NCBI GenBank assembly: GCA_964389015.1
Contig: CAYMCR010000008.1
Location: 312 to 64,311 of the forward strand
Source of the DNA: an uncultured Fibrobacteraceae bacterium
GTDB lineage: Bacteria; Krumholzibacteriota; Krumholzibacteriia; LZORAL124-64-63
Reading direction: 5' to 3'
DNA length: 64,000 nucleotides
The first letter of the stretch is position 1. Each line of letters starts with the position of its first letter. The notes under the pieces are model-generated. The model made no database searches, was not told the origin of the DNA, and worked only from the letters and a program-made list of their open reading frames with translations. A program made the translations under genes and the position numbers. Positions 1 to 64,000 of this stretch are shown here, one piece after another.

Positions 1-69
1 GAAACGGGACTCGAACCCGCGACCCTCAGCTTGGAAGGCTGATGCTCTAGCCAACTGAGCTACTCCCGC
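1..69 (-). tRNA. glyT: tRNA-Gly (anticodon UCC), 3' end truncated by window edge
   Basis: Reverse complement reads GCGGGAGTAGCTCAGTTGGCTAGAGCATCAGCCTTCCAAGCTGAGGGTCGCGGGTTCGAGTCCCGTTTC. The cloverleaf is complete, the anticodon loop is CTTCCAA, and it is closely similar to E. coli glyT. Confidence 0.88.
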
Positions 70-98
70 CCCGATCCTGAAGCCACTCTGTATCGTGT

Positions 99-184
99 TG
101 GTGGCGGGGGATGGATTCGAACCATCGAAGGCATCCGCCGACAGATTTACAGTCTGTTCCCTTTGACCACTCGGGAACCCCGCC
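99..184 (-). tRNA. tyrU: tRNA-Tyr (anticodon GUA), type II long variable arm, CCA encoded
   Basis: Reverse complement GGCGGGGTTCCCGAGTGGTCAAAGGGAACAGACTGTAAATCTGTCGGCGGATGCCTTCGATGGTTCGAATCCATCCCCCGCCACCA aligns almost base-for-base with E. coli tRNA-Tyr. Confidence 0.92.
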
Positions 185-207
185 ACTCATCCTGCACCAC
201 TTGTCGT

Positions 208-284
208 TGGAGCTGGCGAGAGGACTTGAACCCCCAACCACCTCATTACAAGTGAGGAGCTCTACCAATTGAGCTACGCCAGCC
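208..284 (-). tRNA. thrU: tRNA-Thr (anticodon UGU), CCA encoded
   Basis: Reverse complement GCTGGCGTAGCTCAATTGGTAGAGCTCCTCACTTGTAATGAGGTGGTTGGGGGTTCAAGTCCTCTCGCCAGCTCCA. The anticodon loop is CTTGTAA and the acceptor stem is GCTGGCG/CGCCAGC. Confidence 0.9.
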
Positions 285-380
285 CGTTCCTGACGAAATC
301 GTGGACACACGACAGGGAAGAGAGGCGACCGTTTGGCCGCCGCTTTTCTCGATCCCACCATTTTGGGGCGGGCCACGCAA

Positions 381-420
381 TATATATGAGGAAGCTCGCA
401 AGTGTCAAGTTTAAAAAGGC
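381..420 (-). promoter_or_regulatory. sigma70-type promoter of the tRNA operon: -35 TTGACA, 16-nt spacer, -10 TATATA, A/T-rich UP-like tract upstream
   Basis: Minus-strand read is ...cctttttaaacTTGACActtgcgagcttcctcaTATATAttgcg... The -35 box is at 403-408 and the -10 box at 381-386, about 90 nt upstream of the tRNA-Thr 5' end. Confidence 0.6.
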
Positions 421-422
421 AC

Positions 423-1871
423 TCAGGCGGGGCGCACCTGCGTGCCCGAGGCGCCGTCTTCGACCGAGAAGCCCCGCGTCTGGATCTCGTCCCGTAGGGC
501 GTCGGCCGCAGCCCAGTCCTTGCGGGCGCGGGCTGCTTCGCGCTGCGCCGCCATGGCCAGAATCTCGTCCGGAATGCCGGCGACGCCGGTGGCGGTCATG
601 CCGGCCAGGCCGTCCCGATGCAGACCCAGGATGTCCACGGTCTCGACGAAAAGGGTTTGAGCATCCTCAAGGCATTGTATGTCAACGAGTTCATCTCCAG
701 CAGCGCTATAGTACTGGTTGAGATCGCGCACCAGGCCGAACAAGGCCCCAAGGGCGCCGGCCGAGTTGAAATCGTCGTCCATGGCCGCAAAAAAGCGACG
801 TCGGTGGTTACGGACGGCCTTGGTGAGACTCTCGCCCGGTTCGGAAACCAGCCCCTCCGGCACCGGTTCGACACCGGATGCCAGTTTTTCCCGCAGACGC
901 ACCGCGCCACGCACCAATCGGTCCAGGGCGGCCTCGGCCTCGCGCAGACGCTCCTCGCTGTAGTCGATCTGGCTGCGGAAATGGGCGTTCAACAGGTAAA
1001 AGCGGATCACCTCGGGACGGAACTTCGCCAGGACGTCGCCCATGGCGAAGAAATTGCCGTCGGACTTGGACATCTTCTTGTCGCCGAGGAAGAGCAACCC
1101 GTTGTGCAACCAGTAGTTGACGAACTTTTCGCCGGTCCCGCAGCTGCTCTGGGCGCATTCGTTCTCGTGATGCGGGAAGAGCAGGTCGCGTCCGCCGCCG
1201 TGGAAGTCGAAATGGTTGCCGAGGAACTTCGTGGACATGACCGAACACTCGATGTGCCAGCCTGGTCGGCCCCGGCCCCAGGGCGAGTCCCAGCCGGGCT
1301 CGTGCTCCGCGGCGGACTTCCAGAGGGCGAAATCGAGGGGATCTTCTTTGTTGTCACCGACTTCCACGCGCACACCACTGCGCATGTCGTCCACGTGGCG
1401 GCCCGAAAGAAAGCCGTAATCGTCATAGGAACGGACGCGGAAGTAGACGTCGCCGGCGGCCGCATAGGCGTGATCCTTGGCGACGAGTCCCTCGATGAAG
1501 GCGATGATTTCCGGGATGTGGGTCGTCACCAGAGGGTATTCGTGGGCCGGCTGGATGTTGAGCACCTCGGCGTACTCGTGATAGAGCGCGATGTTGCGGT
1601 CGGCCACGACACGGTAGTCGACACTCTCCTCGGCGGCCTTGGCGATGATCTTGTCGTCGATGTCGGTGAAGTTCTGGATGTGCTGGACCTCGTAGCCCAG
1701 GTGCTCCAGGTAGCGGCGCACCATGTCGCAGGCGACGAAGGCGAACATGTGGCCCACGTGCGGCTTGTCCTGGACCGTCATGCCGCAAACGTACATGCCG
1801 ACCTTGCCAGGATGGATCGGTTCGAACTTCCGTCGCGTACGGGCGACGTGGTCGTAAACGTGCAGGGTCAT
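423..1871 (-). CDS. cysS: cysteine--tRNA ligase
   Basis: 482 aa. HVGH (HIGH) and KMSKS motifs, a WHIECS zinc-site motif, and the N-terminus typical of CysRS (MYVCGMTV). Confidence 0.95.
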   Translation of the reverse strand: MTLHVYDHVARTRRKFEPIHPGKVGMYVCGMTVQDKPHVGHMFAFVACDMVRRYLEHLGYEVQHIQNFTDIDDKIIAKAAEESVDYRVVADRNIALYHEYAEVLNIQPAHEYPLVTTHIPEIIAFIEGLVAKDHAYAAAGDVYFRVRSYDDYGFLSGRHVDDMRSGVRVEVGDNKEDPLDFALWKSAAEHEPGWDSPWGRGRPGWHIECSVMSTKFLGNHFDFHGGGRDLLFPHHENECAQSSCGTGEKFVNYWLHNGLLFLGDKKMSKSDGNFFAMGDVLAKFRPEVIRFYLLNAHFRSQIDYSEERLREAEAALDRLVRGAVRLREKLASGVEPVPEGLVSEPGESLTKAVRNHRRRFFAAMDDDFNSAGALGALFGLVRDLNQYYSAAGDELVDIQCLEDAQTLFVETVDILGLHRDGLAGMTATGVAGIPDEILAMAAQREAARARKDWAAADALRDEIQTRGFSVEDGASGTQVRPA

Positions 1872-2917
1872 GCATCTCTCCTGACCGGGCTGTGACGTGT
1901 GCGCTCGCGTGCTCTGCGGACGGCGTCCCGGCAGAGATCGGTCAACAGATCACCGAAACCGATGCCGACCGCCGCCGCCGCTTTGGGCACCAGGCTGTTG
2001 CCCGTCATACCCGGAATTGTGTTTACTTCGAGACAGAAATAAGTAGCTCCATCCAGCCGGAAGTCAATCCTCACGACGCCACGGCAACCGAGCAGATCGT
2101 AGACCCGGCGGGCGTCGCCGCTGATCATCTCGTAGAGGGGCGAGTGCACGGGCGCCGGGCAGAGGTAGTCGCTGGCGCCGTCGGTGTACTTGTGTTCGTA
2201 ATCGTAGAAGCCCTCGCGGGGAACGATCTCCACCAGGGGTAGACGGCGTCCCATGAGGATGGCGGCGGTCAGTTCGCGGCCCGGGACATAGGACTCCAGC
2301 AGGACGCTGTTGCCGTGACGGGCCGCCTCGACAAAGGCGGCAGGGAAACCGGCGACGTCCTCGACCATGCGCACGCCCACGCTCGAACCGTCGGCGTTGG
2401 GCTTGACCACGAGAGGAAAACCGAGCTCGGACGCGGCCCGGTCGCACAGGCGGTCCACGTCCAGCCTTCCCTCGTTGGTCAGACCGGGCCCGCTCGCGGA
2501 AACCGGCCGCGTGCCGGCCCCTTCCCAGCTCACCAGCAACCAGTCGGGCGTGGGGATGCCGGCGCCGCGCAACAGGCGCTTGGTGGCCGATTTATCCATG
2601 GCGACGGCGCTGGACCGCGGACCGGACAAGGCGTAGGTCACGCCCATCAGATCCAGCAGCGCCTGCAGATGCCCGTCTTCACCGTCGCCGCCGTGCAGAG
2701 CCGGAAAGATCACGTCGAAGTCGGCCAGGTCGGTCATGTCCATGACGGCGGGCACGGAGTCGATCACCCTGGCCTCCACGTCGTGACCCGCCGCGGTGAG
2801 AGCCTCGACCGCCGCTTTTCCCGTCGCCAGGGATATGGCCCTCTCCCGGGAATCGCCGCCCATGAGCACGGCGATGCGCAGGGGATCCGCGGTACGGGTT
2901 TCGTTCATGCCCATCAC
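1868..2917 (-). CDS. ddl: D-alanine--D-alanine ligase (start may be the ATG at 2914 overlapping the ispF stop)
   Basis: IAVLMGGDSRERAISL ... HGGDGEDG motifs of an ATP-grasp Ddl. 4-nt overlaps with cysS and ispF. Confidence 0.88.
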   Translation of the reverse strand: MMGMNETRTADPLRIAVLMGGDSRERAISLATGKAAVEALTAAGHDVEARVIDSVPAVMDMTDLADFDVIFPALHGGDGEDGHLQALLDLMGVTYALSGPRSSAVAMDKSATKRLLRGAGIPTPDWLLVSWEGAGTRPVSASGPGLTNEGRLDVDRLCDRAASELGFPLVVKPNADGSSVGVRMVEDVAGFPAAFVEAARHGNSVLLESYVPGRELTAAILMGRRLPLVEIVPREGFYDYEHKYTDGASDYLCPAPVHSPLYEMISGDARRVYDLLGCRGVVRIDFRLDGATYFCLEVNTIPGMTGNSLVPKAAAAVGIGFGDLLTDLCRDAVRRARERTRHSPVRRDA

Positions 2918-3417
2918 TCATCACCTCCGGCAGCAACCGGCGTCAGCATGACCACGGCCTGGGCGGTTACGCACTCGCCCCGCCCCTCGGGTCCGACACC
3001 CTCTCCCCTTGTGGCCTTAACCGAGACCGCGCCCGCCGGTACGCCGAGAGCCCCGGCCAGGGCGGTGCGCATCTCGTCCGCGCGGGGGGCGATGCGCGGC
3101 TGTTCCGTGATCACGGTCGTATCGACGTTGCCGACCCGCCAACCAGCGTCCGCCACCAACCGCGTGGCCCGCACCAGCAGATCCAGGCCCGCGGCGTCCG
3201 CCCAGGCGGGATCGGTATCGGGAAAATGACAACCGATGTCGCCCAGGGCCGCGGCGCCCAGCAGGGCGTCGATCACGGCGTGCGCTACGGCGTCACCGTC
3301 CGAATGACCGACAGGACCGACCGGGCAAGCGGGGAAGTGCACTCCGCCCAAGCGGCAAGCCCTGCCTTCCGACAGGAGATGTCGGTCCCAGCCAAAGCCG
3401 ATCCTCACGACACTCAC
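2914..3417 (-). CDS. ispF: 2-C-methyl-D-erythritol 2,4-cyclodiphosphate synthase
   Basis: 167 aa. IGFGWDRH ... GHSDGDAVAHAVIDALLGAAALGDIG motifs of IspF. Confidence 0.93.
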   Translation of the reverse strand: MSVVRIGFGWDRHLLSEGRACRLGGVHFPACPVGPVGHSDGDAVAHAVIDALLGAAALGDIGCHFPDTDPAWADAAGLDLLVRATRLVADAGWRVGNVDTTVITEQPRIAPRADEMRTALAGALGVPAGAVSVKATRGEGVGPEGRGECVTAQAVVMLTPVAAGGDE

Positions 3418-4334
3418 TCCAGGGAGATGTTGTCCAGTTGAATGACGGTCGTACGTTCCAAGCGACCCAGGAATAATAGCAGACTGTCGATATCGTCCAA
3501 CCGGAATGTCCGCACCGTGACTTCACCCGCCGCGGCGGCGAGATCCATTTCGTAGCGCTGCCATTCACTGTTGATCCGGAAGCTCTCGCTGCACCACACC
3601 GCATCCCGCCGGCTGTCGAAATCGTCCAGACGCACCGAAAGGACGGCCTGTCCGCCGCCGTCGACCCGCGCCTCGAAGACCAGCTTACTGAAACGGCTCC
3701 AGTCGCGGGGCATGCCTTTCAGGAATACGCCCGGCCAGATGTCCTCGGGATCCCCGGTGAAGCTTATCAGACGTCCACCACCGGGACGGTCCACGAAGCG
3801 ACACGATACCTCACGGGCCTCGTTCTCGTTCCACATGAACAGTTCACGATCATCCTCGAAATCGGCCAGCAGGGGAAAGCGTGCGTGGGCCAGGCGTTCA
3901 CCGCGATAATAAGCCGGCATCTCCCGCAGCTGATAGGGCAGGACGGCGAGACCGGCCAGAAAGATCGGAATCGCCCAGCGACGTCCGTATTCTAATCGCA
4001 GCAACAATCCCGCGGCCGACACCACGCCCGCCAGATCCACGCCCGCGTCCTGCAGTCGGGGATGGCGACCGACCAATAGCTGGGGAATTTCGCAGCCCGC
4101 GGCCAATAGGAAGGCCATGGCCGCAGCGGCGCCCAGCCGCCCCTGCAGCGGACCGAAGCGGTGCAATAGCAAAACGAGGCCGAAGGGGAGCCCGAAGTGG
4201 GCGACCACCCCGAACGAGCGCACGATATGAATCCGTTCCAGCTGCCCGGGGATGGGCACCACGAACGGAACCAGCAGCAGCAGGGCGCCCAGCAACCACC
4301 ACCGTGCCTTGACGTGCGCGACCGCCGCGTTCAC
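3414..4334 (-). CDS. VanZ-like membrane protein with C-terminal extracytoplasmic domain of unknown function
   Basis: The N-terminal ~150 aa has four hydrophobic helices and the VanZ-type E..Q...GR.....D...G signature (CEIPQLLVGRHPRLQDAGVDLAG). The C-terminal ~150 aa is not recognisable. 4-nt overlaps on both sides. Confidence 0.55.
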   Translation of the reverse strand: MNAAVAHVKARWWLLGALLLLVPFVVPIPGQLERIHIVRSFGVVAHFGLPFGLVLLLHRFGPLQGRLGAAAAMAFLLAAGCEIPQLLVGRHPRLQDAGVDLAGVVSAAGLLLRLEYGRRWAIPIFLAGLAVLPYQLREMPAYYRGERLAHARFPLLADFEDDRELFMWNENEAREVSCRFVDRPGGGRLISFTGDPEDIWPGVFLKGMPRDWSRFSKLVFEARVDGGGQAVLSVRLDDFDSRRDAVWCSESFRINSEWQRYEMDLAAAAGEVTVRTFRLDDIDSLLLFLGRLERTTVIQLDNISLE

Positions 4335-5704
4335 GAGGTCACCCCGCCGCCGACGCGGCAGATGGAGAACCGGTACTTGCCGTTGGGTTCACGTGGGATG
4401 CTGTCGACGAAACGCAATTCCACCACCAGATCCTCGCCGAGGGCGCTGCGGAAGGACTTGGCGAGCGCGTCCGCGGTCTCCTCGCGCCAGCCCTCGGCGC
4501 GCACCAGGTTCACCACCAGCCGGGAGATCTCCTCCTGGACGACCTGGAGCTGACCGATGCCGCGGTAACGTGTCAGCGTGTTTTCGATCAGGGAGATGCC
4601 GGCCACACGGCTGCCGTCGGCCGCAATGAGAAAATCGGCGACCCGACCGGTGACCGCGCGCAGCAGGGGGTGCGGGCGCCCGCACGTGCAGGGCGCGTCG
4701 TGCATCACGCCGCGGTCTCCCACCTCGTAGCGCAGCATGGGCATGCCGAAGTTGACGAACTCGGTGATCACCAGGCGTCCGTCCTCGCCGGGAGCGCAGG
4801 GCGAACCGTCATCGCGAAGCACCTCGACGGCCACGTGCTCGGCGTTGACATGGAGGCCCTCGTGCCGCTCGCATTCGCAGGCGATGAGGCTCACCTCCTC
4901 GCAGCCATACCTATTGGTGACAGTCCGGGCGAACACGCGCTCGATCACCTCACGCTCGGGCTGGAGCAGCATCATGCTCGTGGCGACGATGCCCGCGGGT
5001 CGGAGCTCGATGCCCATCGCCTCGATCATCTCCGCCAGGAGAAAAATGGAATGGGCGTGACCGTACAACAGACCCGGGCGCATGTGCCGCCAGGCGGCAG
5101 CGAATTCGCGCACCGCCGCCTCGTCCAACCGCATCGTGTCCAGGTAGACGACACGGTCCTTCAGGATGGTGCGCAGGTGATTCCGCCAGCTGACCGGTGC
5201 GGTGGGATTGCCCCAGACCGCCGCGACCGGCTGCCCCAGCCGCCACCCGCTCCAGGTGTCGGCCAGCAGGGCCGCGCCGTTGCGGCGCTGCACGCCACGC
5301 GCGTCGCAGAAGACCAGCAGGGCGGTACCGGTGGAGCCGCCGGTCTTGGCCGGCACCAGTTCGTCACGGCTGTACGCTGCCGAGAGTATCTCGTCCAGGT
5401 TGTCGCGCACTTCGGTCTTGGTCAGCAGGGGCAGGCGCGCCAGGTCGTCGATGGTCCACACCGCAGCGGGATCGAGGCCGGCGTCGGCGAAACGCCGGCG
5501 GTGGAAAGGGGAGGTCGCGACTGCGTGCCGGACGATCCGGTTGAGACGGATCCCGCGCCGCCGTGCCAGGGCGGCGGGAGCGTCGTACTGGTCCAGGGCC
5601 AGGCGGTGGCAGGTGCGCAGGCGCACGCTTCGCTCGTAGAGATCCCAGGCGGGCTCCATGATACGGCCAACGAGCCAGTCCGGCAGGCGTGGCGGCGTGC
5701 TCAT
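4331..5704 (-). CDS. PaaK/CapK-like adenylate-forming enzyme (phenylacetate-CoA ligase / coenzyme F390 synthetase family)
   Basis: 457 aa. TGGSTGTAL P-loop-like AMP-binding motif and the overall PaaK-family length and order. Sits in a polysaccharide gene context. Confidence 0.75.
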   Translation of the reverse strand: MSTPPRLPDWLVGRIMEPAWDLYERSVRLRTCHRLALDQYDAPAALARRRGIRLNRIVRHAVATSPFHRRRFADAGLDPAAVWTIDDLARLPLLTKTEVRDNLDEILSAAYSRDELVPAKTGGSTGTALLVFCDARGVQRRNGAALLADTWSGWRLGQPVAAVWGNPTAPVSWRNHLRTILKDRVVYLDTMRLDEAAVREFAAAWRHMRPGLLYGHAHSIFLLAEMIEAMGIELRPAGIVATSMMLLQPEREVIERVFARTVTNRYGCEEVSLIACECERHEGLHVNAEHVAVEVLRDDGSPCAPGEDGRLVITEFVNFGMPMLRYEVGDRGVMHDAPCTCGRPHPLLRAVTGRVADFLIAADGSRVAGISLIENTLTRYRGIGQLQVVQEEISRLVVNLVRAEGWREETADALAKSFRSALGEDLVVELRFVDSIPREPNGKYRFSICRVGGGVTS

Positions 5705-6843
5705 GTCCGCGGGGTCCAGGTCACCAGCCGCTCACCGCGCAGGAAACGGATCAGCGCATTGCCGGCCGCGCCGTTGAGCAGGCAAAGGTAGAAGGGGAAG
5801 GACAACGGTGGGGGCAGCCGGTGATTTCTAAGCAGCAGGCCGACCAGGGCCAGCGCGTAGAAGACGGCTTGCAGGGCCAAGAGCGCATTCCAGATCGGCG
5901 CCGTCCCGACGAGGATGGCATTGGAGACCAGAGCGCCGAGCTGGAAGATCGGCGCGAGGTACCGCAGCCACTTATGGGAAAAGAGCTGCCAGGAGTAGAA
6001 CCCGTGGCGGAAGGGATTGAGCAGCATCGCCTTGTCCTTCAGGGCGTGCCAGGCGCGCAGGGCCACGCGCGTCCGCATGCGAAACTCGTCCGAGGGGACG
6101 GACAGGCTATCTTCGTAGAGCAGGGCCCGGGGCTGGAAGACGACCCGCAGGTCGCGTTGCACGATGCTGAGCGGCAGGACGAAGTCCGGCTGCTGGTCGT
6201 GCCGCATCGGGGCGTATAGCGAGGCGCGCACGGCGTCGATGCCACCGTCCACACCGACCACCGAGCCGAGCCGGGTCTCCAGTCCGCGCAGCACGTTCTC
6301 GTAACGCATGTAGGCCGAGCAGCCCTCTCCGGTCAGGGAACCGTCGGGTGCCTTGTAGACCATGCGGCCGGTCACATACCCGACCTCGGGATCGGCGAAC
6401 GGCTCGACCAGACGGCGCAGGGCCGACGGGCCGTACAAGGAGTTCGCGTCGGAGAAGACCAGCAGCTCGCCCGAGGCATTCTCCACGGCCAGATTCAGGG
6501 CGGCGGTCTTGCCCGCGCGCGGTTCCTGGCGCAAGAGACGCACCGCGCGGCCCGTCTCGTCGGCCGCCCTCCGGACGATCTCGTCCGTGCCGTCGTCCGA
6601 GGCATCGGAAACGACGATGACCTCGACCCGCTCGGGGGGATAATCCAGCGACAGCTTGTTGCGCAGCGTGCGTTCGATGCAAGCGGCTTCGTTGAAGGCG
6701 GCGATGATGATCGTCACCGTCGGCGTGCCCTCGGCGCCGCGCACGCCACGGTTGCACAGAGCCGCGATCATGGCGCACAAGGCCGGATAACCGGCGTACA
6801 CGTACACCAGCATCAACACGCAGATTGTAAAAACGATCGACAT
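5701..6843 (-). CDS. family 2 glycosyltransferase, membrane-anchored (processive/synthase-like)
   Basis: N-terminal TM helix, then IIIAAFNEA ... VVSDASDDGT (DXD) ... RVALRAW (QxxRW-like). C-terminal TM helices. Confidence 0.85.
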   Translation of the reverse strand: MSIVFTICVLMLVYVYAGYPALCAMIAALCNRGVRGAEGTPTVTIIIAAFNEAACIERTLRNKLSLDYPPERVEVIVVSDASDDGTDEIVRRAADETGRAVRLLRQEPRAGKTAALNLAVENASGELLVFSDANSLYGPSALRRLVEPFADPEVGYVTGRMVYKAPDGSLTGEGCSAYMRYENVLRGLETRLGSVVGVDGGIDAVRASLYAPMRHDQQPDFVLPLSIVQRDLRVVFQPRALLYEDSLSVPSDEFRMRTRVALRAWHALKDKAMLLNPFRHGFYSWQLFSHKWLRYLAPIFQLGALVSNAILVGTAPIWNALLALQAVFYALALVGLLLRNHRLPPPLSFPFYLCLLNGAAGNALIRFLRGERLVTWTPRT

Positions 6844-6858
6844 CCTCGAATCCTATCC

Positions 6859-7956
6859 TCAAACGACTCCGGCCCTGCGCAGCTCCTGTGCATAATGATC
6901 CTGATATTCGTCCACGCAGCTGCTCCAAGTAAAACTCGCCTCGGCGACGGTGCGGGCCCTGAGAGTCAACATCAGTCGGGTCTTGTTCTCCTCCACCAGA
7001 CGCGTCATGGCGCTGGCGAGGGCCGTCACGTTACCAGGCGGTACCAACAAACCCGTCTCGCTGTCACGCACCACTTCCAGGTTTCCGCCGACCGAAGTGG
7101 CCACCACGGCGCAGCCTCGCAACATGTACTCCAATACTGAGTTGCTGAAGCCCTCCGAGTCCGAGCACATCACGCCGACGGCCAGCTTGCCCAGATAGCC
7201 GGGCACGTCGTCGATCCGACCGGCGAACACCGTGCTGCCGGCGATGCCCAGCTCCGCGGCGAGATTCTCATACTCCGATCGCAGCTCGCCGTCCCCGATC
7301 ACGTGGAAAACGACCTCGGGGTGCCGGGTATGCATCTGAGCCGCCGCGCGCAGGAAGAGATCGGTCCTCTTGACGCGCCGGTTGAGATTGCCCACGATCC
7401 CGATCGCAACCTCGGGTTCGAGATGCTCCACGAACTGGTATTCATTCGTATCGACACCATTGTAGACTACCTTAATCCGGGATGGCTCGAGGTGGTCCTT
7501 ACGACACACATGATTCTTCACCGCTTGCGAGTTGGCCATGAACCCCGTCGCTAGCGGATAAGCCCGGCGCATCAGGAATTCCTGTAGCGGCGTTCGCCAG
7601 AAACCCAGGTCCCGGAAGGAGATCAGCCTCACCGGAGCCTTGCCCAGACGGGCGGCCGGCATGGCCAGCAGGGTCGGATCCTGGAAGAACGAGTGGACGA
7701 TGGCCACGCCCTCGGTGGAGATGTGACGGGCGAGACGGCGCACCGACGCCAGGCCCCGGGGCGACATCAGGCGCGACATGTTCAGCTCCAGGCACGGGCA
7801 ATCGACCTCGTCCAGATAATCGCTCGAGGGACGCAAGGTGCAGAGCTGCGGTTGAAAGAGTTCCCTGTCGAGACGGTTGATCAGGCCGACCAGCTGTTTC
7901 TCCGTGCCGCCACGGCCGATACTCTCGATGCAGTATAAAATCTTCTGCGAGGCCAT
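6859..7956 (-). CDS. family 4 (GT-B) glycosyltransferase
   Basis: Start chosen at MASQKILYCIES, preceded by GAGGAGA. C-terminal EGFSNSVLEYMLRGCAVVATSVGGNLEVV is the classic GT4 EX7E region. The upstream 70 codons of the long ORF lack support. Confidence 0.85.
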   Translation of the reverse strand: MASQKILYCIESIGRGGTEKQLVGLINRLDRELFQPQLCTLRPSSDYLDEVDCPCLELNMSRLMSPRGLASVRRLARHISTEGVAIVHSFFQDPTLLAMPAARLGKAPVRLISFRDLGFWRTPLQEFLMRRAYPLATGFMANSQAVKNHVCRKDHLEPSRIKVVYNGVDTNEYQFVEHLEPEVAIGIVGNLNRRVKRTDLFLRAAAQMHTRHPEVVFHVIGDGELRSEYENLAAELGIAGSTVFAGRIDDVPGYLGKLAVGVMCSDSEGFSNSVLEYMLRGCAVVATSVGGNLEVVRDSETGLLVPPGNVTALASAMTRLVEENKTRLMLTLRARTVAEASFTWSSCVDEYQDHYAQELRRAGVV

Positions 7957-8128
7957 TCTCCTCTCACGTCGACGTCCAGGCGCAGTCGGCGCGCGAACAG
8001 ACGGGTCAGTCTGCCACATGGCGACGAGGAGCGGAAGTTGTTTCCCGCTCTCGACAAAACGTACCGGACAGGTTAACTCTGAAAGCGCCGTATACAGCGG
8101 TGAACCACCAAGAAGGATCCACGACGTC

Positions 8129-9013
8129 ATGAACGACACGCCCCTGGTCTCCGTCATCACCGCCACCTACAACATGGGTCGTTACGTGGCCGACACGGTC
8201 GACTCCATCCTGGCGCAGACCCACCCGGCCGTGGAGGTCGTCGTTGTCGACGACGGCTCCACCGACGATACGCCCGCGGTGCTCGCCGGCTATGCCGATG
8301 ACCCGCGCGTGAAAACCGTGCACCAGGACAATGCGGGCCAGACCGTGGCCAAGAATCGGGGCCTCCGGGAAGCGACCGGGGAGTTCGTCGGCTTCTGCGA
8401 TGCGGACGACCTGTGGCGGCCGGACAAGCTGGCGCGGCAGTTGCCGCACTTCGCGGACGAACGCATCGGCGTGGTCTACGGCAATTTCCAATTCATCGAC
8501 GGCGCGGGACAGCCCATCGAGACCGATCGCCCGGCCACTTACAGCGGTCGCATCACGGGCGAACTGCTGGTGGACAACTTCGTCCACTTCCCCACCGCCC
8601 TGGTCAGACGCAGCATCATCGAGCGGGCGGGCGGCTTCGACGAGTCGCTGTCCATGGGCATCGACTTCGACCTCTGGCTGCGCATCTCCGTGGATCACGA
8701 ATTCCTCTACCTGCCCGACATTCTGGTCGATTATCGCATCTGGGCAGGTCAGATGTCCCATCGTACCGGCGAGCGTCTCGACAACGCCTTCAAGCTGATG
8801 CGCCGGTTCCTCGCGAACCACCCGGGCTGCGTAACCGGCGCGCAGAAGCGGAAGGCCTGGGCCCACACCTATGTGTCGCGGGGTCTCTGGAAAACGCGTC
8901 AGGGTGAGCGGGGCGCGGGCACGATCGATCTTGTTCGCGCCTGCGCGCAACGACCCTGGGATCGCCGTCTCTGGACCTCAATCACCAAGCTCTTGCTGGG
9001 ACGCCAGGTATGA
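8129..9013 (+). CDS. family 2 glycosyltransferase
   Basis: VSVITATYNMGRYVADTVDSILAQT ... VVVVDDGSTDDT. Start chosen at ATG 8129 after AGAAGGA. Confidence 0.85.
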   Translation: MNDTPLVSVITATYNMGRYVADTVDSILAQTHPAVEVVVVDDGSTDDTPAVLAGYADDPRVKTVHQDNAGQTVAKNRGLREATGEFVGFCDADDLWRPDKLARQLPHFADERIGVVYGNFQFIDGAGQPIETDRPATYSGRITGELLVDNFVHFPTALVRRSIIERAGGFDESLSMGIDFDLWLRISVDHEFLYLPDILVDYRIWAGQMSHRTGERLDNAFKLMRRFLANHPGCVTGAQKRKAWAHTYVSRGLWKTRQGERGAGTIDLVRACAQRPWDRRLWTSITKLLLGRQV

Positions 9014-9107
9014 CGACGTCGAGCAGGTGACAATTGCCTCCAAAAATGCTATAATCTTGAATCCATCCACGTTCGAACCGTCAATAACAGCGACGAGGCT
9101 TGCACCA

Positions 9108-10481
9108 ATGGCTCGTTCGAGAATTTCTATAACCTGTCTACTCACTCTGTTTGCGATTTGCGGCACGGCCACGGCCGGAACCCTGCAATCCCTCTCGCAC
9201 GATCCCGTCGATTTCATCTACAACGAGGATCGCGTCGACTGTTACTGGTCGTTCAGCGCCGGCACGGACTCCGTACAGGTCGATTTCCACGACGGCACCG
9301 TCGTCACCGTCATGCCCGACCAGACACCGTTCCGGCACATCTACGCCGACGCCGGACGTTACGACCTCACCTTCACAATCTGGGAGGACGGTGACTCCGA
9401 ACTGCACGAAGAGAGCAACTTCGTGTTCGTCCGTCAACGTCCCCTCCCCGACGGCAAATTCATGTTCGTGCACCATTCCACCGGGCGGAACATGATCACC
9501 GACGCCGGCGTGCGCAGCTTGCTGGACCTGCACAACGAACAGTTCGAAACGTCCATCGAGTTCTGGGATCACGACTACCACAGCGGCAACTCGGTTACCG
9601 GCATCATCGTGCCGGACAGCACCGTATACCACGACTGGTCCTATGGCGTGGAGGCCAACGACATCCAGCCCGGGGGATATTACACGATCTTTTGCGGGAG
9701 CAGCGCCTTCCGTGACTCGCTGTTCAGCCGCCACGACGTGATCGTCCTGAAGAACGACCACAAGACCGGCGACATCATCCACGACGGCCAGCTGGCCGCC
9801 TACAAGTACTGGTATATGCTGATCCGCGACGAGATAGACCAGTACCCGGATAAGCGCTTCGTCCTGGTCTCCGGACCGCCCCGTCGTCCCGAAGACATCA
9901 CCAACGGCGAAGCAGACCGGGCTCGCGAGTTCTACGACTGGCTGCAGAGTCCCGAGTTCATGAACGGACATGCGAACATCTCGTTCTTCGATCTGTTCGA
10001 CTACCTGGCCTACCCCGACGATCCGAGCGACCCGCAACGCAACATGCTGCGTTCGCAGTATCGCCGCCCCTACGGCATGACCGACAGCCACCCCAACGAA
10101 TACGCCAACAACGTGATCGGCCCCGTCTTCGCCGGCATGTTGATCCGTGTCGTCGATCCCTCCTGGGTCAGCATAGTGTCGGACGTCCAACTGCCCACCG
10201 CGACGCCGCGGCTCCATCCGAACCACCCCAATCCATTCAACCCCAGCACCTCGATCGCCTATGACCTGGAACGACCGGGCCTGACCGATCTGAGCATTTT
10301 CGACTTGTCGGGACGTCTGATCCGCAGCATCCTGACACCGACGATGCAGCAACCGGGCAGTTACACCCTGCGCTGGGACGGCACGGACGCTACGGGCCGT
10401 ACCCTGCCGTCCGGCGTGTACCTGTACCGCCTCTCCAGCGGGCGCACCGCGGTGAGCCGCCGCATGGTCCTGATCCGCTGA
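9108..10481 (+). CDS. secreted protein with T9SS/Por-type C-terminal sorting domain (FlgD-Ig-like); N-terminal catalytic domain unknown (HHS-G motif family)
   Basis: Signal peptide MARSRISITCLLTLFAICGTATA. The C-terminus NPFNPSTSIAYDL ... WDGTDATGRTLPSGVYLYRL ... MVLIR matches Por_Secre_tail architecture. Paralogous to the 20447..21388 product. Confidence 0.7.
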   Translation: MARSRISITCLLTLFAICGTATAGTLQSLSHDPVDFIYNEDRVDCYWSFSAGTDSVQVDFHDGTVVTVMPDQTPFRHIYADAGRYDLTFTIWEDGDSELHEESNFVFVRQRPLPDGKFMFVHHSTGRNMITDAGVRSLLDLHNEQFETSIEFWDHDYHSGNSVTGIIVPDSTVYHDWSYGVEANDIQPGGYYTIFCGSSAFRDSLFSRHDVIVLKNDHKTGDIIHDGQLAAYKYWYMLIRDEIDQYPDKRFVLVSGPPRRPEDITNGEADRAREFYDWLQSPEFMNGHANISFFDLFDYLAYPDDPSDPQRNMLRSQYRRPYGMTDSHPNEYANNVIGPVFAGMLIRVVDPSWVSIVSDVQLPTATPRLHPNHPNPFNPSTSIAYDLERPGLTDLSIFDLSGRLIRSILTPTMQQPGSYTLRWDGTDATGRTLPSGVYLYRLSSGRTAVSRRMVLIR

Positions 10482-10515
10482 CGGAACGACTGGACGCAAC
10501 GCAAGGACGCGAACC

Positions 10516-11079
10516 ATGCTCCAAACCCTCAAGGAATGGTATTGGTCCATGAAGGACCCGACGGGGCGCATGTACCTGCGCTATAGCGTGGTGCGCAACT
10601 GTCCGGGATCGTACGGTTTCAGGCTGCGCGCCAATGCCCTGCGGGAGCACTTCAAGACATGCGGCGAGACACTGCGTATCCACGAAGGCGCGCGCTTCCG
10701 CAACGTGCACCGGATCGCCCTGGGCGAACACGTCACCGTGGGCGTCGACAACTTCATACAGGCCGCGGGCGGCGTGACCATCGGCGACTACACGCTGCTC
10801 GGACCGGGCGTGAAGATCTGGAGCACCAACCACGTCTTCGCAGATCCGGACCGGCTTATCCGCGAACAAGGCGCGGAGTACAAGGAAGTCGTGATCGGCC
10901 GGGACGTGTGGATCGGATCGAATACCTTCATCATGCCCGGCACCCAGCTCGGCGACGGCTGCATCGTATCGGCCGGCTCGGTGGTCGGCGCCAAGAAGTA
11001 TCCCCCCTACAACATCCTGATGGGCAATCCCGCCCGGGTGATCGGCAACCGGAAGAAGCGTGCCGATGACGGGGATTGA
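10516..11079 (+). CDS. hexapeptide-repeat (left-handed beta-helix) O-acetyltransferase, WcaF/maltose-acetyltransferase-like
   Basis: 187 aa. Repeated [LIV]G-x4 hexapeptides (VGVDNFIQAAGGVTIGDYTLLGPGVKIW ... IGSNTFIMPGTQLGDGCIVSAGSVVG). Confidence 0.85.
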   Translation: MLQTLKEWYWSMKDPTGRMYLRYSVVRNCPGSYGFRLRANALREHFKTCGETLRIHEGARFRNVHRIALGEHVTVGVDNFIQAAGGVTIGDYTLLGPGVKIWSTNHVFADPDRLIREQGAEYKEVVIGRDVWIGSNTFIMPGTQLGDGCIVSAGSVVGAKKYPPYNILMGNPARVIGNRKKRADDGD

Positions 11080-12829
11080 AAATCTCGACAGCCTGCTCGA
11101 TGAGACCGCGAACGCCTCCCTGCCGGAGTTGCTCGATCGCCTCGCTGCCGCCTTGCCGGCCGAGCCCGACAAGCGCGCCCGCATCGCCGAACTGGTGGAC
11201 GAGTCCCGGACGGCCTGGCAATGGCTGCTGGGTGGCCGTCGTCGCGGCCACATCCTGCACATCTCGGGCGGTTGGAACGCGAGCGCCGTGGCCCTGGCGC
11301 GGGTCTGGGAGAAGGTCACCGTGCTCGAGAGTTCGGCGGCGGCCTTGCGCGTGCTCGAAAGGAGGATCGCCGACGGGGATCTCCACAACCTGGAACTGAT
11401 CCCCGGCGACGGCAACGGGCACCTGCCCTGCGCAGACGCAGTTTTCGACGCCGTCTGCTGGACGGCGGCTCCCGGCACACGCGTCCCCTGTGCCACGCCG
11501 GACATGGCCTACGATCTCGAGCCTCTGCTGCGTGAGGCGACGCGCGTGCTGAAACCGGACGGGGAGTTGTTCCTGGGATTGCCGAATCGATGGCGCCGCA
11601 GCCATCTCCTGCAGAAGGGCGATCCACCGCTCTACACCCTGCGCAACGTCATGCGGACCCTGCACAAGGCGGGCTACAAGCTCCACTCGCTGCACGCCCA
11701 CGAGAACGAGTACGAACAGGAACGCATCTTCGTGGATCTGGCCGACAAGTCGGCCATCCGCGCCTTCCAGAAACAGCATCCGGGCCGTGGCCGGCTCCTG
11801 CCCCTCTGGTTCTACCGCCGCATGGCGCCCCAGTACGCCATCGTCGCCGGACCGGGCCGGGCCAGAACATCCTGGCTGACCGGCGCCCTGAACTCCGTTC
11901 GCCGGCAACTGGGAGCCCTCGACGACGACTGGACCGTTTCACCGCCCGCGGTGAACCGCAAGGGCAAGCTGGTGTCCGTGCTGTCGCGCAGGAAAAGACC
12001 CGCGTGGATCGTGAAGATCCCCCTGCGTCCGATAACGAGAGCCGGCGTGGAAAACGCCCATCGCATATTGGCGGGATTGTCGGCCCACCTGGCCGACGAT
12101 GACATCCTCGCGGGCCTGCTGCCCAACAACCTCCGCCGTCTCGAATTCGAGGGCATGCCCATCTATGTGGAATCGGCTTGCCCCGGCAAGCCCTGGGCCG
12201 ATTTCCGGAAACGGCCGCCACACGTGCTGGACACCAATCTTCCGGATGTTCTCACACGCCTGCTGCAACTGGACGCGGCCGACCTTGGCCTCACCGAGGC
12301 ATCAGACGCCCTGACCCCCAAGGTGGATCACCTCAAGAGATTGCTGGCGCGGCACGCGCCCGACCTGGTCCCGGTGATGGCCGCCGTCGGCGAGAAACTG
12401 GATGCCGCCGGGACCGGCCGCCCCTTGAAGCTGCGCAAGGGCGACATGACCCTGAGCAACGTCTTCCTGGTCGGCGGGCACGTTTCGGGTCTCATCGACT
12501 GGGACGAGACCGAGACCAGTCGGCTGCCCCTGGCCACCTACGCCGACCTGCTCTTCTCGTGGCTTTGGCAGCGTGAGGGGATGCGCAGGGCCGACGGGCT
12601 GGCGATGCTGGCCGGCGGCGCGTTCGACGACATGCCCAGGGCGCTGGCCGTGCGCGAGACTCTCTCCCGGCTGGATTGCGACGCGGACGATCTCGCCGCC
12701 GGCGCCGTCGCGTCCTGGTTGGACCACGCCTATCACGAACTCATGCATCCCGTGTTCAGGTATCAGCCCGACCGCCTCCGGGGCTTGCTGGTGGAACCCT
12801 GCCGGGCGCTGGCCCGTCTGTGGGGGTAA
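11060..12829 (+). CDS. bifunctional methyltransferase / protein-kinase-like (APH-fold) phosphotransferase, WbdD-like
   Basis: 589 aa. The N-terminal half has a class I SAM-MTase-like core (ILHISGGWNA ... VLKPDGELFLGLPNRW). The C-terminal half has kinase-fold motifs: WIVKIPL (beta3 Lys), LRKGDMTLSNVFL (catalytic loop, H.D...N) and IDWDE (DFG-equivalent). Confidence 0.6.
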   Translation: MPMTGIENLDSLLDETANASLPELLDRLAAALPAEPDKRARIAELVDESRTAWQWLLGGRRRGHILHISGGWNASAVALARVWEKVTVLESSAAALRVLERRIADGDLHNLELIPGDGNGHLPCADAVFDAVCWTAAPGTRVPCATPDMAYDLEPLLREATRVLKPDGELFLGLPNRWRRSHLLQKGDPPLYTLRNVMRTLHKAGYKLHSLHAHENEYEQERIFVDLADKSAIRAFQKQHPGRGRLLPLWFYRRMAPQYAIVAGPGRARTSWLTGALNSVRRQLGALDDDWTVSPPAVNRKGKLVSVLSRRKRPAWIVKIPLRPITRAGVENAHRILAGLSAHLADDDILAGLLPNNLRRLEFEGMPIYVESACPGKPWADFRKRPPHVLDTNLPDVLTRLLQLDAADLGLTEASDALTPKVDHLKRLLARHAPDLVPVMAAVGEKLDAAGTGRPLKLRKGDMTLSNVFLVGGHVSGLIDWDETETSRLPLATYADLLFSWLWQREGMRRADGLAMLAGGAFDDMPRALAVRETLSRLDCDADDLAAGAVASWLDHAYHELMHPVFRYQPDRLRGLLVEPCRALARLWG

Positions 12830-12872
12830 CCGGTTGTTATAGTTGAGCTTGGGACAGCGGGGCGTCTGACAG

Positions 12873-14078
12873 TCATGCTCCCGGCGTTGCAGATCCAGCG
12901 CCGGGGACATTGTCAGCGACAGAACTCTCGAGATAGACGGCTTCGTAGCAGCCGGTCATTCCTTCAAGCGTGTACCTGCGCCTCTGTTCACGAGCAGCCG
13001 AGGCACCGAGCCGTACGGCGAGATCCCGGTCAAGCATCAGTCGACGGCAGGCCGTGGCAATGGCTCCCGCATCTCGGCAGGGAAAGAGAAGTCCGGTCTC
13101 ACCATCGACCAGGACTTCGTCCAGGCCGCCCACCTGCGATGCCAGCACGGGCAATCCCAGCGACATGGCTTCGAGCAGCGTGTAGGGAAGACCTTCATGA
13201 AGCGAGGGCATGAGCAGGGCGTCCAAGTGAGCCATGATCTCGTACACATCCCGGCGGAAACCGAGGAAAACCACCCTGTCTGAAACGCCGAACTCCCGCG
13301 CACACCTGCGGAGATGTTCCTCCTGTGGGCCCGAGCCGACGACGACGCAACGCGCGGCCGGGGGCATATCCGGCGAAGCCAGCGCCCTGAGAGCGTATTC
13401 GATCCCTTTCACTTCCGATACACGCCCCACGATGCCGAAGTTGAAGCCGCCGGCCGGCACGCCATCGGGTCTGACCGCCCCGGTCCGTTCGAGCGGTGCG
13501 ATGCCGTTGGGAACAGTATGCCGGACGAGTCCTGCGTGAGCGTGATCGAAACGGGACCGGATATCATCGGTGACATAACAGACCGTGGCCTGAAGACGTC
13601 GCGTCGCCCAGCGATCGAGGAGATGGTTCCACTTCGCCTTTACGGTGTCAAAGGGCCGGTTCCGCATCGGCTCCGGCAATCCGTGTTCGGTTTTCACGAC
13701 CGGCGGCAGCTGATAACCCCGGATCGCCGCGACCGCCAGCGTCACCATGGCACGGTAGCCATGTGCGTGTACAACCATGGCATTTCGGTTCTCGAAGTAT
13801 CGCGCTAGATGTGTGGCGGCGGCAGGGTCGTAGCGGTGGCGTGCCTCGATGATGTGGACGTCGCCCCCCGCGGAACCGATCCGCCTCGCCAGCTCGCCCT
13901 CGTGAAACAGCAATACCGCCGGTTCGCGTCCGATACGCTCGCTCAATTTCCCGTGAAGATCCACAACTTGGCGTTCGACCCCTCCGTACAGCTCGCCTGG
14001 GGCGAGGATGACGGGTCCGGACGCAGCCACGTCCACATCGCCGAACGGTTTCGAGTTAGCCTTCACCTTATCCTCCAT
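12873..14078 (-). CDS. family 4 glycosyltransferase
   Basis: 401 aa. C-terminal LHEGLPYTLLEAMSLGLPVLASQVGGLDEVL (EX7E). Confidence 0.88.
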   Translation of the reverse strand: MEDKVKANSKPFGDVDVAASGPVILAPGELYGGVERQVVDLHGKLSERIGREPAVLLFHEGELARRIGSAGGDVHIIEARHRYDPAAATHLARYFENRNAMVVHAHGYRAMVTLAVAAIRGYQLPPVVKTEHGLPEPMRNRPFDTVKAKWNHLLDRWATRRLQATVCYVTDDIRSRFDHAHAGLVRHTVPNGIAPLERTGAVRPDGVPAGGFNFGIVGRVSEVKGIEYALRALASPDMPPAARCVVVGSGPQEEHLRRCAREFGVSDRVVFLGFRRDVYEIMAHLDALLMPSLHEGLPYTLLEAMSLGLPVLASQVGGLDEVLVDGETGLLFPCRDAGAIATACRRLMLDRDLAVRLGASAAREQRRRYTLEGMTGCYEAVYLESSVADNVPGAGSATPGA

Positions 14079-14130
14079 GTATCATGACGCACACTGATAT
14101 GGACAACCATTTCCTGGAGGAGCGATCTCC

Positions 14131-15474
14131 GTGGTGAATCTCCGTCATCTCCTGTGGGGCAGGCTGATAATGCCTCTCGGTGGGCTTGCGACACGCCAAC
14201 CTGTGGCCAAGTACCTCGCATACTATCAGGAAAGTCAATACTGGCCTCGGGAAATAATCGCAGCCGAACGTGATCGCGCACTCCACGAGACGATCAAGGT
14301 CGCCTATCAAGAGGTTCCCTTCTATCGCGACCTCTATCGCGAACATGGCGTACATCCCCGTGACATCCTGTGTGCCGACGATATGCACAAGCTGCCCGTC
14401 GTGACGAAGCAGATGTTGTCGGCCGCTTATCCCGACCGCTGTCTCCGTCACACGGGTTTCCCCACCGAGGAGCAAGCTACGAGCGGATCGACGGGACAGC
14501 CCTTCCGCAGCATGATCGACACGGATTCGCAGGCACGAGCGCGTGCCTTGATGTTCCTCAGGGCGATGATGAGCGGCTACAAGCCCGGCGACGCCATGGT
14601 GCAGACAGGCATATCCGGAAACCGGCATGGGCTCAAGGGCTGGAAAGACCGACTACTGGCCATCACATATGTGCCGACGGTGGATCTGAGCGACTCTGCC
14701 CTGGACAAGGCCCTGCATTCGATGGTCAGTCGGCGAGCACGTTATCTCATGGGCACCGCACAGAGCATGCACCTCTTGGCGATGAGGGCGATCGAGGTCG
14801 GGACCCGCCATCGGCTCGCCGGTGCGGTCTCGTGGGGAAGTCATCTGCTGCCTCAACACCGGTACGCGATCCAGGAGGCGTTCGGCTGTCGCACGATCGA
14901 CACGTACGGCGTTTCGGAGGGTATGCAGGTTGCGTCGCAATGCGGCGAAGACCATGGAGAATATCACCTGTTCGCCCTCCACGTGTTCACCGAGTTCTGC
15001 CACGACGGACACCCCGTCCCCACAGGTGAAACGGGCGAGGTGCTGCTGACCCGACTCAACCCCGGAGTTATGCCGTTCATTCGCTACCAGGTAGGTGACC
15101 TCGGCCGAGCTTCGACCCGCAAGACCTGTCCCTGTGAACGGACATTGCCGATGATGGCGAGCCTCGTCGGTCGAACGGCCGATATCATCCTCACGCCCCG
15201 GGGCAACAGGCTCACGGTGCACTTCTTCAGCCATCTCTTCGGACAGATGTCTGAAATACGGAGCTTCCAGGTCCATCAGACGACAAGCGACCACCTGCAC
15301 CTCCTGATTGCCACAGACGGCCCGGCCGATGCTCGCGCCTCCGACACCATTCGTGATCTTATTAAAAACGAGGGAGATCCGGACTTGCAAATCACAATAG
15401 AGTGGGTGGACGAAATTCAACTGGAAATGACGGGCAAGCAGAAATACATTGTATCAACAGTGGAACTTCAATGA
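14131..15474 (+). CDS. PaaK/CapK-like adenylate-forming enzyme (second copy)
   Basis: 447 aa. TSGSTGQPF motif. Same family architecture as 4331..5704, but the two sequences are clearly diverged, so this is not a recent duplicate. GTG start preceded by GGAGG. Confidence 0.75.
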   Translation: MVNLRHLLWGRLIMPLGGLATRQPVAKYLAYYQESQYWPREIIAAERDRALHETIKVAYQEVPFYRDLYREHGVHPRDILCADDMHKLPVVTKQMLSAAYPDRCLRHTGFPTEEQATSGSTGQPFRSMIDTDSQARARALMFLRAMMSGYKPGDAMVQTGISGNRHGLKGWKDRLLAITYVPTVDLSDSALDKALHSMVSRRARYLMGTAQSMHLLAMRAIEVGTRHRLAGAVSWGSHLLPQHRYAIQEAFGCRTIDTYGVSEGMQVASQCGEDHGEYHLFALHVFTEFCHDGHPVPTGETGEVLLTRLNPGVMPFIRYQVGDLGRASTRKTCPCERTLPMMASLVGRTADIILTPRGNRLTVHFFSHLFGQMSEIRSFQVHQTTSDHLHLLIATDGPADARASDTIRDLIKNEGDPDLQITIEWVDEIQLEMTGKQKYIVSTVELQ

Positions 15475-15588
15475 TCATGATGCATTCCACGGGAATTGCC
15501 ATACGCAGAAACATGGTCTCGATCTTGCTAGAGGAGTTTGGAGCTGCTACGTGAGAGCTGGCTCCGGGGCTCGCAGGAGGTCTGCATT

Positions 15589-16701
15589 TTGAGGGTCAGA
15601 GGATGGATCGGCTTCACCGTGGTCTTGATCACAGCTACGACTGTTATAGCACAGCCGATCGTTCAATCCGTGACAGGTGATTTCACGGATGGCACCACCA
15701 TCGCGATCGAAGGCATGGGGTTCGGCACGAAACCGACCCAGCAACCCTATCTATGGGACACACTGTCCAATCAGTCCGGATACGTGGATCGTGAGCTCCA
15801 GCACGGCGACATCATCCCCTCCACCCAGGGCGATTGGGGACTTTCGCCTTGCCCGGACTGCCCTTGGGATGTGAATCAACCCAACTGGACCTCCCCGATG
15901 AGGTACTGGGACCAGAATCACCGTGTCCCGGGTCGGCCGTTCTACCGGGTCGAGCGGAAGGGCTATTTCCGCATGTCCGACTGGGGCGACACCTTACCGG
16001 ACCGGGTCTACTTGAATTGGTGGTTCCGCACTTCGGCTCCCGATCTCACCGTCGGTTCCAACAAGTTCGTGCGGCTCTGGGCGGATACAGAAAGACCCGA
16101 GGGCTCGGTCTCGTGGACGGGGATGCACCTCACCTACACCGCGGACGCGAACCACGACGGCGTCAACGACGGCGGTGAAGGTCACGTGACCACCTGGGGG
16201 AACTGGGGCGGTTCCTCTGGCAGCTGGCACAACCTCGAAATGGTCTACGATGGGCAAGGCGATATCCAGCACGGCTACGGCACGTTGCGCATCTACCGCG
16301 ACGGCCGCCTGGTCCATGCCGTGAACGACGCCTTCGGCGAGCTCCCCTGGAACCGTCTCTACGTGTTCGGGTTCGATGCCTCGGTCGGTGAGCCCTTCGC
16401 GGGGGAGACCTTCGATTTCTCCGACATCTATATCGATACGAGCCTGGCTCGCGTCGTCGTGGGCAATGCCGCGCAGTACGCGAACGTGACACACCAGGAA
16501 GTGCAGATCCCCCAGAGCTGGAATACGGACTCCATCAACGTGACTGTCAACTCGGGTTCCTTCGCACCCAGCGAGGATTTATGGTTGTTCGTCTTCGATG
16601 TGGATGGTGAAGTGAACCCCGTAGGCCACTCCGTCACCACGCCCGATATCCCCGATGACGGCCCGCCCGGCATGCCGGGTCAACCGGTCCGGAATATATA
16701 G
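15589..16701 (+). CDS. secreted protein, possible polysaccharide-acting enzyme (concanavalin-like/lyase-like fold guessed); likely TTG start
   Basis: The in-frame TTG at 15589 is preceded by GGAGG with an 8-nt spacer and yields the signal peptide MRVRGWIGFTVVLITATTVIAQP. The long ORF from 15538 lacks an RBS. No T9SS tail. No close family recognised by eye. Confidence 0.5.
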   Translation: MRVRGWIGFTVVLITATTVIAQPIVQSVTGDFTDGTTIAIEGMGFGTKPTQQPYLWDTLSNQSGYVDRELQHGDIIPSTQGDWGLSPCPDCPWDVNQPNWTSPMRYWDQNHRVPGRPFYRVERKGYFRMSDWGDTLPDRVYLNWWFRTSAPDLTVGSNKFVRLWADTERPEGSVSWTGMHLTYTADANHDGVNDGGEGHVTTWGNWGGSSGSWHNLEMVYDGQGDIQHGYGTLRIYRDGRLVHAVNDAFGELPWNRLYVFGFDASVGEPFAGETFDFSDIYIDTSLARVVVGNAAQYANVTHQEVQIPQSWNTDSINVTVNSGSFAPSEDLWLFVFDVDGEVNPVGHSVTTPDIPDDGPPGMPGQPVRNI

Positions 16702-16708
16702 AGTCGGA

Positions 16709-17692
16709 TCAGAGAGCCGCGACTCTGTCGATGAGCTCCTCAAACCTGGGCTTCCACTCGCTTAGCAAGCGCTCTCGCAGTTCCTCGACTGCCTGGGCTC
16801 TCTGCGTGCGTTCCTCGAGAGCCTGGCACAAGGTGGCGGCAATCGTTTCCGGATCGAGAGAAGTGAACAGCACACCGCTGTTGAAGTACTCGCGCAGGGC
16901 ATGCGTATCGGCTAGGACCAGGGGTTTGCCGAGAGCCACGGCTTCGTAGGCGCTGCACAGCAGCGTGTGGTCCTGACGCGTGAGAGCCAGCACGACATCC
17001 ACTGACTTGAGCAACGACTGGAAGTCCGTCTCGTGCAGGTAGCCTGTGAGTCGCACATTGTCGGGCACACTGGACAACAGGGCCGGACTCAGGCGGGAAT
17101 CGTCGCCGGTGATATGGAGAGTCACCCCGTCCGGCAGGTATTTCGCCGCGTCGAGAACCGCTTCCACCGGTTCATCGGCACTGAATGAATTCACCCAGGC
17201 GATGTTCGAGCGGCCGCTCAGGGAGACGGCATCTCCCGCCGTCAGGGTCGGCATCATATCCTGAAGAACGTACGGTCTGCCACCCCAGCCCTCGACGATC
17301 CCGGCAAGATGCCCGTTCGTCACGATCGTCAGATCCGCCCTGGCCACGGTCATGCGACTCAGGGCGTGAAAGAGCCTGTACTTCAGCGAACGGCTCTCCA
17401 TCGTAGGGAACTTGAAGTTCGAGTGCCGATCGATGACGAGCCTGTAGCCGAACAACGGTTTCAGCCAGCAGACCAGGCCGGCCAGTGCCATCGACGGGTT
17501 CTGAACGACGAGGCGTCGCGGCCGTTTCGAGAGCAGAACGAGCAGAGTCCGCAGCGAAAGCAAGAGAACCTTCAGACTGTAGATCCTCACCGGCCTGAAA
17601 CGGTAGAGAGGGATCTCGAGCGCCTTGGCGAGCGTCTCCGTACGCCTTTGCTGCTCCCAAGTTATCCAAATCGTGTCGGCCAGACAGCTCAT
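16709..17692 (-). CDS. GT4-like glycosyltransferase (GT-B fold, retaining-type C-terminal domain)
   Basis: Start taken at MSCLADTIWITWEQQ. The upstream 55 codons of the ORF (MITIYTCATTV...) have no coding-like character. The C-terminal half matches the GT-B nucleotide-binding domain pattern (VLALTRQDHTLLCSAYEAVALGKPLVLADT). Confidence 0.6.
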   Translation of the reverse strand: MSCLADTIWITWEQQRRTETLAKALEIPLYRFRPVRIYSLKVLLLSLRTLLVLLSKRPRRLVVQNPSMALAGLVCWLKPLFGYRLVIDRHSNFKFPTMESRSLKYRLFHALSRMTVARADLTIVTNGHLAGIVEGWGGRPYVLQDMMPTLTAGDAVSLSGRSNIAWVNSFSADEPVEAVLDAAKYLPDGVTLHITGDDSRLSPALLSSVPDNVRLTGYLHETDFQSLLKSVDVVLALTRQDHTLLCSAYEAVALGKPLVLADTHALREYFNSGVLFTSLDPETIAATLCQALEERTQRAQAVEELRERLLSEWKPRFEELIDRVAAL

Positions 17693-17729
17693 CGTTGACA
17701 CCCGGTCGAGGTAAATGATGGAGACGTGT

Positions 17730-18848
17730 TCAGGACTCGACGGCCAGTGACAGATCCTCCAGCCAATATGCCGTGTCGTCACGATGGCACACCAGCATCC
17801 GGCTCTCCTGGTCAGGATCCGGGGAACGGTGGTAGCGCAGGTATATATGGTGATCATCCACGCCCAGCACCTCGATCTTACCGGTGGCGTGGCTCATGCA
17901 GAAGCGGACCCGTCGCGACAGACCCGAGCAGCGGCGCCGAGCAGCATCGAAAATCTGCCAGCTCTCCACCAGAGGAACCTTGTAGGGCTCGTTGCCGGAA
18001 GTCGGCCGGCCCTGGAACAGGTAGTACTGGGGTGCACCGAGTACGGTCATGGTCTCGAAGAGCTCGGCCAGGACGCCGGCGTCATCGTTCACGCCGCGTA
18101 CCAGAGGACACTGGTTGATCACGTGGGTGCCCGTTTCCCGCAAAGCGCGGATCGCCTCGCGGGCCGGCTCGGTCAGCTCGCGAGGATGGTCGAAATGGGC
18201 CATGAGATAAACGGCGGTACCCCCGGCGACCGTCCGTTTGAATCCCTCCAGCAAACCGGGATCGTCGAAGATGCGATAGGGATTGAAAGCAATGCTCTTG
18301 GTGCCCACACGTATGATACGGACGTTCGCCATCGCTGCGAAACGCTCGATGATCTGCAGCAGACGATCCGTCGAGAGAACCAGCGGGTCGCCGCCGGAGA
18401 GCAGGACATCGGTGATCTTCGGATGAGCCTCGACATACTCGTAGGCCGTGGACAGGTCCCGCGCCGCCTCCTCGTTCTCATCCATGAACAGCCGCTTGCG
18501 GAAGCAAAAGCGGCAGTATGCAGCGCACGTGGACGCCACGAGCACCAGGGCCGTGTCGCCATACTTGTGTTGGACGCCCCGGACCACGGTATTGGCTGCC
18601 TCGTTGCTGGCGTCGAGTCGGCCCCAGTCGTCGAGTTCCGCGGCATCGGGCACGATCAAGCGACGGATGGGGTCGTCGGGATCTTCCCAGTCGATCAGGT
18701 CCAGGTAATAATCGTTGGCGCGAAAAGCATATTTCTCCGCCACCTTTTCGAGCACGGGGGCCAGATCCGGCGGCAGGTCCGGGATCTGGGACGGCGCGCG
18801 CAGGTAGCGAACCCTCGGAGGAGTAGGTATAGGCTCGGGAACAGACAT
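17730..18848 (-). CDS. KamA-family radical SAM aminomutase (lysine 2,3-aminomutase / EpmB-like)
   Basis: 372 aa. CAAYCRFCFRKR (CxxxCxxC radical-SAM cluster in the KamA-type context) and the PLP-region similarity typical of KamA/EpmB. Confidence 0.8.
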   Translation of the reverse strand: MSVPEPIPTPPRVRYLRAPSQIPDLPPDLAPVLEKVAEKYAFRANDYYLDLIDWEDPDDPIRRLIVPDAAELDDWGRLDASNEAANTVVRGVQHKYGDTALVLVASTCAAYCRFCFRKRLFMDENEEAARDLSTAYEYVEAHPKITDVLLSGGDPLVLSTDRLLQIIERFAAMANVRIIRVGTKSIAFNPYRIFDDPGLLEGFKRTVAGGTAVYLMAHFDHPRELTEPAREAIRALRETGTHVINQCPLVRGVNDDAGVLAELFETMTVLGAPQYYLFQGRPTSGNEPYKVPLVESWQIFDAARRRCSGLSRRVRFCMSHATGKIEVLGVDDHHIYLRYHRSPDPDQESRMLVCHRDDTAYWLEDLSLAVES

Positions 18849-19030
18849 CCGATCGGTCCTTCCTTTATCGCGACCTCCCGCGTAATCCTCAAGTAAGTGG
18901 AGTGTTACTATGCCGGAGGGTCCATCGGAGCAAGTCCCTTTACATGCTGGGACTTACTCTGAATTCACGTATGATGGGTCTTAACAGTATGGCACAGATA
19001 TACCTATCCAGCAAGCCCTCCAGCTAACCA

Positions 19031-20413
19031 TCATTCCGGCGTCACCGCCTCCAATTGCGACACCAGATAGCGCGAGCCCCGGCGCATTTCCTTCGCGATG
19101 TAGACCAGATTGAAGGCCAGACCCGCGCCGAACCACCAGTAAGGCTCGTAGAGATCCATGCCGAACATGCCGAGCGCCAGCCTGATCACGATGAAACCGC
19201 TGGCGGCGATCGAGACCCCCCGCATGAAACGCAGGTCGCTCGACCAGGACTCGCATTCACGCCGGAGCTTGCCAGGCGGTTTTCGTTTGCGGGCCGCCCT
19301 GGCCAGGGCGCGCATCTGCGCCTCGAAACTGCGCTGGGCGGATCGATAGGCACGCATCAGGGAAACGAGCAGGAACACGAAAACGACCACCCCCTGCACG
19401 CCGAGGTTCGTAGCCACCTCGAGGTACAGGTTGTGGGTGTCCTGCTTGCGCCCGAACTTGCGCATGCGTACGGCGGGAAACGAGGCGATGCCAACGCCGC
19501 CCGGATTGGCGAGGAAGATAGCGGTCGCGTCCTGGAGGATCTCGATCCGCTTCTCCTTGGAATGCCCCTCCGCCTCCTGACCGCCGATGCTCTTGAACCT
19601 CTCCACATACTGTTCGGGGAGCAGGGGTATCGCCAGGCTGATCAGCAGCACGGCGATGACGGCGCTACGAAACTTCTTTCGCGTTTGGGACCACCAGAAC
19701 AGGATCAGCACCGCGAAGGCCACATAGCCGGTCCGGGAGCCCGAGAACAGCACGCAGGTGGATGCTGTGCCCACCAGCGGCAGCAGCGGCAGACGATAGA
19801 GCCACCTCTTGATCGCCGGGAACAGGAAGAAGCAGAACGGCAACGTCCCCATGGCGACGCCGGCCAGGCTGTTGGGATGGGCATAGATGGGCACAGCGCC
19901 GTGCAATCGCATCACGCCCTGGTTCTGCCAGACCAAGCCGCCGGAAATGAGCCCGCGCGTGGATTCCTGCGTGACGTAGAAACAGGCGAAGAGAAATGCA
20001 CCCATGAACAACCGCATGGCCCGCGGTGACCGGATCAGCACCACCATGAAGAACGTGAGCATTGCGAATTTGATGACCCGATCGATGAAGATGGAATTGG
20101 CCAGCTCCTTGTCGGCGGCGAAGGGAATCTGGATTATCATCACGGCGAACAGCAGCGCGATGCCGATCAGCACGTTCCTGGCGGTCTTGAGCGTACCGAA
20201 CTTCACGGGACTGGCGGAGATCAGGAAAGCGCAGGCTACCGCCAGCACCAGCCCGAACACGAACTCGATGCGCAGGGTCTTGAAGATCTCCCGGCGCGCG
20301 CCCCACTGCATGTACCTGGCCACGACGAAGATCAGGAAGGTCGCGGTGACGAACAGCGGCGCCTCCCAGTAGCGTGGGAGGCGCAAGCGGCCGGTTTTGA
20401 TACGCTGCATCAT
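19031..20413 (-). CDS. O-antigen ligase/polymerase (Wzy_C) family membrane protein
   Basis: 460 aa with about 10-12 TM segments, a periplasmic loop carrying the DTHNLYLEVATNLG motif (the H-N-x-Y-L hallmark of Wzy_C/WaaL), and a basic cytoplasmic tail. Confidence 0.8.
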   Translation of the reverse strand: MMQRIKTGRLRLPRYWEAPLFVTATFLIFVVARYMQWGARREIFKTLRIEFVFGLVLAVACAFLISASPVKFGTLKTARNVLIGIALLFAVMIIQIPFAADKELANSIFIDRVIKFAMLTFFMVVLIRSPRAMRLFMGAFLFACFYVTQESTRGLISGGLVWQNQGVMRLHGAVPIYAHPNSLAGVAMGTLPFCFFLFPAIKRWLYRLPLLPLVGTASTCVLFSGSRTGYVAFAVLILFWWSQTRKKFRSAVIAVLLISLAIPLLPEQYVERFKSIGGQEAEGHSKEKRIEILQDATAIFLANPGGVGIASFPAVRMRKFGRKQDTHNLYLEVATNLGVQGVVVFVFLLVSLMRAYRSAQRSFEAQMRALARAARKRKPPGKLRRECESWSSDLRFMRGVSIAASGFIVIRLALGMFGMDLYEPYWWFGAGLAFNLVYIAKEMRRGSRYLVSQLEAVTPE

Positions 20414-20446
20414 GCCGACGCCAGCATCCTCGTGAGGGTGGTCAGG

Positions 20447-21388
20447 CTATTTCATCCCCGCTACCGCGGCGTTGATGAAGGGTACGAAGGCCGCCGCGGC
20501 CTTTGCGTTGCCCTGCCGGCTGGGATGGCTGTCGCGTCCGCCGCCGGTCGGGTAGGCCGACCAGTTCCCCTCATCGCCGGTCAGGATGTCGTAGTAATCG
20601 AAAACCGCCACGTTGGGCAGGTCGTAAGTTGCGAGCCAGCCGTTCTCATGATCGACCAGCCAGGTATTGAACTCGCGGGCGAAATCGGCCGCGGTCGTCC
20701 CGGAACCGAAGGCGCCCTTCAGGCGGTCCTTGAGGCCCTGCTTCGGCTCGGCGCGCGGCGGCGCGGTGAAGGCCACGAAGAGCACGCCGGGTCGCGCCCG
20801 GAAATGGGGCAGCAACGCGCGGTAGGCGGCCTTGGCGTTGGCCACGGTCAACTCCTCGGCGTCGGGGTTGCCAGGCTCGGCGCCGGGGCCCGTGAAATCG
20901 TTGTTCGGGTAGCAGGACTTGAAGGCGACGATGTCGTTGGTCGTGCCGCCGGTATACTGCCGATCCTGGTGGTCGGTGGCCAGGATGGCGTCCATGTGCT
21001 CGGCGAACTTGCGTCGCCAGTGGCGGATGTCCGTGTCCGCGCCGAGGACCGACTCGTAGCTCAGTTCGCTCACGTCGTAGCCGTTCGCCGTGAGCAGGGT
21101 TCGCAGCCCGCCCCCGTTGTGATGGCTGTCGTAGATGCAGCGCTGGCCGGAGCCGGGCTCGCCGCCGGCGCGCTTGCCGTGGTCCGCCATGAGCTGCCCA
21201 CCGCAGGAATGGTGGATGAAGAGCAGGCGCTGGGGGGTCTCGGGCGCCGCGTCCGATGTCCGTTGTGTCTCTTGCATGGCGGCATCGCCTCCGTTCTCGT
21301 CGCCGGCCGTGCCGCAGGCGGCGATCGGCAGGAGCAGGGCGAGAGCCAGTGTCGTCCTCGTCGCACGCAACCTGTTCGTGTCACGCAT
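20447..21388 (-). CDS. lipoprotein, paralog of the N-terminal domain of the 9108..10481 product (unknown hydrolase-like family)
   Basis: Start at MRDTNRL, preceded by GGAGGAGG. Lipobox LLLPIAAC. Shares FIHHS.G, VLFVAFTAPPR / FVLVSGPPRR, AREFNTWL / AREFYDWL and VFDYYDIL / FFDLFDYL blocks with 9108..10481. Confidence 0.65.
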   Translation of the reverse strand: MRDTNRLRATRTTLALALLLPIAACGTAGDENGGDAAMQETQRTSDAAPETPQRLLFIHHSCGGQLMADHGKRAGGEPGSGQRCIYDSHHNGGGLRTLLTANGYDVSELSYESVLGADTDIRHWRRKFAEHMDAILATDHQDRQYTGGTTNDIVAFKSCYPNNDFTGPGAEPGNPDAEELTVANAKAAYRALLPHFRARPGVLFVAFTAPPRAEPKQGLKDRLKGAFGSGTTAADFAREFNTWLVDHENGWLATYDLPNVAVFDYYDILTGDEGNWSAYPTGGGRDSHPSRQGNAKAAAAFVPFINAAVAGMK

Positions 21389-21545
21389 CTTGTCAGCCTC
21401 CTCCGGTCCGGTTTTTGCTGGCGGATCTGGAACAGTATACGCGCCGGGAAGTTTCCGGGCCACCGCTACGTTGTTGACAAGCCTCGAACGCGAGATCGAT
21501 GATGGTGACACTAAACGTACTCACCCCGACCAGGGAGGATAGATC

Positions 21546-23249
21546 ATGAAGAACTGGCGCATCCTGACCCTGCTGGCGATGCTGGCGCTGCTCACGGCGC
21601 TCGCCTCCTGCAGCGACGACCCGACCACCCCCGCTGAGGATACCGAGGCTCCCTTGGTGATCACGGTCGTTCCGAATCAGAACGTGACAGACGTGGCGGT
21701 AGGCGAGGACGTCACCGTCACCTTCAACGAGAACATGGACCCGGCTTCGGACGACGGCAACGTCACACTGTCCCACAGCACGATCAACGACTTCACCTGG
21801 ACCGACGCCCGCACGCTGGTGATCGATCACAGCGACTGGCCGGAAGGCACCCAGGTCACGGTCACGCTCGGCACGGGCCTGACCGACTGGGCCGGCAACG
21901 GGCTGGAAGAGCCTTTCGCCTGGCAGTTCTGGACCTTCACCAATGATGTCCTGCTGCAGAACACTCTGCCCATCGACGGCGCCGTGGACGTGCCGCTCAA
22001 CACGCAGGTCTGGCTGGAGTTCTCCGCTAACATGGACGGGGCCACCCTGCCGGGAGCCATCACCGTCACCAGCCCCGACAAGGTCGAGCACGCCTACACC
22101 CTCGACGGCGATTACGAATCCTGGACCCTGACCTTCGACGCCGACCTGCCGGCGTCCACGTTGATTACAGTTACCATCACCACTGCGGCCGAGGACCTAT
22201 TCGACAACCCCCTGGCCGCCGACACGGACTTCAGCTTCACCACCGGCGACGCAGCCGACACCACGCCGCCCCAACTCCTGTCTGTGGAGCCCGCGAGCGG
22301 GACAACGATCCCCGCGAGCACCAGCTACATCCGCATGACCTTCGACGAGCCCGTCGACGACGACTCCCTGCAGCCGTCGGTGGTCAGCGGCCAGTTCATG
22401 TTGAGTATGCCCGATCCCGACAACGTAGGCGTCTGGTCCGAGAACCACACGGTCTTAACGGTGGGCCTGGCCCCGCCCCTGACGCCGGGCGCCGTCTTCT
22501 ACGTGGAGTTCGACGATTTCGCTGACATGCACGGCAACGTCAACACCGACGGCTTCACCTGGGAGGTCAACGTCGAGGGCACGCCCGACTTCATGCCCGT
22601 CACCGACTCCTTCATGATGTTCTACGTGGGTTACTGGGAGAGTTTTCCCGTCAAGGACATGGGCGGGCTCCAAGTCATAACCAAATACGAGGTGAAAACC
22701 GGCGGCGAATTCTGGCGCTGGCAGGCGGATTACTACGACTACCCGAGAAAGTATCTGGAATTCGATTTCTACGACTACGACCGCTTCAAGACGACGACCT
22801 CGGCCATCCAGTTCCTGGGCTTCCACGAAGGGGATCCCCCGGGCAAGGAGAACGACGTCACCTTCAACCCGCCGGCGGACTGGCTCAAGCTGCCGGTGAC
22901 GACCCAGAGCTGGAACGGCACCTCCACCTTCTCCCCGGTCCCCGAGGATGGGCCGACCCAGGTCGCATACGGCGCCGAGATCCTGTCGGGCGTTACCGAC
23001 CTGGAAGGTCCCACCATGGACGACAAGCAGACCGATACGACCATCTTCTGGATGGCCTGCCGCACGCTTGTGGTGGACTACACCTTGAGCGACGGCATGG
23101 AAACCTATGTGACCGGCACCGATTCCATCTGGTTCTGCCCGGGCGTCGGCCCCGTGCGCAAGGTGACCGAGAGTGTCGAGGGCGGCGAGTCGTACTCGAC
23201 GACCCTGGATCTGTACTGGGCCGGTCTCGAAGAGAACATGCCCGAATGA
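21546..23249 (+). CDS. lipoprotein with three tandem SbsA-type Ig-like domains and a C-terminal domain of unknown function
   Basis: Lipobox LTALASC. Three repeats of the pattern 'P.v.sv.P..g.t.v.v...i.vtF.E.md..s....' each about 100 aa. The C-terminal ~230 aa is unassigned. Confidence 0.7.
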   Translation: MKNWRILTLLAMLALLTALASCSDDPTTPAEDTEAPLVITVVPNQNVTDVAVGEDVTVTFNENMDPASDDGNVTLSHSTINDFTWTDARTLVIDHSDWPEGTQVTVTLGTGLTDWAGNGLEEPFAWQFWTFTNDVLLQNTLPIDGAVDVPLNTQVWLEFSANMDGATLPGAITVTSPDKVEHAYTLDGDYESWTLTFDADLPASTLITVTITTAAEDLFDNPLAADTDFSFTTGDAADTTPPQLLSVEPASGTTIPASTSYIRMTFDEPVDDDSLQPSVVSGQFMLSMPDPDNVGVWSENHTVLTVGLAPPLTPGAVFYVEFDDFADMHGNVNTDGFTWEVNVEGTPDFMPVTDSFMMFYVGYWESFPVKDMGGLQVITKYEVKTGGEFWRWQADYYDYPRKYLEFDFYDYDRFKTTTSAIQFLGFHEGDPPGKENDVTFNPPADWLKLPVTTQSWNGTSTFSPVPEDGPTQVAYGAEILSGVTDLEGPTMDDKQTDTTIFWMACRTLVVDYTLSDGMETYVTGTDSIWFCPGVGPVRKVTESVEGGESYSTTLDLYWAGLEENMPE

Positions 23250-23269
23250 TCGGCAACGACGGACCCGAA

Positions 23270-23312
23270 CACGACGAGGGCGCCCCCGGGGGCGCCCTCG
23301 TTGCGTTACGGT
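23270..23312. terminator. GC-rich perfect palindrome acting as a bidirectional terminator between convergent genes
   Basis: cgacgagggcgcccccgggggcgccctcgttg is a 14-bp perfect stem with no loop, lying between the 21546..23249 (+) stop and the 23323..23811 (-) stop. Confidence 0.5.
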
Positions 23313-23322
23313 CGGAAAGCGA

Positions 23323-23811
23323 TCAGCAGGCCTTCTCTTGCGCCTCCTCCGCTTCCACTGCGGGGGCGAACTCCTCCAGCGCCTTCTCGAGCAGACGGCG
23401 GTGGTGGCGGCGGTGCTTGAGCGGGATGTTGAAATTCGTGCGCGCCTCGTCGTCCAGCTCGTCCCAGTGCTCGCGCAGAAAGCTCTGGAGTTTACGCGTG
23501 GCGGTATTGTAGATCTCGTACACATGCTCGAAGGGCATGTCGTAGATGCGTTCGAGTTCGGCGCGGTTGCGTTTCTCGAAATCACCGAGGGTTATCGCGT
23601 CGACCTCACGGCGGTGGCAACGGGCGTCGAAGAACTCCACCGTGAAACGATCCCAGAACGCCAGGTGGCCGAGCGTCTGCTTCAGGTTCAGCTTGCTGTG
23701 CTCAGGCGGCGTTTCGCGATGCGGGACCGGGAAACTGCGCGCCAGATCACGTAATCTACGATCCTCGTCGGCGAATAAAGCGATAAGTGTCTCGACCGAA
23801 CTCATCTTCAC
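23323..23811 (-). CDS. hypothetical helical protein (possibly DinB/DUF1706-like four-helix bundle)
   Basis: 162 aa, coding-like, no motif recognised with confidence. Confidence 0.4.
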   Translation of the reverse strand: MKMSSVETLIALFADEDRRLRDLARSFPVPHRETPPEHSKLNLKQTLGHLAFWDRFTVEFFDARCHRREVDAITLGDFEKRNRAELERIYDMPFEHVYEIYNTATRKLQSFLREHWDELDDEARTNFNIPLKHRRHHRRLLEKALEEFAPAVEAEEAQEKAC

Positions 23812-23920
23812 CCCCCGAATAAAGGTGCATAATCAAAATACTCTGCTTTTAACTAGCTACGCAATAGTTGTTTGCAAAATGCACCGGGTATTACAGCCCA
23901 GGGCGAATCAACTGCACCGT

Positions 23921-24370
23921 TCAGGCGTCCACGGGACCACCCCTGCGAAGCGACCGCAAGTACAGGATCGCTCCTGCGCCCAGGCAAAGACCCATGCCGA
24001 CGTACGTGGCGGCGAGCAGCGGCCGGGGCATAGGGCTGTGTCGCAACGCGACGCCGCCGACGGACATCACCAGCGCCACGACCCAACTGCGCCAGGCGAA
24101 CATGGAGAACAGGCACGGGCTCTCGGGTCGACGCGCCAACCGCGCGAGATTCACGCGCACCAGCGGCAGGAAGATGCGCGGGATCAGATAGGCGCCGATA
24201 GCCGCGCCGGCGGCGGCGGCGAGAAAGGCCGTCAGCACGGGCGACGCCAGGAGCCAGCCGCCGGCCCTCGTGAAGAGCATCGCCGCCACCAGCCCCCAGG
24301 TTAAGCCCGCCAGCAGCGGCAGTACGCGCTTGGGCACGGTCGGGTTCAGGCGTCGGAGCAGTTCGCCCAC
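23921..24370 (-). CDS. small integral membrane protein, unknown function
   Basis: 149 aa with four hydrophobic segments. 4-nt spacing to tyrS. Confidence 0.45.
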   Translation of the reverse strand: MGELLRRLNPTVPKRVLPLLAGLTWGLVAAMLFTRAGGWLLASPVLTAFLAAAAGAAIGAYLIPRIFLPLVRVNLARLARRPESPCLFSMFAWRSWVVALVMSVGGVALRHSPMPRPLLAATYVGMGLCLGAGAILYLRSLRRGGPVDA

Positions 24371-24376
24371 GACGCC

Positions 24377-25633
24377 CTACCCCACCTGGATGTGATGGTG
24401 GCGCTTCTTGCCCGCCTGCAGGGCGATCTTGCCGTCACGGACGTCGGCCGGGGCGAGCATACGCATCTCGTCGTCGACCTTGTCGCCGTTGACCTTGATG
24501 CCGCCTTGGCGGATGAGCCGCCGCGCCTCGCCCTTGCTCTTGGCCAGGCCGGCATCGGCCAGGGCGTCGATCAGGGACAGACCGTCCCCTGCCAGATCGA
24601 CGGCGGGACGCTGGCTCGACGGGATGGAGCCGGCCTCGGCACCGCCCGTGAAGAGGGCCGCCGCCGCTGCGGCCGCCGCCCGCGCCTCATCCTCGCCGTG
24701 CAGCAGGCTGGTGACCTCGTGGGCCAGGACCCGCTTGGCCTCGCGGATGTCGGCGCCCTGCAGCGCCGCCAGTCGCCGCACCTCGTCCATGGGCAACAAG
24801 GTGTAGAGCCCCAGGAATCGCTCGACGTCGCGGTCGTCCACGTTGACCCAGTACTGGTAGAAGTCGTAGGGGCTGGTGCGCCGGGCGTCGAGCCACACGG
24901 CGCCGGCGGCGGTCTTGCCCATCTTGGCGCCGGTGGCCGTGGCGATCAGTGGGAAGGTCAGGCCGAAGACCTCCTGGCGGTTCACGCGGCGCGTCAGGTC
25001 GATACCCGAGACGATGTTGCCCCACTGGTCGTCGCCGCCCATCTGCAGGCGGCAGCCGTGGTCGCGGTTGAGCACCATGAAGTCGTAGGCCTGCAGGATC
25101 ATGTAGTTGAACTCGATAAAGGACATGCCGGTCTCGAGCCGTGACTTCACCGAATCGCGCGAGAGCATGACGTTCACGCTGAAGTGCCGCCCGATCTCGC
25201 GCAGGAAGTCGATGTACGACCAGTCCACCAGCCAGTCGGCGTTGTTCACCATGAGCCCGTCGACGGGTCCATCGCCGAAGTGGATGTAGTGGGCTAGCTG
25301 GGCCTTGATGCCGTCGAGGTTGAGGTCGATCTGCTCGATGGTCAGCATCTTGCGCAGCTCGGTCTTGCCGCTGGGGTCGCCCACCATGGCGGTGCCGCCG
25401 CCGGCGATGGCGATGGGACGGTGGCCGTGGCGCTGCAGATGCACCAGTCCCATGATGGGGATCAGGCTGCCGATGTGCAGCGAGTCGGCGGTGGGGTCGA
25501 AACCGATGTACCCGGTGACGGTCTCCGACGCCAGCAGCTCGGTCAGCGCCGGTTCGTCGGTGCATTGCTTGAAGAAGCCGCGCTCCTTCAGGGCAGGCAG
25601 AAAAGCGGCGTCGGGCAGTGTCTCATCGCTCAT
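24377..25633 (-). CDS. tyrS: tyrosine--tRNA ligase
   Basis: 418 aa. KMGKT (KMSKS) motif and a C-terminal S4 RNA-binding domain. N-terminus typical of TyrRS (GFDPTADSLHIGSLIP). Confidence 0.93.
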   Translation of the reverse strand: MSDETLPDAAFLPALKERGFFKQCTDEPALTELLASETVTGYIGFDPTADSLHIGSLIPIMGLVHLQRHGHRPIAIAGGGTAMVGDPSGKTELRKMLTIEQIDLNLDGIKAQLAHYIHFGDGPVDGLMVNNADWLVDWSYIDFLREIGRHFSVNVMLSRDSVKSRLETGMSFIEFNYMILQAYDFMVLNRDHGCRLQMGGDDQWGNIVSGIDLTRRVNRQEVFGLTFPLIATATGAKMGKTAAGAVWLDARRTSPYDFYQYWVNVDDRDVERFLGLYTLLPMDEVRRLAALQGADIREAKRVLAHEVTSLLHGEDEARAAAAAAAALFTGGAEAGSIPSSQRPAVDLAGDGLSLIDALADAGLAKSKGEARRLIRQGGIKVNGDKVDDEMRMLAPADVRDGKIALQAGKKRHHHIQVG

Positions 25634-26748
25634 GCTGTATTCCTCTTGAAACGTGTCACGAGTTCATCCAGGGGACATTCTCCCAGGAAGCGGATCAACT
25701 CGACGGCCAGTTCCCAGGCCACGACCGCCTCGGCCACCACGCCGGCGGCCGGGACCACGCAGATGTCCGACCGTACCCAGGAGCCGCGCTTGGCCTTGCC
25801 GGTCTTCAGATCCACGCTGCGCAATCCCTTGCGTTGGGTGGAGATGGGCTTGACGTAAGCCCTGGCGCGGACCGGTTCGCCGTTGGTGACGCCGCCTTCC
25901 AGCCCGCCGGCGCGGTTGGTTTCGCGCTTCACGCCGCCGCTGCCGTCGGGGAAGAGTTCGTCGTGCGCCGATTGGCCGTCGCGGGCGCTGACCGCCACGC
26001 CGTCGCCGATCTCGGCGGCCTTTACGCTGGGAATCGTGACCAGGGCCGCCGCCAGAGCCGCGTCCAGTCGCCGGTCAGGCTGGGCGTAGGTGCCCAGTCC
26101 CGCCGGAACACCGAAAGCGATCACTTCGGTCACGCCGCCGAGGGTCACGCCCTCTGCGCGCGCCGCGTCGATGCGCGCGACCATCTCCGGCTCGGCCTTG
26201 CGGTCCAGGCAACGCAGAGGTGTGCCCTTGCGCACGCGGCGCAGCCTCGTCAAGGTGGGCTCCGGTCCGTGCGCCTCCAGGCCGCCCATCGACACGGTAT
26301 GGCTCCAGACCTCGATGCCCATGGCCCGGAGCAACTTCTTGGCGCAGGCGCCGACGGCCACCACACCGGCCGTGGAACGGGCGCTGGCACGTTCGGCCAC
26401 CGGCGCGAAGCCGTGGTAGCCATAGCGCTGGCGACCGGCCAGATCGGCGTGTCCCGGTCGCGGCACCGGCCAGTCGGGGTGGGGCTTGCCGCCGCGCGCG
26501 TCGAAATCGCGGTTCTTGATCACGATGGCCAGGGGCGAGCCGAGGGTCCGTCCCTTCCAAAGCCCCGCCGGGATCAGGCAGGTGTCGTTCTCGATGGATT
26601 GGGCGCGCGGGCCGCGGCCGTAGCCCTCGAGTCGGCGCGCGAGCTCGGTGTCCAGGTCGGCCTCGCGCAAACGCAGGCCGGCCGGGAAGCCCTCGATCAC
26701 CGAGACCAGGGCCCGGCCGTGGCTCTCACCCGCGAGCAGGTATCTCAT
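25630..26748 (-). CDS. aroC: chorismate synthase
   Basis: 372 aa starting MRYLLAGESHG, the canonical AroC N-terminus. 4-nt overlaps with tyrS and aroA. Confidence 0.93.
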   Translation of the reverse strand: MRYLLAGESHGRALVSVIEGFPAGLRLREADLDTELARRLEGYGRGPRAQSIENDTCLIPAGLWKGRTLGSPLAIVIKNRDFDARGGKPHPDWPVPRPGHADLAGRQRYGYHGFAPVAERASARSTAGVVAVGACAKKLLRAMGIEVWSHTVSMGGLEAHGPEPTLTRLRRVRKGTPLRCLDRKAEPEMVARIDAARAEGVTLGGVTEVIAFGVPAGLGTYAQPDRRLDAALAAALVTIPSVKAAEIGDGVAVSARDGQSAHDELFPDGSGGVKRETNRAGGLEGGVTNGEPVRARAYVKPISTQRKGLRSVDLKTGKAKRGSWVRSDICVVPAAGVVAEAVVAWELAVELIRFLGECPLDELVTRFKRNTA

Positions 26749-28073
26749 GTCTCTGTGCCTCCACGCTGCAGGTCTTCGAGGATCGCGAAGAAGTCCGGGA
26801 ATGATACCGCCACGCAGGCGTCGTCGTCCAGCAACACTCCCCCGCGCGAGGCCAGCGCGGCCACGGCGAAGGCCATGGCGATGCGATGGTCGCCCCGCGT
26901 AGACACCGCCGCGGCCTGCCGGGTGGGATAGCCGTCCGGATTGCCGACGATGTCCAGGCCGTCCTCGTGCACCGTTACCTCGACGCCCAGCGCACGCAGA
27001 CCGGCCGCCGTCGTCTCGAGGCGATCGGATTCCTTGTAACGCAGTTCCTTCGCATCACGGATGCGGGTGACACCCTCGGCGCGGCCGGCCAGCGCGGCCA
27101 GCAGGGGCAGCTCGTCGATCATGGCCGGGATGCCGGGGCCCGAGATCTCGCAGGCCCGCAGCGCGCCGTGGTGGGCACGGACCTCGCCCACCGGCTCGAC
27201 CGCCCGGCCCGTCTGCGGGCGGATCTCCAGTCCAGCCGCCATGTCATCCAGGACATCCAGGAAGCGCGCGCGGGTGGGATTGAACATCAAGTCGCGGATC
27301 TCGATCCCGCTGCCGGGCACCAGTACCGCGGCGGCCAGCAGGAAGGCAGCACTCGACGGGTCGCCCGGCACTGTCATGTCCAGAAGTGTCAGGGGGCGCC
27401 CCGGCTGGAGAGTGCAACGGTCGTCGCCGGTCCGGAGATCGGCGCCCATGGCCGCCAGCATCTTCTCGGTGTGATCGCGCGAAGCACCGCCGCCGGCCAC
27501 GACTGTCTCGCCGGCGGCGCAGAGACCCGCCAGCAGCAGGGCCGACTTGATCTGAGCCGAAGCCACGGGCAGGCGGTAGTCGATGCCGCGCAGGGCCGCG
27601 CCGCTGATCACCAGCGGCAGGCGTCCCTCGTCCTGCTCGTAGTCGATGCGGGCACCCATTAAGCGCAGCGGATCGACCACCCGGGCCATGGGACGTGATC
27701 TCAGACTGGCGTCGCCGTCGAGTCGCGCGCGGACCCGGCGACCGGCCAGCAGCCCCATCAAAAGCCGTGTAGTGGTCCCGCTGTTGCCGCAATCGATGTC
27801 CACCACGGGCGCATCGGAGGCGACCGCCCCGACGACCGGGAACGACCCCGGCCCGATCGAAAGCTCGCCGCCCTCGCGCCGCACCTCGGCCCCCAGAGCC
27901 TCGACGGCCGCCAAAGAGCGACCGGTATCCTCGGCCTCCAGCCAGCCCCGAATCCGGCTTACGCCGCCAGACAAGGGCGCAAAGAGCGCCGCCCGGTGTG
28001 AAACGGACTTGTCCCCCGGCACTTTCACGGCGCCGAGCAACGGACCCCTGGCAGGTTCGATCAAACGCGACAC
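26745..28073 (-). CDS. aroA: 3-phosphoshikimate 1-carboxyvinyltransferase (EPSP synthase)
   Basis: 442 aa. KVPGDKSVSHRAALFA motif of EPSP synthase. Confidence 0.93.
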   Translation of the reverse strand: MSRLIEPARGPLLGAVKVPGDKSVSHRAALFAPLSGGVSRIRGWLEAEDTGRSLAAVEALGAEVRREGGELSIGPGSFPVVGAVASDAPVVDIDCGNSGTTTRLLMGLLAGRRVRARLDGDASLRSRPMARVVDPLRLMGARIDYEQDEGRLPLVISGAALRGIDYRLPVASAQIKSALLLAGLCAAGETVVAGGGASRDHTEKMLAAMGADLRTGDDRCTLQPGRPLTLLDMTVPGDPSSAAFLLAAAVLVPGSGIEIRDLMFNPTRARFLDVLDDMAAGLEIRPQTGRAVEPVGEVRAHHGALRACEISGPGIPAMIDELPLLAALAGRAEGVTRIRDAKELRYKESDRLETTAAGLRALGVEVTVHEDGLDIVGNPDGYPTRQAAAVSTRGDHRIAMAFAVAALASRGGVLLDDDACVAVSFPDFFAILEDLQRGGTET

Positions 28074-28147
28074 GTTTCACCTTTCCGGTGGACTGCAACT
28101 TCGTCGAATCCGCAACGTAGCCGACTGCTCAAACGAAGGCAACCGCT

Positions 28148-28369
28148 GCTTGAACGGATACATACTCCTAACGGCATGCAAAAGGCGCTGGAGGTGGGCG
28201 GCTCTCCCGCTGGGCGTCTGAAGGAGTCCGCAGCCAAGGAGGGCGGAGGGCTCCGAATGCCGAGCGAGCAGACGACAGGAAGTCGTCTGCGAGCGCCCCG
28301 CCGGGAGAGCCGACCGCCTCCATCACCGCTCTCCCTGGCATGCCGTCAGGAGCATGTATCCGTTCAAGC
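28148..28369. repeat. 220-bp nested imperfect palindrome (about 70-nt arms around a 75-nt core with its own hairpin) in the aroA/MATE divergent intergenic region
   Basis: Arm 28148-28217 (gcttgaacggatacatactcctaacggcatgc ... ggcggctctcccgctgggcg) is the reverse complement of arm 28293-28369 (cgccccgccgggagagccg ... gcatgccgtcaggagcatgtatccgttcaagc). Only a few mismatches, several of them G-U compatible. The inner hairpin is gacgacaggaagtcgtc. Confidence 0.7.
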
Positions 28370-28413
28370 AACGCTTGTCTCACCCGGAGTCCGCACCCTA
28401 TCTTGCGTGAATC

Positions 28414-29820
28414 ATGAACGAAGCGACCCGCAGTCCCCTGAACCTGCTGCGCATCCACCACGGACGCGAGATCGTCGCGCTGGCCACGCCCATCGTGATG
28501 ACCACGCTTTCGATGACGCTCATGTGGACGGTGGACACGATCTTCCTGGGCCACTTCTCGAGCCTGGCTCTCGGTGCGGCGGGCCTGGGCGGTATTCTGA
28601 CCTGGGCCGCCTACAGCCTGTTCAACAACCTCAGCCGGATCAGCAACACCTTCGTCGCCCAGGCCCACGGCAAGGGCGACGACGAAACCGTCGGGCACTA
28701 CACCTGGCAAACGGTCTATCTTTCGTTGATCACGGGGACGCTGCTCACCGTTGCCGGCTACTACAGCTACGAGTTCCTGCCTCTGATCAAGAATCCGCCC
28801 GCGGTAACGGATGCCACCTACGTCTACATCAAGTGGCGCACCATGAGCGCGGTGTTCACCCAGGTGCTCTTCGCCCTCACCGGCTACTTCCAGGGCCGAC
28901 GCGACGTGCGCACGCCCATGTGGGCCGGCATCTTCGCCAACGCGCTCAACGCCGTGCTCGACGCCTGGTTGATCTTCGGCTGGTCGGGCCTGGAGCTGGG
29001 CGGCGCGCAGCTGCTTGCGATGCCCGCCATGGGCGTCAAGGGCGCAGCCATCGCCACGAGCATCGGCACCACCGTCAACGCGCTGATCCTGATCGTGGCG
29101 GCCGTCCTGCCCCGCGAGCACCGCCGACGCTACCGCATACACGTGCCCCGGCGCCTCGATCCGCGTGTCGTGCTGGAGATCGTGCGTGTCGGACAGCCCT
29201 CGGCGCTGGAGGGATTCGTGGACATGAGTTCCTTCGCGGTCTTCACGTCCTTGATCGGGCGGGCGGGCGCCGTGCCGCTGGCCGCCAGCCAGATCACCAT
29301 CCAGCTGCTCTCGTTCTCCTTCATGCCCATGTGGGGGCTGACGACCGCCGGCTCGGTCCTGACGGGCAACGAGGTAGGCGCCGGACGGCCGGACCGGGCG
29401 GCCTCGTACGGCCGGCAGGTCTACAAGCTGGGCATCTACTACAGCCTGGTCCTGGTCGCCATCTACCTGGTCGCGCGCGGGCACATGTTCCGGATCTTCA
29501 CCGACGATCCGGCCGTACTCGTCTTCGCGGGCACGCTGGTGGTGATCGCCGCCGGGTTCCAGTTCGCCGACGGCATGCGCATGGTCGGCAGCGGCATCCT
29601 GACCGGCGCCGGCGACACCCGCCCCGTCATGCTGGTCACCATGTTCATCATGTGGGGACTGTTCCTGCCCATGACCTGGTACCTGATCGTGCAGCAGGGC
29701 GGCGACGTCACCACCGCCTGGCTGGGCGGCTCGGTCTGCTACCTGCTCCAGGCAGTCGCCCTGTGGGGACGCTTCCAGTCGGGCCGCTGGCAACAGGTGC
29801 GCATCTTCCGCCGGGACTGA
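28414..29820 (+). CDS. MATE family efflux transporter (NorM-like)
   Basis: 468 aa with 12 predicted TM helices and the typical MATE N-terminal region (ALATPIVMTTLSMTLMWTVDTIFLGH). The overlapping long ORFs in other frames are GC artefacts. Confidence 0.88.
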   Translation: MNEATRSPLNLLRIHHGREIVALATPIVMTTLSMTLMWTVDTIFLGHFSSLALGAAGLGGILTWAAYSLFNNLSRISNTFVAQAHGKGDDETVGHYTWQTVYLSLITGTLLTVAGYYSYEFLPLIKNPPAVTDATYVYIKWRTMSAVFTQVLFALTGYFQGRRDVRTPMWAGIFANALNAVLDAWLIFGWSGLELGGAQLLAMPAMGVKGAAIATSIGTTVNALILIVAAVLPREHRRRYRIHVPRRLDPRVVLEIVRVGQPSALEGFVDMSSFAVFTSLIGRAGAVPLAASQITIQLLSFSFMPMWGLTTAGSVLTGNEVGAGRPDRAASYGRQVYKLGIYYSLVLVAIYLVARGHMFRIFTDDPAVLVFAGTLVVIAAGFQFADGMRMVGSGILTGAGDTRPVMLVTMFIMWGLFLPMTWYLIVQQGGDVTTAWLGGSVCYLLQAVALWGRFQSGRWQQVRIFRRD

Positions 29821-29892
29821 CGCCGCGGCCGGCGTGACGAAGCCCCGGGATATCCCGGGGCTCCGCCTCTCTTGCCCGAATGCTACAGGTAC

Positions 29893-31014
29893 TCAGCGAT
29901 AGATACTCTTGACGCTGCCCCAGTCCAGATCGGCGTTGGACATTGGCGCGTCGATCGTGATCGTGACCAGGCTGCAGGAGCCCGAATCGAAGCCGTCCAC
30001 GAAGAGATAGTACCAGCCGTCGGCGGGTATGACCCATTCGGGATCGCCGTCGGGTGGGATGTGCTCGTAGCCATCCCCGATCGTGTCGTCGGAGCCGATC
30101 ACACAGGTACCGGTCGGGTCGATGCAATTGGTCGCCACCCACAGCGAGGCGTCGTGGCTGCCCTGCATCGACACGATGAAGGGATCGCCCTGCAGCAGGT
30201 GGATCTTGTAGACCACGTCCCGGCCCTCGGAGGGATAGCCCGTACAGGCGTTGCCCATTTCGCCGGCGGTGTAGTCGTCGGTGGCCGGGCACAGGTCGAT
30301 CTCGAAGACCGCCAGGCCCTGCTCTCGCAGGTCGATGGCGTTTTCGCAGAGGTTATTGGCCGGGGGCGGCGGCGGTGGCGGCGGATCGTAGCCGGTGCCG
30401 TCGTCGACCATCACGGCGTCCAGGTAGTGGGAGTTGGCGTTGAAGCCCACGTAGCGGAAGGCGATCTCCACGGTCTGACCGTCGTAGAGGGACAAGTCCA
30501 CGAAGTACTTCTCGAACACGTAATGACCGCCGCCGCCGGCAGTCGAATCCCAGTCGAAGACGACAATGCCGTTGATTTCCACGGTCTCGACAGCGTCGTC
30601 GGCCCACTCGGTCTCGCGGTCGCCGGCCATCCAGAAGCTCAGCACGTATTCGTCGCCGGCCACGTCGACCGTCTGCATGAAGGAGATCGATTCGTCCTGG
30701 GAGATCGTTTCGCTCCATCTGATGTAAGCGGCGAAGTCGCCCTCGAGGCTACCACCGTCGATCGCCAGCTGCTGCCAGGTCTCGTCGCTGTTGGTGATGG
30801 CGGCCCAACCGCTCGGAGGCACGGCCACCTCGAAGCCCTCGAAGTAGGCGCGGGGACCGAACGCCGGACCGTGCAGTCGGTTCATCATCCCGAACGTCTG
30901 GCCGTCGGTGCGCTGCTGGTCCTTCGCGACGACCCCCGACGCCGCCAACGCGACCAGCAGTAACACGACCATCCATGATCCTGTCCTCATATCCATCCCT
31001 TTCGCCCGAGACAA
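29893..31014 (-). CDS. secreted protein: N-terminal choice-of-anchor-J-like domain, poly-Pro linker, C-terminal Cys-containing module ending WGSVKSIYR
   Basis: Signal peptide. FEGFEVAVPPSGWAAITNSD resembles the start of the choice-of-anchor J domain. PPPPPPPP linker. The C-terminal ~130 aa is homologous to the C-termini of the 31481..32473 and 44799..45371 products. Confidence 0.65.
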   Translation of the reverse strand: MSRAKGMDMRTGSWMVVLLLVALAASGVVAKDQQRTDGQTFGMMNRLHGPAFGPRAYFEGFEVAVPPSGWAAITNSDETWQQLAIDGGSLEGDFAAYIRWSETISQDESISFMQTVDVAGDEYVLSFWMAGDRETEWADDAVETVEINGIVVFDWDSTAGGGGHYVFEKYFVDLSLYDGQTVEIAFRYVGFNANSHYLDAVMVDDGTGYDPPPPPPPPANNLCENAIDLREQGLAVFEIDLCPATDDYTAGEMGNACTGYPSEGRDVVYKIHLLQGDPFIVSMQGSHDASLWVATNCIDPTGTCVIGSDDTIGDGYEHIPPDGDPEWVIPADGWYYLFVDGFDSGSCSLVTITIDAPMSNADLDWGSVKSIYR

Positions 31015-31416
31015 TCAACGTGACGCGTCGATACACGCGACCCGTCTCCTTGATAACCTGTATCCCATTATTATCGGCATGAGAATTGATAATTTTACAA
31101 GATTCTGCGATTAATAGCCCTGCAAGTGGCTCCCAAAACCGCCTCCGCCAGATATGCCAATATATGACAACATGTTACAAAGAGCCGCCACGTAGCTGGG
31201 CCACCACTTATATTGCACAGTACCGCCCGGATTGTCCATGGCGGCGGAGCCGCCGGGCCGAGCCATCACAACATCCACTGGTCAGGCCAACTATTCAGCT
31301 TACGGTCCCGCCATCAGGGTCCGTAGAGGACTTGCACCTTCAAGTCATCGACCGGACGCCATATCCAGCCGAACGGTGCTTACACACCACGCGCCATGCC
31401 TGGCGCACAAAGAAAG

Positions 31417-31443
31417 AGGCCCCGGAAGAATCCGGGGCCCCTC
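31417..31443 (-). terminator. rho-independent terminator of the 31481..32473 gene
   Basis: Minus-strand gaggggccccggattcttccggggcctc (11-bp GC stem) is followed by tttctttgtg. Confidence 0.6.
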
Positions 31444-31480
31444 GGTTACGACCGGTGGACCGGTCGATCAGGCTTTCAGG

Positions 31481-32473
31481 CTAGCGCCACAGGGCCTTGA
31501 CCTCACCCATGGTCATCGCCTCGTTGGCGATGGCACCATCACCCGATGTGAAATTGAGTTCGTAGGTGCCGCAGCAGTCATCATAGGCGTCGATGACCAG
31601 GTAGAACAGGGCATCCACACCCGTGTCGTTCGTGAACGGCATGTTCTCGAACGTGTCCGGGTACACGGCGTCCATGTAGCCGACGCAGTTGACGGGCTCC
31701 AAGCAGGCGTCCATCACGCGCAGACTGGCGTCGCAAGTGTGAATGACATCAGCCTGGAAGGTCGAGCCGGCGGGCATGAACACGCCGTAGTAGTCTTCCT
31801 GACCGTCGGACAGGTACTGGGTCGGGGTCGGCGGAATGATCACACACGTGCCGGCCGGAGTGTTGTACCCGTCGCAGGTGTCGCCAACGAAGATGCCGGT
31901 GCCGGTAACATCGATGACGTCCGCACAGAAGTCGAACGGGATGTACAGCCACGCACTGAAGCTGGCATCGAAGAAGAAGTCGCCGAAGCCATACTCGCCG
32001 TCGAGCCACATCCAGATCTCGCCATCCCAGCCACCGGTACCGGTCACGGAACCGCCGGAATCCAAGGTGCCCCAGGAAAGGCCCTCAACAAATTCCTCGC
32101 CGCAGCCTGTCGTGGAGTAGAACCAGTCGACATAGCCACCCGCGGGGTGGACCCAGGTGAAGTTCCAATCCCAGCCATCAGCGCTGGCGGGGAACGTGTA
32201 ATGGAAGACGACCTCGCCGCCGGTCCAGATAAAGTAGCTGGCACCAAAGTAGTCATCCACGTTGCCGACCGCCGGCATGTACATGAACGGGTTGCTGTAG
32301 GGATTGGTCAGTTCGGTCAGGCCACTGCAGTCCAGAGCGCCGCGAGAGTTGGACGCCTGGGGATTCTTGATCTCCTTGGTCCCCTTCTGCGCTTCGATCG
32401 TAGCAGCGAAAGCCACTCCGGTCATCATCGCAACAACCGCTACCACGGCCATCAGCTTCATCAAGTTACGCAT
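31481..32473 (-). CDS. secreted protein with the shared C-terminal Cys-containing module (ends MGEVKALWR)
   Basis: Start at MRNLMKLMAVVAVVAMMTGVAFA (signal peptide). The C-terminal block YLVIDAYDDCCGTYEL ... GEVKALWR aligns with YLFVDGFDSGSCSL ... WGSVKSIYR of 29893..31014. The upstream 27 codons of the ORF are unlikely to be translated. Confidence 0.65.
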   Translation of the reverse strand: MRNLMKLMAVVAVVAMMTGVAFAATIEAQKGTKEIKNPQASNSRGALDCSGLTELTNPYSNPFMYMPAVGNVDDYFGASYFIWTGGEVVFHYTFPASADGWDWNFTWVHPAGGYVDWFYSTTGCGEEFVEGLSWGTLDSGGSVTGTGGWDGEIWMWLDGEYGFGDFFFDASFSAWLYIPFDFCADVIDVTGTGIFVGDTCDGYNTPAGTCVIIPPTPTQYLSDGQEDYYGVFMPAGSTFQADVIHTCDASLRVMDACLEPVNCVGYMDAVYPDTFENMPFTNDTGVDALFYLVIDAYDDCCGTYELNFTSGDGAIANEAMTMGEVKALWR

Positions 32474-32767
32474 GAACGTTCCCCCTTGCATGGGTTGGGT
32501 GGAAGTGCGAGCCTCCCCGTCATGGGGAAAACTCTCAGAAACCTTGAGCTCCATGCCCTACCATCAAAAATTTGTGATGGTTTTGGCCTCTTGAGTGCTA
32601 CAACTCTAACATATTTCTGCAACACAATGCAATAGCATAATCCAGAAATGACAGTTTTTTTTGTTCTCATTAGACAGTATTGCAATCAATAAAGTTACGA
32701 TATCGTTGTTGAAGAAGAAAACCAATACGGTGTAAAAGGGTCGTTGATCAGAAATACCCGCGAGTGA

Positions 32768-34633
32768 TCAAAACGTGAGAGCCATGGTCGCCGTGATTAC
32801 CCGACCGGGCATAAGTACGCCGGGAACCTCCTCGTAGGCACGATCGAAGAGGTTGGTGGCGTCTAGGTTGAACCGCCATGCGGCATACGACCAGGTGGCT
32901 CTCAGATCGGCGACCAGGTGTCCGCCACTATCGGCGCGCTCCCGGTATCGCGCCTGGGGCGTCAAGCACAGACGTCGCAGAACGGACACGGTGGCACCGG
33001 CCGACAACAGGTGACGGGGCGCCAGGAAATCGTACTTGGCCACGTGATCGGCGGGCAGGCTGCGATCGCGGCTCAGATAGGTGTGGTTAAGGTAGACGAT
33101 ATTGCCGCGGGGGGTCTCCAGCCGATAGGTCTGGGTCCAGCCCCGAACCTCTCCGGTGGCGATGTTCATGACGCGCCAGGGCTCAGCGACGGCAGCGGTG
33201 GGCCGCGCCCAGTCGATCAGGTCGTGCTCGTAGCGCGTGAAGTACTCCCAGACCACCGTCCAGGGCCCGCGGCGCACTTCGCCGCCCATGTCCCACGACC
33301 AACCGCGTTCCGGCGACAGGGCGGGATCACCCCGGTTGGCGGGATCCTCGTAATGGAGTTCGGTGAAGGTCGGCACGCGGAAGACAGTGCCCGACGAGGC
33401 CCGCAGCAGGACGCCGCCGCCCAGCTCGAGACTCGCGGCCGCCGACCGCGAAAAGGTGGGCTCGAGGATGGACCAGGCGTCCAGCCGGGCGCCCAGGCTC
33501 CAGCGCAGGGGCAGGTGACGACCCGAGACCTCCCATGACGCGGATGCCCGCCGGCGCTCGTGATCGCCCAGGGCCGGTCCCGCCGTTCCCCCGCGGATGC
33601 CGTCGCTGCGGATGTCCTCGTACACGGCCTCGGTTCCGGTGGCCAAGGCGAGACCGTGGCCCAGTTCGACCAGCAGCCGTGTCTCGGCCGCGGCGCGGCG
33701 CGTCACGTGGTCGTTTCGATAGAGGTCGGGATCATCCCTGATAAGAGTGAAGCGGTCGCGATGGCGGCGGCCGCCGAGCCGTTGCTCGAGAACGACTGCA
33801 TCGGAGAGATCGGCGCGCAGCTTGATGCCGGCGAACAGGGTCTGCGTGTGTTCGAACGACGGAAAGGGCGCGTAGAAGTCCAGGGCGCCGAACTCGCGGT
33901 TTGCGTATCCGGCCAGCAGATCCAGCTCGCCCCAACCCGTGCGGCCGGTGGCGTGCGTGGAAGCGTGCCAATGTTCGACGTCGGTGTCGACGCGGTCTCC
34001 GTCGGTGCGGAACCAGCCGCCCGAGAGCCAGGCCCGACCGTCCAGGCCCAGGCCGGTGACGGCGCCGCTCTCCAGCCGGCCGTCGGCGTAACGCGTCCCG
34101 GCGTCGCCGCCCCCGAGCGCGAGCGCGCCGCCCCGGGTCGGGGCCGGAGCGCGGGGCATCACGTTGACCACGCCGCCGAAGGCGTTGGCCCCGTACAGGG
34201 CGGAGCCGTGGCCCCGGAGAACCTCCAGACGCGCCACGTCCGCCAGACCGAGAGGCAGATCGAGGTTGTGGTGGCCGGTCTGGGAATCGCCCACATCCCA
34301 GCCGTCGAGCAGCACCTGCACCTGCTCGAAAGAGGAACCGCGGATACTCAGGTCGGCCTGCGTGCCGTACTGCTGGCGCTGGTTCACCTCGACGGCGGGC
34401 AGGGTGGCGAGCAGTTCCGCGGCCGAGCGGACGGGCGCGGCGGCGGCGGGATCGGCCGCGGCCACTGGACGCAGGAGGCCGGGCAGAGCCGTCGGCACAC
34501 GCGAGCCGAGAACGATCACGGGCTCGGTGAGCCAGACGGTATCGCCGTCGGCGACGACGAAACGTTCGGCCCGGACACCGCCGGCGAAAGCCACGCACGC
34601 CAGCGTCAACAACATGCAAGACGGTCTCATCAT
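32768..34633 (-). CDS. TonB-dependent outer-membrane receptor (small, BtuB-like size)
   Basis: Signal peptide, a plug domain (TLPAVEVNQRQQYGTQADLSIRGSSFEQVQVLLDG), a beta-barrel, and a C-terminal aromatic residue (..MALTF). Confidence 0.88.
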   Translation of the reverse strand: MMRPSCMLLTLACVAFAGGVRAERFVVADGDTVWLTEPVIVLGSRVPTALPGLLRPVAAADPAAAAPVRSAAELLATLPAVEVNQRQQYGTQADLSIRGSSFEQVQVLLDGWDVGDSQTGHHNLDLPLGLADVARLEVLRGHGSALYGANAFGGVVNVMPRAPAPTRGGALALGGGDAGTRYADGRLESGAVTGLGLDGRAWLSGGWFRTDGDRVDTDVEHWHASTHATGRTGWGELDLLAGYANREFGALDFYAPFPSFEHTQTLFAGIKLRADLSDAVVLEQRLGGRRHRDRFTLIRDDPDLYRNDHVTRRAAAETRLLVELGHGLALATGTEAVYEDIRSDGIRGGTAGPALGDHERRRASASWEVSGRHLPLRWSLGARLDAWSILEPTFSRSAAASLELGGGVLLRASSGTVFRVPTFTELHYEDPANRGDPALSPERGWSWDMGGEVRRGPWTVVWEYFTRYEHDLIDWARPTAAVAEPWRVMNIATGEVRGWTQTYRLETPRGNIVYLNHTYLSRDRSLPADHVAKYDFLAPRHLLSAGATVSVLRRLCLTPQARYRERADSGGHLVADLRATWSYAAWRFNLDATNLFDRAYEEVPGVLMPGRVITATMALTF

Positions 34634-34642
34634 CGGACTACC

Positions 34643-36169
34643 TCAATGGGCCGCGGCCTTGCCCTTGGGCTTGGCGTGCCAGACACGGGTGGCCAGGATC
34701 AGCCCCAGGGCCGCCAGCGGCACCATGGCGATGGGCCAGGCCTTCCAGTTAGCCGGATCAGTGGCCGGACCGATGATCTGACCCGCGGCATCCAGCTGCT
34801 CCTTGGGCAGCACGATGGCGTAGGTGAAGGACATCACCCCGGTGCCCAGGTACACGAAGCCGTCGATGATGCCCACGGCGATGCCCGTGTTCTTCGACCC
34901 GCCGAAGTCCATGCTGGCGGTGCCCGACAGCATGCCGTGCACGCCGATCACGGCCATGGACATGATCAGCACCAGCCAGCCCACGTAGGGTTGCTGGTAG
35001 GTGAAGACCAGCATCAGCGAGCCCACCAGCATCGTGCCGTAGAGGAAAGCCGCCACGGGGCCTCGCCGCGACTGGAAGAGATGGTCGCTGATGGTGCCCG
35101 CCACCACGCCGCCCAGGATACCGGCGATGCAGAGCATCAGGCCCCAGTTCTCGTAGACGAAGCTGCTCTTGAGTCCGAGCAGCGTGTCGGTCTGCTTGGC
35201 GAAGGTGCGGAACCACTGCATGATCGCCTGGCGCAGGAAGCCGCTGCAGAACTCGATCAACGCGATGGTGACGATGATGGGGTTGGTCATCATCATCTTG
35301 AAGACCGTGACCGCGCTCTTGCGCGGCCCCTCGTCGCCAGAGGTGGCGTCGGCCGTGTTGAAGTCCTCCTGCCCCGCCTCGCTGGGCTTGTTGCGCACCA
35401 CGAAGAAGTCGATGATCCAGAAGAGCGTCAGCAACAACGCCGGCATCAGGAAGACCCAGGCCAGGCCCATGTCCTGCAGGATCATGTAGCCCAGATCAAA
35501 GGCGAAGTAGATGCCCAATGAGATCAGGATGCCGAAGATGGCCCCGAAGACGCCGCGTTCGCGCACGTGGAACCACGACGAGTTCACCTTGACGATGGCC
35601 ACCGCGCCGAAGCTCTGGAAGTACATGTTCACGGCGTAGAGGATCGAGAAGACCATCACGAAGTTGGTCGCGAGGAAGCCGGAGGCGGGGCCGTCGTGCA
35701 GCAGTGAGAGCGACGCCAGGCCCATCAGGGCGTTGGCGACCGCCGCACCCGCGGCGCCGATCAGGATGGCGAAGCGCCCGCCCAGCTTGTCGGTCAGCGG
35801 CCCGTTGATCAGGAAGGAGAAGCCGTAGACGATGGTGCCCACGCCGAAGATCACACCAAAAGCCTCGTTGCCCATCATGGCGCCGCCGTCGCCGCCGGAT
35901 AGGTTCTCGAAGGCGAACTTGCTCACCTTGAGGTTGTAGCGCCCCATATAAAGGAAGGCGTAGGTGAGCCCCAGGGGCAGCCAGTTCATGACGCGGCGCC
36001 GCTTGAAATCCTTGTCGTGCCCCACTTCGACCGTCGGCAGGCGGTAGAAGACGAAGACCACCACAATCAGCAGCAGCAGCACTGGCGTGAATTTCTCCAG
36101 CCAGTCGGGGGCGATGTCGTAGTAGGTGTCCGAGATGAAGCGCAGGGCATCCATGATGCGGTCGAGCAT
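34643..36169 (-). CDS. MFS transporter
   Basis: 508 aa with 12-14 TM helices and MFS signature loops. Confidence 0.8.
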   Translation of the reverse strand: MLDRIMDALRFISDTYYDIAPDWLEKFTPVLLLLIVVVFVFYRLPTVEVGHDKDFKRRRVMNWLPLGLTYAFLYMGRYNLKVSKFAFENLSGGDGGAMMGNEAFGVIFGVGTIVYGFSFLINGPLTDKLGGRFAILIGAAGAAVANALMGLASLSLLHDGPASGFLATNFVMVFSILYAVNMYFQSFGAVAIVKVNSSWFHVRERGVFGAIFGILISLGIYFAFDLGYMILQDMGLAWVFLMPALLLTLFWIIDFFVVRNKPSEAGQEDFNTADATSGDEGPRKSAVTVFKMMMTNPIIVTIALIEFCSGFLRQAIMQWFRTFAKQTDTLLGLKSSFVYENWGLMLCIAGILGGVVAGTISDHLFQSRRGPVAAFLYGTMLVGSLMLVFTYQQPYVGWLVLIMSMAVIGVHGMLSGTASMDFGGSKNTGIAVGIIDGFVYLGTGVMSFTYAIVLPKEQLDAAGQIIGPATDPANWKAWPIAMVPLAALGLILATRVWHAKPKGKAAAH

Positions 36170-36271
36170 GTCTTCGTTCTCCTGGTCTCCGCCGAAATGA
36201 CGGGGCTGCGTTCAAGATGCGACCGGCTGTTCACGATACGCGTTTCCCGTCTCGCGATCCAGCCGGAATTC

Positions 36272-36916
36272 TCAGCGTATGCCGTGTTCTTCCTTGTAAG
36301 CCGCCCAGTTCTCCTTGAGCTGCTCGAAAGCCTCGAGATCCGGACAGAGCAGGAAGGGATTATGGACGCGTTCGTAGGCCAGGGTCGAGTGCGGCATCTC
36401 CCCCTCGCCGCCGTAATAGTCGTGACCGGGGAGCACCACGCTATCGCCGGACAGCTCGAGGATACGGTGCAGGGACGTCCATTCCGCCGCGGCCGAGGAA
36501 CCGGGGAAGAACGGGCCGGTGCCGCCCACCTTGCCACAGAAGAGCAGGTCCCCGGTGGCCAGGAAGTCCGCGAATAACCAGCAGAGGTGATCCGGCGCGT
36601 GTCCGGGCGTTTCGAGGACGACCAGGTCTTGCGTGCCCAGGCGGCACGATGCCGTGGCGACGGTCGCACCCGTCAGAGCCGCGAGGCGATCGAGGCCGCC
36701 CACGTGGTCCGCGTGACCGTGGGTGATCAGGATGTACTTGAGTTCGAGTCCCGCCTCACGCACGGCGGCGGCCAACTCGTCGGGCCCGTAACCGGGATCC
36801 ACGACCGCCGCCTCGCCGCTGGCGCGGTCGCCGAAGATGTAGCTGAAATTACGGTCTCCCCCCAGCTGCAGCTGCTGCACGATGACGTCGCCGCGCGACA
36901 AGTCGTTGATGATCAT
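36272..36916 (-). CDS. MBL-fold metallo-hydrolase (hydroxyacylglutathione hydrolase-like)
   Basis: Start at MIINDLSRGDV. THGHADHVGG (HxHxDH) motif. The upstream 339 codons of the ORF are a GC artefact overlapping the next gene. Confidence 0.82.
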   Translation of the reverse strand: MIINDLSRGDVIVQQLQLGGDRNFSYIFGDRASGEAAVVDPGYGPDELAAAVREAGLELKYILITHGHADHVGGLDRLAALTGATVATASCRLGTQDLVVLETPGHAPDHLCWLFADFLATGDLLFCGKVGGTGPFFPGSSAAAEWTSLHRILELSGDSVVLPGHDYYGGEGEMPHSTLAYERVHNPFLLCPDLEAFEQLKENWAAYKEEHGIR

Positions 36917-36936
36917 GCCCTGGTCTTCCTCCCGTT

Positions 36937-38022
36937 TCAGATGCCCACGATCAGGCCCAGGGACACGCCGACCCAGACATCGCGGTCTTCGGCGGTGAAC
37001 ATGGCCCCCGTGTCCGGATTCTCCAGCAGCGAGGCTTCCGCCCCGTAGAACTCGTAGCGCACGCTCAGGTCGAGCAGCCTGGGCTTGGCGCCGCGGGCGC
37101 CCAGGCGCCATTGCACACCGAAGCGGGCCGCGCCGCCCCAGTCTGAAAATTCGCGTACAAACGACCCGCTCTCGTAGACATCGAGATAGCTGTAGTAGAG
37201 GGTGCCGCCCCAGCGCAGGGAGCGCATGTAGTAGCCGCCGGCCAGCCCCAGGTAGACGTCGGTTTCCGCGGCCAGAGGCGCGCGCAGCTGGACGCCCAGC
37301 TCGAGCGCGTAGTGGGCGGACTTGCCGTTGCCGGTGAGCTCTTCGAAGTCGTCCTGCAGATCGCCGATGCCCACCTGGAAGCCGATGGTGGGCACGAACC
37401 AGTCGCGCAACGGATAGCCCACGGCCACGCCCAGTAGCAACATGTCGGTGAAGTAGTCGCCGAAACGCGTAGTGCTGTGCTTGTAGCCAACGTCGACCAG
37501 AGTCACCCAGTCGGCGGCGGACAGGGGAAGCGTGGTATCGGGCGGGGCGGGCAACGGCGGCGGCGCCTCGCCCAGGTCCGGCAGGCACGCTTCGGGCCAG
37601 AGGGCAGCTGCGCCCGGGACCGGCGGCGCTCCCTCGCCGTCGACCGGCACGCCGCGGTCGAGGCAGTCCCGCCAGGACTCCCACACCGAGTACGGCACGT
37701 TGCGCTCGCGCAGTCGCGGGCCGTCGGGGCCGTCGAGATGGAGTCGGGCGACATAACCGCCGGTCGGTGCGATGCGAAAGACGACGAGGCGCAGTTCGGG
37801 CACGTCGGGGAACAGTCCCCAGCGAAGAGCTTCGTCGCGACTGAGGGTGTCGCCCACCGCCTCGTGCAAGATCACCGGTTCTGCTGCCTGGACCGCGGAC
37901 GCTGGCGCGCAGAAGACGATCAGCGAAGCACATGGCACCAACGCCGCGACAAGAATCGCGCGTACCTGCCGTTTCACCGTCGTGAATCCCATGAGCTGCT
38001 CCCCTACCGGAATCTGCCGCAC
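36937..38022 (-). CDS. secreted / outer-membrane protein of unknown function (beta-rich C-terminal half)
   Basis: Signal peptide (VAALVPCASLIVFCAPASAVQA). The C-terminal half has alternating hydrophobic/aromatic beta-strand-like periodicity. It is the first gene of the operon that ends in the TonB-dependent receptor. The true start may be M11 (37992). Confidence 0.5.
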   Translation of the reverse strand: MRQIPVGEQLMGFTTVKRQVRAILVAALVPCASLIVFCAPASAVQAAEPVILHEAVGDTLSRDEALRWGLFPDVPELRLVVFRIAPTGGYVARLHLDGPDGPRLRERNVPYSVWESWRDCLDRGVPVDGEGAPPVPGAAALWPEACLPDLGEAPPPLPAPPDTTLPLSAADWVTLVDVGYKHSTTRFGDYFTDMLLLGVAVGYPLRDWFVPTIGFQVGIGDLQDDFEELTGNGKSAHYALELGVQLRAPLAAETDVYLGLAGGYYMRSLRWGGTLYYSYLDVYESGSFVREFSDWGGAARFGVQWRLGARGAKPRLLDLSVRYEFYGAEASLLENPDTGAMFTAEDRDVWVGVSLGLIVGI

Positions 38023-38109
38023 CGTAATCTGCCGCTCTTGCCTGGACGCATCCGGTGGTCTAGTGTTGGCGGGACGAAGATCGCATCCTGCTCAAGATAA
38101 GGACAGATC

Positions 38110-38775
38110 ATGACCGCACACGGCCCGGATGCCAAGATACTTCCCGTGGACCTGCCCGCGGCAGACGAGTTGCTGCCCATTCTCTGGCAAGTCATCGAGA
38201 ACTGGCACGAAAAGGAACACCTGGTACAGGGCTGGGACGACGCCCTGCGGATCCTGCCGCCCGAACACGTCGGCTGGGCCGGCCTGGCCGAGCTGCTCCA
38301 ACTCATCAACACCTTCCAGTGGCACGAGGAGGACCGCAGCCGCGCCCACGACGACGACAGCGACGTCCTCGCCGCGGTCAAGCACTCCATCGACGAATCG
38401 AACGCGCGCCGCGTCAAGACCATCGAGCTCTTCGACAGCCAGATCATGCTGGTGCTGGCCTCCGCGTCTTTGCCCCTGGAATCCGCGCCGCTGCACTCCG
38501 AATCGCCGGCCAGCATCGTGGACCGGATCACCGTGCTCGCCCTCAAGCTCTACCATATCCGCGAGGAACTCTCCACCGCCGGCGGCACCATCGACGAGGC
38601 CATCCTCCATTCGCGCCTCGAGAGCCTCAAGGAGCAGATGGACGACCTGGCCGGCTGCCTGGACAGCCTGTTCCTGGATATCGCCGCCGGCTTGCGCAGC
38701 ATCAAGCTCTACAAGCAGGTAAAGGTCTACAAGGATCCCGCCACCGGGCGCTACCGGTCGGGACTGGAGGACTGA
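38110..38775 (+). CDS. hypothetical helical protein (DUF4254-like?) immediately upstream of the GlnE-like gene
   Basis: 221 aa, acidic, predicted all-alpha. The family assignment is from memory only. Confidence 0.4.
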   Translation: MTAHGPDAKILPVDLPAADELLPILWQVIENWHEKEHLVQGWDDALRILPPEHVGWAGLAELLQLINTFQWHEEDRSRAHDDDSDVLAAVKHSIDESNARRVKTIELFDSQIMLVLASASLPLESAPLHSESPASIVDRITVLALKLYHIREELSTAGGTIDEAILHSRLESLKEQMDDLAGCLDSLFLDIAAGLRSIKLYKQVKVYKDPATGRYRSGLED

Positions 38776-38856
38776 ACGGCTTATTATACAGTGGTGGAGC
38801 GGTGGGATAGAGGGCGGTTAGCTTCCCCATTCCCCTGTCGCCCGCAAAGGAAAGCC

Positions 38857-41823
38857 ATGCTGAACGACTTCGACCGCCTGCAGGAACGCATCGGCGAACT
38901 GGGCAACCACCACCGCAAGTTCACCCACTTCATTTCCCTGCACAAGGATCTGCTCACCGAACGTCTCGAGGAATCCGGCGCCATCGACGAGGTCCATTTC
39001 TGGTCCTCGGCCCCTGACATCACCCTGGAGATGGACCTGGTCTGCGAAATGGGCCTCGACGAATCGGAGCAGCTCAATTTTCTCGGCTGTTTTTTCGCTT
39101 TCCAGTTGCTCAATCTGAACGTCCGCGCCGTGGACGTGTTGCGGCTCGGCCTCTCCTCCGGGTCCGACCGTTTCGGCGTCTACCGCGATTTCATGCTGCA
39201 GATGGGCCGTGACCTGCGTCGGTTGACCGGCGCCTACATGTCCAAGCTGCTCAGCCTCTTTCTCGCGGCGGACGAACAGCCCGACTTCGTGATCTGCGGC
39301 GTCGGCACCCGGGCCGACCAGGACGATTTCGATCTCGGCATCATCGACGACGGCAGCGACCGGCGCGACGCCTTCAACCACGCCCTCGGCAGACTGCAGC
39401 GGGAGATGCTGCGCCGCGCCATCCCGCTGCATCTGCACCTTTCCGAGCATGTGGGCGAACAGAGCTTCTCCGCCTCCATCCCCGAATACATCAAGCTGCT
39501 CAAGGGCGAGATCCAGGACTTCATCATCATCACCGAGATGCTCGGCGCCAGGCACATCGTCGGCAGCAAGGACCTGTTCGAGGAGTACACCGCCCAGGTT
39601 ACCGACCGCTATTATTGCGACCCCGAAGGCGACAACCGTTATCACGAGGGCTACCTGCGGGGCATGATGGGTGAGATCCGCGCCCTGTTGCTGCGCAAGC
39701 TCCCCAGCGACAGTCTCCACCCCAAGCGAGACGCCCTGCGCATCATCAAAGGGCTCCTCGCCGCCAAGAAGACCGTGCTCGGCATCAAGGAAGTCAATGC
39801 CTGGCGCATCCTTGAGGAGCTGATGGCCCGGGACCCGGGCAACCTACAGACCTACACCGACCTGGAGGACGCCCTCTCCTTCATCGAGGTTTTCCGCTTC
39901 CTCTATCAGTTGCTGGAGGTGCAGGAAGAGGAGATCCTGCTCAAGGAGGCCGGCTCGCGCGCCCAGCTCGAATCGGTGGCCGACCTGATGGGCTACCGGG
40001 ACACCGGCGTGGTCCGTGGCTACGACCATCTGCTCATTCACTACCACGAGCACGTGCAAACCGTTCGCGCCGCCGCCAGAAAGCTACAGGACGACTTGTT
40101 GCATCACCTCGAGGAGATCAGCGTTTTCTCGAGTTTTCTGCGCGACCGGAACACCAACCTGGCGAGCTGGCGGAAAAAGAAGAACATCGCCACCGAGTTC
40201 GTCATGGCGTTGCGTTTCTTCCGCGGCACCCGGTTCTGGGACGACGTCATGACCCCTATCGAGCAGCACCGTGAGCTGCTGCACGAGTTCGTCGACGACT
40301 TCGAGGTGCTCGCCACGGAAGACCGCCTACAACTGGTACAGCGATACGCCAAGTGGGGCGAGGTCACCAGCCTCGTGGTCCTGCGGTTGCTGGTGCTGCT
40401 GCACCAGCAGCGCAGCTACGAGAACGCCGACGCCCTGTTCAACGATTTGAGCAGCGTCTTCGTCACCCGCATCAGCCAGGTGCCGGACGTGATTTCCCGC
40501 ATGACGGCCGTATTCGAAAACTATCCCAAACTGATGAACGATTTCCTGGCGGGGCTGCACGATGACGACCGCGAACGATTCACGCGGATCTTCGAGGACG
40601 AGGTCTGGAACGAGGAGGTGGAGGAGCTGCGCAAGAATCTACTCTACTTCTGCAAGCTCCACTGCTCGTCCAGCCATTACTTCAAGCGCTTCCTGCAACG
40701 CACCGTCGACAGGTACGCCGAATACGTCCGCCACCTGCACGAACCCGCACGGCTCAAGGTCATCGCCAAGGGGATCTTCGCCCGCGTCGATACCTTCCCC
40801 ACCTTCGCCCGCAAAAAAGAGGAACTGGGGAGCTATTACGATCTGGAATTCCTGCGCATCGGCCTGGAATGCCGGGAGGGCGCGCCCAGCGAGCAGATCA
40901 ACGCCGAATTCACCGAGTTCGTCGACACCTACCTCGAATCGCTCTTCGACATCTGCAAGCAGGAGGTGAGATCACAAGCCGAGATGTGGGTGCGCACACG
41001 TGACCTGCTGGCCATCTATGCCGCCGGCGGCCACGGCCGCAAGCTCGCTTTCGACGACGACTACGATCTGATCATCCTGCTCAATTCCGACGATCCGGAG
41101 ATCCGCAACTACTGCGGCAGGATCCTGACCCGCATGAACAGCGAGATCATCAAGCGCGGCACCATGCCCCAGTACCGCTTCGCGGAGCGCTTCGGCAATT
41201 ACGTCACCACTTTCACGGAGCTGAAGGATCTGTTCGAGGCGCCGGACGAGGTGACCTTTATCGACATGTCCCAGCTCATGGGCGCACGTAAGATCGTCGG
41301 CAGCAAGAAGTTCGAGGTTGAACTCTACCATCGGATCATCCGCCCCCATATCCTCGACCATCAGGACAGTTTCGTGCGCCAGATCGCCGACGAGATTCGG
41401 TCCCGTCACCAGGCGGTGGATCAGGGCGTCATCTCGGCGCTGGATATCAAGGAGACCAAGGGCGGCTTGCGGGATATCGAATTGATGCTGCTGATCCTCA
41501 TGGCCAGGTCCGATCTCTGGCGTCCGGTCACCCAGGAACTGTACACACCCCTGGCGGAGCGCCTACCGCACCGGGCCTACGATCTGGACCAGATGTTCGG
41601 GTCCTTCCGCTACCTGAAGCACGTGCGTGACATATACCGTCTGGCCGTCGCCGCCGAGGACAACCTCCTGCCCGAGGAGCTCGGCTACCTGGCCCATATC
41701 CTTGATTACTGCGAAGATGCCGACTGTGAGAAGGGACGCCAGCAACTGGTCGACGAGTTGCTCGCCCGCACCCAGCAGGTCTCGAACATCGTCTACTCTC
41801 TGCTGGACGAGCTACAGATCTAA
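38857..41823 (+). CDS. GlnE-like bifunctional nucleotidyltransferase (two Pol-beta-type NTase domains)
   Basis: 988 aa. Start at MLNDFDRL after AAGGAAAG. Two NTase signatures: FVICGVGTRADQDDFDLGIIDD and LAIYAAGGHGRKLAFDDDYDLIILL, each followed by a long helical domain. Architecture as in glutamine-synthetase adenylyltransferase. Confidence 0.65.
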   Translation: MLNDFDRLQERIGELGNHHRKFTHFISLHKDLLTERLEESGAIDEVHFWSSAPDITLEMDLVCEMGLDESEQLNFLGCFFAFQLLNLNVRAVDVLRLGLSSGSDRFGVYRDFMLQMGRDLRRLTGAYMSKLLSLFLAADEQPDFVICGVGTRADQDDFDLGIIDDGSDRRDAFNHALGRLQREMLRRAIPLHLHLSEHVGEQSFSASIPEYIKLLKGEIQDFIIITEMLGARHIVGSKDLFEEYTAQVTDRYYCDPEGDNRYHEGYLRGMMGEIRALLLRKLPSDSLHPKRDALRIIKGLLAAKKTVLGIKEVNAWRILEELMARDPGNLQTYTDLEDALSFIEVFRFLYQLLEVQEEEILLKEAGSRAQLESVADLMGYRDTGVVRGYDHLLIHYHEHVQTVRAAARKLQDDLLHHLEEISVFSSFLRDRNTNLASWRKKKNIATEFVMALRFFRGTRFWDDVMTPIEQHRELLHEFVDDFEVLATEDRLQLVQRYAKWGEVTSLVVLRLLVLLHQQRSYENADALFNDLSSVFVTRISQVPDVISRMTAVFENYPKLMNDFLAGLHDDDRERFTRIFEDEVWNEEVEELRKNLLYFCKLHCSSSHYFKRFLQRTVDRYAEYVRHLHEPARLKVIAKGIFARVDTFPTFARKKEELGSYYDLEFLRIGLECREGAPSEQINAEFTEFVDTYLESLFDICKQEVRSQAEMWVRTRDLLAIYAAGGHGRKLAFDDDYDLIILLNSDDPEIRNYCGRILTRMNSEIIKRGTMPQYRFAERFGNYVTTFTELKDLFEAPDEVTFIDMSQLMGARKIVGSKKFEVELYHRIIRPHILDHQDSFVRQIADEIRSRHQAVDQGVISALDIKETKGGLRDIELMLLILMARSDLWRPVTQELYTPLAERLPHRAYDLDQMFGSFRYLKHVRDIYRLAVAAEDNLLPEELGYLAHILDYCEDADCEKGRQQLVDELLARTQQVSNIVYSLLDELQI

Positions 41824-42368
41824 GGTACCAGTTCCTGAGCCGCTTCGACGCCGGCCTTGAAGGCGCTCAGGTTCAGTTCCTCGGTGCCCTTGGGCACCCG
41901 CGCGAGGATGGCCGCTTCGACCGCCTCCCGGGTGACCACCTTGGCCAGCTCGGTAATGACTCCCAAAGCGACGATGTTCGCCACCAGCACCTTGCCCACC
42001 TTCTCGCGGGCGATTTCGATGATGGGGACCCGGTAGACCTTGAAGCCGCCCTCGGGGATTTCGGAACAGGCATCCGCGTCCACGAGCAGGATACCGTCGT
42101 CCTTGAGATCGGCGTGGTACTTGTTCACCGACTCCTGGGTCAGAGCCAGCAGCAGATCGATGTTCACCGCCTTGGGATAGTCGATGTCCTCGTCCGAGAT
42201 GATGACCTCGGAGCGACTGGCGCCGCCGCGCGCCTCGGGACCGTAGGACTGGCTCTGGGTGGCGTTCTTGTCGTCGTAGATGGCTGCCGCCTCGGCAAGC
42301 ACCTTGCCGGCGAGCACGAGCCCCTGGCCGCCCTCACCGCTCAACCGGACCTCGTAGCGGAAACTCAT
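41820..42368 (-). CDS. korG: 2-oxoacid:ferredoxin oxidoreductase, gamma subunit
   Basis: 182 aa. GEGGQGLVLAGKVLAEAA motif of POR/KOR gamma. Confidence 0.85.
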   Translation of the reverse strand: MSFRYEVRLSGEGGQGLVLAGKVLAEAAAIYDDKNATQSQSYGPEARGGASRSEVIISDEDIDYPKAVNIDLLLALTQESVNKYHADLKDDGILLVDADACSEIPEGGFKVYRVPIIEIAREKVGKVLVANIVALGVITELAKVVTREAVEAAILARVPKGTEELNLSAFKAGVEAAQELVP

Positions 42369-43189
42369 GCCGACCCTCCCAGCTTTGCAATGAGCTTTTT
42401 GTACTCAGCCGTGTACTCGGGCTTCTCGATGTCGGTGAGGACGCCGGTGACGATCTTGTCCTCCAGCTCCTCCTTCGTCATCGTGGCCGCCTTCTTCACC
42501 GGCACCGATCTTTCGTGAAGGTCCTCGATCATCTGTACGGGGGTACGCATGCTGTTGCGTCGCCCGAAAACGGTGGGACAGGGAGACATCGCCTCGACCA
42601 CGGACAGGCCTTTCTTGAGCAAGGCCTTCTCGATGTACTTCGAGAGCTGGACCGCCCCGTAGGCCGTGCCGCGCGCCACGAAGGACGCGCCCGCGGCCTC
42701 GGCCAACCCGCTGATGTTGAACGACGCTTCGATGTTGCCGAACGAGGCGGTGCTGGCCCGCTTGCCCACGGGCGTCGTGGGACTGACCTGGCCGCCGGTC
42801 ATGCCGTAGATGGTGTTGTTCAGCAGGACGACCGTCAGATCGATGTTCCGCCGCGCGGCGTGGATGTAGTGGTTGCCGCCGATCGCGGTGGCGTCGCCAT
42901 CGCCGGTGATCACGACCACGTGCAGATCGGGATTGGCCATCTTGACGCCGGTGGCGAACGGGATGGCCCGGCCGTGGGTAGTGTGCAGGGTATTGAAATC
43001 AACGTACCCCGGCATGCGGCTCGAACAGCCGATACCCGAGACCATCACCATGTCGTCCCGGTTCCAGCCCACGCGATCGACAGCCCGCAGGATCGACTTC
43101 ATGACGATGCCGTGCCCGCAGCCCGGGCACCAGATGAGGGGAAACTTCGGGCCCCGCATATAGGGTGTATAATCGAAGCTCTCCATCAC
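42365..43189 (-). CDS. korB: 2-oxoacid:ferredoxin oxidoreductase, beta subunit (TPP-binding)
   Basis: 274 aa. WCPGCGHG ... GIGCSSR ... ITGDGD TPP/[4Fe-4S] motifs. Confidence 0.88.
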   Translation of the reverse strand: MMESFDYTPYMRGPKFPLIWCPGCGHGIVMKSILRAVDRVGWNRDDMVMVSGIGCSSRMPGYVDFNTLHTTHGRAIPFATGVKMANPDLHVVVITGDGDATAIGGNHYIHAARRNIDLTVVLLNNTIYGMTGGQVSPTTPVGKRASTASFGNIEASFNISGLAEAAGASFVARGTAYGAVQLSKYIEKALLKKGLSVVEAMSPCPTVFGRRNSMRTPVQMIEDLHERSVPVKKAATMTKEELEDKIVTGVLTDIEKPEYTAEYKKLIAKLGGSA

Positions 43190-44337
43190 TTCACCGCCTT
43201 CTCGATGGCAGTCAGGATTTCAGGCGGGCTGATCGGTTCACCGTTGATCTTGTTCACCTTGATCACCTCGGCTTGCCCGGCGACCGCCCACTCGACCTCG
43301 TGCGCGAGCTGGCCGAGGTTCATCTCCGGCACGATGATGCATCTGACCTTTTCACCCAAGGCGCGAACTTCCCGGTCGGGGAACGGCCACATGGTGCGTG
43401 GCCGCAGGAAGCATACCTTGAGACCCTTCTCCTGGGCCATCTGCATGGCCCGCTTGGCCGAACGCGCGGTTGAGCCGTAGGCGAAGATGCCGATCTCGGC
43501 GCCATCGTCACCGACCTGCTCCACTTCGATGATCTCGTCGCGGTAACGCTCCAGCTTGCGGTTGAGCCGGAGCATCTGCTTTTCGATCTCCACCGGGTCG
43601 TTGGTGGGGAAACCGGTCTCGTCGTGGCACAGCCCGGTGACATGGAACCGATAGCCGGTACCGAAGGTGGCCATCTCGGGAATGTCGTCGTCGGTGTGCC
43701 GGTATGGGAGGTAATCCTCCGGCGGCACGGTCGGTTTGTGCCGCTCGTAGATCTCCAGTTCAGAGTACTCCGGGATCCGGATCTTCTCGCTGATGTGCCC
43801 CACGGTCTCGTCCAGCAACAGGATGACGGGGATCCGGTACTTCTCGGTGAGGCTGAAGGCGCGCACCGTGAGGTCGATGGTCTCGGCCACGCTCTGCGGA
43901 CAGAGGACGATGATCGGATGGTCGCCGTGAGTTCCCCAGCGCGCCTGCATGACGTCCGACTGCTGGGGCATCGTCGGCAGCCCGGTGCTCGGCCCACCCC
44001 GCATGACGTTGACGATAACGCACGGAACCTCGGTGATGCAGGCGTAGCCGATGTTCTCCTGCTTCAGGGAAAATCCCGGGCCGCTGGTGGCGGTCATGGA
44101 TTTGGATCCCGCCAGGGAGGCGCCGATCACCGCACCCATGGCGGAGATCTCGTCCTCCATCTGGATGAACTTGCCGCCGCCGGCGGGCAGCTTGGTCGAC
44201 AGCTCCTCGGCGATCTCGGAAGACGGCGTGATGGGATAACCGGCGAAGAACTCGAGCCCGGCCGCGAGCGCCGCCTCGGCGCACGCCTCGTTGCCGGTCA
44301 TGACCCGAACTCTGTCATCTCTCTTGGTAACTGGCAT
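43186..44337 (-). CDS. korA: 2-oxoacid:ferredoxin oxidoreductase, alpha subunit
   Basis: 383 aa. TGNEACAEAALAAGLEFFAGYPITPSSEI typical of KorA/PorA. Confidence 0.88.
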   Translation of the reverse strand: MPVTKRDDRVRVMTGNEACAEAALAAGLEFFAGYPITPSSEIAEELSTKLPAGGGKFIQMEDEISAMGAVIGASLAGSKSMTATSGPGFSLKQENIGYACITEVPCVIVNVMRGGPSTGLPTMPQQSDVMQARWGTHGDHPIIVLCPQSVAETIDLTVRAFSLTEKYRIPVILLLDETVGHISEKIRIPEYSELEIYERHKPTVPPEDYLPYRHTDDDIPEMATFGTGYRFHVTGLCHDETGFPTNDPVEIEKQMLRLNRKLERYRDEIIEVEQVGDDGAEIGIFAYGSTARSAKRAMQMAQEKGLKVCFLRPRTMWPFPDREVRALGEKVRCIIVPEMNLGQLAHEVEWAVAGQAEVIKVNKINGEPISPPEILTAIEKAVK

Positions 44338-44358
44338 TGACCAGGATCCTTTCCGCGA

Positions 44359-44565
44359 TCACTTCACGGTGATGGCAAAATCGGGGCAGCGATAGTCGCA
44401 GAGCTGACACCTGTTGCAGGGATCGAGATTGACAACGACCGCGACACCATTCTCGAGCGCCAGTACGTCCTGGGGACAGTATTCGACACAGATGTTGCAG
44501 CCCTTGCACCACACCGTGTTGATCTCGATCACAGGAGGGGCTTCCTGTTCTGTTTTCTTGCTCAC
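44359..44565 (-). CDS. korD: 2-oxoacid:ferredoxin oxidoreductase, delta subunit (2x[4Fe-4S] ferredoxin)
   Basis: 68 aa with two CxxCxxCxxxCP motifs. Confidence 0.85.
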   Translation of the reverse strand: MSKKTEQEAPPVIEINTVWCKGCNICVEYCPQDVLALENGVAVVVNLDPCNRCQLCDYRCPDFAITVK

Positions 44566-44798
44566 TTGGATCTCCTGTCGAAGCCACCTGCCGGTTGCCG
44601 CGCTTCAGCGTGATCCGGGCTCCTCGAAAGCCCGCTGATCTCGCGCAAATATAGTGCCTTGGACTCGATACGAGCAAGAAAGTCGCCTCAATTAGAACGG
44701 GAAATATGGCAGGAAAAATCAGGCGCACAGTTCACTGGGCGCGTACGTCCGGGGAGGCATGATAGTGGACTGAAGAACCGGCTCGCTACTTGTCGCCG

Positions 44799-45371
44799 TC
44801 ACCTGTACAGATTCTTGACCCCGCCCCAGCTCCGGCTCTCCGCCGGCGTGATGCCCAGGGGCGTGATCCGCACCGAACAGCCCGACAGGAACTGAGGGTC
44901 CTCCCCGCAGATCTCCACGGACGACATGGCGGCCGCGCCCATGAAGAACGGTCCCGTCGGCTGGTAGATCCAGGTGAAGGTGAGCGTGGCGATGTGGATG
45001 ATATCCGTCGGGAGGCAGTCCGGGGCGCTGGTGCGCACACCGAGAATCGGATCGCCCTCGTGGACGAGCGAGGCGGAGATCAGATCGGACTCGACCATGT
45101 AGGCTGGCGAACCGCCGCAGCAGCTCTGCAGGACGGCCCAGTCGACGGCTGAGAAGTCCCAGGGCAGGGGTTCGACCGCGCCGGGGCCGGCGAGAATGAC
45201 GTACAGTTCGAAGTCGCTGTCGAAATCGACCTCGGCCTCGCCGAGGTAGGCGTCCGGCGCCGCGGAGAGACCGAGTACGCTGTACTCCCCCTGCGCCGTG
45301 GCGAAACCGGCGTAGAGCGAGAGCGACAGGACGCAGGCGAACACGAGAGCAAGGCTGCGCAGACGAGGCAT
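44799..45371 (-). CDS. small secreted protein carrying the shared C-terminal module (ends WGGVKNLYR)
   Basis: Signal peptide MPRLRSLALVFACVLSLSLYAGFATAQG. Cys-containing. The terminal motif is shared with 29893..31014 and 31481..32473. Confidence 0.6.
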   Translation of the reverse strand: MPRLRSLALVFACVLSLSLYAGFATAQGEYSVLGLSAAPDAYLGEAEVDFDSDFELYVILAGPGAVEPLPWDFSAVDWAVLQSCCGGSPAYMVESDLISASLVHEGDPILGVRTSAPDCLPTDIIHIATLTFTWIYQPTGPFFMGAAAMSSVEICGEDPQFLSGCSVRITPLGITPAESRSWGGVKNLYR

Positions 45372-45496
45372 GGATCATCCTCCAGGTCCGGTCGGGGGCC
45401 GACGCCGGTCGGGTCATGCGTGCGAGCAATCCCCGACAATAAAGGTATGTGTTCGCGGGACTGCAACCCCTTGGCGGCTGAATCGATGCAGCGACG

Positions 45497-46501
45497 TCAG
45501 CCGGGCGGGGCCTGGTAGAAGAAGACGGCTTGATCTCCCTCGCCACGGACGTTGAGGGCCCGGGCGCGCTGTTCGAACTCGGCCAGCCGGCCGCTGTCGA
45601 ACAGGGACCGGGCGGGATTTGACGCCACCGACCGTGGATCGCGCAGGGGCACATCCTGGCGGTATTGCTCGCTGCCCCAGAACTGGAAGCCGGTGGAATC
45701 GTGCAGCAGACGGCGGCGCTGGAAACCCGCGGCGCTCGCGAGACGGTCCAGACTCTTGCAGGTGTGCAGGTAGAGATGCCGCGGCGCGTCGAGCTGGACC
45801 CAGTCGACGCCGTACTCGCGCCAGGCGGCGCTGTCGGTCACGGGGATGCGGATCAACAGCCAGCCGCCGGGTCGAACCAGGCGCTGCAGGTGCCCGAAGA
45901 CGTCCTGCTGGTCGGGCATGTGCTCCAGGGAATGATGCAGCATGACCAGGTCGTGCGTTGCGGCGTGATCGGCCAGGCCACAGCGGTGGATCAGCAACCC
46001 GCCGCCGTGGTCGAGATCCGCCGCGAGGAAGGGATCGATCCCCTGCAGGTCGCGGAAACCGTCGCTACGGAGCTCCTGCAGCAACTCCCCCGCGCCGCAG
46101 CCCACGTCCAGGATCGAGGCCTCGAAACCCAGGCCCATCCAGGCCATCCACTCGAGTTGCGGCGTGGTGCCGAGCAGGCGCAGGAGCACCGCGCCCAGGG
46201 GATCGCCGCCGCGCAGCCGGGCCCTGGCCCGACACCGTTTGAGCCGGTCCCGCAGACCGTTCCAGCGCGCAGGGCCGTTCTTGGCATAGGAGTAGTAGTC
46301 GGACGGGTAGTAGGACGACAGGTCGGTGGACGGATGGACGAGCTGGACGCAGCCGCAGCCGGCGCATTCCAGATAGGTGAAGGTGTCGCGCAGGCCGAAC
46401 ATCATCTCGCGGACCTCGTGCAGGCGGTTGCCCTCGACGTTGCTGCAGATGCTGCAGATGGCGCTGGCCGTGTTCAACCCAGCCCCTCCAGCAGCTCGCA
46501 C
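45497..46501 (-). CDS. class I SAM-dependent methyltransferase with N-terminal CxxC...CxxC zinc ribbon
   Basis: LDVGCGAGELL (motif I) ... LVMLHHSLEHM ... RPGGWLLIRIP. CSIC and CAGCGC pairs at the N-terminus. The start is uncertain: the ORF start at 46501 overlaps the 3' end of ispD by 28 nt. Confidence 0.7.
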   Translation of the reverse strand: MRAAGGAGLNTASAICSICSNVEGNRLHEVREMMFGLRDTFTYLECAGCGCVQLVHPSTDLSSYYPSDYYSYAKNGPARWNGLRDRLKRCRARARLRGGDPLGAVLLRLLGTTPQLEWMAWMGLGFEASILDVGCGAGELLQELRSDGFRDLQGIDPFLAADLDHGGGLLIHRCGLADHAATHDLVMLHHSLEHMPDQQDVFGHLQRLVRPGGWLLIRIPVTDSAAWREYGVDWVQLDAPRHLYLHTCKSLDRLASAAGFQRRRLLHDSTGFQFWGSEQYRQDVPLRDPRSVASNPARSLFDSGRLAEFEQRARALNVRGEGDQAVFFYQAPPG

Positions 46502-47193
46502 GCTCGCACGAGATCGGCGGCCGTGGTGACCTTCCAGTTGGTCTCGTCCCCCGGCACGATCACCGGCGGCTCGCCCCGGGCCGCGAGCAGACCGCCGTCG
46601 TCGGTGAAGGACGCGTCCTCAGCCGCGGCCCAGGCGTGCACGTCGTACAACAGCGCCCAACGGAAGACCTGCGGCGTCTGCACGGCGAACAGGGTGTCGC
46701 GGTCCAGATAGGCCACCGCGCCGTCGGCTGCGGTGCGGGAAGCCACGATCGTGTCGGCGACCGGAACACCAGGGACGGCGCCGCCGCTCGCGCCGGCGGC
46801 TTCGTACAGGCGGCCCAGCAGCTCCGCCTTGACGAACGGGCGGGCCGCGTCATGGACGGCGACAAGATCGTCGTCACCGGGATCCTCGCCTGCGCGCAGA
46901 ACCTCCAACGCACTACAGGTCGACGCCGTGCGCGTAGGGCCGGGATCGGCGAAGCGGACCGCGGGTCGGTCCGGCAGGGCCGTGCCGACCGTCTCGCGCC
47001 AGGCCTCGGCGCAGGTCACCGTCAGACTGGTCACGGCGGGGTGGGCGGCCAGGGCACGGGCACTCCAGCCCAGCAGGATGCGGCCCGCAGCCACGGCGAA
47101 CTGCTTGGGCGGCGCGCCCTCGGCGCGGCGGGCGCGCGACCCGCTACCGCCGGCGAGGATGATCAGATGCAGGGGTGCCGGCGCGACGGTCAT
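46474..47193 (-). CDS. ispD: 2-C-methyl-D-erythritol 4-phosphate cytidylyltransferase
   Basis: Start at [21 protein letters not shown] (ATGA overlap with the radA stop). The IspD P-loop-like N-terminus is ..PKQF.. The upstream 169 codons of the ORF are an artefact. Confidence 0.85.
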   Translation of the reverse strand: MTVAPAPLHLIILAGGSGSRARRAEGAPPKQFAVAAGRILLGWSARALAAHPAVTSLTVTCAEAWRETVGTALPDRPAVRFADPGPTRTASTCSALEVLRAGEDPGDDDLVAVHDAARPFVKAELLGRLYEAAGASGGAVPGVPVADTIVASRTAADGAVAYLDRDTLFAVQTPQVFRWALLYDVHAWAAAEDASFTDDGGLLAARGEPPVIVPGDETNWKVTTAADLVRACELLEGLG

Positions 47194-48635
47194 GCCTTCC
47201 CCTCCCCGGCGGCGCGCGCACGGCTCAGGGCCAGGGCCACGGCTTCGTCGACGGTGGCGGCCACGACCACGGCCAGGCCCTGCTCGGTCTTGCGGTTGCG
47301 CTTGGCGCGCGCGACCACCGCCCGCTTGAACCCGTGCCGCTTCGCCTCGCGCAGACGACCGGGACGATCGCCGACGCCGCGCACGTCCCCGGTCAGGCCG
47401 ACCTCGCCGAGCACCAGGGTGTCGACCGGCACCGGGATCTCGCGCAGCGAGGAGGCCAGGGCGGTGATGATGGCCAGGTCCGCGCCGGGATCCTCCAGAC
47501 GCGCGCCGCCGGCCACCTTGACGAAGATGTCGCAGCCGGCCAGGTCCAGTCCCGCGCGCTTCTCGAGGATGGCCGCCAGCAGCGCCACGCGCTTGCTGTC
47601 CACGCCCTGGACCACCCGCTGGGGCGTGCCGTAACGCGAGGGCGACACGAGGGCCTGCACCTCCACCAGGAAGGTGCGCGACCCGTTGCGCACGGCGCAC
47701 ACGGCCGAGCCCGGCTCCTTGCCGCGGCGACCGCTCAAAAAGAGGGCCCCCGCCTCATCCACCGGTACCAGGCCATCGCTCCGCATCTCCAGGATGGCCA
47801 GTTCTCCGGTGGCGCCGAAGCGGTTCTTCACCGCGCGCACCATGCGCACGGCGCCGCCGTCGCTGCCCTCGAAGTAGAGCACCGTATCGACCATGTGCTC
47901 GAGCAGCTTGGGCCCGGCCAGGTCGCCGCTCTTGGTGACGTGTCCGACCAGAAACACGGGACGGCCTGAAGTGCGCGCGTAATCGGCAAGCACGCCGCCG
48001 CAGTAGCGGATCTGGCTGACGCTGCCGGGGAAGGCGTCGATCTCGCTGCTGTGCAGGGTCTGGATGGAATCCGCGATGATCACGCACGGGCCTTCGTGAG
48101 CCGCGCGATCGTCATAGAGGGCGGCCAGCAATTTCTCCAGGTCGACTTCGTTCAGGATGTGAAAGCCCTCGGTCGTCTTGGGGTCGAAGCCGAGCCGCTC
48201 GGCGCGCATGCGAATCTGCGCAGGCGATTCCTCCCCGGCCACGTAGAGCACGCGCACACCCTGCCCCATCCAGCTCAGCGCCAGACCGGTCAGCAGGGTG
48301 GACTTGCCCACGCCGGGCTCGCCGCCGAGCAGGACCACCGAGCCGGTCACCAGTCCGCCGCCGAGGACGCGGGCGATCTCCGCCGGTTCCACCGCCAGAC
48401 GCTCCTGGTTCGCCGAGGTGACTTCGGCCAGGGAAAGGGGACGCAGCAGGTCGCCGCCGCCGGACGACACCGGACGCGCGCGGCCGAAACCGGCGCCGCG
48501 GCCTTTGCCTTCGGCCTTGCCGAGCTTGAACTCGGTCAGGGAATTCCACTCCCCGCACTGGGGGCAGCGTCCTAGCCAGCGGACTTCCTCGTGCCCGCAA
48601 TTGCCGCAGACGTAGCGTGTAACTGTCTTGGCCAT
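47190..48635 (-). CDS. radA: DNA repair protein RadA/Sms
   Basis: Start at [31 protein letters not shown] (Zn finger) after GGAAGG. Walker [15 protein letters not shown] motif, and a Lon-like C-terminal domain. Confidence 0.92.
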
Positions 48636-48754
48636 GGATCGCCTTCCGGTTGGAACCCGTGGAGGATAGCGGTAATTCGGCGGGAGGTCAAAGGGGGTGC
48701 GGTCCGGAGAGCAAGAATCGCGCACGGGGATTGCATCCGCTGCGACCCGGTGGC

Positions 48755-48785
48755 TTGACGAAGGGGTATAACTTGAGTTATACTG
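48755..48785 (+). promoter_or_regulatory. mazEF promoter with overlapping operator palindrome GTATAAC-ttga-GTTATAC
   Basis: -35 TTGACG (48755-60), a 17-19-nt spacer, and -10 TATACT. A perfect 7+7 palindrome at 48766-48783 overlaps the -10. ATG at 48791 implies a near-leaderless transcript. Confidence 0.5.
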
Positions 48786-48790
48786 ACAGC

Positions 48791-49033
48791 ATGAAGACAG
48801 CCATCTCCCTACCGGATCACCTTTTCGAGGACGCCGAGCAGTTGGCCCGGCACCTCGGGATCAGCCGCAGCGAGCTCTATCAGCGCGCCGTGGCCGCGTA
48901 TCTCGAGCGGGAGGGGCAACAGGCGATTACGGATGCGCTCAACGCCGTCTACGGGGATGACCCGGAGTCCAGTCGGCTCGACCCGGCATGGGCCGCCGCT
49001 CAGAGCGCTTCACTGGAGCATGAGGAGTGGTGA
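48791..49033 (+). CDS. mazE: type II antitoxin, ribbon-helix-helix (MazE/CopG-like)
   Basis: 80 aa. MKTAISLPDHLFEDAEQLARHLGISRSELYQRAVAAYL has the RHH pattern. Overlaps the toxin gene. Confidence 0.75.
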   Translation: MKTAISLPDHLFEDAEQLARHLGISRSELYQRAVAAYLEREGQQAITDALNAVYGDDPESSRLDPAWAAAQSASLEHEEW

Positions 49034-49377
49034 TCGGACGCGGTGACGTGTGGTGGGCGAACTTACCTCCACCCAGCGGTTCGGGTCCCGGTTTCCGCCG
49101 TCCCGCCGTCGTGGTTTCCGCGAACTCCTTTAATCGCAGCGGGATCGGCACGATCATCTTGGTCATTCTGACGACGAACATGTCACGAGCGGACGCACCA
49201 GGGAATGTACGCTTGAACCGTCGGGATACCGGCCTGACACGCAACTCGGTAGCGAACGTGACCCAACTCGTGACCCTCGACAAACACAGGTTGATCGAAA
49301 AGGTCAAACGCCTCCCCCACCCCACCATGGCCAAGCTCGACTCCGGCCTACGCCAGGCCCTCTCTCTGAAGTGTTGA
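49027..49377 (+). CDS. mazF: type II toxin, MazF/PemK-family endoribonuclease
   Basis: 116 aa. RGDVWWANL ... RPAVVVS ... is the classic PemK/MazF N-terminal strand pair. Confidence 0.8.
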   Translation: MVIGRGDVWWANLPPPSGSGPGFRRPAVVVSANSFNRSGIGTIILVILTTNMSRADAPGNVRLNRRDTGLTRNSVANVTQLVTLDKHRLIEKVKRLPHPTMAKLDSGLRQALSLKC

Positions 49378-49386
49378 AAGGGCGAC

Positions 49387-49458
49387 CCGGATGAGAAGAC
49401 ACCCTCTGACCGGATGCGTGGCGCGTCGTATCCGGTCAGAGGGTGTCTTCTCATCCGG
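49387..49458. terminator. 29-bp perfect-stem hairpin (14-nt loop) between convergent mazF and the S8 peptidase gene; bidirectional terminator candidate
   Basis: ccggatgagaagacaccctctgaccggat gcgtggcgcgtcgt atccggtcagagggtgtcttctcatccgg, then cgcgtttt. It produces the mirrored spurious 'MRRHPLTG' ORFs on both strands. Confidence 0.65.
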
Positions 49459-49469
49459 CTCCCGCGTTT

Positions 49470-53261
<3,792 letters not shown>

Positions 53262-53440
53262 TACGGGCCTCCCGAAAGGCAGAATTGAGACTTTCGATTG
53301 TGGCGGGGGTCGACACCCTAGTATAACACGAAAGATCACCCTGGACTTCGGCTCTCCGAACTTACCGCAACGTTGCCCATCCCCTGCTCCTGCGCTACCA
53401 TGCCCTCGGATTCCAGCCTACCCGGCGAAAAGGAGCAATC

Positions 53441-54436
53441 GTGGCCCTGCGCGGTCTCATCAAGTCGATTATCGGCAACGGCCTCATCACACGGCTTGCA
53501 ACCCGCCGCGGTCCCGCGCGTGTGCTCGTGCTCATGTACCACGACCTGCGCGACGACGACGACTTCGGCAACTGGCTGCGCGTGCGCACCTCGGATTTCG
53601 ACGCCCAGCTCGCCTGGCTCGGGCGGGTCGGCCGCTTCGTCGCGCCCGACGCCTTGGCCGACCCGGACAGCCTCGATCCCGGTCGCCTGAACGTCCTGCT
53701 GACCTTCGACGACGGCTACGTCAACAACCACCGCCTGGCGCTGCCCCTGCTGGCGAAACACCGGGCGCCGGCGCTCTTCTTCGTCTCCACGCGCCACCTG
53801 CAGGAACAACGGACGTTCTGGCCGGATGTGGTCATCACCCCGATACAGGCCGGCCGTCTCGAGGCGCTGGACCTGCGCGAGTTCGGTCTGGGCGAACACC
53901 GGTTTCGCCCGGTCGATGGGTCCGACCGGTGGGACGACATCCAGAACCTGCTCGTGGCCATCAAGTCCGTGGGCAACGCCGACCAGCCGACGATCGCGGC
54001 GCTGCTGTCACATCTGCGGGACCGGTACGCCGACCTGCTGGACGAGCACCTGCCCCGCTTCCGTCCCCTGAACGCGACCGAAGTGCGCGAGATGGCGGAA
54101 AGCGGCCTATGCACCTTCGGTTCCCACGGCCACGACCACGACATCCTCACCTACCTGGACGACGCAAAGCTGGACTACAACTTGTGCGAATCCCGCCGAT
54201 TACTGGAGGAAGCGGCCGGCGCCCCGGTGCGCGACCTGGCCTATCCCAACGGCGACTTCGACGAGCGCGTCACCGCACACGCCGCCGCCGCGGGCTACGA
54301 GCGCGCCTATACGACGCAACCGGGTCTGGTACGACGAAAAACGCCGTCCCTGCTGCTGCCCCGCCTGGGCGTGGGTGGCTACGAGTCGCTGTCCGTGCTG
54401 CGTTACCTGATCAACCGCCTGTTGCTGGAGGGTTGA
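53441..54436 (+). CDS. polysaccharide deacetylase (CE4 / NodB-homology) family protein
   Basis: GTG start after AAGGAG. LLTFDDGY ... FFVS ... GSHGHDHD motifs. Confidence 0.8.
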   Translation: MALRGLIKSIIGNGLITRLATRRGPARVLVLMYHDLRDDDDFGNWLRVRTSDFDAQLAWLGRVGRFVAPDALADPDSLDPGRLNVLLTFDDGYVNNHRLALPLLAKHRAPALFFVSTRHLQEQRTFWPDVVITPIQAGRLEALDLREFGLGEHRFRPVDGSDRWDDIQNLLVAIKSVGNADQPTIAALLSHLRDRYADLLDEHLPRFRPLNATEVREMAESGLCTFGSHGHDHDILTYLDDAKLDYNLCESRRLLEEAAGAPVRDLAYPNGDFDERVTAHAAAAGYERAYTTQPGLVRRKTPSLLLPRLGVGGYESLSVLRYLINRLLLEG

Positions 54437-54440
54437 GGAC

Positions 54441-55436
54441 TTGGAGATCGTCCGCGCACATGCCGACGAGTTCGACGCCATCGTCGATCTGTTCCGTGCC
54501 TACGACTTCGCCCTGAAGGAACGTGCCTGGTTCGACTGGAAACACCTCGAGAACCCCTTTGGCGAGCCGCACCTCTACAAGTTGATCGAGAACGGCGAAC
54601 TGGACGGCACCGTCGGCCTGCTGGCCCAGCCCTTCCACTACGGCGAGCGCGAGCTGACCGCGGTGCAGGCGGTCGACGGCCTGATGGGCCGCTCCATTCG
54701 TGGCAAGGGGTTGTTCAACGACGTGATGGCTTTCGCCGTCGACACACCGCCCGACGGCGTCGCGGGTCCGCGCTTCGGCACCGGCTTCGCCTCGCTGCCC
54801 GGCTCCGTGAAGGCCCTGGAGAACGCGGGCTGGCTGAAGCTGGCGAGGTTCCGCGTGCGCAAGGCCCTGCTGTCGGCGCGCGCCCTGCGCAACCTGTCCG
54901 GCGGCGCGCTGCTGTCGCGCCTGCTGGCCCCGTTCTGGGGCCTGGTGCGCGCGCAATACTTCGCCGGCGCAACGACGGATCTGGCGGTAATCGAGGTAAC
55001 GCGCTTCGACGAGGACCTCGACCGCTTCCAGCCCGCCGAACGCGTGGTCGGCGGACGCAGCACCGCCTTCATGAACTGGCGCGTCTTCGACAACCCACGC
55101 GACGAGATGCGCGCCTTCACTTTCCGGCTCGACGATCGCCTCGTGGGCTACGCGATCTGCAAGGTCCACCCCAAGACGTGGGAGGTCGTGGAGTTCCGCA
55201 CCGACCTCCCCGGGCGCGGCGTCGCCGCGGCCTTCCTGAAGCATCTGCACGCTCACCGGCTGGCCGACTCGGTAGATTTCTGGTTGCTGGACGGTTTCTT
55301 GCAGGAGGACCGTCTGCCGCGCGGCCTGCTGGAGCGCGGCACGACTGGCGCCATGTTCGTGCACGGGCTCGAGGCGGCGGGACTGCCCGCCGATCCCGGC
55401 GCGTGGGCGACCAGCTATCTGGACTCGGACTGGTAA
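54441..55436 (+). CDS. FemAB-like / Acetyltransf_6 (GNAT-fold) acyltransferase
   Basis: 331 aa. TTG start after GGAGGG. Size and bipartite GNAT-like layout as in BioF2-like/FemAB-related proteins that pair with CE4 deacetylases. Confidence 0.55.
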   Translation: MEIVRAHADEFDAIVDLFRAYDFALKERAWFDWKHLENPFGEPHLYKLIENGELDGTVGLLAQPFHYGERELTAVQAVDGLMGRSIRGKGLFNDVMAFAVDTPPDGVAGPRFGTGFASLPGSVKALENAGWLKLARFRVRKALLSARALRNLSGGALLSRLLAPFWGLVRAQYFAGATTDLAVIEVTRFDEDLDRFQPAERVVGGRSTAFMNWRVFDNPRDEMRAFTFRLDDRLVGYAICKVHPKTWEVVEFRTDLPGRGVAAAFLKHLHAHRLADSVDFWLLDGFLQEDRLPRGLLERGTTGAMFVHGLEAAGLPADPGAWATSYLDSDW

Positions 55437-55447
55437 GGAGAAACGAC

Positions 55448-56377
55448 ATGAGCGACAAACCGGTCATCGGCCTGGCCCTGGGCAGCGGCGGCGCGCGCGG
55501 CACGGCCCACGCCGGGGTCCTGGCTGCCCTGGAGGAAGCGGACCTGTGCCCCGACGTCATCGCCGGCACCAGCATGGGCGCCATCGTCGGCGGTCTCTAC
55601 GCCGAAACACAGGACGCCGCCCTCACCTGGCGGCGTCTGGAGAGACTGGCTCAGGACCCCGAGTTCCTGGACACCTGGACCCACTTCATCGGCAAGGGCA
55701 GCGGCGAGGAGGCGCAGCTCGGTCTCATCCAGGACCTCTTCGACACCGTGGCGCGCAAGTTCATGGCCTTCAAGACGATGACGCGTCCCTCCCTGACCGA
55801 CGCCGACAAGCTGCGCAATCCCCTGTTGCACATGTTCACCGCGCGCGATTTCTCGGAGCTGCGCATCACCTTCGCCGCCATCGCCGTGGACCTGATCTCG
55901 GGCGACAAGATACTCTTCGACAAGGGCGACCTCATCGACGGTATCTACGCCAGCTCGGCGATCCCCGGCGTCTTCCCGCCCGTCCAGCGCAACGGCCAGT
56001 TCGTGGTCGACGGCGGCGTGCTCTACCGCGTGCCCATCAACACCTGCCGCAAACTGGGCGCCGACCTCGTGATCGCCGTGGACCTGCCCGCCTTCGAGTC
56101 AAGCAAGCCGGAGTACAAGACGGGCCTGGAGATCATGATGCGCGCCGATACCCTGGCCAAGCTGCGGCTGAACGACTTCGTGCTCCAGACGGCCGATCTG
56201 GTGATCAGCCCCGAAGTGTCCGCCTACCACTGGGCCGACTTCCGCTGTGCACGGGAATGCTGTGACCGCGGCTACGAAGCGGCCAAGGCGATGATCCCCT
56301 CCATCCGGGAGGCCGTGGACAGCCGTCGCGGCTGGCGCGCGCGCCTGCGCAAACTCTTCGGGCGCGACGCGGCCTGA
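55448..56377 (+). CDS. patatin-like phospholipase (RssA-like)
   Basis: Start at MSDKPVIGLALGSGGARG after TAAGGAG. GTSMGAIVG (GxSxG nucleophile) and DGG motif. Confidence 0.85.
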   Translation: MSDKPVIGLALGSGGARGTAHAGVLAALEEADLCPDVIAGTSMGAIVGGLYAETQDAALTWRRLERLAQDPEFLDTWTHFIGKGSGEEAQLGLIQDLFDTVARKFMAFKTMTRPSLTDADKLRNPLLHMFTARDFSELRITFAAIAVDLISGDKILFDKGDLIDGIYASSAIPGVFPPVQRNGQFVVDGGVLYRVPINTCRKLGADLVIAVDLPAFESSKPEYKTGLEIMMRADTLAKLRLNDFVLQTADLVISPEVSAYHWADFRCARECCDRGYEAAKAMIPSIREAVDSRRGWRARLRKLFGRDAA

Positions 56378-56405
56378 CCTCTATCCCGGCCGTCTCCTGG
56401 TGACA

Positions 56406-58625
56406 TCAGCGCGCCAGCGTCAGCTTGCGCGTAGCCACCGACTCGCCACAACGCACCTGCGCGAAGTAGACGCCCGACGGCGCGGGCGAGCCGGCGTCCG
56501 TCGCGCCGTCCCAGTGCGCCGTGTGTCCGCCGGCGCCGCGGGTCTCGTCGAGCAGTGTGGCGACCAGACGGCCGCGAGCGTCCAGCACGCGCACCTGCAC
56601 AAGTCCCGGCACGGCCATGGCGAAGGAGATCTCGAGGCTGGGGTTGGCGGGATTGGGCCGGACCGCGTCCACGCGCAGGGCGGCGGCCGGCAACGCGGCG
56701 AGTTCACGGCCGGCCAGCAGGAACAGGGTGCCGTCTTCGCGGCGTCCGTGCAGACGATACGTCAGCTCCCGTCCGCCGCGGGCGGCGGAGGAACGATCCC
56801 ACGCGCGGAACCGGTAGGCATCGAGGGCCTCGACCGTCAGGTTCCAGCCCGTAGCGCCTGTCGCGGCGGTCAGGACGAAGTCGCTCGCCGCCGCGGGCGC
56901 GGACGTTTCCCAGCCCAGCGTCACGCCGCCGTGGTCGCGTGTCGCGTTCAGCCGGACCAGTTCCAGCGGCACGACGACATCGAACGCCATTTCCGACGGC
57001 GAGATCGACCCGTCGCCGTCACCCGCCGGGGCCTGCCGCATCAGGACGCCGCCGGCCCACGTCTCGTAAGCCGCCGCGGCCAACCAGAGATCGTGCGTCG
57101 AACGGCCGACCAGCAATTCATCCAGATCCAGCACGCCTTCGAGCACCTCGCCGTTGGCGCGGCGGAAGGCGGCGCCGTCCTGCACATCCTCGATCGCGTC
57201 GAACCATCCCGACCAGTTGTTGTCGACCTCGGCCGCCAGGTACCAGGACCACGTGACCACCTGCCCGGACTTGGTCCACGGCGCGGTCCGCATCGACAGC
57301 GTGTCGGTCGCGACGAGGGCGAAGAGGTCCTGTGTACGCGGGGTCGCCAGGTCCTGCACGGCGAGATAGAGCAGCGGACCCGAGACAGCGCTCCACAGGC
57401 TCAGCTCTTCGCTGGATGCCAGCTGGACGGCTCCCGGATCTAGCAGTCCGTCCATCACGAAAGCGGGAGCTGAGCCGAAGAGCGGCACGATCCAGTCGGC
57501 GCCGCCGTTGTTGTCCCACGTGTCGGCGCCGTCCGTGAAGACGAACTCCAGGGAGACGGCCCAGTCGGGCGTCGTGACGATGACCTCCCAGAGGTTCCCG
57601 CCCAGGGAGGTCATGGGCGTATCGGTAACACTCTGCCAGTCGTCGTGCCCCCAGTGGATAAGCATACTCCCGGCGCCGGCAAGGGGCCGTCCGGTCACGT
57701 CGTAGGTGATCGTGACCGGTTCGCCGGGGACGATCTCGGCCGGCGACCACGTGACGCTGGGCGTCCAGCCGGGGTCGTAGCTACAGGCGAGCGAATAATC
57801 CGCGAAGTCGCAGCCGCTGTCGTAGGCGACCCGACAGTAACCGTCCTCCCCCCAGTCGGTGCCCCAGCTGTTCTTGGCGATCCAGCACTGTTGGGCGTCG
57901 TCGTAGCCCACGATCAGGACGGTGTGTCCCTCGCCGATGTCGGGACTGCCGTAGGCGTCGTACACGCCGCCCGTATAGCCGAGGAAGTTATCGTGGATCA
58001 CCATGCCGACGGAGACCGGTCCGTACTGCAGGGCGGTCTTGATCGCCGTGGGATCTGCGTCGCCGGCGGTGACGAACCACCACTGGTCGACCTTCTCCAA
58101 CAGGTCGAACGTGGCGTGGCAGCTCTCGCGACAGGGGATCGCGTCGTCGCCCAGGTACGTGAAGCACGCTTCGGTCGGTGTCCCGGCCAGGCGCAGGAAC
58201 TCGAAGGCGCCCTCGAGCCAGCCGCCGGTACAGTTCCCGGCCATCACGTTGCAGGAGAGGATGTACTGCTCGGACAGGTCCAGGTCCGAGTCTGGCTCGT
58301 CGCGGCCGATCAGCACCATGGACTCGAAGGCCGCCAGCGCGGAGAAGGCCCAGCAGGAACCGCAGATGCCTTGCCAGCGCACGCCGGTGACGAACGAGCC
58401 GCCGGGGGTGTCGCGCCAGTCGAGGGCGGACGGCAACTGGGCGGCGGGAGCGTAGGCGTGAACCTCGATATCGCCCTCGGGCAGGCGCAGGTCGCCGAAC
58501 AGCACGGCGCGCTCCTGCGGGGAAAGACGGGTGATAGCAGTCTCGCCCACGGTATAGTCTCCGGCCGGGGCGCTCAGCGGTACGATGATCGCGATGGCGA
58601 GCAGGGGCAGCATGAAGCGGCACAT
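56406..58625 (-). CDS. papain-like C1 cysteine peptidase with C-terminal Ig/FN3-like domains and T9SS/Por sorting domain
   Basis: Start at MCRFMLPLLAIAIIVPLSAPA. QGICGSCWAFSA (catalytic Cys) and the H/N region ..GHTVLIVGYDD..NSWG. Tail SGVYFAQVRCGESVATRKLTLAR. Confidence 0.85.
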   Translation of the reverse strand: MCRFMLPLLAIAIIVPLSAPAGDYTVGETAITRLSPQERAVLFGDLRLPEGDIEVHAYAPAAQLPSALDWRDTPGGSFVTGVRWQGICGSCWAFSALAAFESMVLIGRDEPDSDLDLSEQYILSCNVMAGNCTGGWLEGAFEFLRLAGTPTEACFTYLGDDAIPCRESCHATFDLLEKVDQWWFVTAGDADPTAIKTALQYGPVSVGMVIHDNFLGYTGGVYDAYGSPDIGEGHTVLIVGYDDAQQCWIAKNSWGTDWGEDGYCRVAYDSGCDFADYSLACSYDPGWTPSVTWSPAEIVPGEPVTITYDVTGRPLAGAGSMLIHWGHDDWQSVTDTPMTSLGGNLWEVIVTTPDWAVSLEFVFTDGADTWDNNGGADWIVPLFGSAPAFVMDGLLDPGAVQLASSEELSLWSAVSGPLLYLAVQDLATPRTQDLFALVATDTLSMRTAPWTKSGQVVTWSWYLAAEVDNNWSGWFDAIEDVQDGAAFRRANGEVLEGVLDLDELLVGRSTHDLWLAAAAYETWAGGVLMRQAPAGDGDGSISPSEMAFDVVVPLELVRLNATRDHGGVTLGWETSAPAAASDFVLTAATGATGWNLTVEALDAYRFRAWDRSSAARGGRELTYRLHGRREDGTLFLLAGRELAALPAAALRVDAVRPNPANPSLEISFAMAVPGLVQVRVLDARGRLVATLLDETRGAGGHTAHWDGATDAGSPAPSGVYFAQVRCGESVATRKLTLAR

Positions 58626-58816
58626 GATCTCTCCTATCGATAACTCCGGTAAGGATGGGACGGGGATCATACCAGCCGTGTCAGAGTCTGACAATCGCCT
58701 CCCCTGTCAGCTGTTCGGGATAGGCACCTTCTTGAGGTAGGGAATTCCCTTGTTGTCCGTCCACGTTCGCCATACCTTGCCGGACAGACCTCAACACCAA
58801 GAGGGATACGAGAAAG

Positions 58817-59485
58817 ATGCCGCCTGAACTCGATACTTTCGACTGCACGGTCACCCTGCCGGACTGGAGACTTCATCTCGCCTCATTGACCGTGGCCCGA
58901 AATCGAGATCTCGGCAACGTGCTGGACATGGCCACACAAGGCGCAATGTCCGAGATGAAGCGCAGCTTCCCCGACAACCGGCTGAATGCTCACACCACGA
59001 TATCCGCCCTCCGCAGCCGGCTTCCGGAACTCGGCATCGACCCCGACGCGACCCCGCTCTGTTCCGAACTGATGCTCCGCGACATAACCGCCGCGGGAGG
59101 CATCCACCGCGGCTGTCTGGCCTGGGAATTCCTATCCATGCTCACCATCAGGTCCGCTGCGCCCTGGGCGGCGATGGATCGTCGCTCGCTGCAGACGCCG
59201 CTCGTCTTCAGGCTGGGCGAAACCGGTGAGACGCTGCCCCTGGGCGATGGAAGTCTCGACTGTGCGGGATTACCCGTGCTGGCCGATCAAACAGGTGTGC
59301 AGGCATCCCCCTGGACCCTCGGCACACCGGAGGCGCTGCAGGACCTCGACGAAGTGGTCTTTCTGTGCTTCCTGCCCGCCGACCTGTTCAGATCCGTGAA
59401 TCCCCGCGACCACCTCGGCCGCGTCATGTGGTTGACATGGGCTTACCGTTTCGTCTTCGAACGGTCGTGTCGTTTCAGGGGATAG
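58817..59485 (+). CDS. hypothetical protein (possibly B3/4-domain-like)
   Basis: 222 aa coding-like ORF. The family guess is weak. Confidence 0.35.
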   Translation: MPPELDTFDCTVTLPDWRLHLASLTVARNRDLGNVLDMATQGAMSEMKRSFPDNRLNAHTTISALRSRLPELGIDPDATPLCSELMLRDITAAGGIHRGCLAWEFLSMLTIRSAAPWAAMDRRSLQTPLVFRLGETGETLPLGDGSLDCAGLPVLADQTGVQASPWTLGTPEALQDLDEVVFLCFLPADLFRSVNPRDHLGRVMWLTWAYRFVFERSCRFRG

Positions 59486-59509
59486 ACCGGCTGACGCAGC
59501 CGCCGTCGC

Positions 59510-61582
59510 TCACGCTTCATCGAGGACGCCGTCGGCGGGGACCTCGATGCGGAAGGTCGAGCCGCGACCTTCCTCCGCTTCGATGGTCAACGTCCCCCTG
59601 TGCTCCTTGACGATCTTCTGCACGACCTGGAGTCCCAGACCGGTCCCCTTGGATCCCTTGGTGGAGTACATGCCGCCCTTTATCTTGGCGATCGTCTGCG
59701 GGCTCATGCCCATGCCGTCATCGTGAACGGCGAAGTAGGCGTTTCCCCCCTCGTACCCCAGTTCGACCACGATGTCGCCTTCCTCGCCCTTGGCGAAGGC
59801 ACCCACGGCGTTGTTGACCAGGTTGGACAGGCATTGATGAAGCGCGTGACGGTCCAGCATCACGCTCCGGTCGGATCCCGGACCCTCGACTCGAATGCTG
59901 ATCTTGCTCGCCGACGGGAACCCGACGCTGGCGATCACATCCTCGACCAGTTTCCTGGGATCGCAGGGGGCCATCACCGGCTTGCGCTCCTTGGCGAAGT
60001 TAAGCAGATCGTTGGCCAGATCGGAGATGATCTTCACGTTGCGCTCGATCATGCCGAAGCCGGTGGCCATCTTCCGCTCGTCCTGTCGCTTCTTCCCGGC
60101 CCGGTAGACGTAGACGCCGCCGTTGAAGCCATCCATGATGTTCTTGATGGAGTGACTGATGCCCGCGGCCGCCTGCCCCGCCGCCGCCAGCCGCTCCGAC
60201 TGGATCAGGTCCTCGCGGAGTTGCTTGATCTCACGCATGTCCTCGAAGAAGAATACCTTGCCGATGTGAATGCCCCGCTCGTACAGGCTGATACCGGCCA
60301 CGCGGATATCGATCCGGGAACCGTCGACTCGTTTGATCGTCGCCTCCCGGGGCGCAAAGCCGCGCACGCGCCGGACCGGCTCGTGTGAGATGGGGATATC
60401 CATGGCCTTCTCGAGCTCCTCGTCCAGGAACTCATGCCATTGTTTTCGGTTGAGCACCTCCGCGCTCGGGACGCCCACCAGTTCTTCGGCCACCTGATTG
60501 AAGATGTTGACGATCCCGTCGGCGTTGGTGGCGATGATGCCGTCGAAGGAGTACTGGATCAAACGCTTCTGGAAATCGTCGGCATCGACCAGCAGCTCCT
60601 GGGACGCCTTGAGCGAGTTGGTCATGTGCCGGATGGAATCCGCGAGCTGGACCACCTCGTCGCCACGGTGTGTCTGATAAACCTCGCAGGTGCGGCAGCC
60701 CTCCAGCTTCTGGGGAAAACGCGGCTCGAATCCCTCGCACGGCGTGTCGTCGATGTACCAGCACTGCTGGGTGAAGTTCTGGTACGCATCACAATCGGTG
60801 CGCTGGCAGTTCTTGATTTCCCAGCAGTTGACATGAACGCCGAAATCGAAGCTGGGATCGAGATTACCGGCGCTGATCTCGTCGGCCACTCTCGTCAGTT
60901 CCTTCAAAGGCGCAACGGCCTTGCGGATCGCGACCCGGGCGACGCCGATCACCAGGGCTCCCGGCATCACCATGAGGATGATGGCCATCAAGGCCGCTCG
61001 CGAAGCGACCCGATCGCCGTACCGGGTCGACACTCCGATGTAGAGTCCGCCGACACGCTCGCCGTTCAACGAGAGGACATAACTGAATTCGTCGAAATCA
61101 CGTGGCTTCCAACCATAGCGGGAAGGGACTGCCTCGTGTGTGGCCAGGTAGGCTTGCAGTCTCGGCGTGTCCGAAGGCGGACGGGCGTGGCAGGCGAGCA
61201 GTTCATCCGCCGCATCAACCACTACGAGATAAGAGATCTGGTCGTCCAGGTCCAGCACCCGGTCCAGCAACACCGGCAACTCGCCCGCCGGCTCATTTGC
61301 CACGACCTTACCGAGGGGAGCGGCCCACATTTCGTAGGACGCCTCGGCCCGGCTGGACAGCATGCCGGAAACCGCATCCTGGGTAGCCCAGTAGACCGCG
61401 ATCAGCACCACGGAACACAGGAACACCATCAGGAAGGTGAAGAAGAGGAGAATCTTGTTTTCCAGCAGAAACTTGCGGTAGATGGGTACAGCTCGTCTGA
61501 CATCCCAGCTCATGACAGCGTGGGCTGGCTGGTTTGCCCGATGAGCTGTACCACGATCGTCATCCGTGGAGTACCTCGCCAT
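59510..61582 (-). CDS. sensor histidine kinase: TM-HAMP, 7-Cys insertion, PAS, HisKA, HATPase_c
   Basis: H-box AAAGQAAAGISHSIKN, G-box GTGLGLQVVQKIV, a PAS region, and the cysteine cluster CWEIKNCQRTDCDAYQNFTQQCWYIDDTPCEGF ... CRTCEVY. The start may be M24 (61513). Confidence 0.8.
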   Translation of the reverse strand: MARYSTDDDRGTAHRANQPAHAVMSWDVRRAVPIYRKFLLENKILLFFTFLMVFLCSVVLIAVYWATQDAVSGMLSSRAEASYEMWAAPLGKVVANEPAGELPVLLDRVLDLDDQISYLVVVDAADELLACHARPPSDTPRLQAYLATHEAVPSRYGWKPRDFDEFSYVLSLNGERVGGLYIGVSTRYGDRVASRAALMAIILMVMPGALVIGVARVAIRKAVAPLKELTRVADEISAGNLDPSFDFGVHVNCWEIKNCQRTDCDAYQNFTQQCWYIDDTPCEGFEPRFPQKLEGCRTCEVYQTHRGDEVVQLADSIRHMTNSLKASQELLVDADDFQKRLIQYSFDGIIATNADGIVNIFNQVAEELVGVPSAEVLNRKQWHEFLDEELEKAMDIPISHEPVRRVRGFAPREATIKRVDGSRIDIRVAGISLYERGIHIGKVFFFEDMREIKQLREDLIQSERLAAAGQAAAGISHSIKNIMDGFNGGVYVYRAGKKRQDERKMATGFGMIERNVKIISDLANDLLNFAKERKPVMAPCDPRKLVEDVIASVGFPSASKISIRVEGPGSDRSVMLDRHALHQCLSNLVNNAVGAFAKGEEGDIVVELGYEGGNAYFAVHDDGMGMSPQTIAKIKGGMYSTKGSKGTGLGLQVVQKIVKEHRGTLTIEAEEGRGSTFRIEVPADGVLDEA

Positions 61583-61979
61583 CCGTGGCCTCGCCCGAGA
61601 GCACGCCGTTGACCACCTTCATCAATTTATCCGGGTCAATGGGTTTCTCGACAAAACCGTCCGGTTTACGCGTCCGATACCGGTCAACGATATCGCCCCA
61701 ATCGATACCGAGCTGATCCTTGATACCGGTGACCATCACCATGGGAATGTTTTTGGTGGCATCATTGGCGCGCAGCTTCGTGAAGAGCTGGATCCCCGTC
61801 CGCCCCGGCATCATCAGGTCGATCAGGATGATGTCGGGCGGTGACTCCAGGATGAGCTGTTCACCCGAAACCGCATCGTTGGCGACCCGCACCGAGAAAT
61901 CGTTCTCCTCGAGAATGGACGACAGGAAAGTCGTCAGGTCCACCTCGTCATCGATTACCACGGCAGTTCTCGCTGGCAT
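61560..61979 (-). CDS. stand-alone response-regulator receiver (CheY-like)
   Basis: 139 aa. VVIDDE ... DIILIDLMMPGRTG ... KNIPMVMVTG receiver motifs (Asp acceptor in IDLMMP). Confidence 0.85.
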   Translation of the reverse strand: MPARTAVVIDDEVDLTTFLSSILEENDFSVRVANDAVSGEQLILESPPDIILIDLMMPGRTGIQLFTKLRANDATKNIPMVMVTGIKDQLGIDWGDIVDRYRTRKPDGFVEKPIDPDKLMKVVNGVLSGEATDGEVLHG

Positions 61980-63376
61980 TACTCAACCTCCTCTGCGATA
62001 TGTGCTGCGGCATCGCCGGCAGCACCCTGCTCTTCGGTTTCCAGGACGATGGCTTTGCCGAACAGGTCGAACACCCCGCCGACCTTCACACCGGTCTCGT
62101 AGTGCTCCATGAGCTGCATGACCTGGCGCTTGCAGTTGGCGCACGGCGCGGCGCAGTAGTTGGCCTTCGTGGTGGCGATCTGGTCCACCTTCACCTTGCC
62201 GACCTTCATGCGGTAGTCGAGGAACGTGCCCTCCAGCTTGGCGACCTTCTCCGCTCCGTCCATGACGGCCAGGCCGCCGCCGCCGCCGCAACACCAGTTC
62301 TCGGTCCGGTTGGGCGTCATCTCGATGAAGTTGTCGGTCATGGCGTTGATCAGGTTCCGCGGCTCCTCGAAGATGCCGGTGGAACGCGCGAAGTTGCAGG
62401 GATCGTGGTAGGTCACGATCTCGTCCACCTTCGACTTGTCGAACTTGAACGCCCCCTTCTGCAGGTATTCGTCGGCCAGTTCGAAGATGTTGGTGGTCTC
62501 GAAGGGGTTGTTGTTCTTCGAAGCCGTCGGGCCCATCCGCTTGGCGATCCTGTAGGCGTGACCGCACTCGCCGATGACCAGCTTATTCACGCCCAGCTCG
62601 ATGCAGGCGTCGTGGGCCACCTGGTTCTTGCGGTTCATGTGCGGATCGTCACCGGTGAACAGGCCGAAGTTCGCGCCGTCGAACGCCTTCGACGACATGG
62701 TCCAGGTGGTCCCGTCGTACACCTCCAGAGCCTTGAAGAAGACGGCCACGCCCATGTGGGTCTCCGGGAAGGAGATGAGATCTGCCGAGGCGGGGATGAA
62801 CAGTATGTCCGCTCCCTCCTTGTCGATGGGTATCTCGACGTCCAGTCCCCAGTCGTCCTTGACCTCCTCGCACAGGAAGCGGCAGGCCTCCACGAACGCC
62901 TTGTAAGTCTGACCCTCGTCGTTCCCCGTCTCGTCGGAGATCCGCTGGGTTTCGGACATCATGAAGGGCGATTTGCCCAGCGCATGGACCACGGCCCGGC
63001 CCTTGCGCGTGATTATGGAATTGTCGATGCCGAAGGGACAGAACTTCGCGCACCGGCGGCAACCGGAGCATTCGTAGAAATCACGCTGCCAGATCTCCAC
63101 CTCTTCGGGACTGATGTCGCGGGCGGCCCCGACGGCCTTCAGCACCTGGCCCCAGGTGGAACCATAGCGCTTGTAGAGCTTCCGGATGAGATCCGAGCGT
63201 TTCGCCGGATTGGCCCGGCTCTCCGGGATGGTCTGGGCCACGTGACACTGATCCGAGCAGATCCCGCACTTGGCGCAGATATCCATGTACAGCTGCAGTA
63301 CCTGTGGTCCGTTCTTGAGGGCCTTGACCTGGTCGATGACCTTCTGCAGGTCCGTGTCGTTATGGTTTGTTTCCAT
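61979..63376 (-). CDS. HdrD/DsrK-like Fe-S oxidoreductase (two [4Fe-4S] ferredoxin motifs + two CCG domains)
   Basis: CAKCGICSDQC and CSGCRRCAKFCP ferredoxin motifs. CCG-domain cysteines (..WCCGGGGG.., HDPCNF). Confidence 0.8.
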   Translation of the reverse strand: METNHNDTDLQKVIDQVKALKNGPQVLQLYMDICAKCGICSDQCHVAQTIPESRANPAKRSDLIRKLYKRYGSTWGQVLKAVGAARDISPEEVEIWQRDFYECSGCRRCAKFCPFGIDNSIITRKGRAVVHALGKSPFMMSETQRISDETGNDEGQTYKAFVEACRFLCEEVKDDWGLDVEIPIDKEGADILFIPASADLISFPETHMGVAVFFKALEVYDGTTWTMSSKAFDGANFGLFTGDDPHMNRKNQVAHDACIELGVNKLVIGECGHAYRIAKRMGPTASKNNNPFETTNIFELADEYLQKGAFKFDKSKVDEIVTYHDPCNFARSTGIFEEPRNLINAMTDNFIEMTPNRTENWCCGGGGGLAVMDGAEKVAKLEGTFLDYRMKVGKVKVDQIATTKANYCAAPCANCKRQVMQLMEHYETGVKVGGVFDLFGKAIVLETEEQGAAGDAAAHIAEEVE

Positions 63377-63377
63377 C

Positions 63378-63965
63378 TTAGTAGTCCTTTGCTAGCAAGG
63401 TTCTGCTGAAGAAAATGCCCGGAATGTGCAGGAACTTGCCGAAGGGCAGGTAGATCAACAGCAATTGCACAGCGAAGTAATGCATCAGGAACAGGTGGTC
63501 CTGAGGCACCATGGTTTCGCTGGTACTGAACAGAGTGCCGAAGTACAACTGCACCTGGGTGATGTCGTAGTGCGCGAAGAAACGCATCATGTTACCGGTC
63601 ACCAGGATGAAAAGCAGCAACAGCAGTACTCCGTAATCCTCGCCGGAGGACATTTCGCGGACCCGCGTGAGTGTGAATCGGCGGAACAGCAGTAACAGGC
63701 AACAGACCAGGGCCAACACGCCCGCGATGCCACCGCCCCAGGCACTGATGGAGTGAACGGTTTCTTCCGACAGTCCCAGCAACACACGCAGGGGCCAGTC
63801 GGTGATCAGACGGGAATGACCCAAGACGATCAGGACGATCGCGGTGTGAAACGGCCAGGTCGTCAGCCAGAGGGATTTGTTTTCCTTCCGGAAACTGCTG
63901 AACCAGACCACCTCTCCCATCACCTTCTTGAACAGCTGAGAGCCATCGGCCGCGGAGGGGAACAA
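63378..63965 (-). CDS. NarI-type membrane b-cytochrome (DsrM/HdrE-like) partner of the HdrD-like protein
   Basis: 195 aa with 5 TM helices and conserved His in helices (FHTAIVLIVLGHS, FFAHYD). 2-nt spacing to the downstream Fe-S subunit gene. The N-terminus may extend toward the window edge. Confidence 0.65.
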   Translation of the reverse strand: MFPSAADGSQLFKKVMGEVVWFSSFRKENKSLWLTTWPFHTAIVLIVLGHSRLITDWPLRVLLGLSEETVHSISAWGGGIAGVLALVCCLLLLFRRFTLTRVREMSSGEDYGVLLLLLFILVTGNMMRFFAHYDITQVQLYFGTLFSTSETMVPQDHLFLMHYFAVQLLLIYLPFGKFLHIPGIFFSRTLLAKDY

Positions 63966-64000
63966 GGCGATGTTGCCAACAGCGGCCTTTTGCCATCGCC

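What the first reader, a model, noticed from the sequence alone, without database searches (positions are those of the whole stretch)
29893..45371. Three secreted proteins share an undescribed Cys-containing C-terminal module ending (W/M)G-x-V-K-x-(L/I)-(Y/W)-R; one is a choice-of-anchor-J protein
The products of 29893..31014, 31481..32473 and 44799..45371 all have signal peptides, and all end in WGSVKSIYR, MGEVKALWR or WGGVKNLYR. The preceding ~100 residues are alignable, for example YLFVDGFDSGSCSL with YLVIDAYDDCCGTYEL, tGTCVIG with AGTCVII, and paired cysteines. The N-terminal domains differ. The 29893 protein opens with a choice-of-anchor-J-like domain (FEGFEVAVPPSGWAAITNSD), which by definition is a family found fused to alternative C-terminal sorting or anchoring signals, and it links to the shared module through a PPPPPPPP spacer. 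None of the three ends in the T9SS tail seen on three other proteins in this same window, nor in a PEP-CTERM, LPXTG or lipobox. The simplest reading is a distinct C-terminal sorting, anchoring or propeptide domain used alongside T9SS in this organism.
Basis: partly seen in the sequence, partly recalled or inferred. Interest (0 to 1): 0.8.

Follow-up and report, generated by a model that had tools for sequence, protein, structure and literature searches.

The report
Undescribed short C-terminal protein-sorting tag

Summary
The three ORFs, their signal peptides and their endings are real. The motif occurs three times in the six-frame translation of the window, each time directly before a stop (0.00 expected).

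The finding merges two things. (1) The ~130-residue Cys-rich region is shared only by proteins A and B. It is a divergent PPC (pre-peptidase C-terminal) domain, which elsewhere is repeated up to 12 times or followed by T9SS tails. It is not a sorting module.

(2) All three proteins share only a terminal tag, consensus P-[VT]-[PA]-[TV]-E-x-x-[ST]-W-G-x-[VIL]-K-x-[LMI]-[YF]-R-COOH. All 22 homologues of protein C (48–100% identity) keep it.

- Positions that were not searched for are conserved, and codons vary freely.
- The motif lies within 5 residues of the stop in 32 of 33 independent extra matches.
- 84 of 99 carriers have signal-peptide-like N-termini.
- The 87 carriers analysed fall into 59 unrelated passenger families and are small (median 231 aa).
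- Paralogues carry T9SS tails instead.

There is no TM helix, no Pfam or NCBIfam model, and no paper.

The best reading is a new, compact C-terminal sorting tag whose reader and destination are unknown.

The parts
29893..31014 (-). Gene A: signal peptide, choice-of-anchor J domain, poly-Pro linker, PPC-like domain, terminal tag. The longest ORF is 373 aa from TTG 31014. The likely start is ATG 30990; the database form P0207 is 359 aa.
   Evidence: ORF. Starts and RBS. P0207 is 100% identical, and P0208 (84% identity) is named 'choice-of-anchor J domain-containing protein'.
30406..30846 (-). A: choice-of-anchor J domain (residues 57-203 of the 373-aa ORF)
   Evidence: NCBIfam NF038128, 33.5 bits against cut-off 30. 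AF2 models it as a beta-sandwich. Foldseek matches MAM, CBM and gingipain cleaved-adhesin folds.
30361..30384 (-). A: PPPPPPPP spacer between the two domains
   Evidence: Read from the translation. A Pro-rich linker is conserved at this place in the family alignment A4.
29947..30354 (-).
   Evidence: BLASTP against B, E=3e-10. 517 representative proteins at E<=1e-3. Homologues hit PF04151 at the same place. hhalign against the Pfam-positive PPC domain gives probability 96%, E=3.8e-9. AF2 models a beta-sandwich at residues 222-342, pLDDT about 80-90.
29896..29946 (-). A: terminal tag PMSNADLDWGSVKSIYR (core WGSVKSIYR = 29896..29922), followed by stop 29893..29895
   Evidence: AF2 gives pLDDT<50 for residues 346-359 and a short helix at 351-358, detached from the fold.
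31481..32473 (-). Gene B (330 aa from ATG 32473; the longest ORF starts at 32554): signal peptide MRNLMKLMAVVAVVAMMTGVAFA, an N-terminal region with no family hit, PPC-like domain, variant tag
   Evidence: ORF. RBS AGGGGGA lies 7-8 nt upstream of 32473. No Pfam hit at E<=10.
31535..31933 (-). B: divergent PPC-like domain, homologous to that of A
   Evidence: BLASTP A against B, E=3e-10.
31484..31534 (-). B: terminal tag AIANEAMTMGEVKALWR, a variant with M in place of W and W in place of Y; stop at 31481..31483
31403..31443 (-). GC-rich hairpin followed by a T-run downstream of B (intrinsic-terminator-like)
   Evidence: Read from the sequence (gaggggccccgga ttc ttccggggcctc tttctttg). Not tested further.
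44799..45371 (-). Gene C (190 aa): signal peptide, cohesin-like beta-sandwich, conserved linker, terminal tag
   Evidence: ORF. Exact product found on 21 metagenome contigs. 22 homologues. RBS GGAGGA.
44856..45281 (-). C: cohesin-like beta-sandwich (residues 31-172), unrelated to the A/B module
44802..44852 (-). C: terminal tag ITPAESRSWGGVKNLYR (core 44802..44828); stop at 44799..44801
   Evidence: W, G and K are invariant, and the linker residues P171, G173, T175, P176 and A177 are invariant in 22 homologues at 48-100% identity. AF2 places a short helix at 182-188 after a linker, pLDDT about 67-73.

Best explanation
Two separable elements are present.

(1) A and B share a divergent, Cys-rich PPC beta-sandwich. 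This is an ordinary passenger domain of exported proteins.

(2) A, B and C share only a compact C-terminal tag: a Pro/Thr/Glu-rich linker followed by [ST]-W-G-x-[VIL]-K-x-[LMI]-[YF]-R at, or within 5 residues of, the C-terminus. I read this tag as a lineage-specific protein-sorting (address) signal of Eisenbacteria, Krumholzibacteriota, Latescibacterota and related bacteria.

Proposed mechanism:
- The protein crosses the inner membrane through Sec and loses its signal peptide.
- The small passenger folds in the periplasm, often with disulfides.
- The flexible linker presents the terminal peptide, probably a 2-turn helix, to a dedicated protein receptor that is still unidentified.
- That receptor directs the protein to its final site, most likely the outer membrane or cell surface. 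This runs in parallel with T9SS, which in the same genomes handles much larger proteins.

Shown: the tag's existence, its conservation, its strict C-terminal position, selection at the protein level, its taxonomic restriction, signal peptides on the carriers, many unrelated passengers, several carriers per genome, and alternation with T9SS tails.

Inferred: that it is a sorting signal, that a protein reads it, and where the proteins go.
For: Window:
- 3 of 3 motif occurrences abut a stop codon, with 0.00 expected by chance.

Conservation:
- All 22 homologues of C (48-100% identity) end in WGx(V/I)Kx(L/I)(Y/F)(R/H), with at most one extra residue apart from one sequence with nine.
- The A-type family keeps K invariant and R nearly invariant.

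Breadth:
- The labelled loci are Eisenbacteria 29, Krumholzibacteri* 11, Latescibacter* 7, 'Fibrobacteraceae' 12 and Gemmatimonadota 1. A further 51 are unclassified, and only 5 are obvious chance hits.

Independent signal:
- Positions that were not searched for are conserved: T/S at -10 in 107 of 117, V/T at -16 in 89 of 117, P/A at -15 in 82 of 117, E at -13 in 51 of 117.
- A relaxed motif finds 33 extra matches in the same 0.81 Mb. Of these, 32 lie within 5 residues of a stop and the one internal match is in Nocardia.
- Synonymous codons and all three stop codons are used, and the downstream DNA is unrelated. Selection therefore acts on the peptide, not on a DNA repeat.

Sorting-signal hallmarks (the attribute list in Haft's preprint 10.1101/2023.06.07.544157):
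- 84 of 99 complete carriers have signal-peptide-like N-termini.
- The passengers fall into 59 BLAST clusters among the 87 analysed.
- Their domains are diverse: LTD, NHL, CHRD, beta-helix, PD40, FG-GAP, PPC, choice_anch_W and choice_anch_J.
- Several carriers occur per MAG, with arrays of up to 6 per 8 kb. There are 3 in this 64-kb window and 2 in each 21-kb locus L125 and L126.

Alternation with T9SS:
- The same PPC domain or passenger occurs with T9SS tails instead of the tag, for example P0041, L044, and L023 against L114 and L036.
- No T9SS-tail family is among the families shown for the 87 carriers.
- Carriers have a median length of 231 aa, against 754 aa (stop-to-stop ORFs) for T9SS-like-tail ORFs in the same loci.

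Other:
- AF2 places the tag outside the fold as a short helix in both models.
- Cys counts are even in 74% of carriers, which fits an oxidising extracytoplasmic compartment.
Against: - No receptor or processing enzyme was found. The recurrent neighbours are T9SS cargo genes and housekeeping genes, and the synteny of A is not conserved.
- No experiment, proteomic data or localisation data exist.
- The tag lacks the TM helix and Arg cluster of every characterised small C-terminal sorting signal. Assigning it to that functional class therefore rests on analogy.
- AF2 confidence in the tag is low (pLDDT below 50 to about 70), and the hydrophobic moment does not differ from shuffled sequences.
- The signal-peptide calls are a crude hydropathy heuristic.
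- The genome scan was truncated and restricted to one codon pattern, so per-genome counts are extrapolations from ascertained loci.
Confidence: 0.5

Rival explanations
1. The tag is a minimal T9SS signal. It imitates the last beta-strand of the local T9SS C-terminal domains and feeds small proteins into the same translocon.
For: - All carriers are in FCB-group lineages that have T9SS cargo, and T9SS cargo genes are the commonest neighbours (28 of 118 loci).
- Local T9SS tails also end in a basic residue, then hydrophobic residues, then a terminal R/K, for example RRMVLIR, RKMLLTR and RKLTLAR.
- From my own knowledge, not tested here: the last residues of the P. gingivalis RgpB and HBP35 CTDs are essential for export.
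Against: - No hit to TIGR04183, PF18962 or FlgD_ig in A, B or C or among the families shown for the 87 carriers.
- The tag is about 17 residues, against 70-100 residues of folded Ig-like CTD.
- Only 3 of the 118 scan loci come from Bacteroidota genomes (Sediminibacterium, Pedobacter, Ferruginibacter), and all three are chance hits on ORFs of 20 residues or fewer.
- The invariant W-G and K have no counterpart in CTD motifs.
Confidence: 0.15
2. The tag is a retention anchor rather than an address. Either it is an interfacial amphipathic helix that holds periplasmic proteins on a membrane surface, as in PBP5, or its invariant Lys is cross-linked to peptidoglycan in an Lpp-like manner.
For: - W, Y, K and R are typical membrane-interface residues.
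- AF2 predicts a short helix.
- K is the only fully invariant residue in the A-type alignments.
- The ending ...K-x-L-Y-R recalls the ...K-Y-R-K ending of E. coli Lpp (my own knowledge).
- Some carriers have periplasm-type domains such as cupredoxin, NosD-like and PD40.
Against: - The hydrophobic moment is no higher than in shuffled sequences, at 0.46 against 0.36±0.17.
- Nine residues are very short for a stable membrane anchor.
- Physicochemical anchors rarely conserve exact residues (W, G, K, Y, R) across phyla.
- The terminal residue is Arg, not the Lys used by Lpp.
- A few carriers already have lipoprotein signal peptides.
Confidence: 0.15
3. The tag is a docking peptide, functionally a mini-dockerin. 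It attaches many small proteins non-covalently to a surface scaffold.
For: - Many diverse small proteins share one short terminal peptide on a flexible linker, which is the logic of cellulosome dockerins.
- Protein C has a cohesin-like fold.
- One carrier has a weak Dockerin_1 hit.
Against: - C itself carries the tag, so it would be cargo rather than scaffold.
- No scaffold with repeated receptor modules was seen.
- Dockerins are Ca-binding modules of about 70 residues with no similarity to the tag.
Confidence: 0.08
4. One reading: the whole ~130-residue Cys-containing region plus tail is one novel sorting, anchoring or propeptide domain.
For: In A, B and the A-type family the PPC-like domain and the tag are always adjacent.
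Against: - C and most of the 87 carriers have the tag without the domain. Passengers fall into 59 clusters, and PPC is found in 1 of 87.
- The domain occurs without the tag, in up to 12 tandem copies and in front of T9SS tails.
- The domain is a PPC homologue.
Confidence: 0.03
5. The tail has no sorting role. It would be a stabilising cap, a protease-recognition or degradation tag, or a lineage-specific relic.
For: No partner was identified. Extensions of 1-10 residues and degenerate versions exist, such as SWGEIKTFFAEHDKTGRP and TWGQIKLLFSP.
Against: - Strong purifying selection acts on 5-6 residues across several phyla and on dozens of unrelated folds.
- The tail is restricted to exported proteins.
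- It alternates with T9SS tails.
Confidence: 0.07

Closest known systems
Small tripartite C-terminal sorting signals (LPXTG/sortase, PEP-CTERM/exosortase, GlyGly-CTERM/rhombosortase, MYXO-CTERM/myxosortase)
   Same: Both lie at the extreme C-terminus of signal-peptide-bearing proteins, occur several times per genome, sit on many unrelated passengers, have nearly invariant signature residues and are restricted to particular lineages. Carriers include choice-of-anchor families, which are defined by alternative C-terminal signals.
   Different: The tag has no hydrophobic transmembrane segment and no Arg cluster. It cannot be held in the inner membrane for an intramembrane or membrane-bound transpeptidase. 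No cognate enzyme was found.
T9SS C-terminal domains (type A TIGR04183/PF18962, FlgD_ig-like)
   Same: Both are C-terminal, found in FCB-group bacteria, lack a membrane segment and sit on Sec-exported proteins. The tag alternates with the CTD on homologous passengers, and both end in a basic residue.
   Different: The tag is about 17 residues on a flexible linker, against a folded beta-sandwich of 70-100 residues. There is no HMM similarity. The tag sits on small proteins (median 231 aa against 754 aa). No genuine tag was found in the Bacteroidota genomes among the scan hits.
PPC, bacterial pre-peptidase C-terminal domain (PF04151), including clostridial collagenase collagen-binding domains
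   Same: The ~130-residue region shared by A and B is a homologue. Its relatives pass PF04151, hhalign gives E=3.8e-9, the AF2 model is a beta-sandwich, and ColG tandem CBDs are among the fold matches.
   Different: It is a divergent subfamily with five conserved Cys and a conserved NDxCxxAIDL...CTGY...TDC...TCV pattern. A and B themselves do not reach the Pfam threshold.
Braun lipoprotein Lpp C-terminus (…K-Y-R-K, Lys linked to peptidoglycan)
   Same: Both are short, conserved, basic and aromatic C-terminal peptides with an essential-looking Lys on an exported protein. The comparison rests on my own knowledge of Lpp.
   Different: The terminal residue is Arg and the Lys lies at -5. The carriers are mostly not lipoproteins. 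No link to L,D-transpeptidases was tested.
Cohesin modules (comparison applies only to the body of protein C)
   Different: There is no sequence-family hit, no dockerin partner was identified, and the organism is Gram-negative-type.

Membership tests
PPC domain (Pfam PF04151), for the A/B 'module' | The sequence itself matches the PF04151 HMM above the gathering score (25.9 bits) | tested here: not met
   No PPC hit for A or B at E<=1, nor at E<=10 for P0207 (the database form of A) and the 330-aa form of B.
PPC domain (Pfam PF04151), for the A/B 'module' | Homology to bona fide PPC domains, shown through intermediates or profile-profile comparison | tested here: met
   The A module finds P0026 (E=2e-46) and P0141. 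Their matched regions (166-295 and 175-297) contain PF04151 hits at 213-277 (96.9 bits) and 223-289 (30.5 bits). hhalign of the module profile against the Pfam-positive N-terminal PPC of the same family gives probability 96%, E=3.8e-9 over 95 columns.
PPC domain (Pfam PF04151), for the A/B 'module' | Beta-sandwich fold like the collagenase CBD/PPC | tested here: met
   AF2 models strands over residues 222-342 with pLDDT about 80-90. The ColG tandem CBD 5iku ranks 6th in Foldseek against the PDB, among generic beta-sandwich hits.
GEVED domain (Pfam PF20009) | HMM match | tested here: not met
   No hit at E<=1 or E<=10 for A, B or C. 'MGEVK' in B is the tag variant, not a GEVED motif.
T9SS type A sorting domain (TIGR04183 / PF18962) | HMM match to a C-terminal Ig-like domain of about 70-100 residues | tested here: not met
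   No hit in A, B or C or among the families shown for the 87 carriers. Positive controls in the same window pass: 8835..10481 at 28.4 bits and 56406..58706 at 24.1 bits, cut-off 23.
Tripartite small C-terminal sorting signals (LPXTG, PEP-CTERM, GlyGly-CTERM, MYXO-CTERM classes; attributes as listed in 10.1101/2023.06.07.544157) | [quoted passage not shown] | tested here: met
   3 of 3 in the window abut the stop. 32 of 33 independent extra matches lie within 5 residues of a stop.
Tripartite small C-terminal sorting signals | [quoted passage not shown] | tested here: met
   3 in this 64-kb contig. Several loci come from the same MAG, for example JAUSBL01 x3, CAZCQM01 x3 and JBDRBC01 x4. Arrays reach 6 per 8 kb. 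No whole-genome count was possible.
Tripartite small C-terminal sorting signals | [quoted passage not shown] | tested here: met
   W, G and K are invariant in the C family. K is invariant and R nearly invariant in the A-type family. T/S at -10 is present in 107 of 117 without having been searched for.
Tripartite small C-terminal sorting signals | Hydrophobic transmembrane helix after the signature motif | tested here: not met
   The best 15-residue Kyte-Doolittle window in the last 35 residues averages 0.53, and only 1 of 109 reaches 1.6. Only 0-5 residues follow the motif.
Tripartite small C-terminal sorting signals | Cluster of 2-5 basic residues at the end | tested here: not met
   There is a single terminal Arg plus one Lys four residues upstream.
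Tripartite small C-terminal sorting signals | N-terminal signal peptide on most carriers, and carriers otherwise unrelated | tested here: met
   84 of 99 are signal-peptide-like by a crude heuristic. Passengers fall into 59 BLAST clusters among 87, with diverse Pfam domains.
Tripartite small C-terminal sorting signals | Cognate sorting enzyme co-occurring with the signal | not testable with these tools
   This needs whole-genome phylogenetic profiling. Neighbourhood clustering of the 118 loci found no recurrent candidate.
Choice-of-anchor J (NCBIfam NF038128), for protein A | HMM match above the cut-off | tested here: met
   33.5 bits against cut-off 30, residues 57-203. The orthologue P0024 scores 37.2 bits. 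NCBI names P0208 accordingly.
Lpp-type peptidoglycan attachment signal | C-terminal Lys as the linked residue | tested here: not met
   The terminal residue is Arg in 116 of 117, and the Lys is at -5.
Outer-membrane-protein beta-signal | C-terminal aromatic residue (usually Phe) ending an amphipathic beta-strand | tested here: not met
   The terminal residue is Arg. The TonB-dependent receptor in the window ends canonically in ...MALTF.
Cohesin (for the body of protein C) | Cohesin fold / sequence-family match | tested here: inconclusive
   [not shown]

The most novel reading that the evidence does not exclude
The …[ST]WGx[VIL]Kx[LM][YF]R-COOH tail is the address label of a previously unrecognised outer-membrane translocation or surface-attachment pathway in Eisenbacteria, Krumholzibacteriota, Latescibacterota and their relatives. 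This pathway would be distinct from T9SS and from all sortase/exosortase-type systems, and would serve on the order of a hundred small proteins per genome.
Probability: 0.3. Interest if true: 0.85.

Novelty: new variant of a known kind. Interest (0 to 1): 0.62.

Why it matters
Every well-characterised compact C-terminal sorting signal (LPXTG, PEP-CTERM, GlyGly-CTERM, PGF-CTERM, MYXO-CTERM) uses a membrane-spanning segment. The one major Gram-negative signal without such a segment, the T9SS CTD, is a folded domain.

A tag of about 17 residues with no membrane segment, sitting on a large share of the small exported proteins of several uncultured phyla, would point to a different recognition mechanism. 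It would give a concrete, searchable handle on the secretome and cell-surface biology of lineages known only from metagenomes. Such a handle could be a tail HMM for annotation and phylogenetic profiling, and diagnostic tryptic peptides for metaproteomics.

In practical terms, proteins that now read as 'hypothetical protein' or 'PPC domain-containing protein' could be annotated as members of one sorting class.

Tried and rejected
- Direct Pfam and NCBIfam scans of A, B and C for the tail or module found only choice_anch_J in A.
- The PDB sequence search with the A module and with a consensus tail found nothing meaningful.
- The word-indexed homologue search with the A tail gave a single fragment. 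The exhaustive HMMER search was needed.
- Gene-neighbourhood clustering of 1,423 ORFs from the 118 loci was used to look for a sorting enzyme. The recurrent neighbours were T9SS cargo, a Ser/Thr kinase, an aminotransferase, a DD-carboxypeptidase, an amidase, an ECF sigma factor and an Rrf2 regulator, with no candidate.
- In the window, the MFS transporter, the TonB-dependent receptor, B and A are consecutive genes on the same strand, which suggested an operon. At about 50% identity the A orthologue instead sits between DUF3857/transglutaminase genes and an AsmA-family gene, so the TBDT link was rejected.
- The idea that a DNA repeat or mobile element supplies a shared 3' end was rejected. Codons are synonymous-variable and downstream DNA is 28% identical.
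- The amphipathic helix/strand test by hydrophobic moment was not distinguishable from shuffles.
- The NCBIfam hits to 'ScyF PEP-CTERM protein' are NHL-repeat similarity below the cut-off (207 bits against 350). They are not evidence of a swapped PEP-CTERM.
- Literature searches for motif strings, for choice-of-anchor sorting, for secretion in Eisenbacteria or Latescibacteria, and for cohesin/dockerin found nothing relevant except Haft's criteria paper.
- The afdb50 fold library was unavailable.

Full report
**1. What is in the window**

Three minus-strand ORFs exist as described:
- A: 29893..31014
- B: 31481..32554, or from 32473
- C: 44799..45371

Their GC3 of 0.80-0.88 is like that of the neighbouring genes. 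B is followed by a hairpin and T-run, and A by a GC-rich hairpin. Each has a signal-peptide-like N-terminus.

The proteins end in WGSVKSIYR, MGEVKALWR and WGGVKNLYR. The regex G.[VILM]K..[YWF][RK] occurs only three times in the six-frame translation of the window, each time directly before a stop. The corresponding DNA pattern has 3 matches against 0.00 expected in 100 shuffles. Even a much looser motif finds no further carrier in the window.

The contig is from marine metagenomes (ENA ERZ23498668, JGI 3300009128).

**2. The finding merges two elements**

A and B align over about 155 C-terminal residues (BLASTP E=3e-10, 27% identity). C shares only the last 10 residues with A and has no significant match to B.

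**3. The A/B module is a PPC domain**

Pfam and NCBIfam give no direct hit to the module. An exhaustive HMMER search with the 154-residue A tail finds 517 cluster representatives at E<=1e-3.

In many of these the domain is repeated, with up to 12 matched stretches in proteins of 1,000-2,900 aa. In others it precedes T9SS-type tails. P0041, for example, carries PPC plus Por_Secre_tail/FlgD_ig.

Three observations link the module to PPC:
- In P0026 and P0141 the region matched by the A module contains a PF04151 (PPC) hit above the cut-off, at 96.9 and 30.5 bits.
- In the ~300-aa relatives, the N-terminal domain passes PF04151.
- A profile of the A/B-type module aligns to that N-terminal domain with hhalign probability 96%, E=3.8e-9.

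AF2 models A (as P0207, mean pLDDT 79.6) as two beta-sandwiches, choice-of-anchor J and PPC-like, joined by the poly-Pro spacer. Foldseek returns generic sandwich and CBM folds, including the ColG tandem collagen-binding (PPC) domains.

The module is therefore a divergent, five-Cys PPC subfamily. It is a passenger domain, not a sorting device. GEVED is excluded.

**4. The terminal tag is real, conserved and widespread**

All 22 homologues of C (48-100% identity) end in WGx(V/I)Kx(L/I)(Y/F)(R/H) with 0-1 extra residue, apart from one with nine. W, G and K are invariant, and so is the linker P-x-G-x-T-P-A.

In the A-type family the tail reads P-V-A-x-E-x-x-S-W-G-x-x-K-x-x-Y-R, with K invariant. 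This family consists of a signal peptide, a variable N-domain, a Pro linker, the PPC-like domain and the tag.

The record titles break down as follows:

| Label | Loci |
|---|---|
| Eisenbacteria | 29 |
| Krumholzibacteri* | 11 |
| Latescibacter* | 7 |
| 'uncultured Fibrobacteraceae' / Fibrobacter | 12 |
| Gemmatimonadota | 1 |
| Unclassified MAGs | 51 |
| Others | 7 |

Of the 7 others, 5 are evident chance hits on tiny ORFs or at internal positions.

Positions outside the searched pattern are conserved: T/S at -10 in 107 of 117, V/T at -16, P/A at -15, T/V/A at -14, E at -13, and a Cys at -18 to -20 in about 43%.

A relaxed motif finds 33 further matches in the same 0.81 Mb. Nineteen are followed directly by a stop, ten by 1-3 residues, three by 4-5 residues, and one is internal, in the Nocardia chance locus.

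Codon usage at the fixed residues is freely synonymous, all three stop codons occur, and the downstream DNA is unrelated (28% identity). The conservation is therefore at the peptide level.

**5. Properties of the carriers**

- Of 99 complete ORFs of at least 100 aa, 84 have a signal-peptide-like N-terminus by a simple hydropathy rule. Three or four of these look like lipoproteins.
- Carriers are small, with a median of 231 aa (IQR 210-268). ORFs (stop to stop) with T9SS-like tails in the same loci have a median of 754 aa.
- Cys counts have a median of 4 and are even in 74%.
- After removal of signal peptide and tag, the 87 best-defined carriers fall into 59 BLAST clusters.
- Pfam finds LTD (6 carriers), NHL, CHRD, beta-helix, PD40, FG-GAP, PPC and others, and nothing for most.
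- NCBIfam finds choice_anch_W in 2 carriers. It finds no model that covers the tag in more than 3 of 87.
- Tagged genes occur in arrays: 6 in 8 kb in L040, and 4 in L035.
- Density away from the ascertained gene is about 1 per 24 kb (33 in 0.81 Mb). This is similar to the window (3 in 64 kb) and to L125 and L126 (2 in 21 kb). It extrapolates, with bias, to the order of 100 per genome.
- Homologous passengers carry T9SS-like tails instead of the tag. Examples are L044 (237 aa, tagged) against its 761-aa neighbour (E=1.6e-32), and L023 against L114 and L036.
- No T9SS-tail family is among the families shown for the 87 carriers.

**6. What it is not**

- There is no transmembrane segment. The best 15-residue hydropathy window in the last 35 residues averages 0.53, and only 1 of 109 reaches 1.6.
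- There is no Arg cluster.

The tag therefore fails two of the seven attributes that Haft lists for small tripartite sorting signals, while meeting the other five. It cannot work like LPXTG, PEP-CTERM, GlyGly-CTERM or MYXO-CTERM.

It is also not a T9SS CTD, having no HMM hit and being far too short. It is not an OMP beta-signal, because the terminal residue is Arg. It is not an Lpp-type terminal Lys.

**7. Mechanism**

AF2 places the tag outside the globular fold in both models, as a short helix of low to moderate confidence. The hydrophobic moment does not distinguish helix from strand, or either from shuffled sequence.

Exact conservation of W, G, K, Y/F and R across several phyla and dozens of folds argues for recognition by a protein rather than generic membrane affinity. 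My best-supported reading (about 0.5) is a compact sorting tag. After Sec export it would be read in the periplasm by a lineage-specific receptor, which sends small proteins to the outer membrane or surface in parallel with T9SS.

The rivals are:
- a minimal T9SS signal (0.15)
- a direct membrane or peptidoglycan retention anchor (0.15)
- a docking peptide (0.08)
- no sorting role (0.07)

No receptor or enzyme candidate emerged from neighbourhood analysis, and the synteny of A is not conserved.

**8. Novelty**

None of the following describes the tag:
- Pfam (2025) or NCBIfam 20.0
- PDB sequences
- the searchable literature

Source annotations read 'hypothetical protein', 'PPC domain-containing protein' or 'choice-of-anchor J domain-containing protein'. 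I rate it a new variant of a known kind, namely C-terminal sorting tags, with function unproven. The PPC module and the choice-of-anchor J domain are already known.

**9. Limits**

- The signal-peptide calls are heuristic.
- The genome scan was truncated and restricted to V at position 4 and Y at position 8.
- Taxon labels are the record titles.
- Per-genome numbers are extrapolations from biased loci.
- AF2 confidence in the tag is low.
- No whole-genome co-occurrence analysis or experiment was possible.

Noticed in passing
[not shown]
   Followed up: partly
Two pass TIGR04183 (28.4 and 24.1 bits, cut-off 23). The third is a 1,315-aa S8 peptidase with a PorU-CTD/FlgD-like tail. All end in ...R(R/K)hhhhR.
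   Followed up: yes
window 29893..36169 (-): An MFS transporter, a TonB-dependent receptor (32768..34633), B and A lie head-to-tail on one strand, which suggests an operon. The adjacency is not kept for A orthologues at about 50% identity.
   Followed up: yes
L125 10001..14538 and L126 10001..14478: In two distant relatives the A-type gene and a second tagged 217-aa gene flank an AsmA/YhdP-family gene (envelope lipid-transport family). Upstream are two DUF3857/transglutaminase-like genes and an LTD protein with a FlgD_ig tail.
   Followed up: no
L040 (JBJXGV010000065.1, 72001-80000); also L017, L035: Tandem arrays of paralogous tagged genes: 6 intact tags plus 2 paralogues with degenerate or altered tails (TWGQIKLLFSP; EEHDEIKDLYR) within 8 kb. 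Some have lipoprotein-type signal peptides.
   Followed up: partly
L043 (contig labelled Verrucomicrobiia), L061 (contig labelled Limnocylindria): Genuine-looking tags (…RRSAWGEVKALYR, …GSSWGRVKTLYR) sit on 2-3 kb contigs of MAGs labelled as phyla outside the FCB group. The cause could be mis-binning or real spread.
   Followed up: no
L129, L130, L135, L136, L137, L138 (IMG/VR contigs): Six or seven contigs of the viral collection encode proteins ending in the full tag, including the unsearched S/T before W. Examples are …PTEDSTWGQVKSLYR and …VATSTWGAVKAMYR. They could be phages of these lineages, prophages or misclassified contigs.
   Followed up: no
window 31481..31534 (-): B carries an atypical tag, M for the otherwise near-invariant W and W for Y (MGEVKALWR). 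Its ~180-residue N-terminal region has no family match at all.
   Followed up: no
window 29839..29864: A GC-rich inverted repeat (ggagccccggg ata tcccggggctcc-like) lies between the convergent 3' ends of gene A (-) and the MATE-family gene (28414..29820, +). It may be a bidirectional terminator.
   Followed up: no

What the first reader, a model, noticed from the sequence alone, without database searches (positions are those of the whole stretch)
59510..63965. Histidine kinase with a cytoplasmic 7-cysteine insertion next to an HdrDE/DsrMK-like membrane complex
The kinase has a cysteine-dense segment with spacings C-x5-C-x4-C-x9-C-x8-C-x14-C-x2-C, lying between the membrane/HAMP region and the PAS domain. 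This resembles a metal- or Fe-S-type redox-sensing module rather than a typical ligand-binding domain. It is co-oriented with a stand-alone receiver protein and sits directly downstream of a NarI-like cytochrome b plus an HdrD/DsrK-like CCG-domain Fe-S protein. This suggests a redox-responsive two-component circuit tied to a quinone-linked disulfide or heterodisulfide reductase.
Basis: partly seen in the sequence, partly recalled or inferred. Interest (0 to 1): 0.55.

Follow-up and report, generated by a model that had tools for sequence, protein, structure and literature searches.

The report
Sulfur-respiration sensor module with two-CW kinase
The cysteine-rich stretch is a copy of the catalogued but unstudied "two-CW" domain, wedged inside the kinase's HAMP signal relay. 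The kinase belongs to a six-gene cassette built around a spare DsrMK-like quinol/disulfide reductase, and that cassette recurs across many phyla almost only in microbes that carry dissimilatory sulfite reductase.

Summary
The kinase carries seven cysteines spaced C-x5-C-x4-C-x9-C-x7-C-x13-C-x2-C, not x8 and x14. All seven are invariant in 34 orthologues. The segment is cytoplasmic.

It is a slightly divergent member of NCBIfam NF045718, the "two-CW domain" (31.1-34.8 bits across three scans; cut-off 35). It lies inside the HAMP connector, between helices AS1 and AS2, not merely between HAMP and PAS. This scan has met two-CW domains before on other DNA (58 earlier notes, at least 52 genomes).

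What is new here is the context:
- **Conserved cassette.** It holds a B3/4-like protein, an Rrf2 with three cluster cysteines, a dihaem NarI-type cytochrome b, a DsrK-like CCG protein, a stand-alone receiver and the two-CW kinase. It recurs in about 38 species-level genomes of several phyla, with unrelated flanks.
- **Link to sulfite reductase.** 34 of 37 of these genomes encode DsrA. In the window's own phylum, all 7 carriers fall among the 19 of 151 genomes with dsrA.
- **A paralogue, not the main complex.** The genome has genuine dsrAB-dsrC-dsrMKJOP and aprA elsewhere.
- **Fused sister family.** A large sister family fuses the same kind of receiver to the DsrK-like protein.

The metal content and the signal sensed are untested. 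I rate it a new variant of a known kind (Hmc/Tmc-style loci), of moderate interest.

The parts
58817..59485 (+). 222-aa divergent B3/4-domain protein, convergent with the kinase; sixth conserved member of the cassette
   Evidence: tblastn finds it beside the kinase or the Rrf2 gene in 28 of 38 orthologous loci. 8 of 28 orthologues hit Pfam B3_4, best E 1.5e-5. Atlas feature score is 0.95 to B3_4 clusters. There is a weak profile hit to PDB 9mkl, a B3/4 protein. The window copy itself has no Pfam hit.
59510..61582 (-). Sensor histidine kinase: TM1, periplasmic segment, TM2, HAMP with nested two-CW, PAS, DHp, HATPase. The longest ORF is 690 aa; the likely start is Met24 at 61513 (667 aa).
   Evidence: In the 667-aa numbering, the H-box His454 and the ATPase motif residues are invariant in 34 orthologues.
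61370..61474 (-). Transmembrane span 1 (residues 37-71)
   Evidence: Kyte-Doolittle scan. The N-terminus before it is rich in Arg and Lys.
60923..61009 (-). Transmembrane span 2 (residues 192-220)
   Evidence: It runs straight into HAMP AS1.
60848..60928 (-). HAMP helix AS1 and the start of the connector (residues 219-245)
   Evidence: Pfam HAMP profile positions 3-29. In the model this helix and AS2 superpose on Af1503 HAMP: 4cq4, Z 6.2, rmsd 1.7 over 69 residues.
60659..60844 (-). Two-CW domain (residues 247-308) with seven invariant Cys at 253, 259, 264, 274, 282, 296 and 299, and Trp at 254 and 275
   Evidence: NF045718 scores 33.1, 31.1 and 34.8 bits against a cut-off of 35. Conservation is shown. 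The AlphaFold2 model of the domain alone has pLDDT 90. No solved fold or sequence relative was found.
60608..60670 (-). HAMP helix AS2 (residues 305-325)
   Evidence: Pfam HAMP profile positions 32-52, E 0.03 on the fragment. Structural match to Af1503 HAMP.
60230..60565 (-). PAS domain (residues 340-451)
   Evidence: Pfam PAS, PAS_9 and PF24820.
59534..59854 (-). HATPase_c catalytic domain (residues 577-683)
   Evidence: Pfam PF02518, 82 bits.
61560..61979 (-). Stand-alone receiver (139 aa) with no output domain; its start overlaps the stop of the DsrK-like gene by one base
   Evidence: Pfam Response_reg, 68 bits. The best NCBIfam hit is the DVU0259 family, 70 bits, below the cut-off of 160. 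Asp54, Lys112 and Pro113 are invariant, and Asp10, Asp11 and Thr84 are kept in at least 90% of 35 orthologues. It aligns over its full length (89 bits) with the receiver fused to DsrK-like proteins.
61979..63376 (-). DsrK-like cytoplasmic Fe-S protein (465 aa): two CxxCxxCxxxC motifs plus one CCG domain
   Evidence: Pfam Fer4_8 and CCG. NF045796 DsrK scores 335 bits against a cut-off of 400. Cys34, 37, 40, 44, 103, 106, 109, 113, 271, 327, 362, 363, 412 and 415 are invariant in 31 orthologues.
63378..64000 (-). NarI-type dihaem cytochrome b (DsrM-like); the gene continues about 85-133 nt past the window end
   Evidence: Pfam Nitrate_red_gam. NF038037 DsrM scores 83 bits against a cut-off of 300. 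The full ORF is read in L001. His96, 106, 218 and 236 are invariant in 30 orthologues, with spacings x9 and x17. The Rrf2 gene follows at window-equivalent 64210-64725, outside the window.

Best explanation
The cysteine insertion is a two-CW domain (NCBIfam NF045718) spliced into the connector of the kinase's HAMP domain, on the cytoplasmic side of the membrane.

The kinase is one part of a conserved accessory cassette of organisms that carry dissimilatory sulfite reductase. The cassette holds a B3/4-like protein, an Rrf2 repressor with the three cluster-binding cysteines, a dihaem NarI-type cytochrome b (DsrM'), a DsrK-like protein with two [4Fe-4S] motifs and a complete CCG site (DsrK'), a stand-alone receiver, and the kinase.

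Proposed working, all inferred rather than shown:
1. DsrM'K' is a spare menaquinol-linked reductase for a cytoplasmic disulfide or trisulfide, most simply DsrC. It runs beside the main DsrMKJOP complex.
2. The two-CW domain holds a metal centre, either Fe-S or Zn-thiolate. Its redox or sulfur-dependent state changes the packing of the two HAMP helices it bridges, and so changes kinase activity.
3. The kinase phosphorylates the receiver.
4. The receiver has no DNA-binding part and acts on DsrK' itself, tuning electron flow.
5. The Rrf2 protein sets transcription of the cassette.
For: **Domain identity.** NF045718 is the only family hit for the segment, at 33.1, 31.1 and 34.8 bits. All 131 relatives gathered with the segment as query hit the same model.

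**Nesting in HAMP.** The two halves of Pfam HAMP flank the segment. The flanking helices of the pLDDT-90 model match Af1503 HAMP. The majority consensus of the wider family also shows an AS2-like stretch after the domain.

**Conservation.** Seven of seven Cys are invariant in the orthologues.

**Cassette.** Of 38 orthologous loci, the receiver is found in 35, DsrK' in 33, DsrM' in 30, Rrf2 in 25 and the B3/4 gene in 28. Most misses lie at contig ends, and the flanking genes are unrelated.

**Competence of the redox parts.** All CCG and ferredoxin cysteines of DsrK' are invariant. Four His of DsrM' are invariant at NarI-like spacing. The three Rrf2 Cys (C-x6-C-x5-C) are kept in 28-29 of 29 copies.

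**Link to Dsr.**
- DsrA scores above its cut-off in 34 of 37 carrier genomes.
- In 151 genomes of the phylum, 19 have dsrA and 7 have the kinase, all 7 among the 19.
- The own genome has dsrAB, dsrC, dsrMKJOP and aprA on contig C21.

**Receiver to DsrK' link.**
- A sister family fuses a receiver to the C-terminus of a DsrK-like protein. The best 120 clusters all carry CCG plus Response_reg.
- This genome holds one such fusion on C23.
- The cassette receiver aligns full-length with the fused receivers (89 and 67 bits). It aligns only over its N-terminal half with another receiver of the same genome.
- 36 of 48 genomes with the fusion also have dsrA.
Against: - No cofactor, ligand, phosphotransfer or enzyme activity has been measured for any part.
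- The two-CW domain occurs in many signalling proteins that have no DsrMK-like neighbour (and earlier notes of this scan). Its sensing role therefore cannot depend on DsrM'K'.
- Seven cysteines do not fit a simple 4+4 ligand count. The invariant His after the last Cys in this subfamily is not kept family-wide.
- DsrK' and DsrM' score below the curated DsrK and DsrM cut-offs, so DsrC as substrate is a guess.
- The association with dsrA could partly reflect shared ancestry or shared habitat. Related genomes are not independent samples.
- A fusion in a sister family shows that a receiver can work with a DsrK-like protein, not that this receiver does.
Confidence: 0.5

Rival explanations
1. DsrM'K' is the input device rather than the target. 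It passes the redox state of the menaquinone pool to the cysteines or cluster of the two-CW domain, or of the Rrf2 protein, by thiol/disulfide chemistry at its CCG site. The cassette would then be a quinone-pool sensor, with its real output lying elsewhere.
For: Three cysteine- or cluster-bearing sensory proteins sit with a disulfide reductase in one conserved cassette. Both the kinase and DsrM' are membrane proteins. The cassette has no obvious metabolic substrate gene of its own. The paralogous fused cassette also has a kinase with Cys-rich PAS inserts.
Against: Two-CW domains are common without any DsrMK-like neighbour. DsrK' is more conserved (up to 90% identity) than the kinase (up to 80%), as expected of an enzyme with a fixed substrate. 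No direct evidence of contact exists.
Confidence: 0.2
2. This is an ordinary transcriptional two-component system. The two-CW domain is a structural zinc knot, sensing is done by the periplasmic or PAS domain, the receiver feeds an unlinked partner, and the reductase genes are simply co-regulated neighbours.
For: Small Cys-rich domains are often structural Zn sites. The kinase has a PAS domain and, in this genome, a periplasmic segment of about 120 residues. No fold or sequence link to Fe-S families was found.
Against: The periplasmic segment is missing or much shorter in many orthologues, while the HAMP/two-CW core is invariant. A structural knot placed exactly in the HAMP connector of most family members would still gate signalling. 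The receiver lacks any output domain and is specifically like receivers fused to DsrK-like proteins.
Confidence: 0.2
3. The cysteine pattern and the gene neighbourhood are chance features of one metagenome bin or an assembly artefact.
For: The genome is a fragmented metagenome assembly of 178 contigs, and the contig ends 1 kb past the window.
Against: The same gene order and invariant cysteines recur in dozens of independent assemblies from several phyla. Four public DNA runs hold 96-98% of the stretch's sampled words.
Confidence: 0.01

Closest known systems
NCBIfam NF045718, 'two-CW domain-containing protein' (domain model, 80 positions)
   Same: Seven cysteines in the same order, two Cys-Trp pairs, a length of about 55-60 residues, and occurrence in signalling proteins. 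It is the only family hit for the segment, and all 131 relatives gathered here hit it.
   Different: The score lies just under the curated cut-off (31.1-34.8 against 35). The loop before the final CxxC is one residue shorter (x13 instead of x14). The model carries only a descriptive name. I found no paper and no solved structure.
hmc operon of Desulfovibrio vulgaris Hildenborough: hmcE (NarI-related cytochrome b), hmcF (cytoplasmic CCG/GlpC-type Fe-S protein), then rrf1 and rrf2, regulators of hmc expression (Keon et al. 1997, as cited in 10.1101/2023.11.02.564894)
   Same: The same quartet of gene kinds sits side by side: a NarI-type cytochrome b, a CCG Fe-S protein and an Rrf2 regulator, plus rrf1, which I recall to be a receiver-type regulator (not checked here). 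All occur in an organism with Dsr-type sulfur respiration.
   Different: There is no cytochrome c, HmcB, HmcC or HmcD here. HmcF and HmcE models score far below their cut-offs (221 against 750; 42 against 275). The cassette adds a two-CW kinase and a B3/4 protein. I did not fetch the Desulfovibrio locus, so this resemblance rests on the literature.
tmc locus of D. vulgaris, with the Rrf2-family regulator TmcR (DVU0269) (10.1101/2024.09.27.615472) and the NCBIfam 'DVU0259 family' receiver model
   Same: A TmcBC-type (DsrMK-like) pair sits beside an Rrf2 regulator. The cassette receiver's best NCBIfam hit is the DVU0259 family.
   Different: TmcB scores 228 against 735, TmcC 41 against 240 and DVU0259 70 against 160, so none is a member. 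I recall that two-component genes lie next to the tmc genes. Neither that nor whether any tmc-locus protein carries a two-CW domain was tested here.
DsrMK(JOP) complex and the extra DsrMK-only copies described in some Deltaproteobacteria and Clostridia (PMC10504309)
   Same: A dihaem cytochrome b plus a CCG protein with all catalytic cysteines. DsrK is the best-scoring curated family. In a quick tree the cassette proteins group nearest this genome's true DsrK. It co-exists with a full DsrMKJOP.
   Different: Scores lie below the DsrK and DsrM cut-offs, whereas the genome's true DsrK scores 741 bits and its true DsrM 504. It is not next to dsrAB or dsrC. It is wired to a two-component system, an Rrf2 gene and a B3/4 gene, which the paper read here does not describe.
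Canonical HAMP domain (Af1503; PDB 4cq4, 2l7h)
   Same: AS1 and AS2 match in sequence profile and in the model: Z 6.2, rmsd 1.7, 31-34% identity.
   Different: The short connector is replaced by a 60-residue cysteine domain.

Membership tests
Two-CW domain (NCBIfam NF045718) | Score at or above the curated cut-off of 35 bits | tested here: not met
   33.1 bits on residues 235-320, 31.1 bits in the genome scan and 34.8 bits on the 62-residue domain. This is marginally under the cut-off, with E of 1.6e-8 to 1e-6.
Two-CW domain (NCBIfam NF045718) | Seven ordered cysteines with two Cys-Trp pairs, spaced about 5-4-9-7-14-2 | tested here: met
   5-4-9-7-13-2 here. 76 of 229 domain copies share this spacing, and 68 have 5-4-9-7-14-2. 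Cys and Trp conservation is shown.
Two-CW domain (NCBIfam NF045718) | Sequence continuity with undoubted members | tested here: met
   A search with the segment alone found 388 clusters at E up to 1e-3. All 131 aligned relatives hit NF045718, best E 9.2e-17.
HAMP domain (Pfam PF00672) | AS1, connector and AS2, directly after the last transmembrane helix | tested here: met
   Profile positions 3-29 and 32-52 match on either side of the insert. The model's helices superpose on Af1503 HAMP. The connector holds the insert.
DsrK of DsrMKJOP (NCBIfam NF045796, equivalog) | Score at or above 400 bits | tested here: not met
   335 bits. The genome's true DsrK on C21 scores 741 bits.
DsrK of DsrMKJOP (NCBIfam NF045796, equivalog) | Two [4Fe-4S] motifs and the CCG cysteines CXnCCGXmCXXC | tested here: met
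   Cys34, 37, 40 and 44; Cys103, 106, 109 and 113; Cys327, 362, 363, 412 and 415. All are invariant in 31 orthologues.
DsrK of DsrMKJOP (NCBIfam NF045796, equivalog) | Encoded with dsrJOP, dsrC or dsrAB | tested here: not met
   The neighbours are a receiver, a kinase and an Rrf2 gene. The dsr genes lie on another contig.
DsrM (NCBIfam NF038037) / NarI family (Pfam PF02665) | DsrM score at or above 300 bits; NarI-type four-His haem ligation | tested here: inconclusive
   DsrM scores 83 bits, so it is not an equivalog. Pfam Nitrate_red_gam scores 82 bits, above its cut-off. His96, 106, 218 and 236 are invariant with NarI-like x9 and x17 spacing (the NarI comparison is from my own knowledge). 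It is a member of the NarI family, not of DsrM proper.
HmcEF / TmcBC | Scores above the curated cut-offs, with a cytochrome c partner gene | tested here: not met
   HmcF 221 against 750, TmcB 228 against 735, HmcE 42 against 275, TmcC 41 against 240. No cytochrome c gene lies in the cassette.
Fe-S-binding Rrf2 regulators (IscR/NsrR type) | Rrf2 fold plus three closely spaced C-terminal Cys | tested here: met
   Pfam Rrf2, 128 bits. C92-x6-C99-x5-C105 is kept in 28-29 of 29 cassette-linked copies. Cluster binding itself cannot be tested here.
Phosphorylatable receiver (Pfam PF00072) | Acidic pocket, phospho-acceptor Asp, and the conserved Thr and Lys | tested here: met
   Asp54 and Lys112 are invariant, and Asp10, Asp11 and Thr84 are kept in at least 90% of 35 orthologues.
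Known Fe-S or Zn sensor modules | Sequence or fold likeness to a characterised metal-binding domain | tested here: inconclusive
   No Pfam family covers the segment. There are no PDB sequence hits at E up to 10. Foldseek and VIA-align gave no match for the domain model.

The most novel reading that the evidence does not exclude
The cassette is a dedicated regulatory organ of Dsr-type sulfur respiration. A two-component system senses through a metal centre inside a HAMP domain. Its output is not transcription but direct control of a membrane quinol:disulfide oxidoreductase, with the phospho-receiver acting as a detachable regulatory subunit of DsrK' (permanently fused in the sister family). This would also give the orphan two-CW domain its first functional context.
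Probability: 0.3. Interest if true: 0.75.

Novelty: new variant of a known kind. Interest (0 to 1): 0.55.

Why it matters
- **Regulation of sulfur respiration.** Dissimilatory sulfite and sulfate reduction has recently been found in many uncultured phyla, and almost nothing is known about how these organisms regulate it. This cassette is nearly confined to dsrAB-bearing genomes. It is a concrete candidate for that control and a possible extra genomic marker of Dsr-based metabolism.
- **A handle on the two-CW domain.** The domain is widespread in signalling proteins of anaerobes but has no known cofactor, signal, structure or literature. This is a conserved, testable partnership with a defined redox enzyme.
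- **A possible new kind of output.** If the receiver does act on the DsrK-like enzyme, a two-component system would be steering respiratory electron flow after translation. I know of no well-described case of that.

Tried and rejected
- **Complex prediction.** DsrK' with the receiver, each with its own alignment, scored 0.02 against a mark of 0.32. This gives no verdict and is no evidence either way.
- **Fold searches of the domain-only model.** Foldseek against PDB found no match at E up to 10, and VIA-align against 48,161 chains found none with Z of 2 or more. A PDB sequence search with the family profile found nothing. These blanks do not show that the fold is new.
- **Fold search of the HAMP-plus-domain model.** It matched only HAMP structures through the flanking helices.
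- **Longer relatives of the receiver.** The search returned only five unrelated hybrid kinases. Its word filter is too coarse for receivers, so it is uninformative.
- **Rrf2 operator.** Short inverted repeats around the Rrf2 gene and the Rrf2/DsrM' spacer in three loci showed nothing shared. The promoter and terminator scans were at or below shuffle expectation.
- **Expression.** No RNA holder is listed; only four DNA runs of one marine metagenome study hold the stretch.
- **Literature.** No paper holds 'two-CW domain'. Searches on DVU0258, DVU0259, DVU0262 and TmcR, and on DsrK with histidine kinase, gave context only.
- **DsrD and DsrH.** Neither was found in the genome. The DsrD search also found nothing in the control genomes, so it says nothing.
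- **Internal stops in some DsrK' tblastn matches.** These were checked as possible selenocysteine codons. They are simply the true stop codons, with the alignment running on past them.
- **DsrK-family tree.** This is the quick version with long branches and a single true DsrK. It is used only as a rough guide.


Full report
**1. What is in the sequence**

Four co-oriented genes lie on the minus strand at the window's end:
- a histidine kinase (59510-61582; the gene called in public data starts at Met24 and gives 667 aa);
- a 139-aa receiver (61560-61979);
- a 465-aa Fe-S protein with a CCG domain (61979-63376);
- a NarI-like cytochrome b (from 63378, running off the window).

Pfam and NCBIfam confirm these assignments. 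The kinase has seven cysteines within 47 residues. Hydrophobic spans at residues 37-71 and 192-220, followed directly by HAMP, place the segment in the cytoplasm.

**2. What the cysteine segment is**

The only family that matches it is NCBIfam NF045718, the "two-CW domain". It scores 33.1, 31.1 and 34.8 bits in three scans, against a cut-off of 35.

A full-library search with the 73-residue segment found 388 clusters at E up to 1e-3. These include proteins with two copies and stand-alone proteins of 67-69 aa. All 131 relatives that I aligned hit NF045718. The commonest spacings are 5-4-9-7-13-2 (this subfamily) and 5-4-9-7-14-2. It is therefore a slightly divergent member of a catalogued but unnamed-by-function domain.

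In 34 orthologous kinases (37-80% identity), all seven Cys, both following Trp and a His five residues after the last Cys are invariant. Family-wide, six Cys are invariant and one is kept in at least 90%. That His is not kept family-wide.

No paper holds the domain's name. This scan has already met the domain in at least 52 other genomes, so the domain itself is not a new find.

**3. Where it sits**

Pfam HAMP matches residues 219-245 with profile positions 3-29, and residues 305-325 with positions 32-52. The domain is therefore spliced into the HAMP connector.

An AlphaFold2 model of residues 205-340 (131-sequence alignment, pLDDT 90) has two long helices. They superpose on Af1503 HAMP structures (4cq4: Z 6.2, rmsd 1.7, 69 residues, 32% identity).

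The domain alone also folds confidently (pLDDT 90, mostly loops with three short helices). It has no match in the PDB by Foldseek, by an exhaustive VIA-align pass or by profile sequence search.

The wider family consensus keeps an AS2-like stretch after the domain, so nesting in HAMP is the usual setting. A metal-dependent change in this knot would act directly on the packing of AS1 against AS2. That last step is inference.

**4. The neighbourhood is a conserved cassette**

The contig ends 1 kb past the window. In that kilobase, upstream of the cytochrome b gene, lies an Rrf2 regulator. No dsrJOP, qmo or flavoprotein genes are there.

Three distant kinase homologues on long contigs have the same order (Rrf2, NarI-like, CCG protein, receiver, kinase) with unrelated flanks.

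A scan of one genome per species found 38 orthologous loci, labelled on deposit as:
- Fibrobacteraceae-like
- Acidobacteriota
- Planctomycetota
- Thermodesulfobacteriota, Desulfobacteria and Syntrophales
- Myxococcota
- Zixiibacteriota
- others

Several of these labels are automatic and unreliable. None is from a cultured strain.

tblastn finds the receiver in 35 loci, the CCG protein in 33, the cytochrome b in 30 and Rrf2 in 25. Most gaps are at contig ends. Rrf2 lies either upstream and co-oriented, or downstream and convergent.

The 222-aa gene convergent with the kinase (58817-59485) is a sixth member, present in 28 of the 38 loci and often paired with Rrf2. It is a divergent B3/4-domain protein.

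**5. The parts look functional**

- **DsrK-like protein.** It keeps both CxxCxxCxxxC motifs and all five CCG cysteines, plus Cys271, in all 31 orthologues. It is the most conserved protein of the set, at up to 90% identity.
- **Cytochrome b.** It keeps four His with x9 and x17 spacing, as in NarI (the NarI comparison is from my own knowledge).
- **Receiver.** The phospho-acceptor Asp and the Lys are invariant, and the acidic pocket and the Thr are kept in at least 90%.
- **Rrf2.** It keeps C-x6-C-x5-C in 28-29 of 29 copies, the pattern of cluster-binding IscR/NsrR-type regulators.

**6. It is a paralogue of the real DsrMK, and it tracks DsrAB**

The CCG protein scores best with the DsrK model but below its cut-off (335 against 400). 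The cytochrome b is far below the DsrM cut-off (83 against 300).

Contig C21 of the same genome carries, in one block, dsrA and dsrB, dsrC, and dsrM (504 bits), dsrK (741), dsrJ, dsrO and dsrP, with all five DsrMKJOP subunits and dsrA above their cut-offs. It also carries aprA and a third DsrK-like gene.

Of 37 genomes with the cassette, 34 encode DsrA above its cut-off. In an even sample of 151 genomes of the window's phylum, 19 have dsrA and 7 have the HAMP/two-CW kinase. All 7 are among the 19, and none is among the 132 without dsrA. Relatives are not independent, but the cross-phylum count points the same way.

Published work notes that some Deltaproteobacteria hold an extra DsrMK-only copy beside DsrMKJOP (PMC10504309). 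I found no description of the regulatory wiring seen here.

**7. A fused sister family**

In one Desulfobacterota locus a second, divergently transcribed cassette encodes an Rrf2, a 231-aa membrane protein without a Pfam hit, a DsrK-like protein with a C-terminal receiver, and a soluble PAS kinase whose PAS domains carry CxC...CxxC inserts.

This fusion family is large: the best 120 clusters all carry CCG plus Response_reg. The window's own genome has one on contig C23, followed by PAS kinases. 36 of 48 genomes with the fusion also have dsrA.

The cassette's stand-alone receiver aligns over its whole length with the fused receivers (89 and 67 bits). This includes the C-terminal stretch with P-[DE]-G-[FY]-[VL]-[DE]-K-P-I. 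With another receiver of the same genome it aligns only over the N-terminal half (43 bits).

In the window, the receiver's start overlaps the DsrK-like stop by one base. This is Rosetta-stone evidence that the receiver works on or with the DsrK-like protein. It is suggestive, not proof.

**8. Most likely mechanism and rivals**

My best reading (about 0.5) has five parts:
- DsrM'K' is an auxiliary quinol-linked reductase for a cytoplasmic disulfide or trisulfide, most simply DsrC.
- The kinase senses cytoplasmic redox or sulfur status through a metal centre in the HAMP-nested two-CW domain.
- The kinase phosphorylates the receiver.
- The receiver modulates DsrK'.
- Rrf2 sets transcription.

What is shown: the identity and conservation of the parts, the gene order, the Dsr association and the fusion. 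What is inferred: the cofactor, the signal, the substrate and the receiver's target.

Rivals:
- The reductase is the input that reports the quinone pool to the sensor cysteines (0.2).
- The domain is a structural Zn knot in an ordinary transcriptional system (0.2).
- Artefact (excluded).

**9. Comparison with known systems**

The nearest known layouts are the Desulfovibrio hmc operon and the tmc locus.
- The hmc operon ends with hmcE (NarI-related), hmcF (CCG-type), and then rrf1 and rrf2 as regulators (10.1101/2023.11.02.564894, citing Keon et al. 1997).
- The tmc locus has the Rrf2-family TmcR (10.1101/2024.09.27.615472).
- The cassette receiver's best curated hit is the DVU0259 family, below its cut-off.

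The cassette fails every curated Hmc and Tmc cut-off and has no cytochrome c. It is therefore a new variant of this kind of locus rather than a member. It adds a two-CW kinase and a B3/4 protein.

**10. Verdict**

The domain is already catalogued and has been seen repeatedly in this scan. The conserved, Dsr-linked cassette and the receiver-to-DsrK' fusion logic are the parts worth following up.

Noticed in passing
G000 contig C23, locus L083:1537-9071 (minus strand): A second, paralogous cassette in the same genome. It holds a 263-aa protein with no Pfam hit, a 603-aa DsrK-like protein fused to a C-terminal receiver, a PAS-PAS kinase, a stand-alone receiver and a PAS-GAF-PAS kinase.
   Followed up: partly
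G000 contig C21, locus L081:2811-20000 and C21:22461-24296: A complete dissimilatory sulfur block: dsrAB, dsrC, dsrMKJOP and aprA. It also holds a third DsrK-like gene (617 aa, 325 bits) beside a CoA-disulfide-reductase-like flavoprotein and a CysG-type siroheme synthase. The tblastn match to dsrA reads through one TAA.
   Followed up: partly
window 58817-59485 (+): A divergent stand-alone B3/4-domain protein, related to the PheRS beta-subunit editing domain, is conserved next to the cassette in 28 of 38 loci. Its role beside a redox module is unexplained.
   Followed up: partly
L006:461-1837 (minus strand): The soluble kinase of the fused cassette has two PAS domains. Each carries a four-cysteine insert (C-x-C ... 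C-x2-C-P), which may be another cytoplasmic metal or redox sensor type.
   Followed up: no
L028:886-7001: In one Deltaproteobacteria MAG, about 6 kb separate the receiver from the two-CW kinase, unlike every other locus. This may be an insertion.
   Followed up: no
L010:482-1480 and L021:203-1179: Two loci carry tandem duplicated Rrf2 genes upstream of the cassette. In one copy (L021:760-1179) the third cluster cysteine is replaced by Trp.
   Followed up: no
G000 contig C122:2536-2832: A second DsrC/TusE-family gene lies away from the dsr locus. It could be TusE or an alternative substrate for the DsrK-like paralogues.
   Followed up: no
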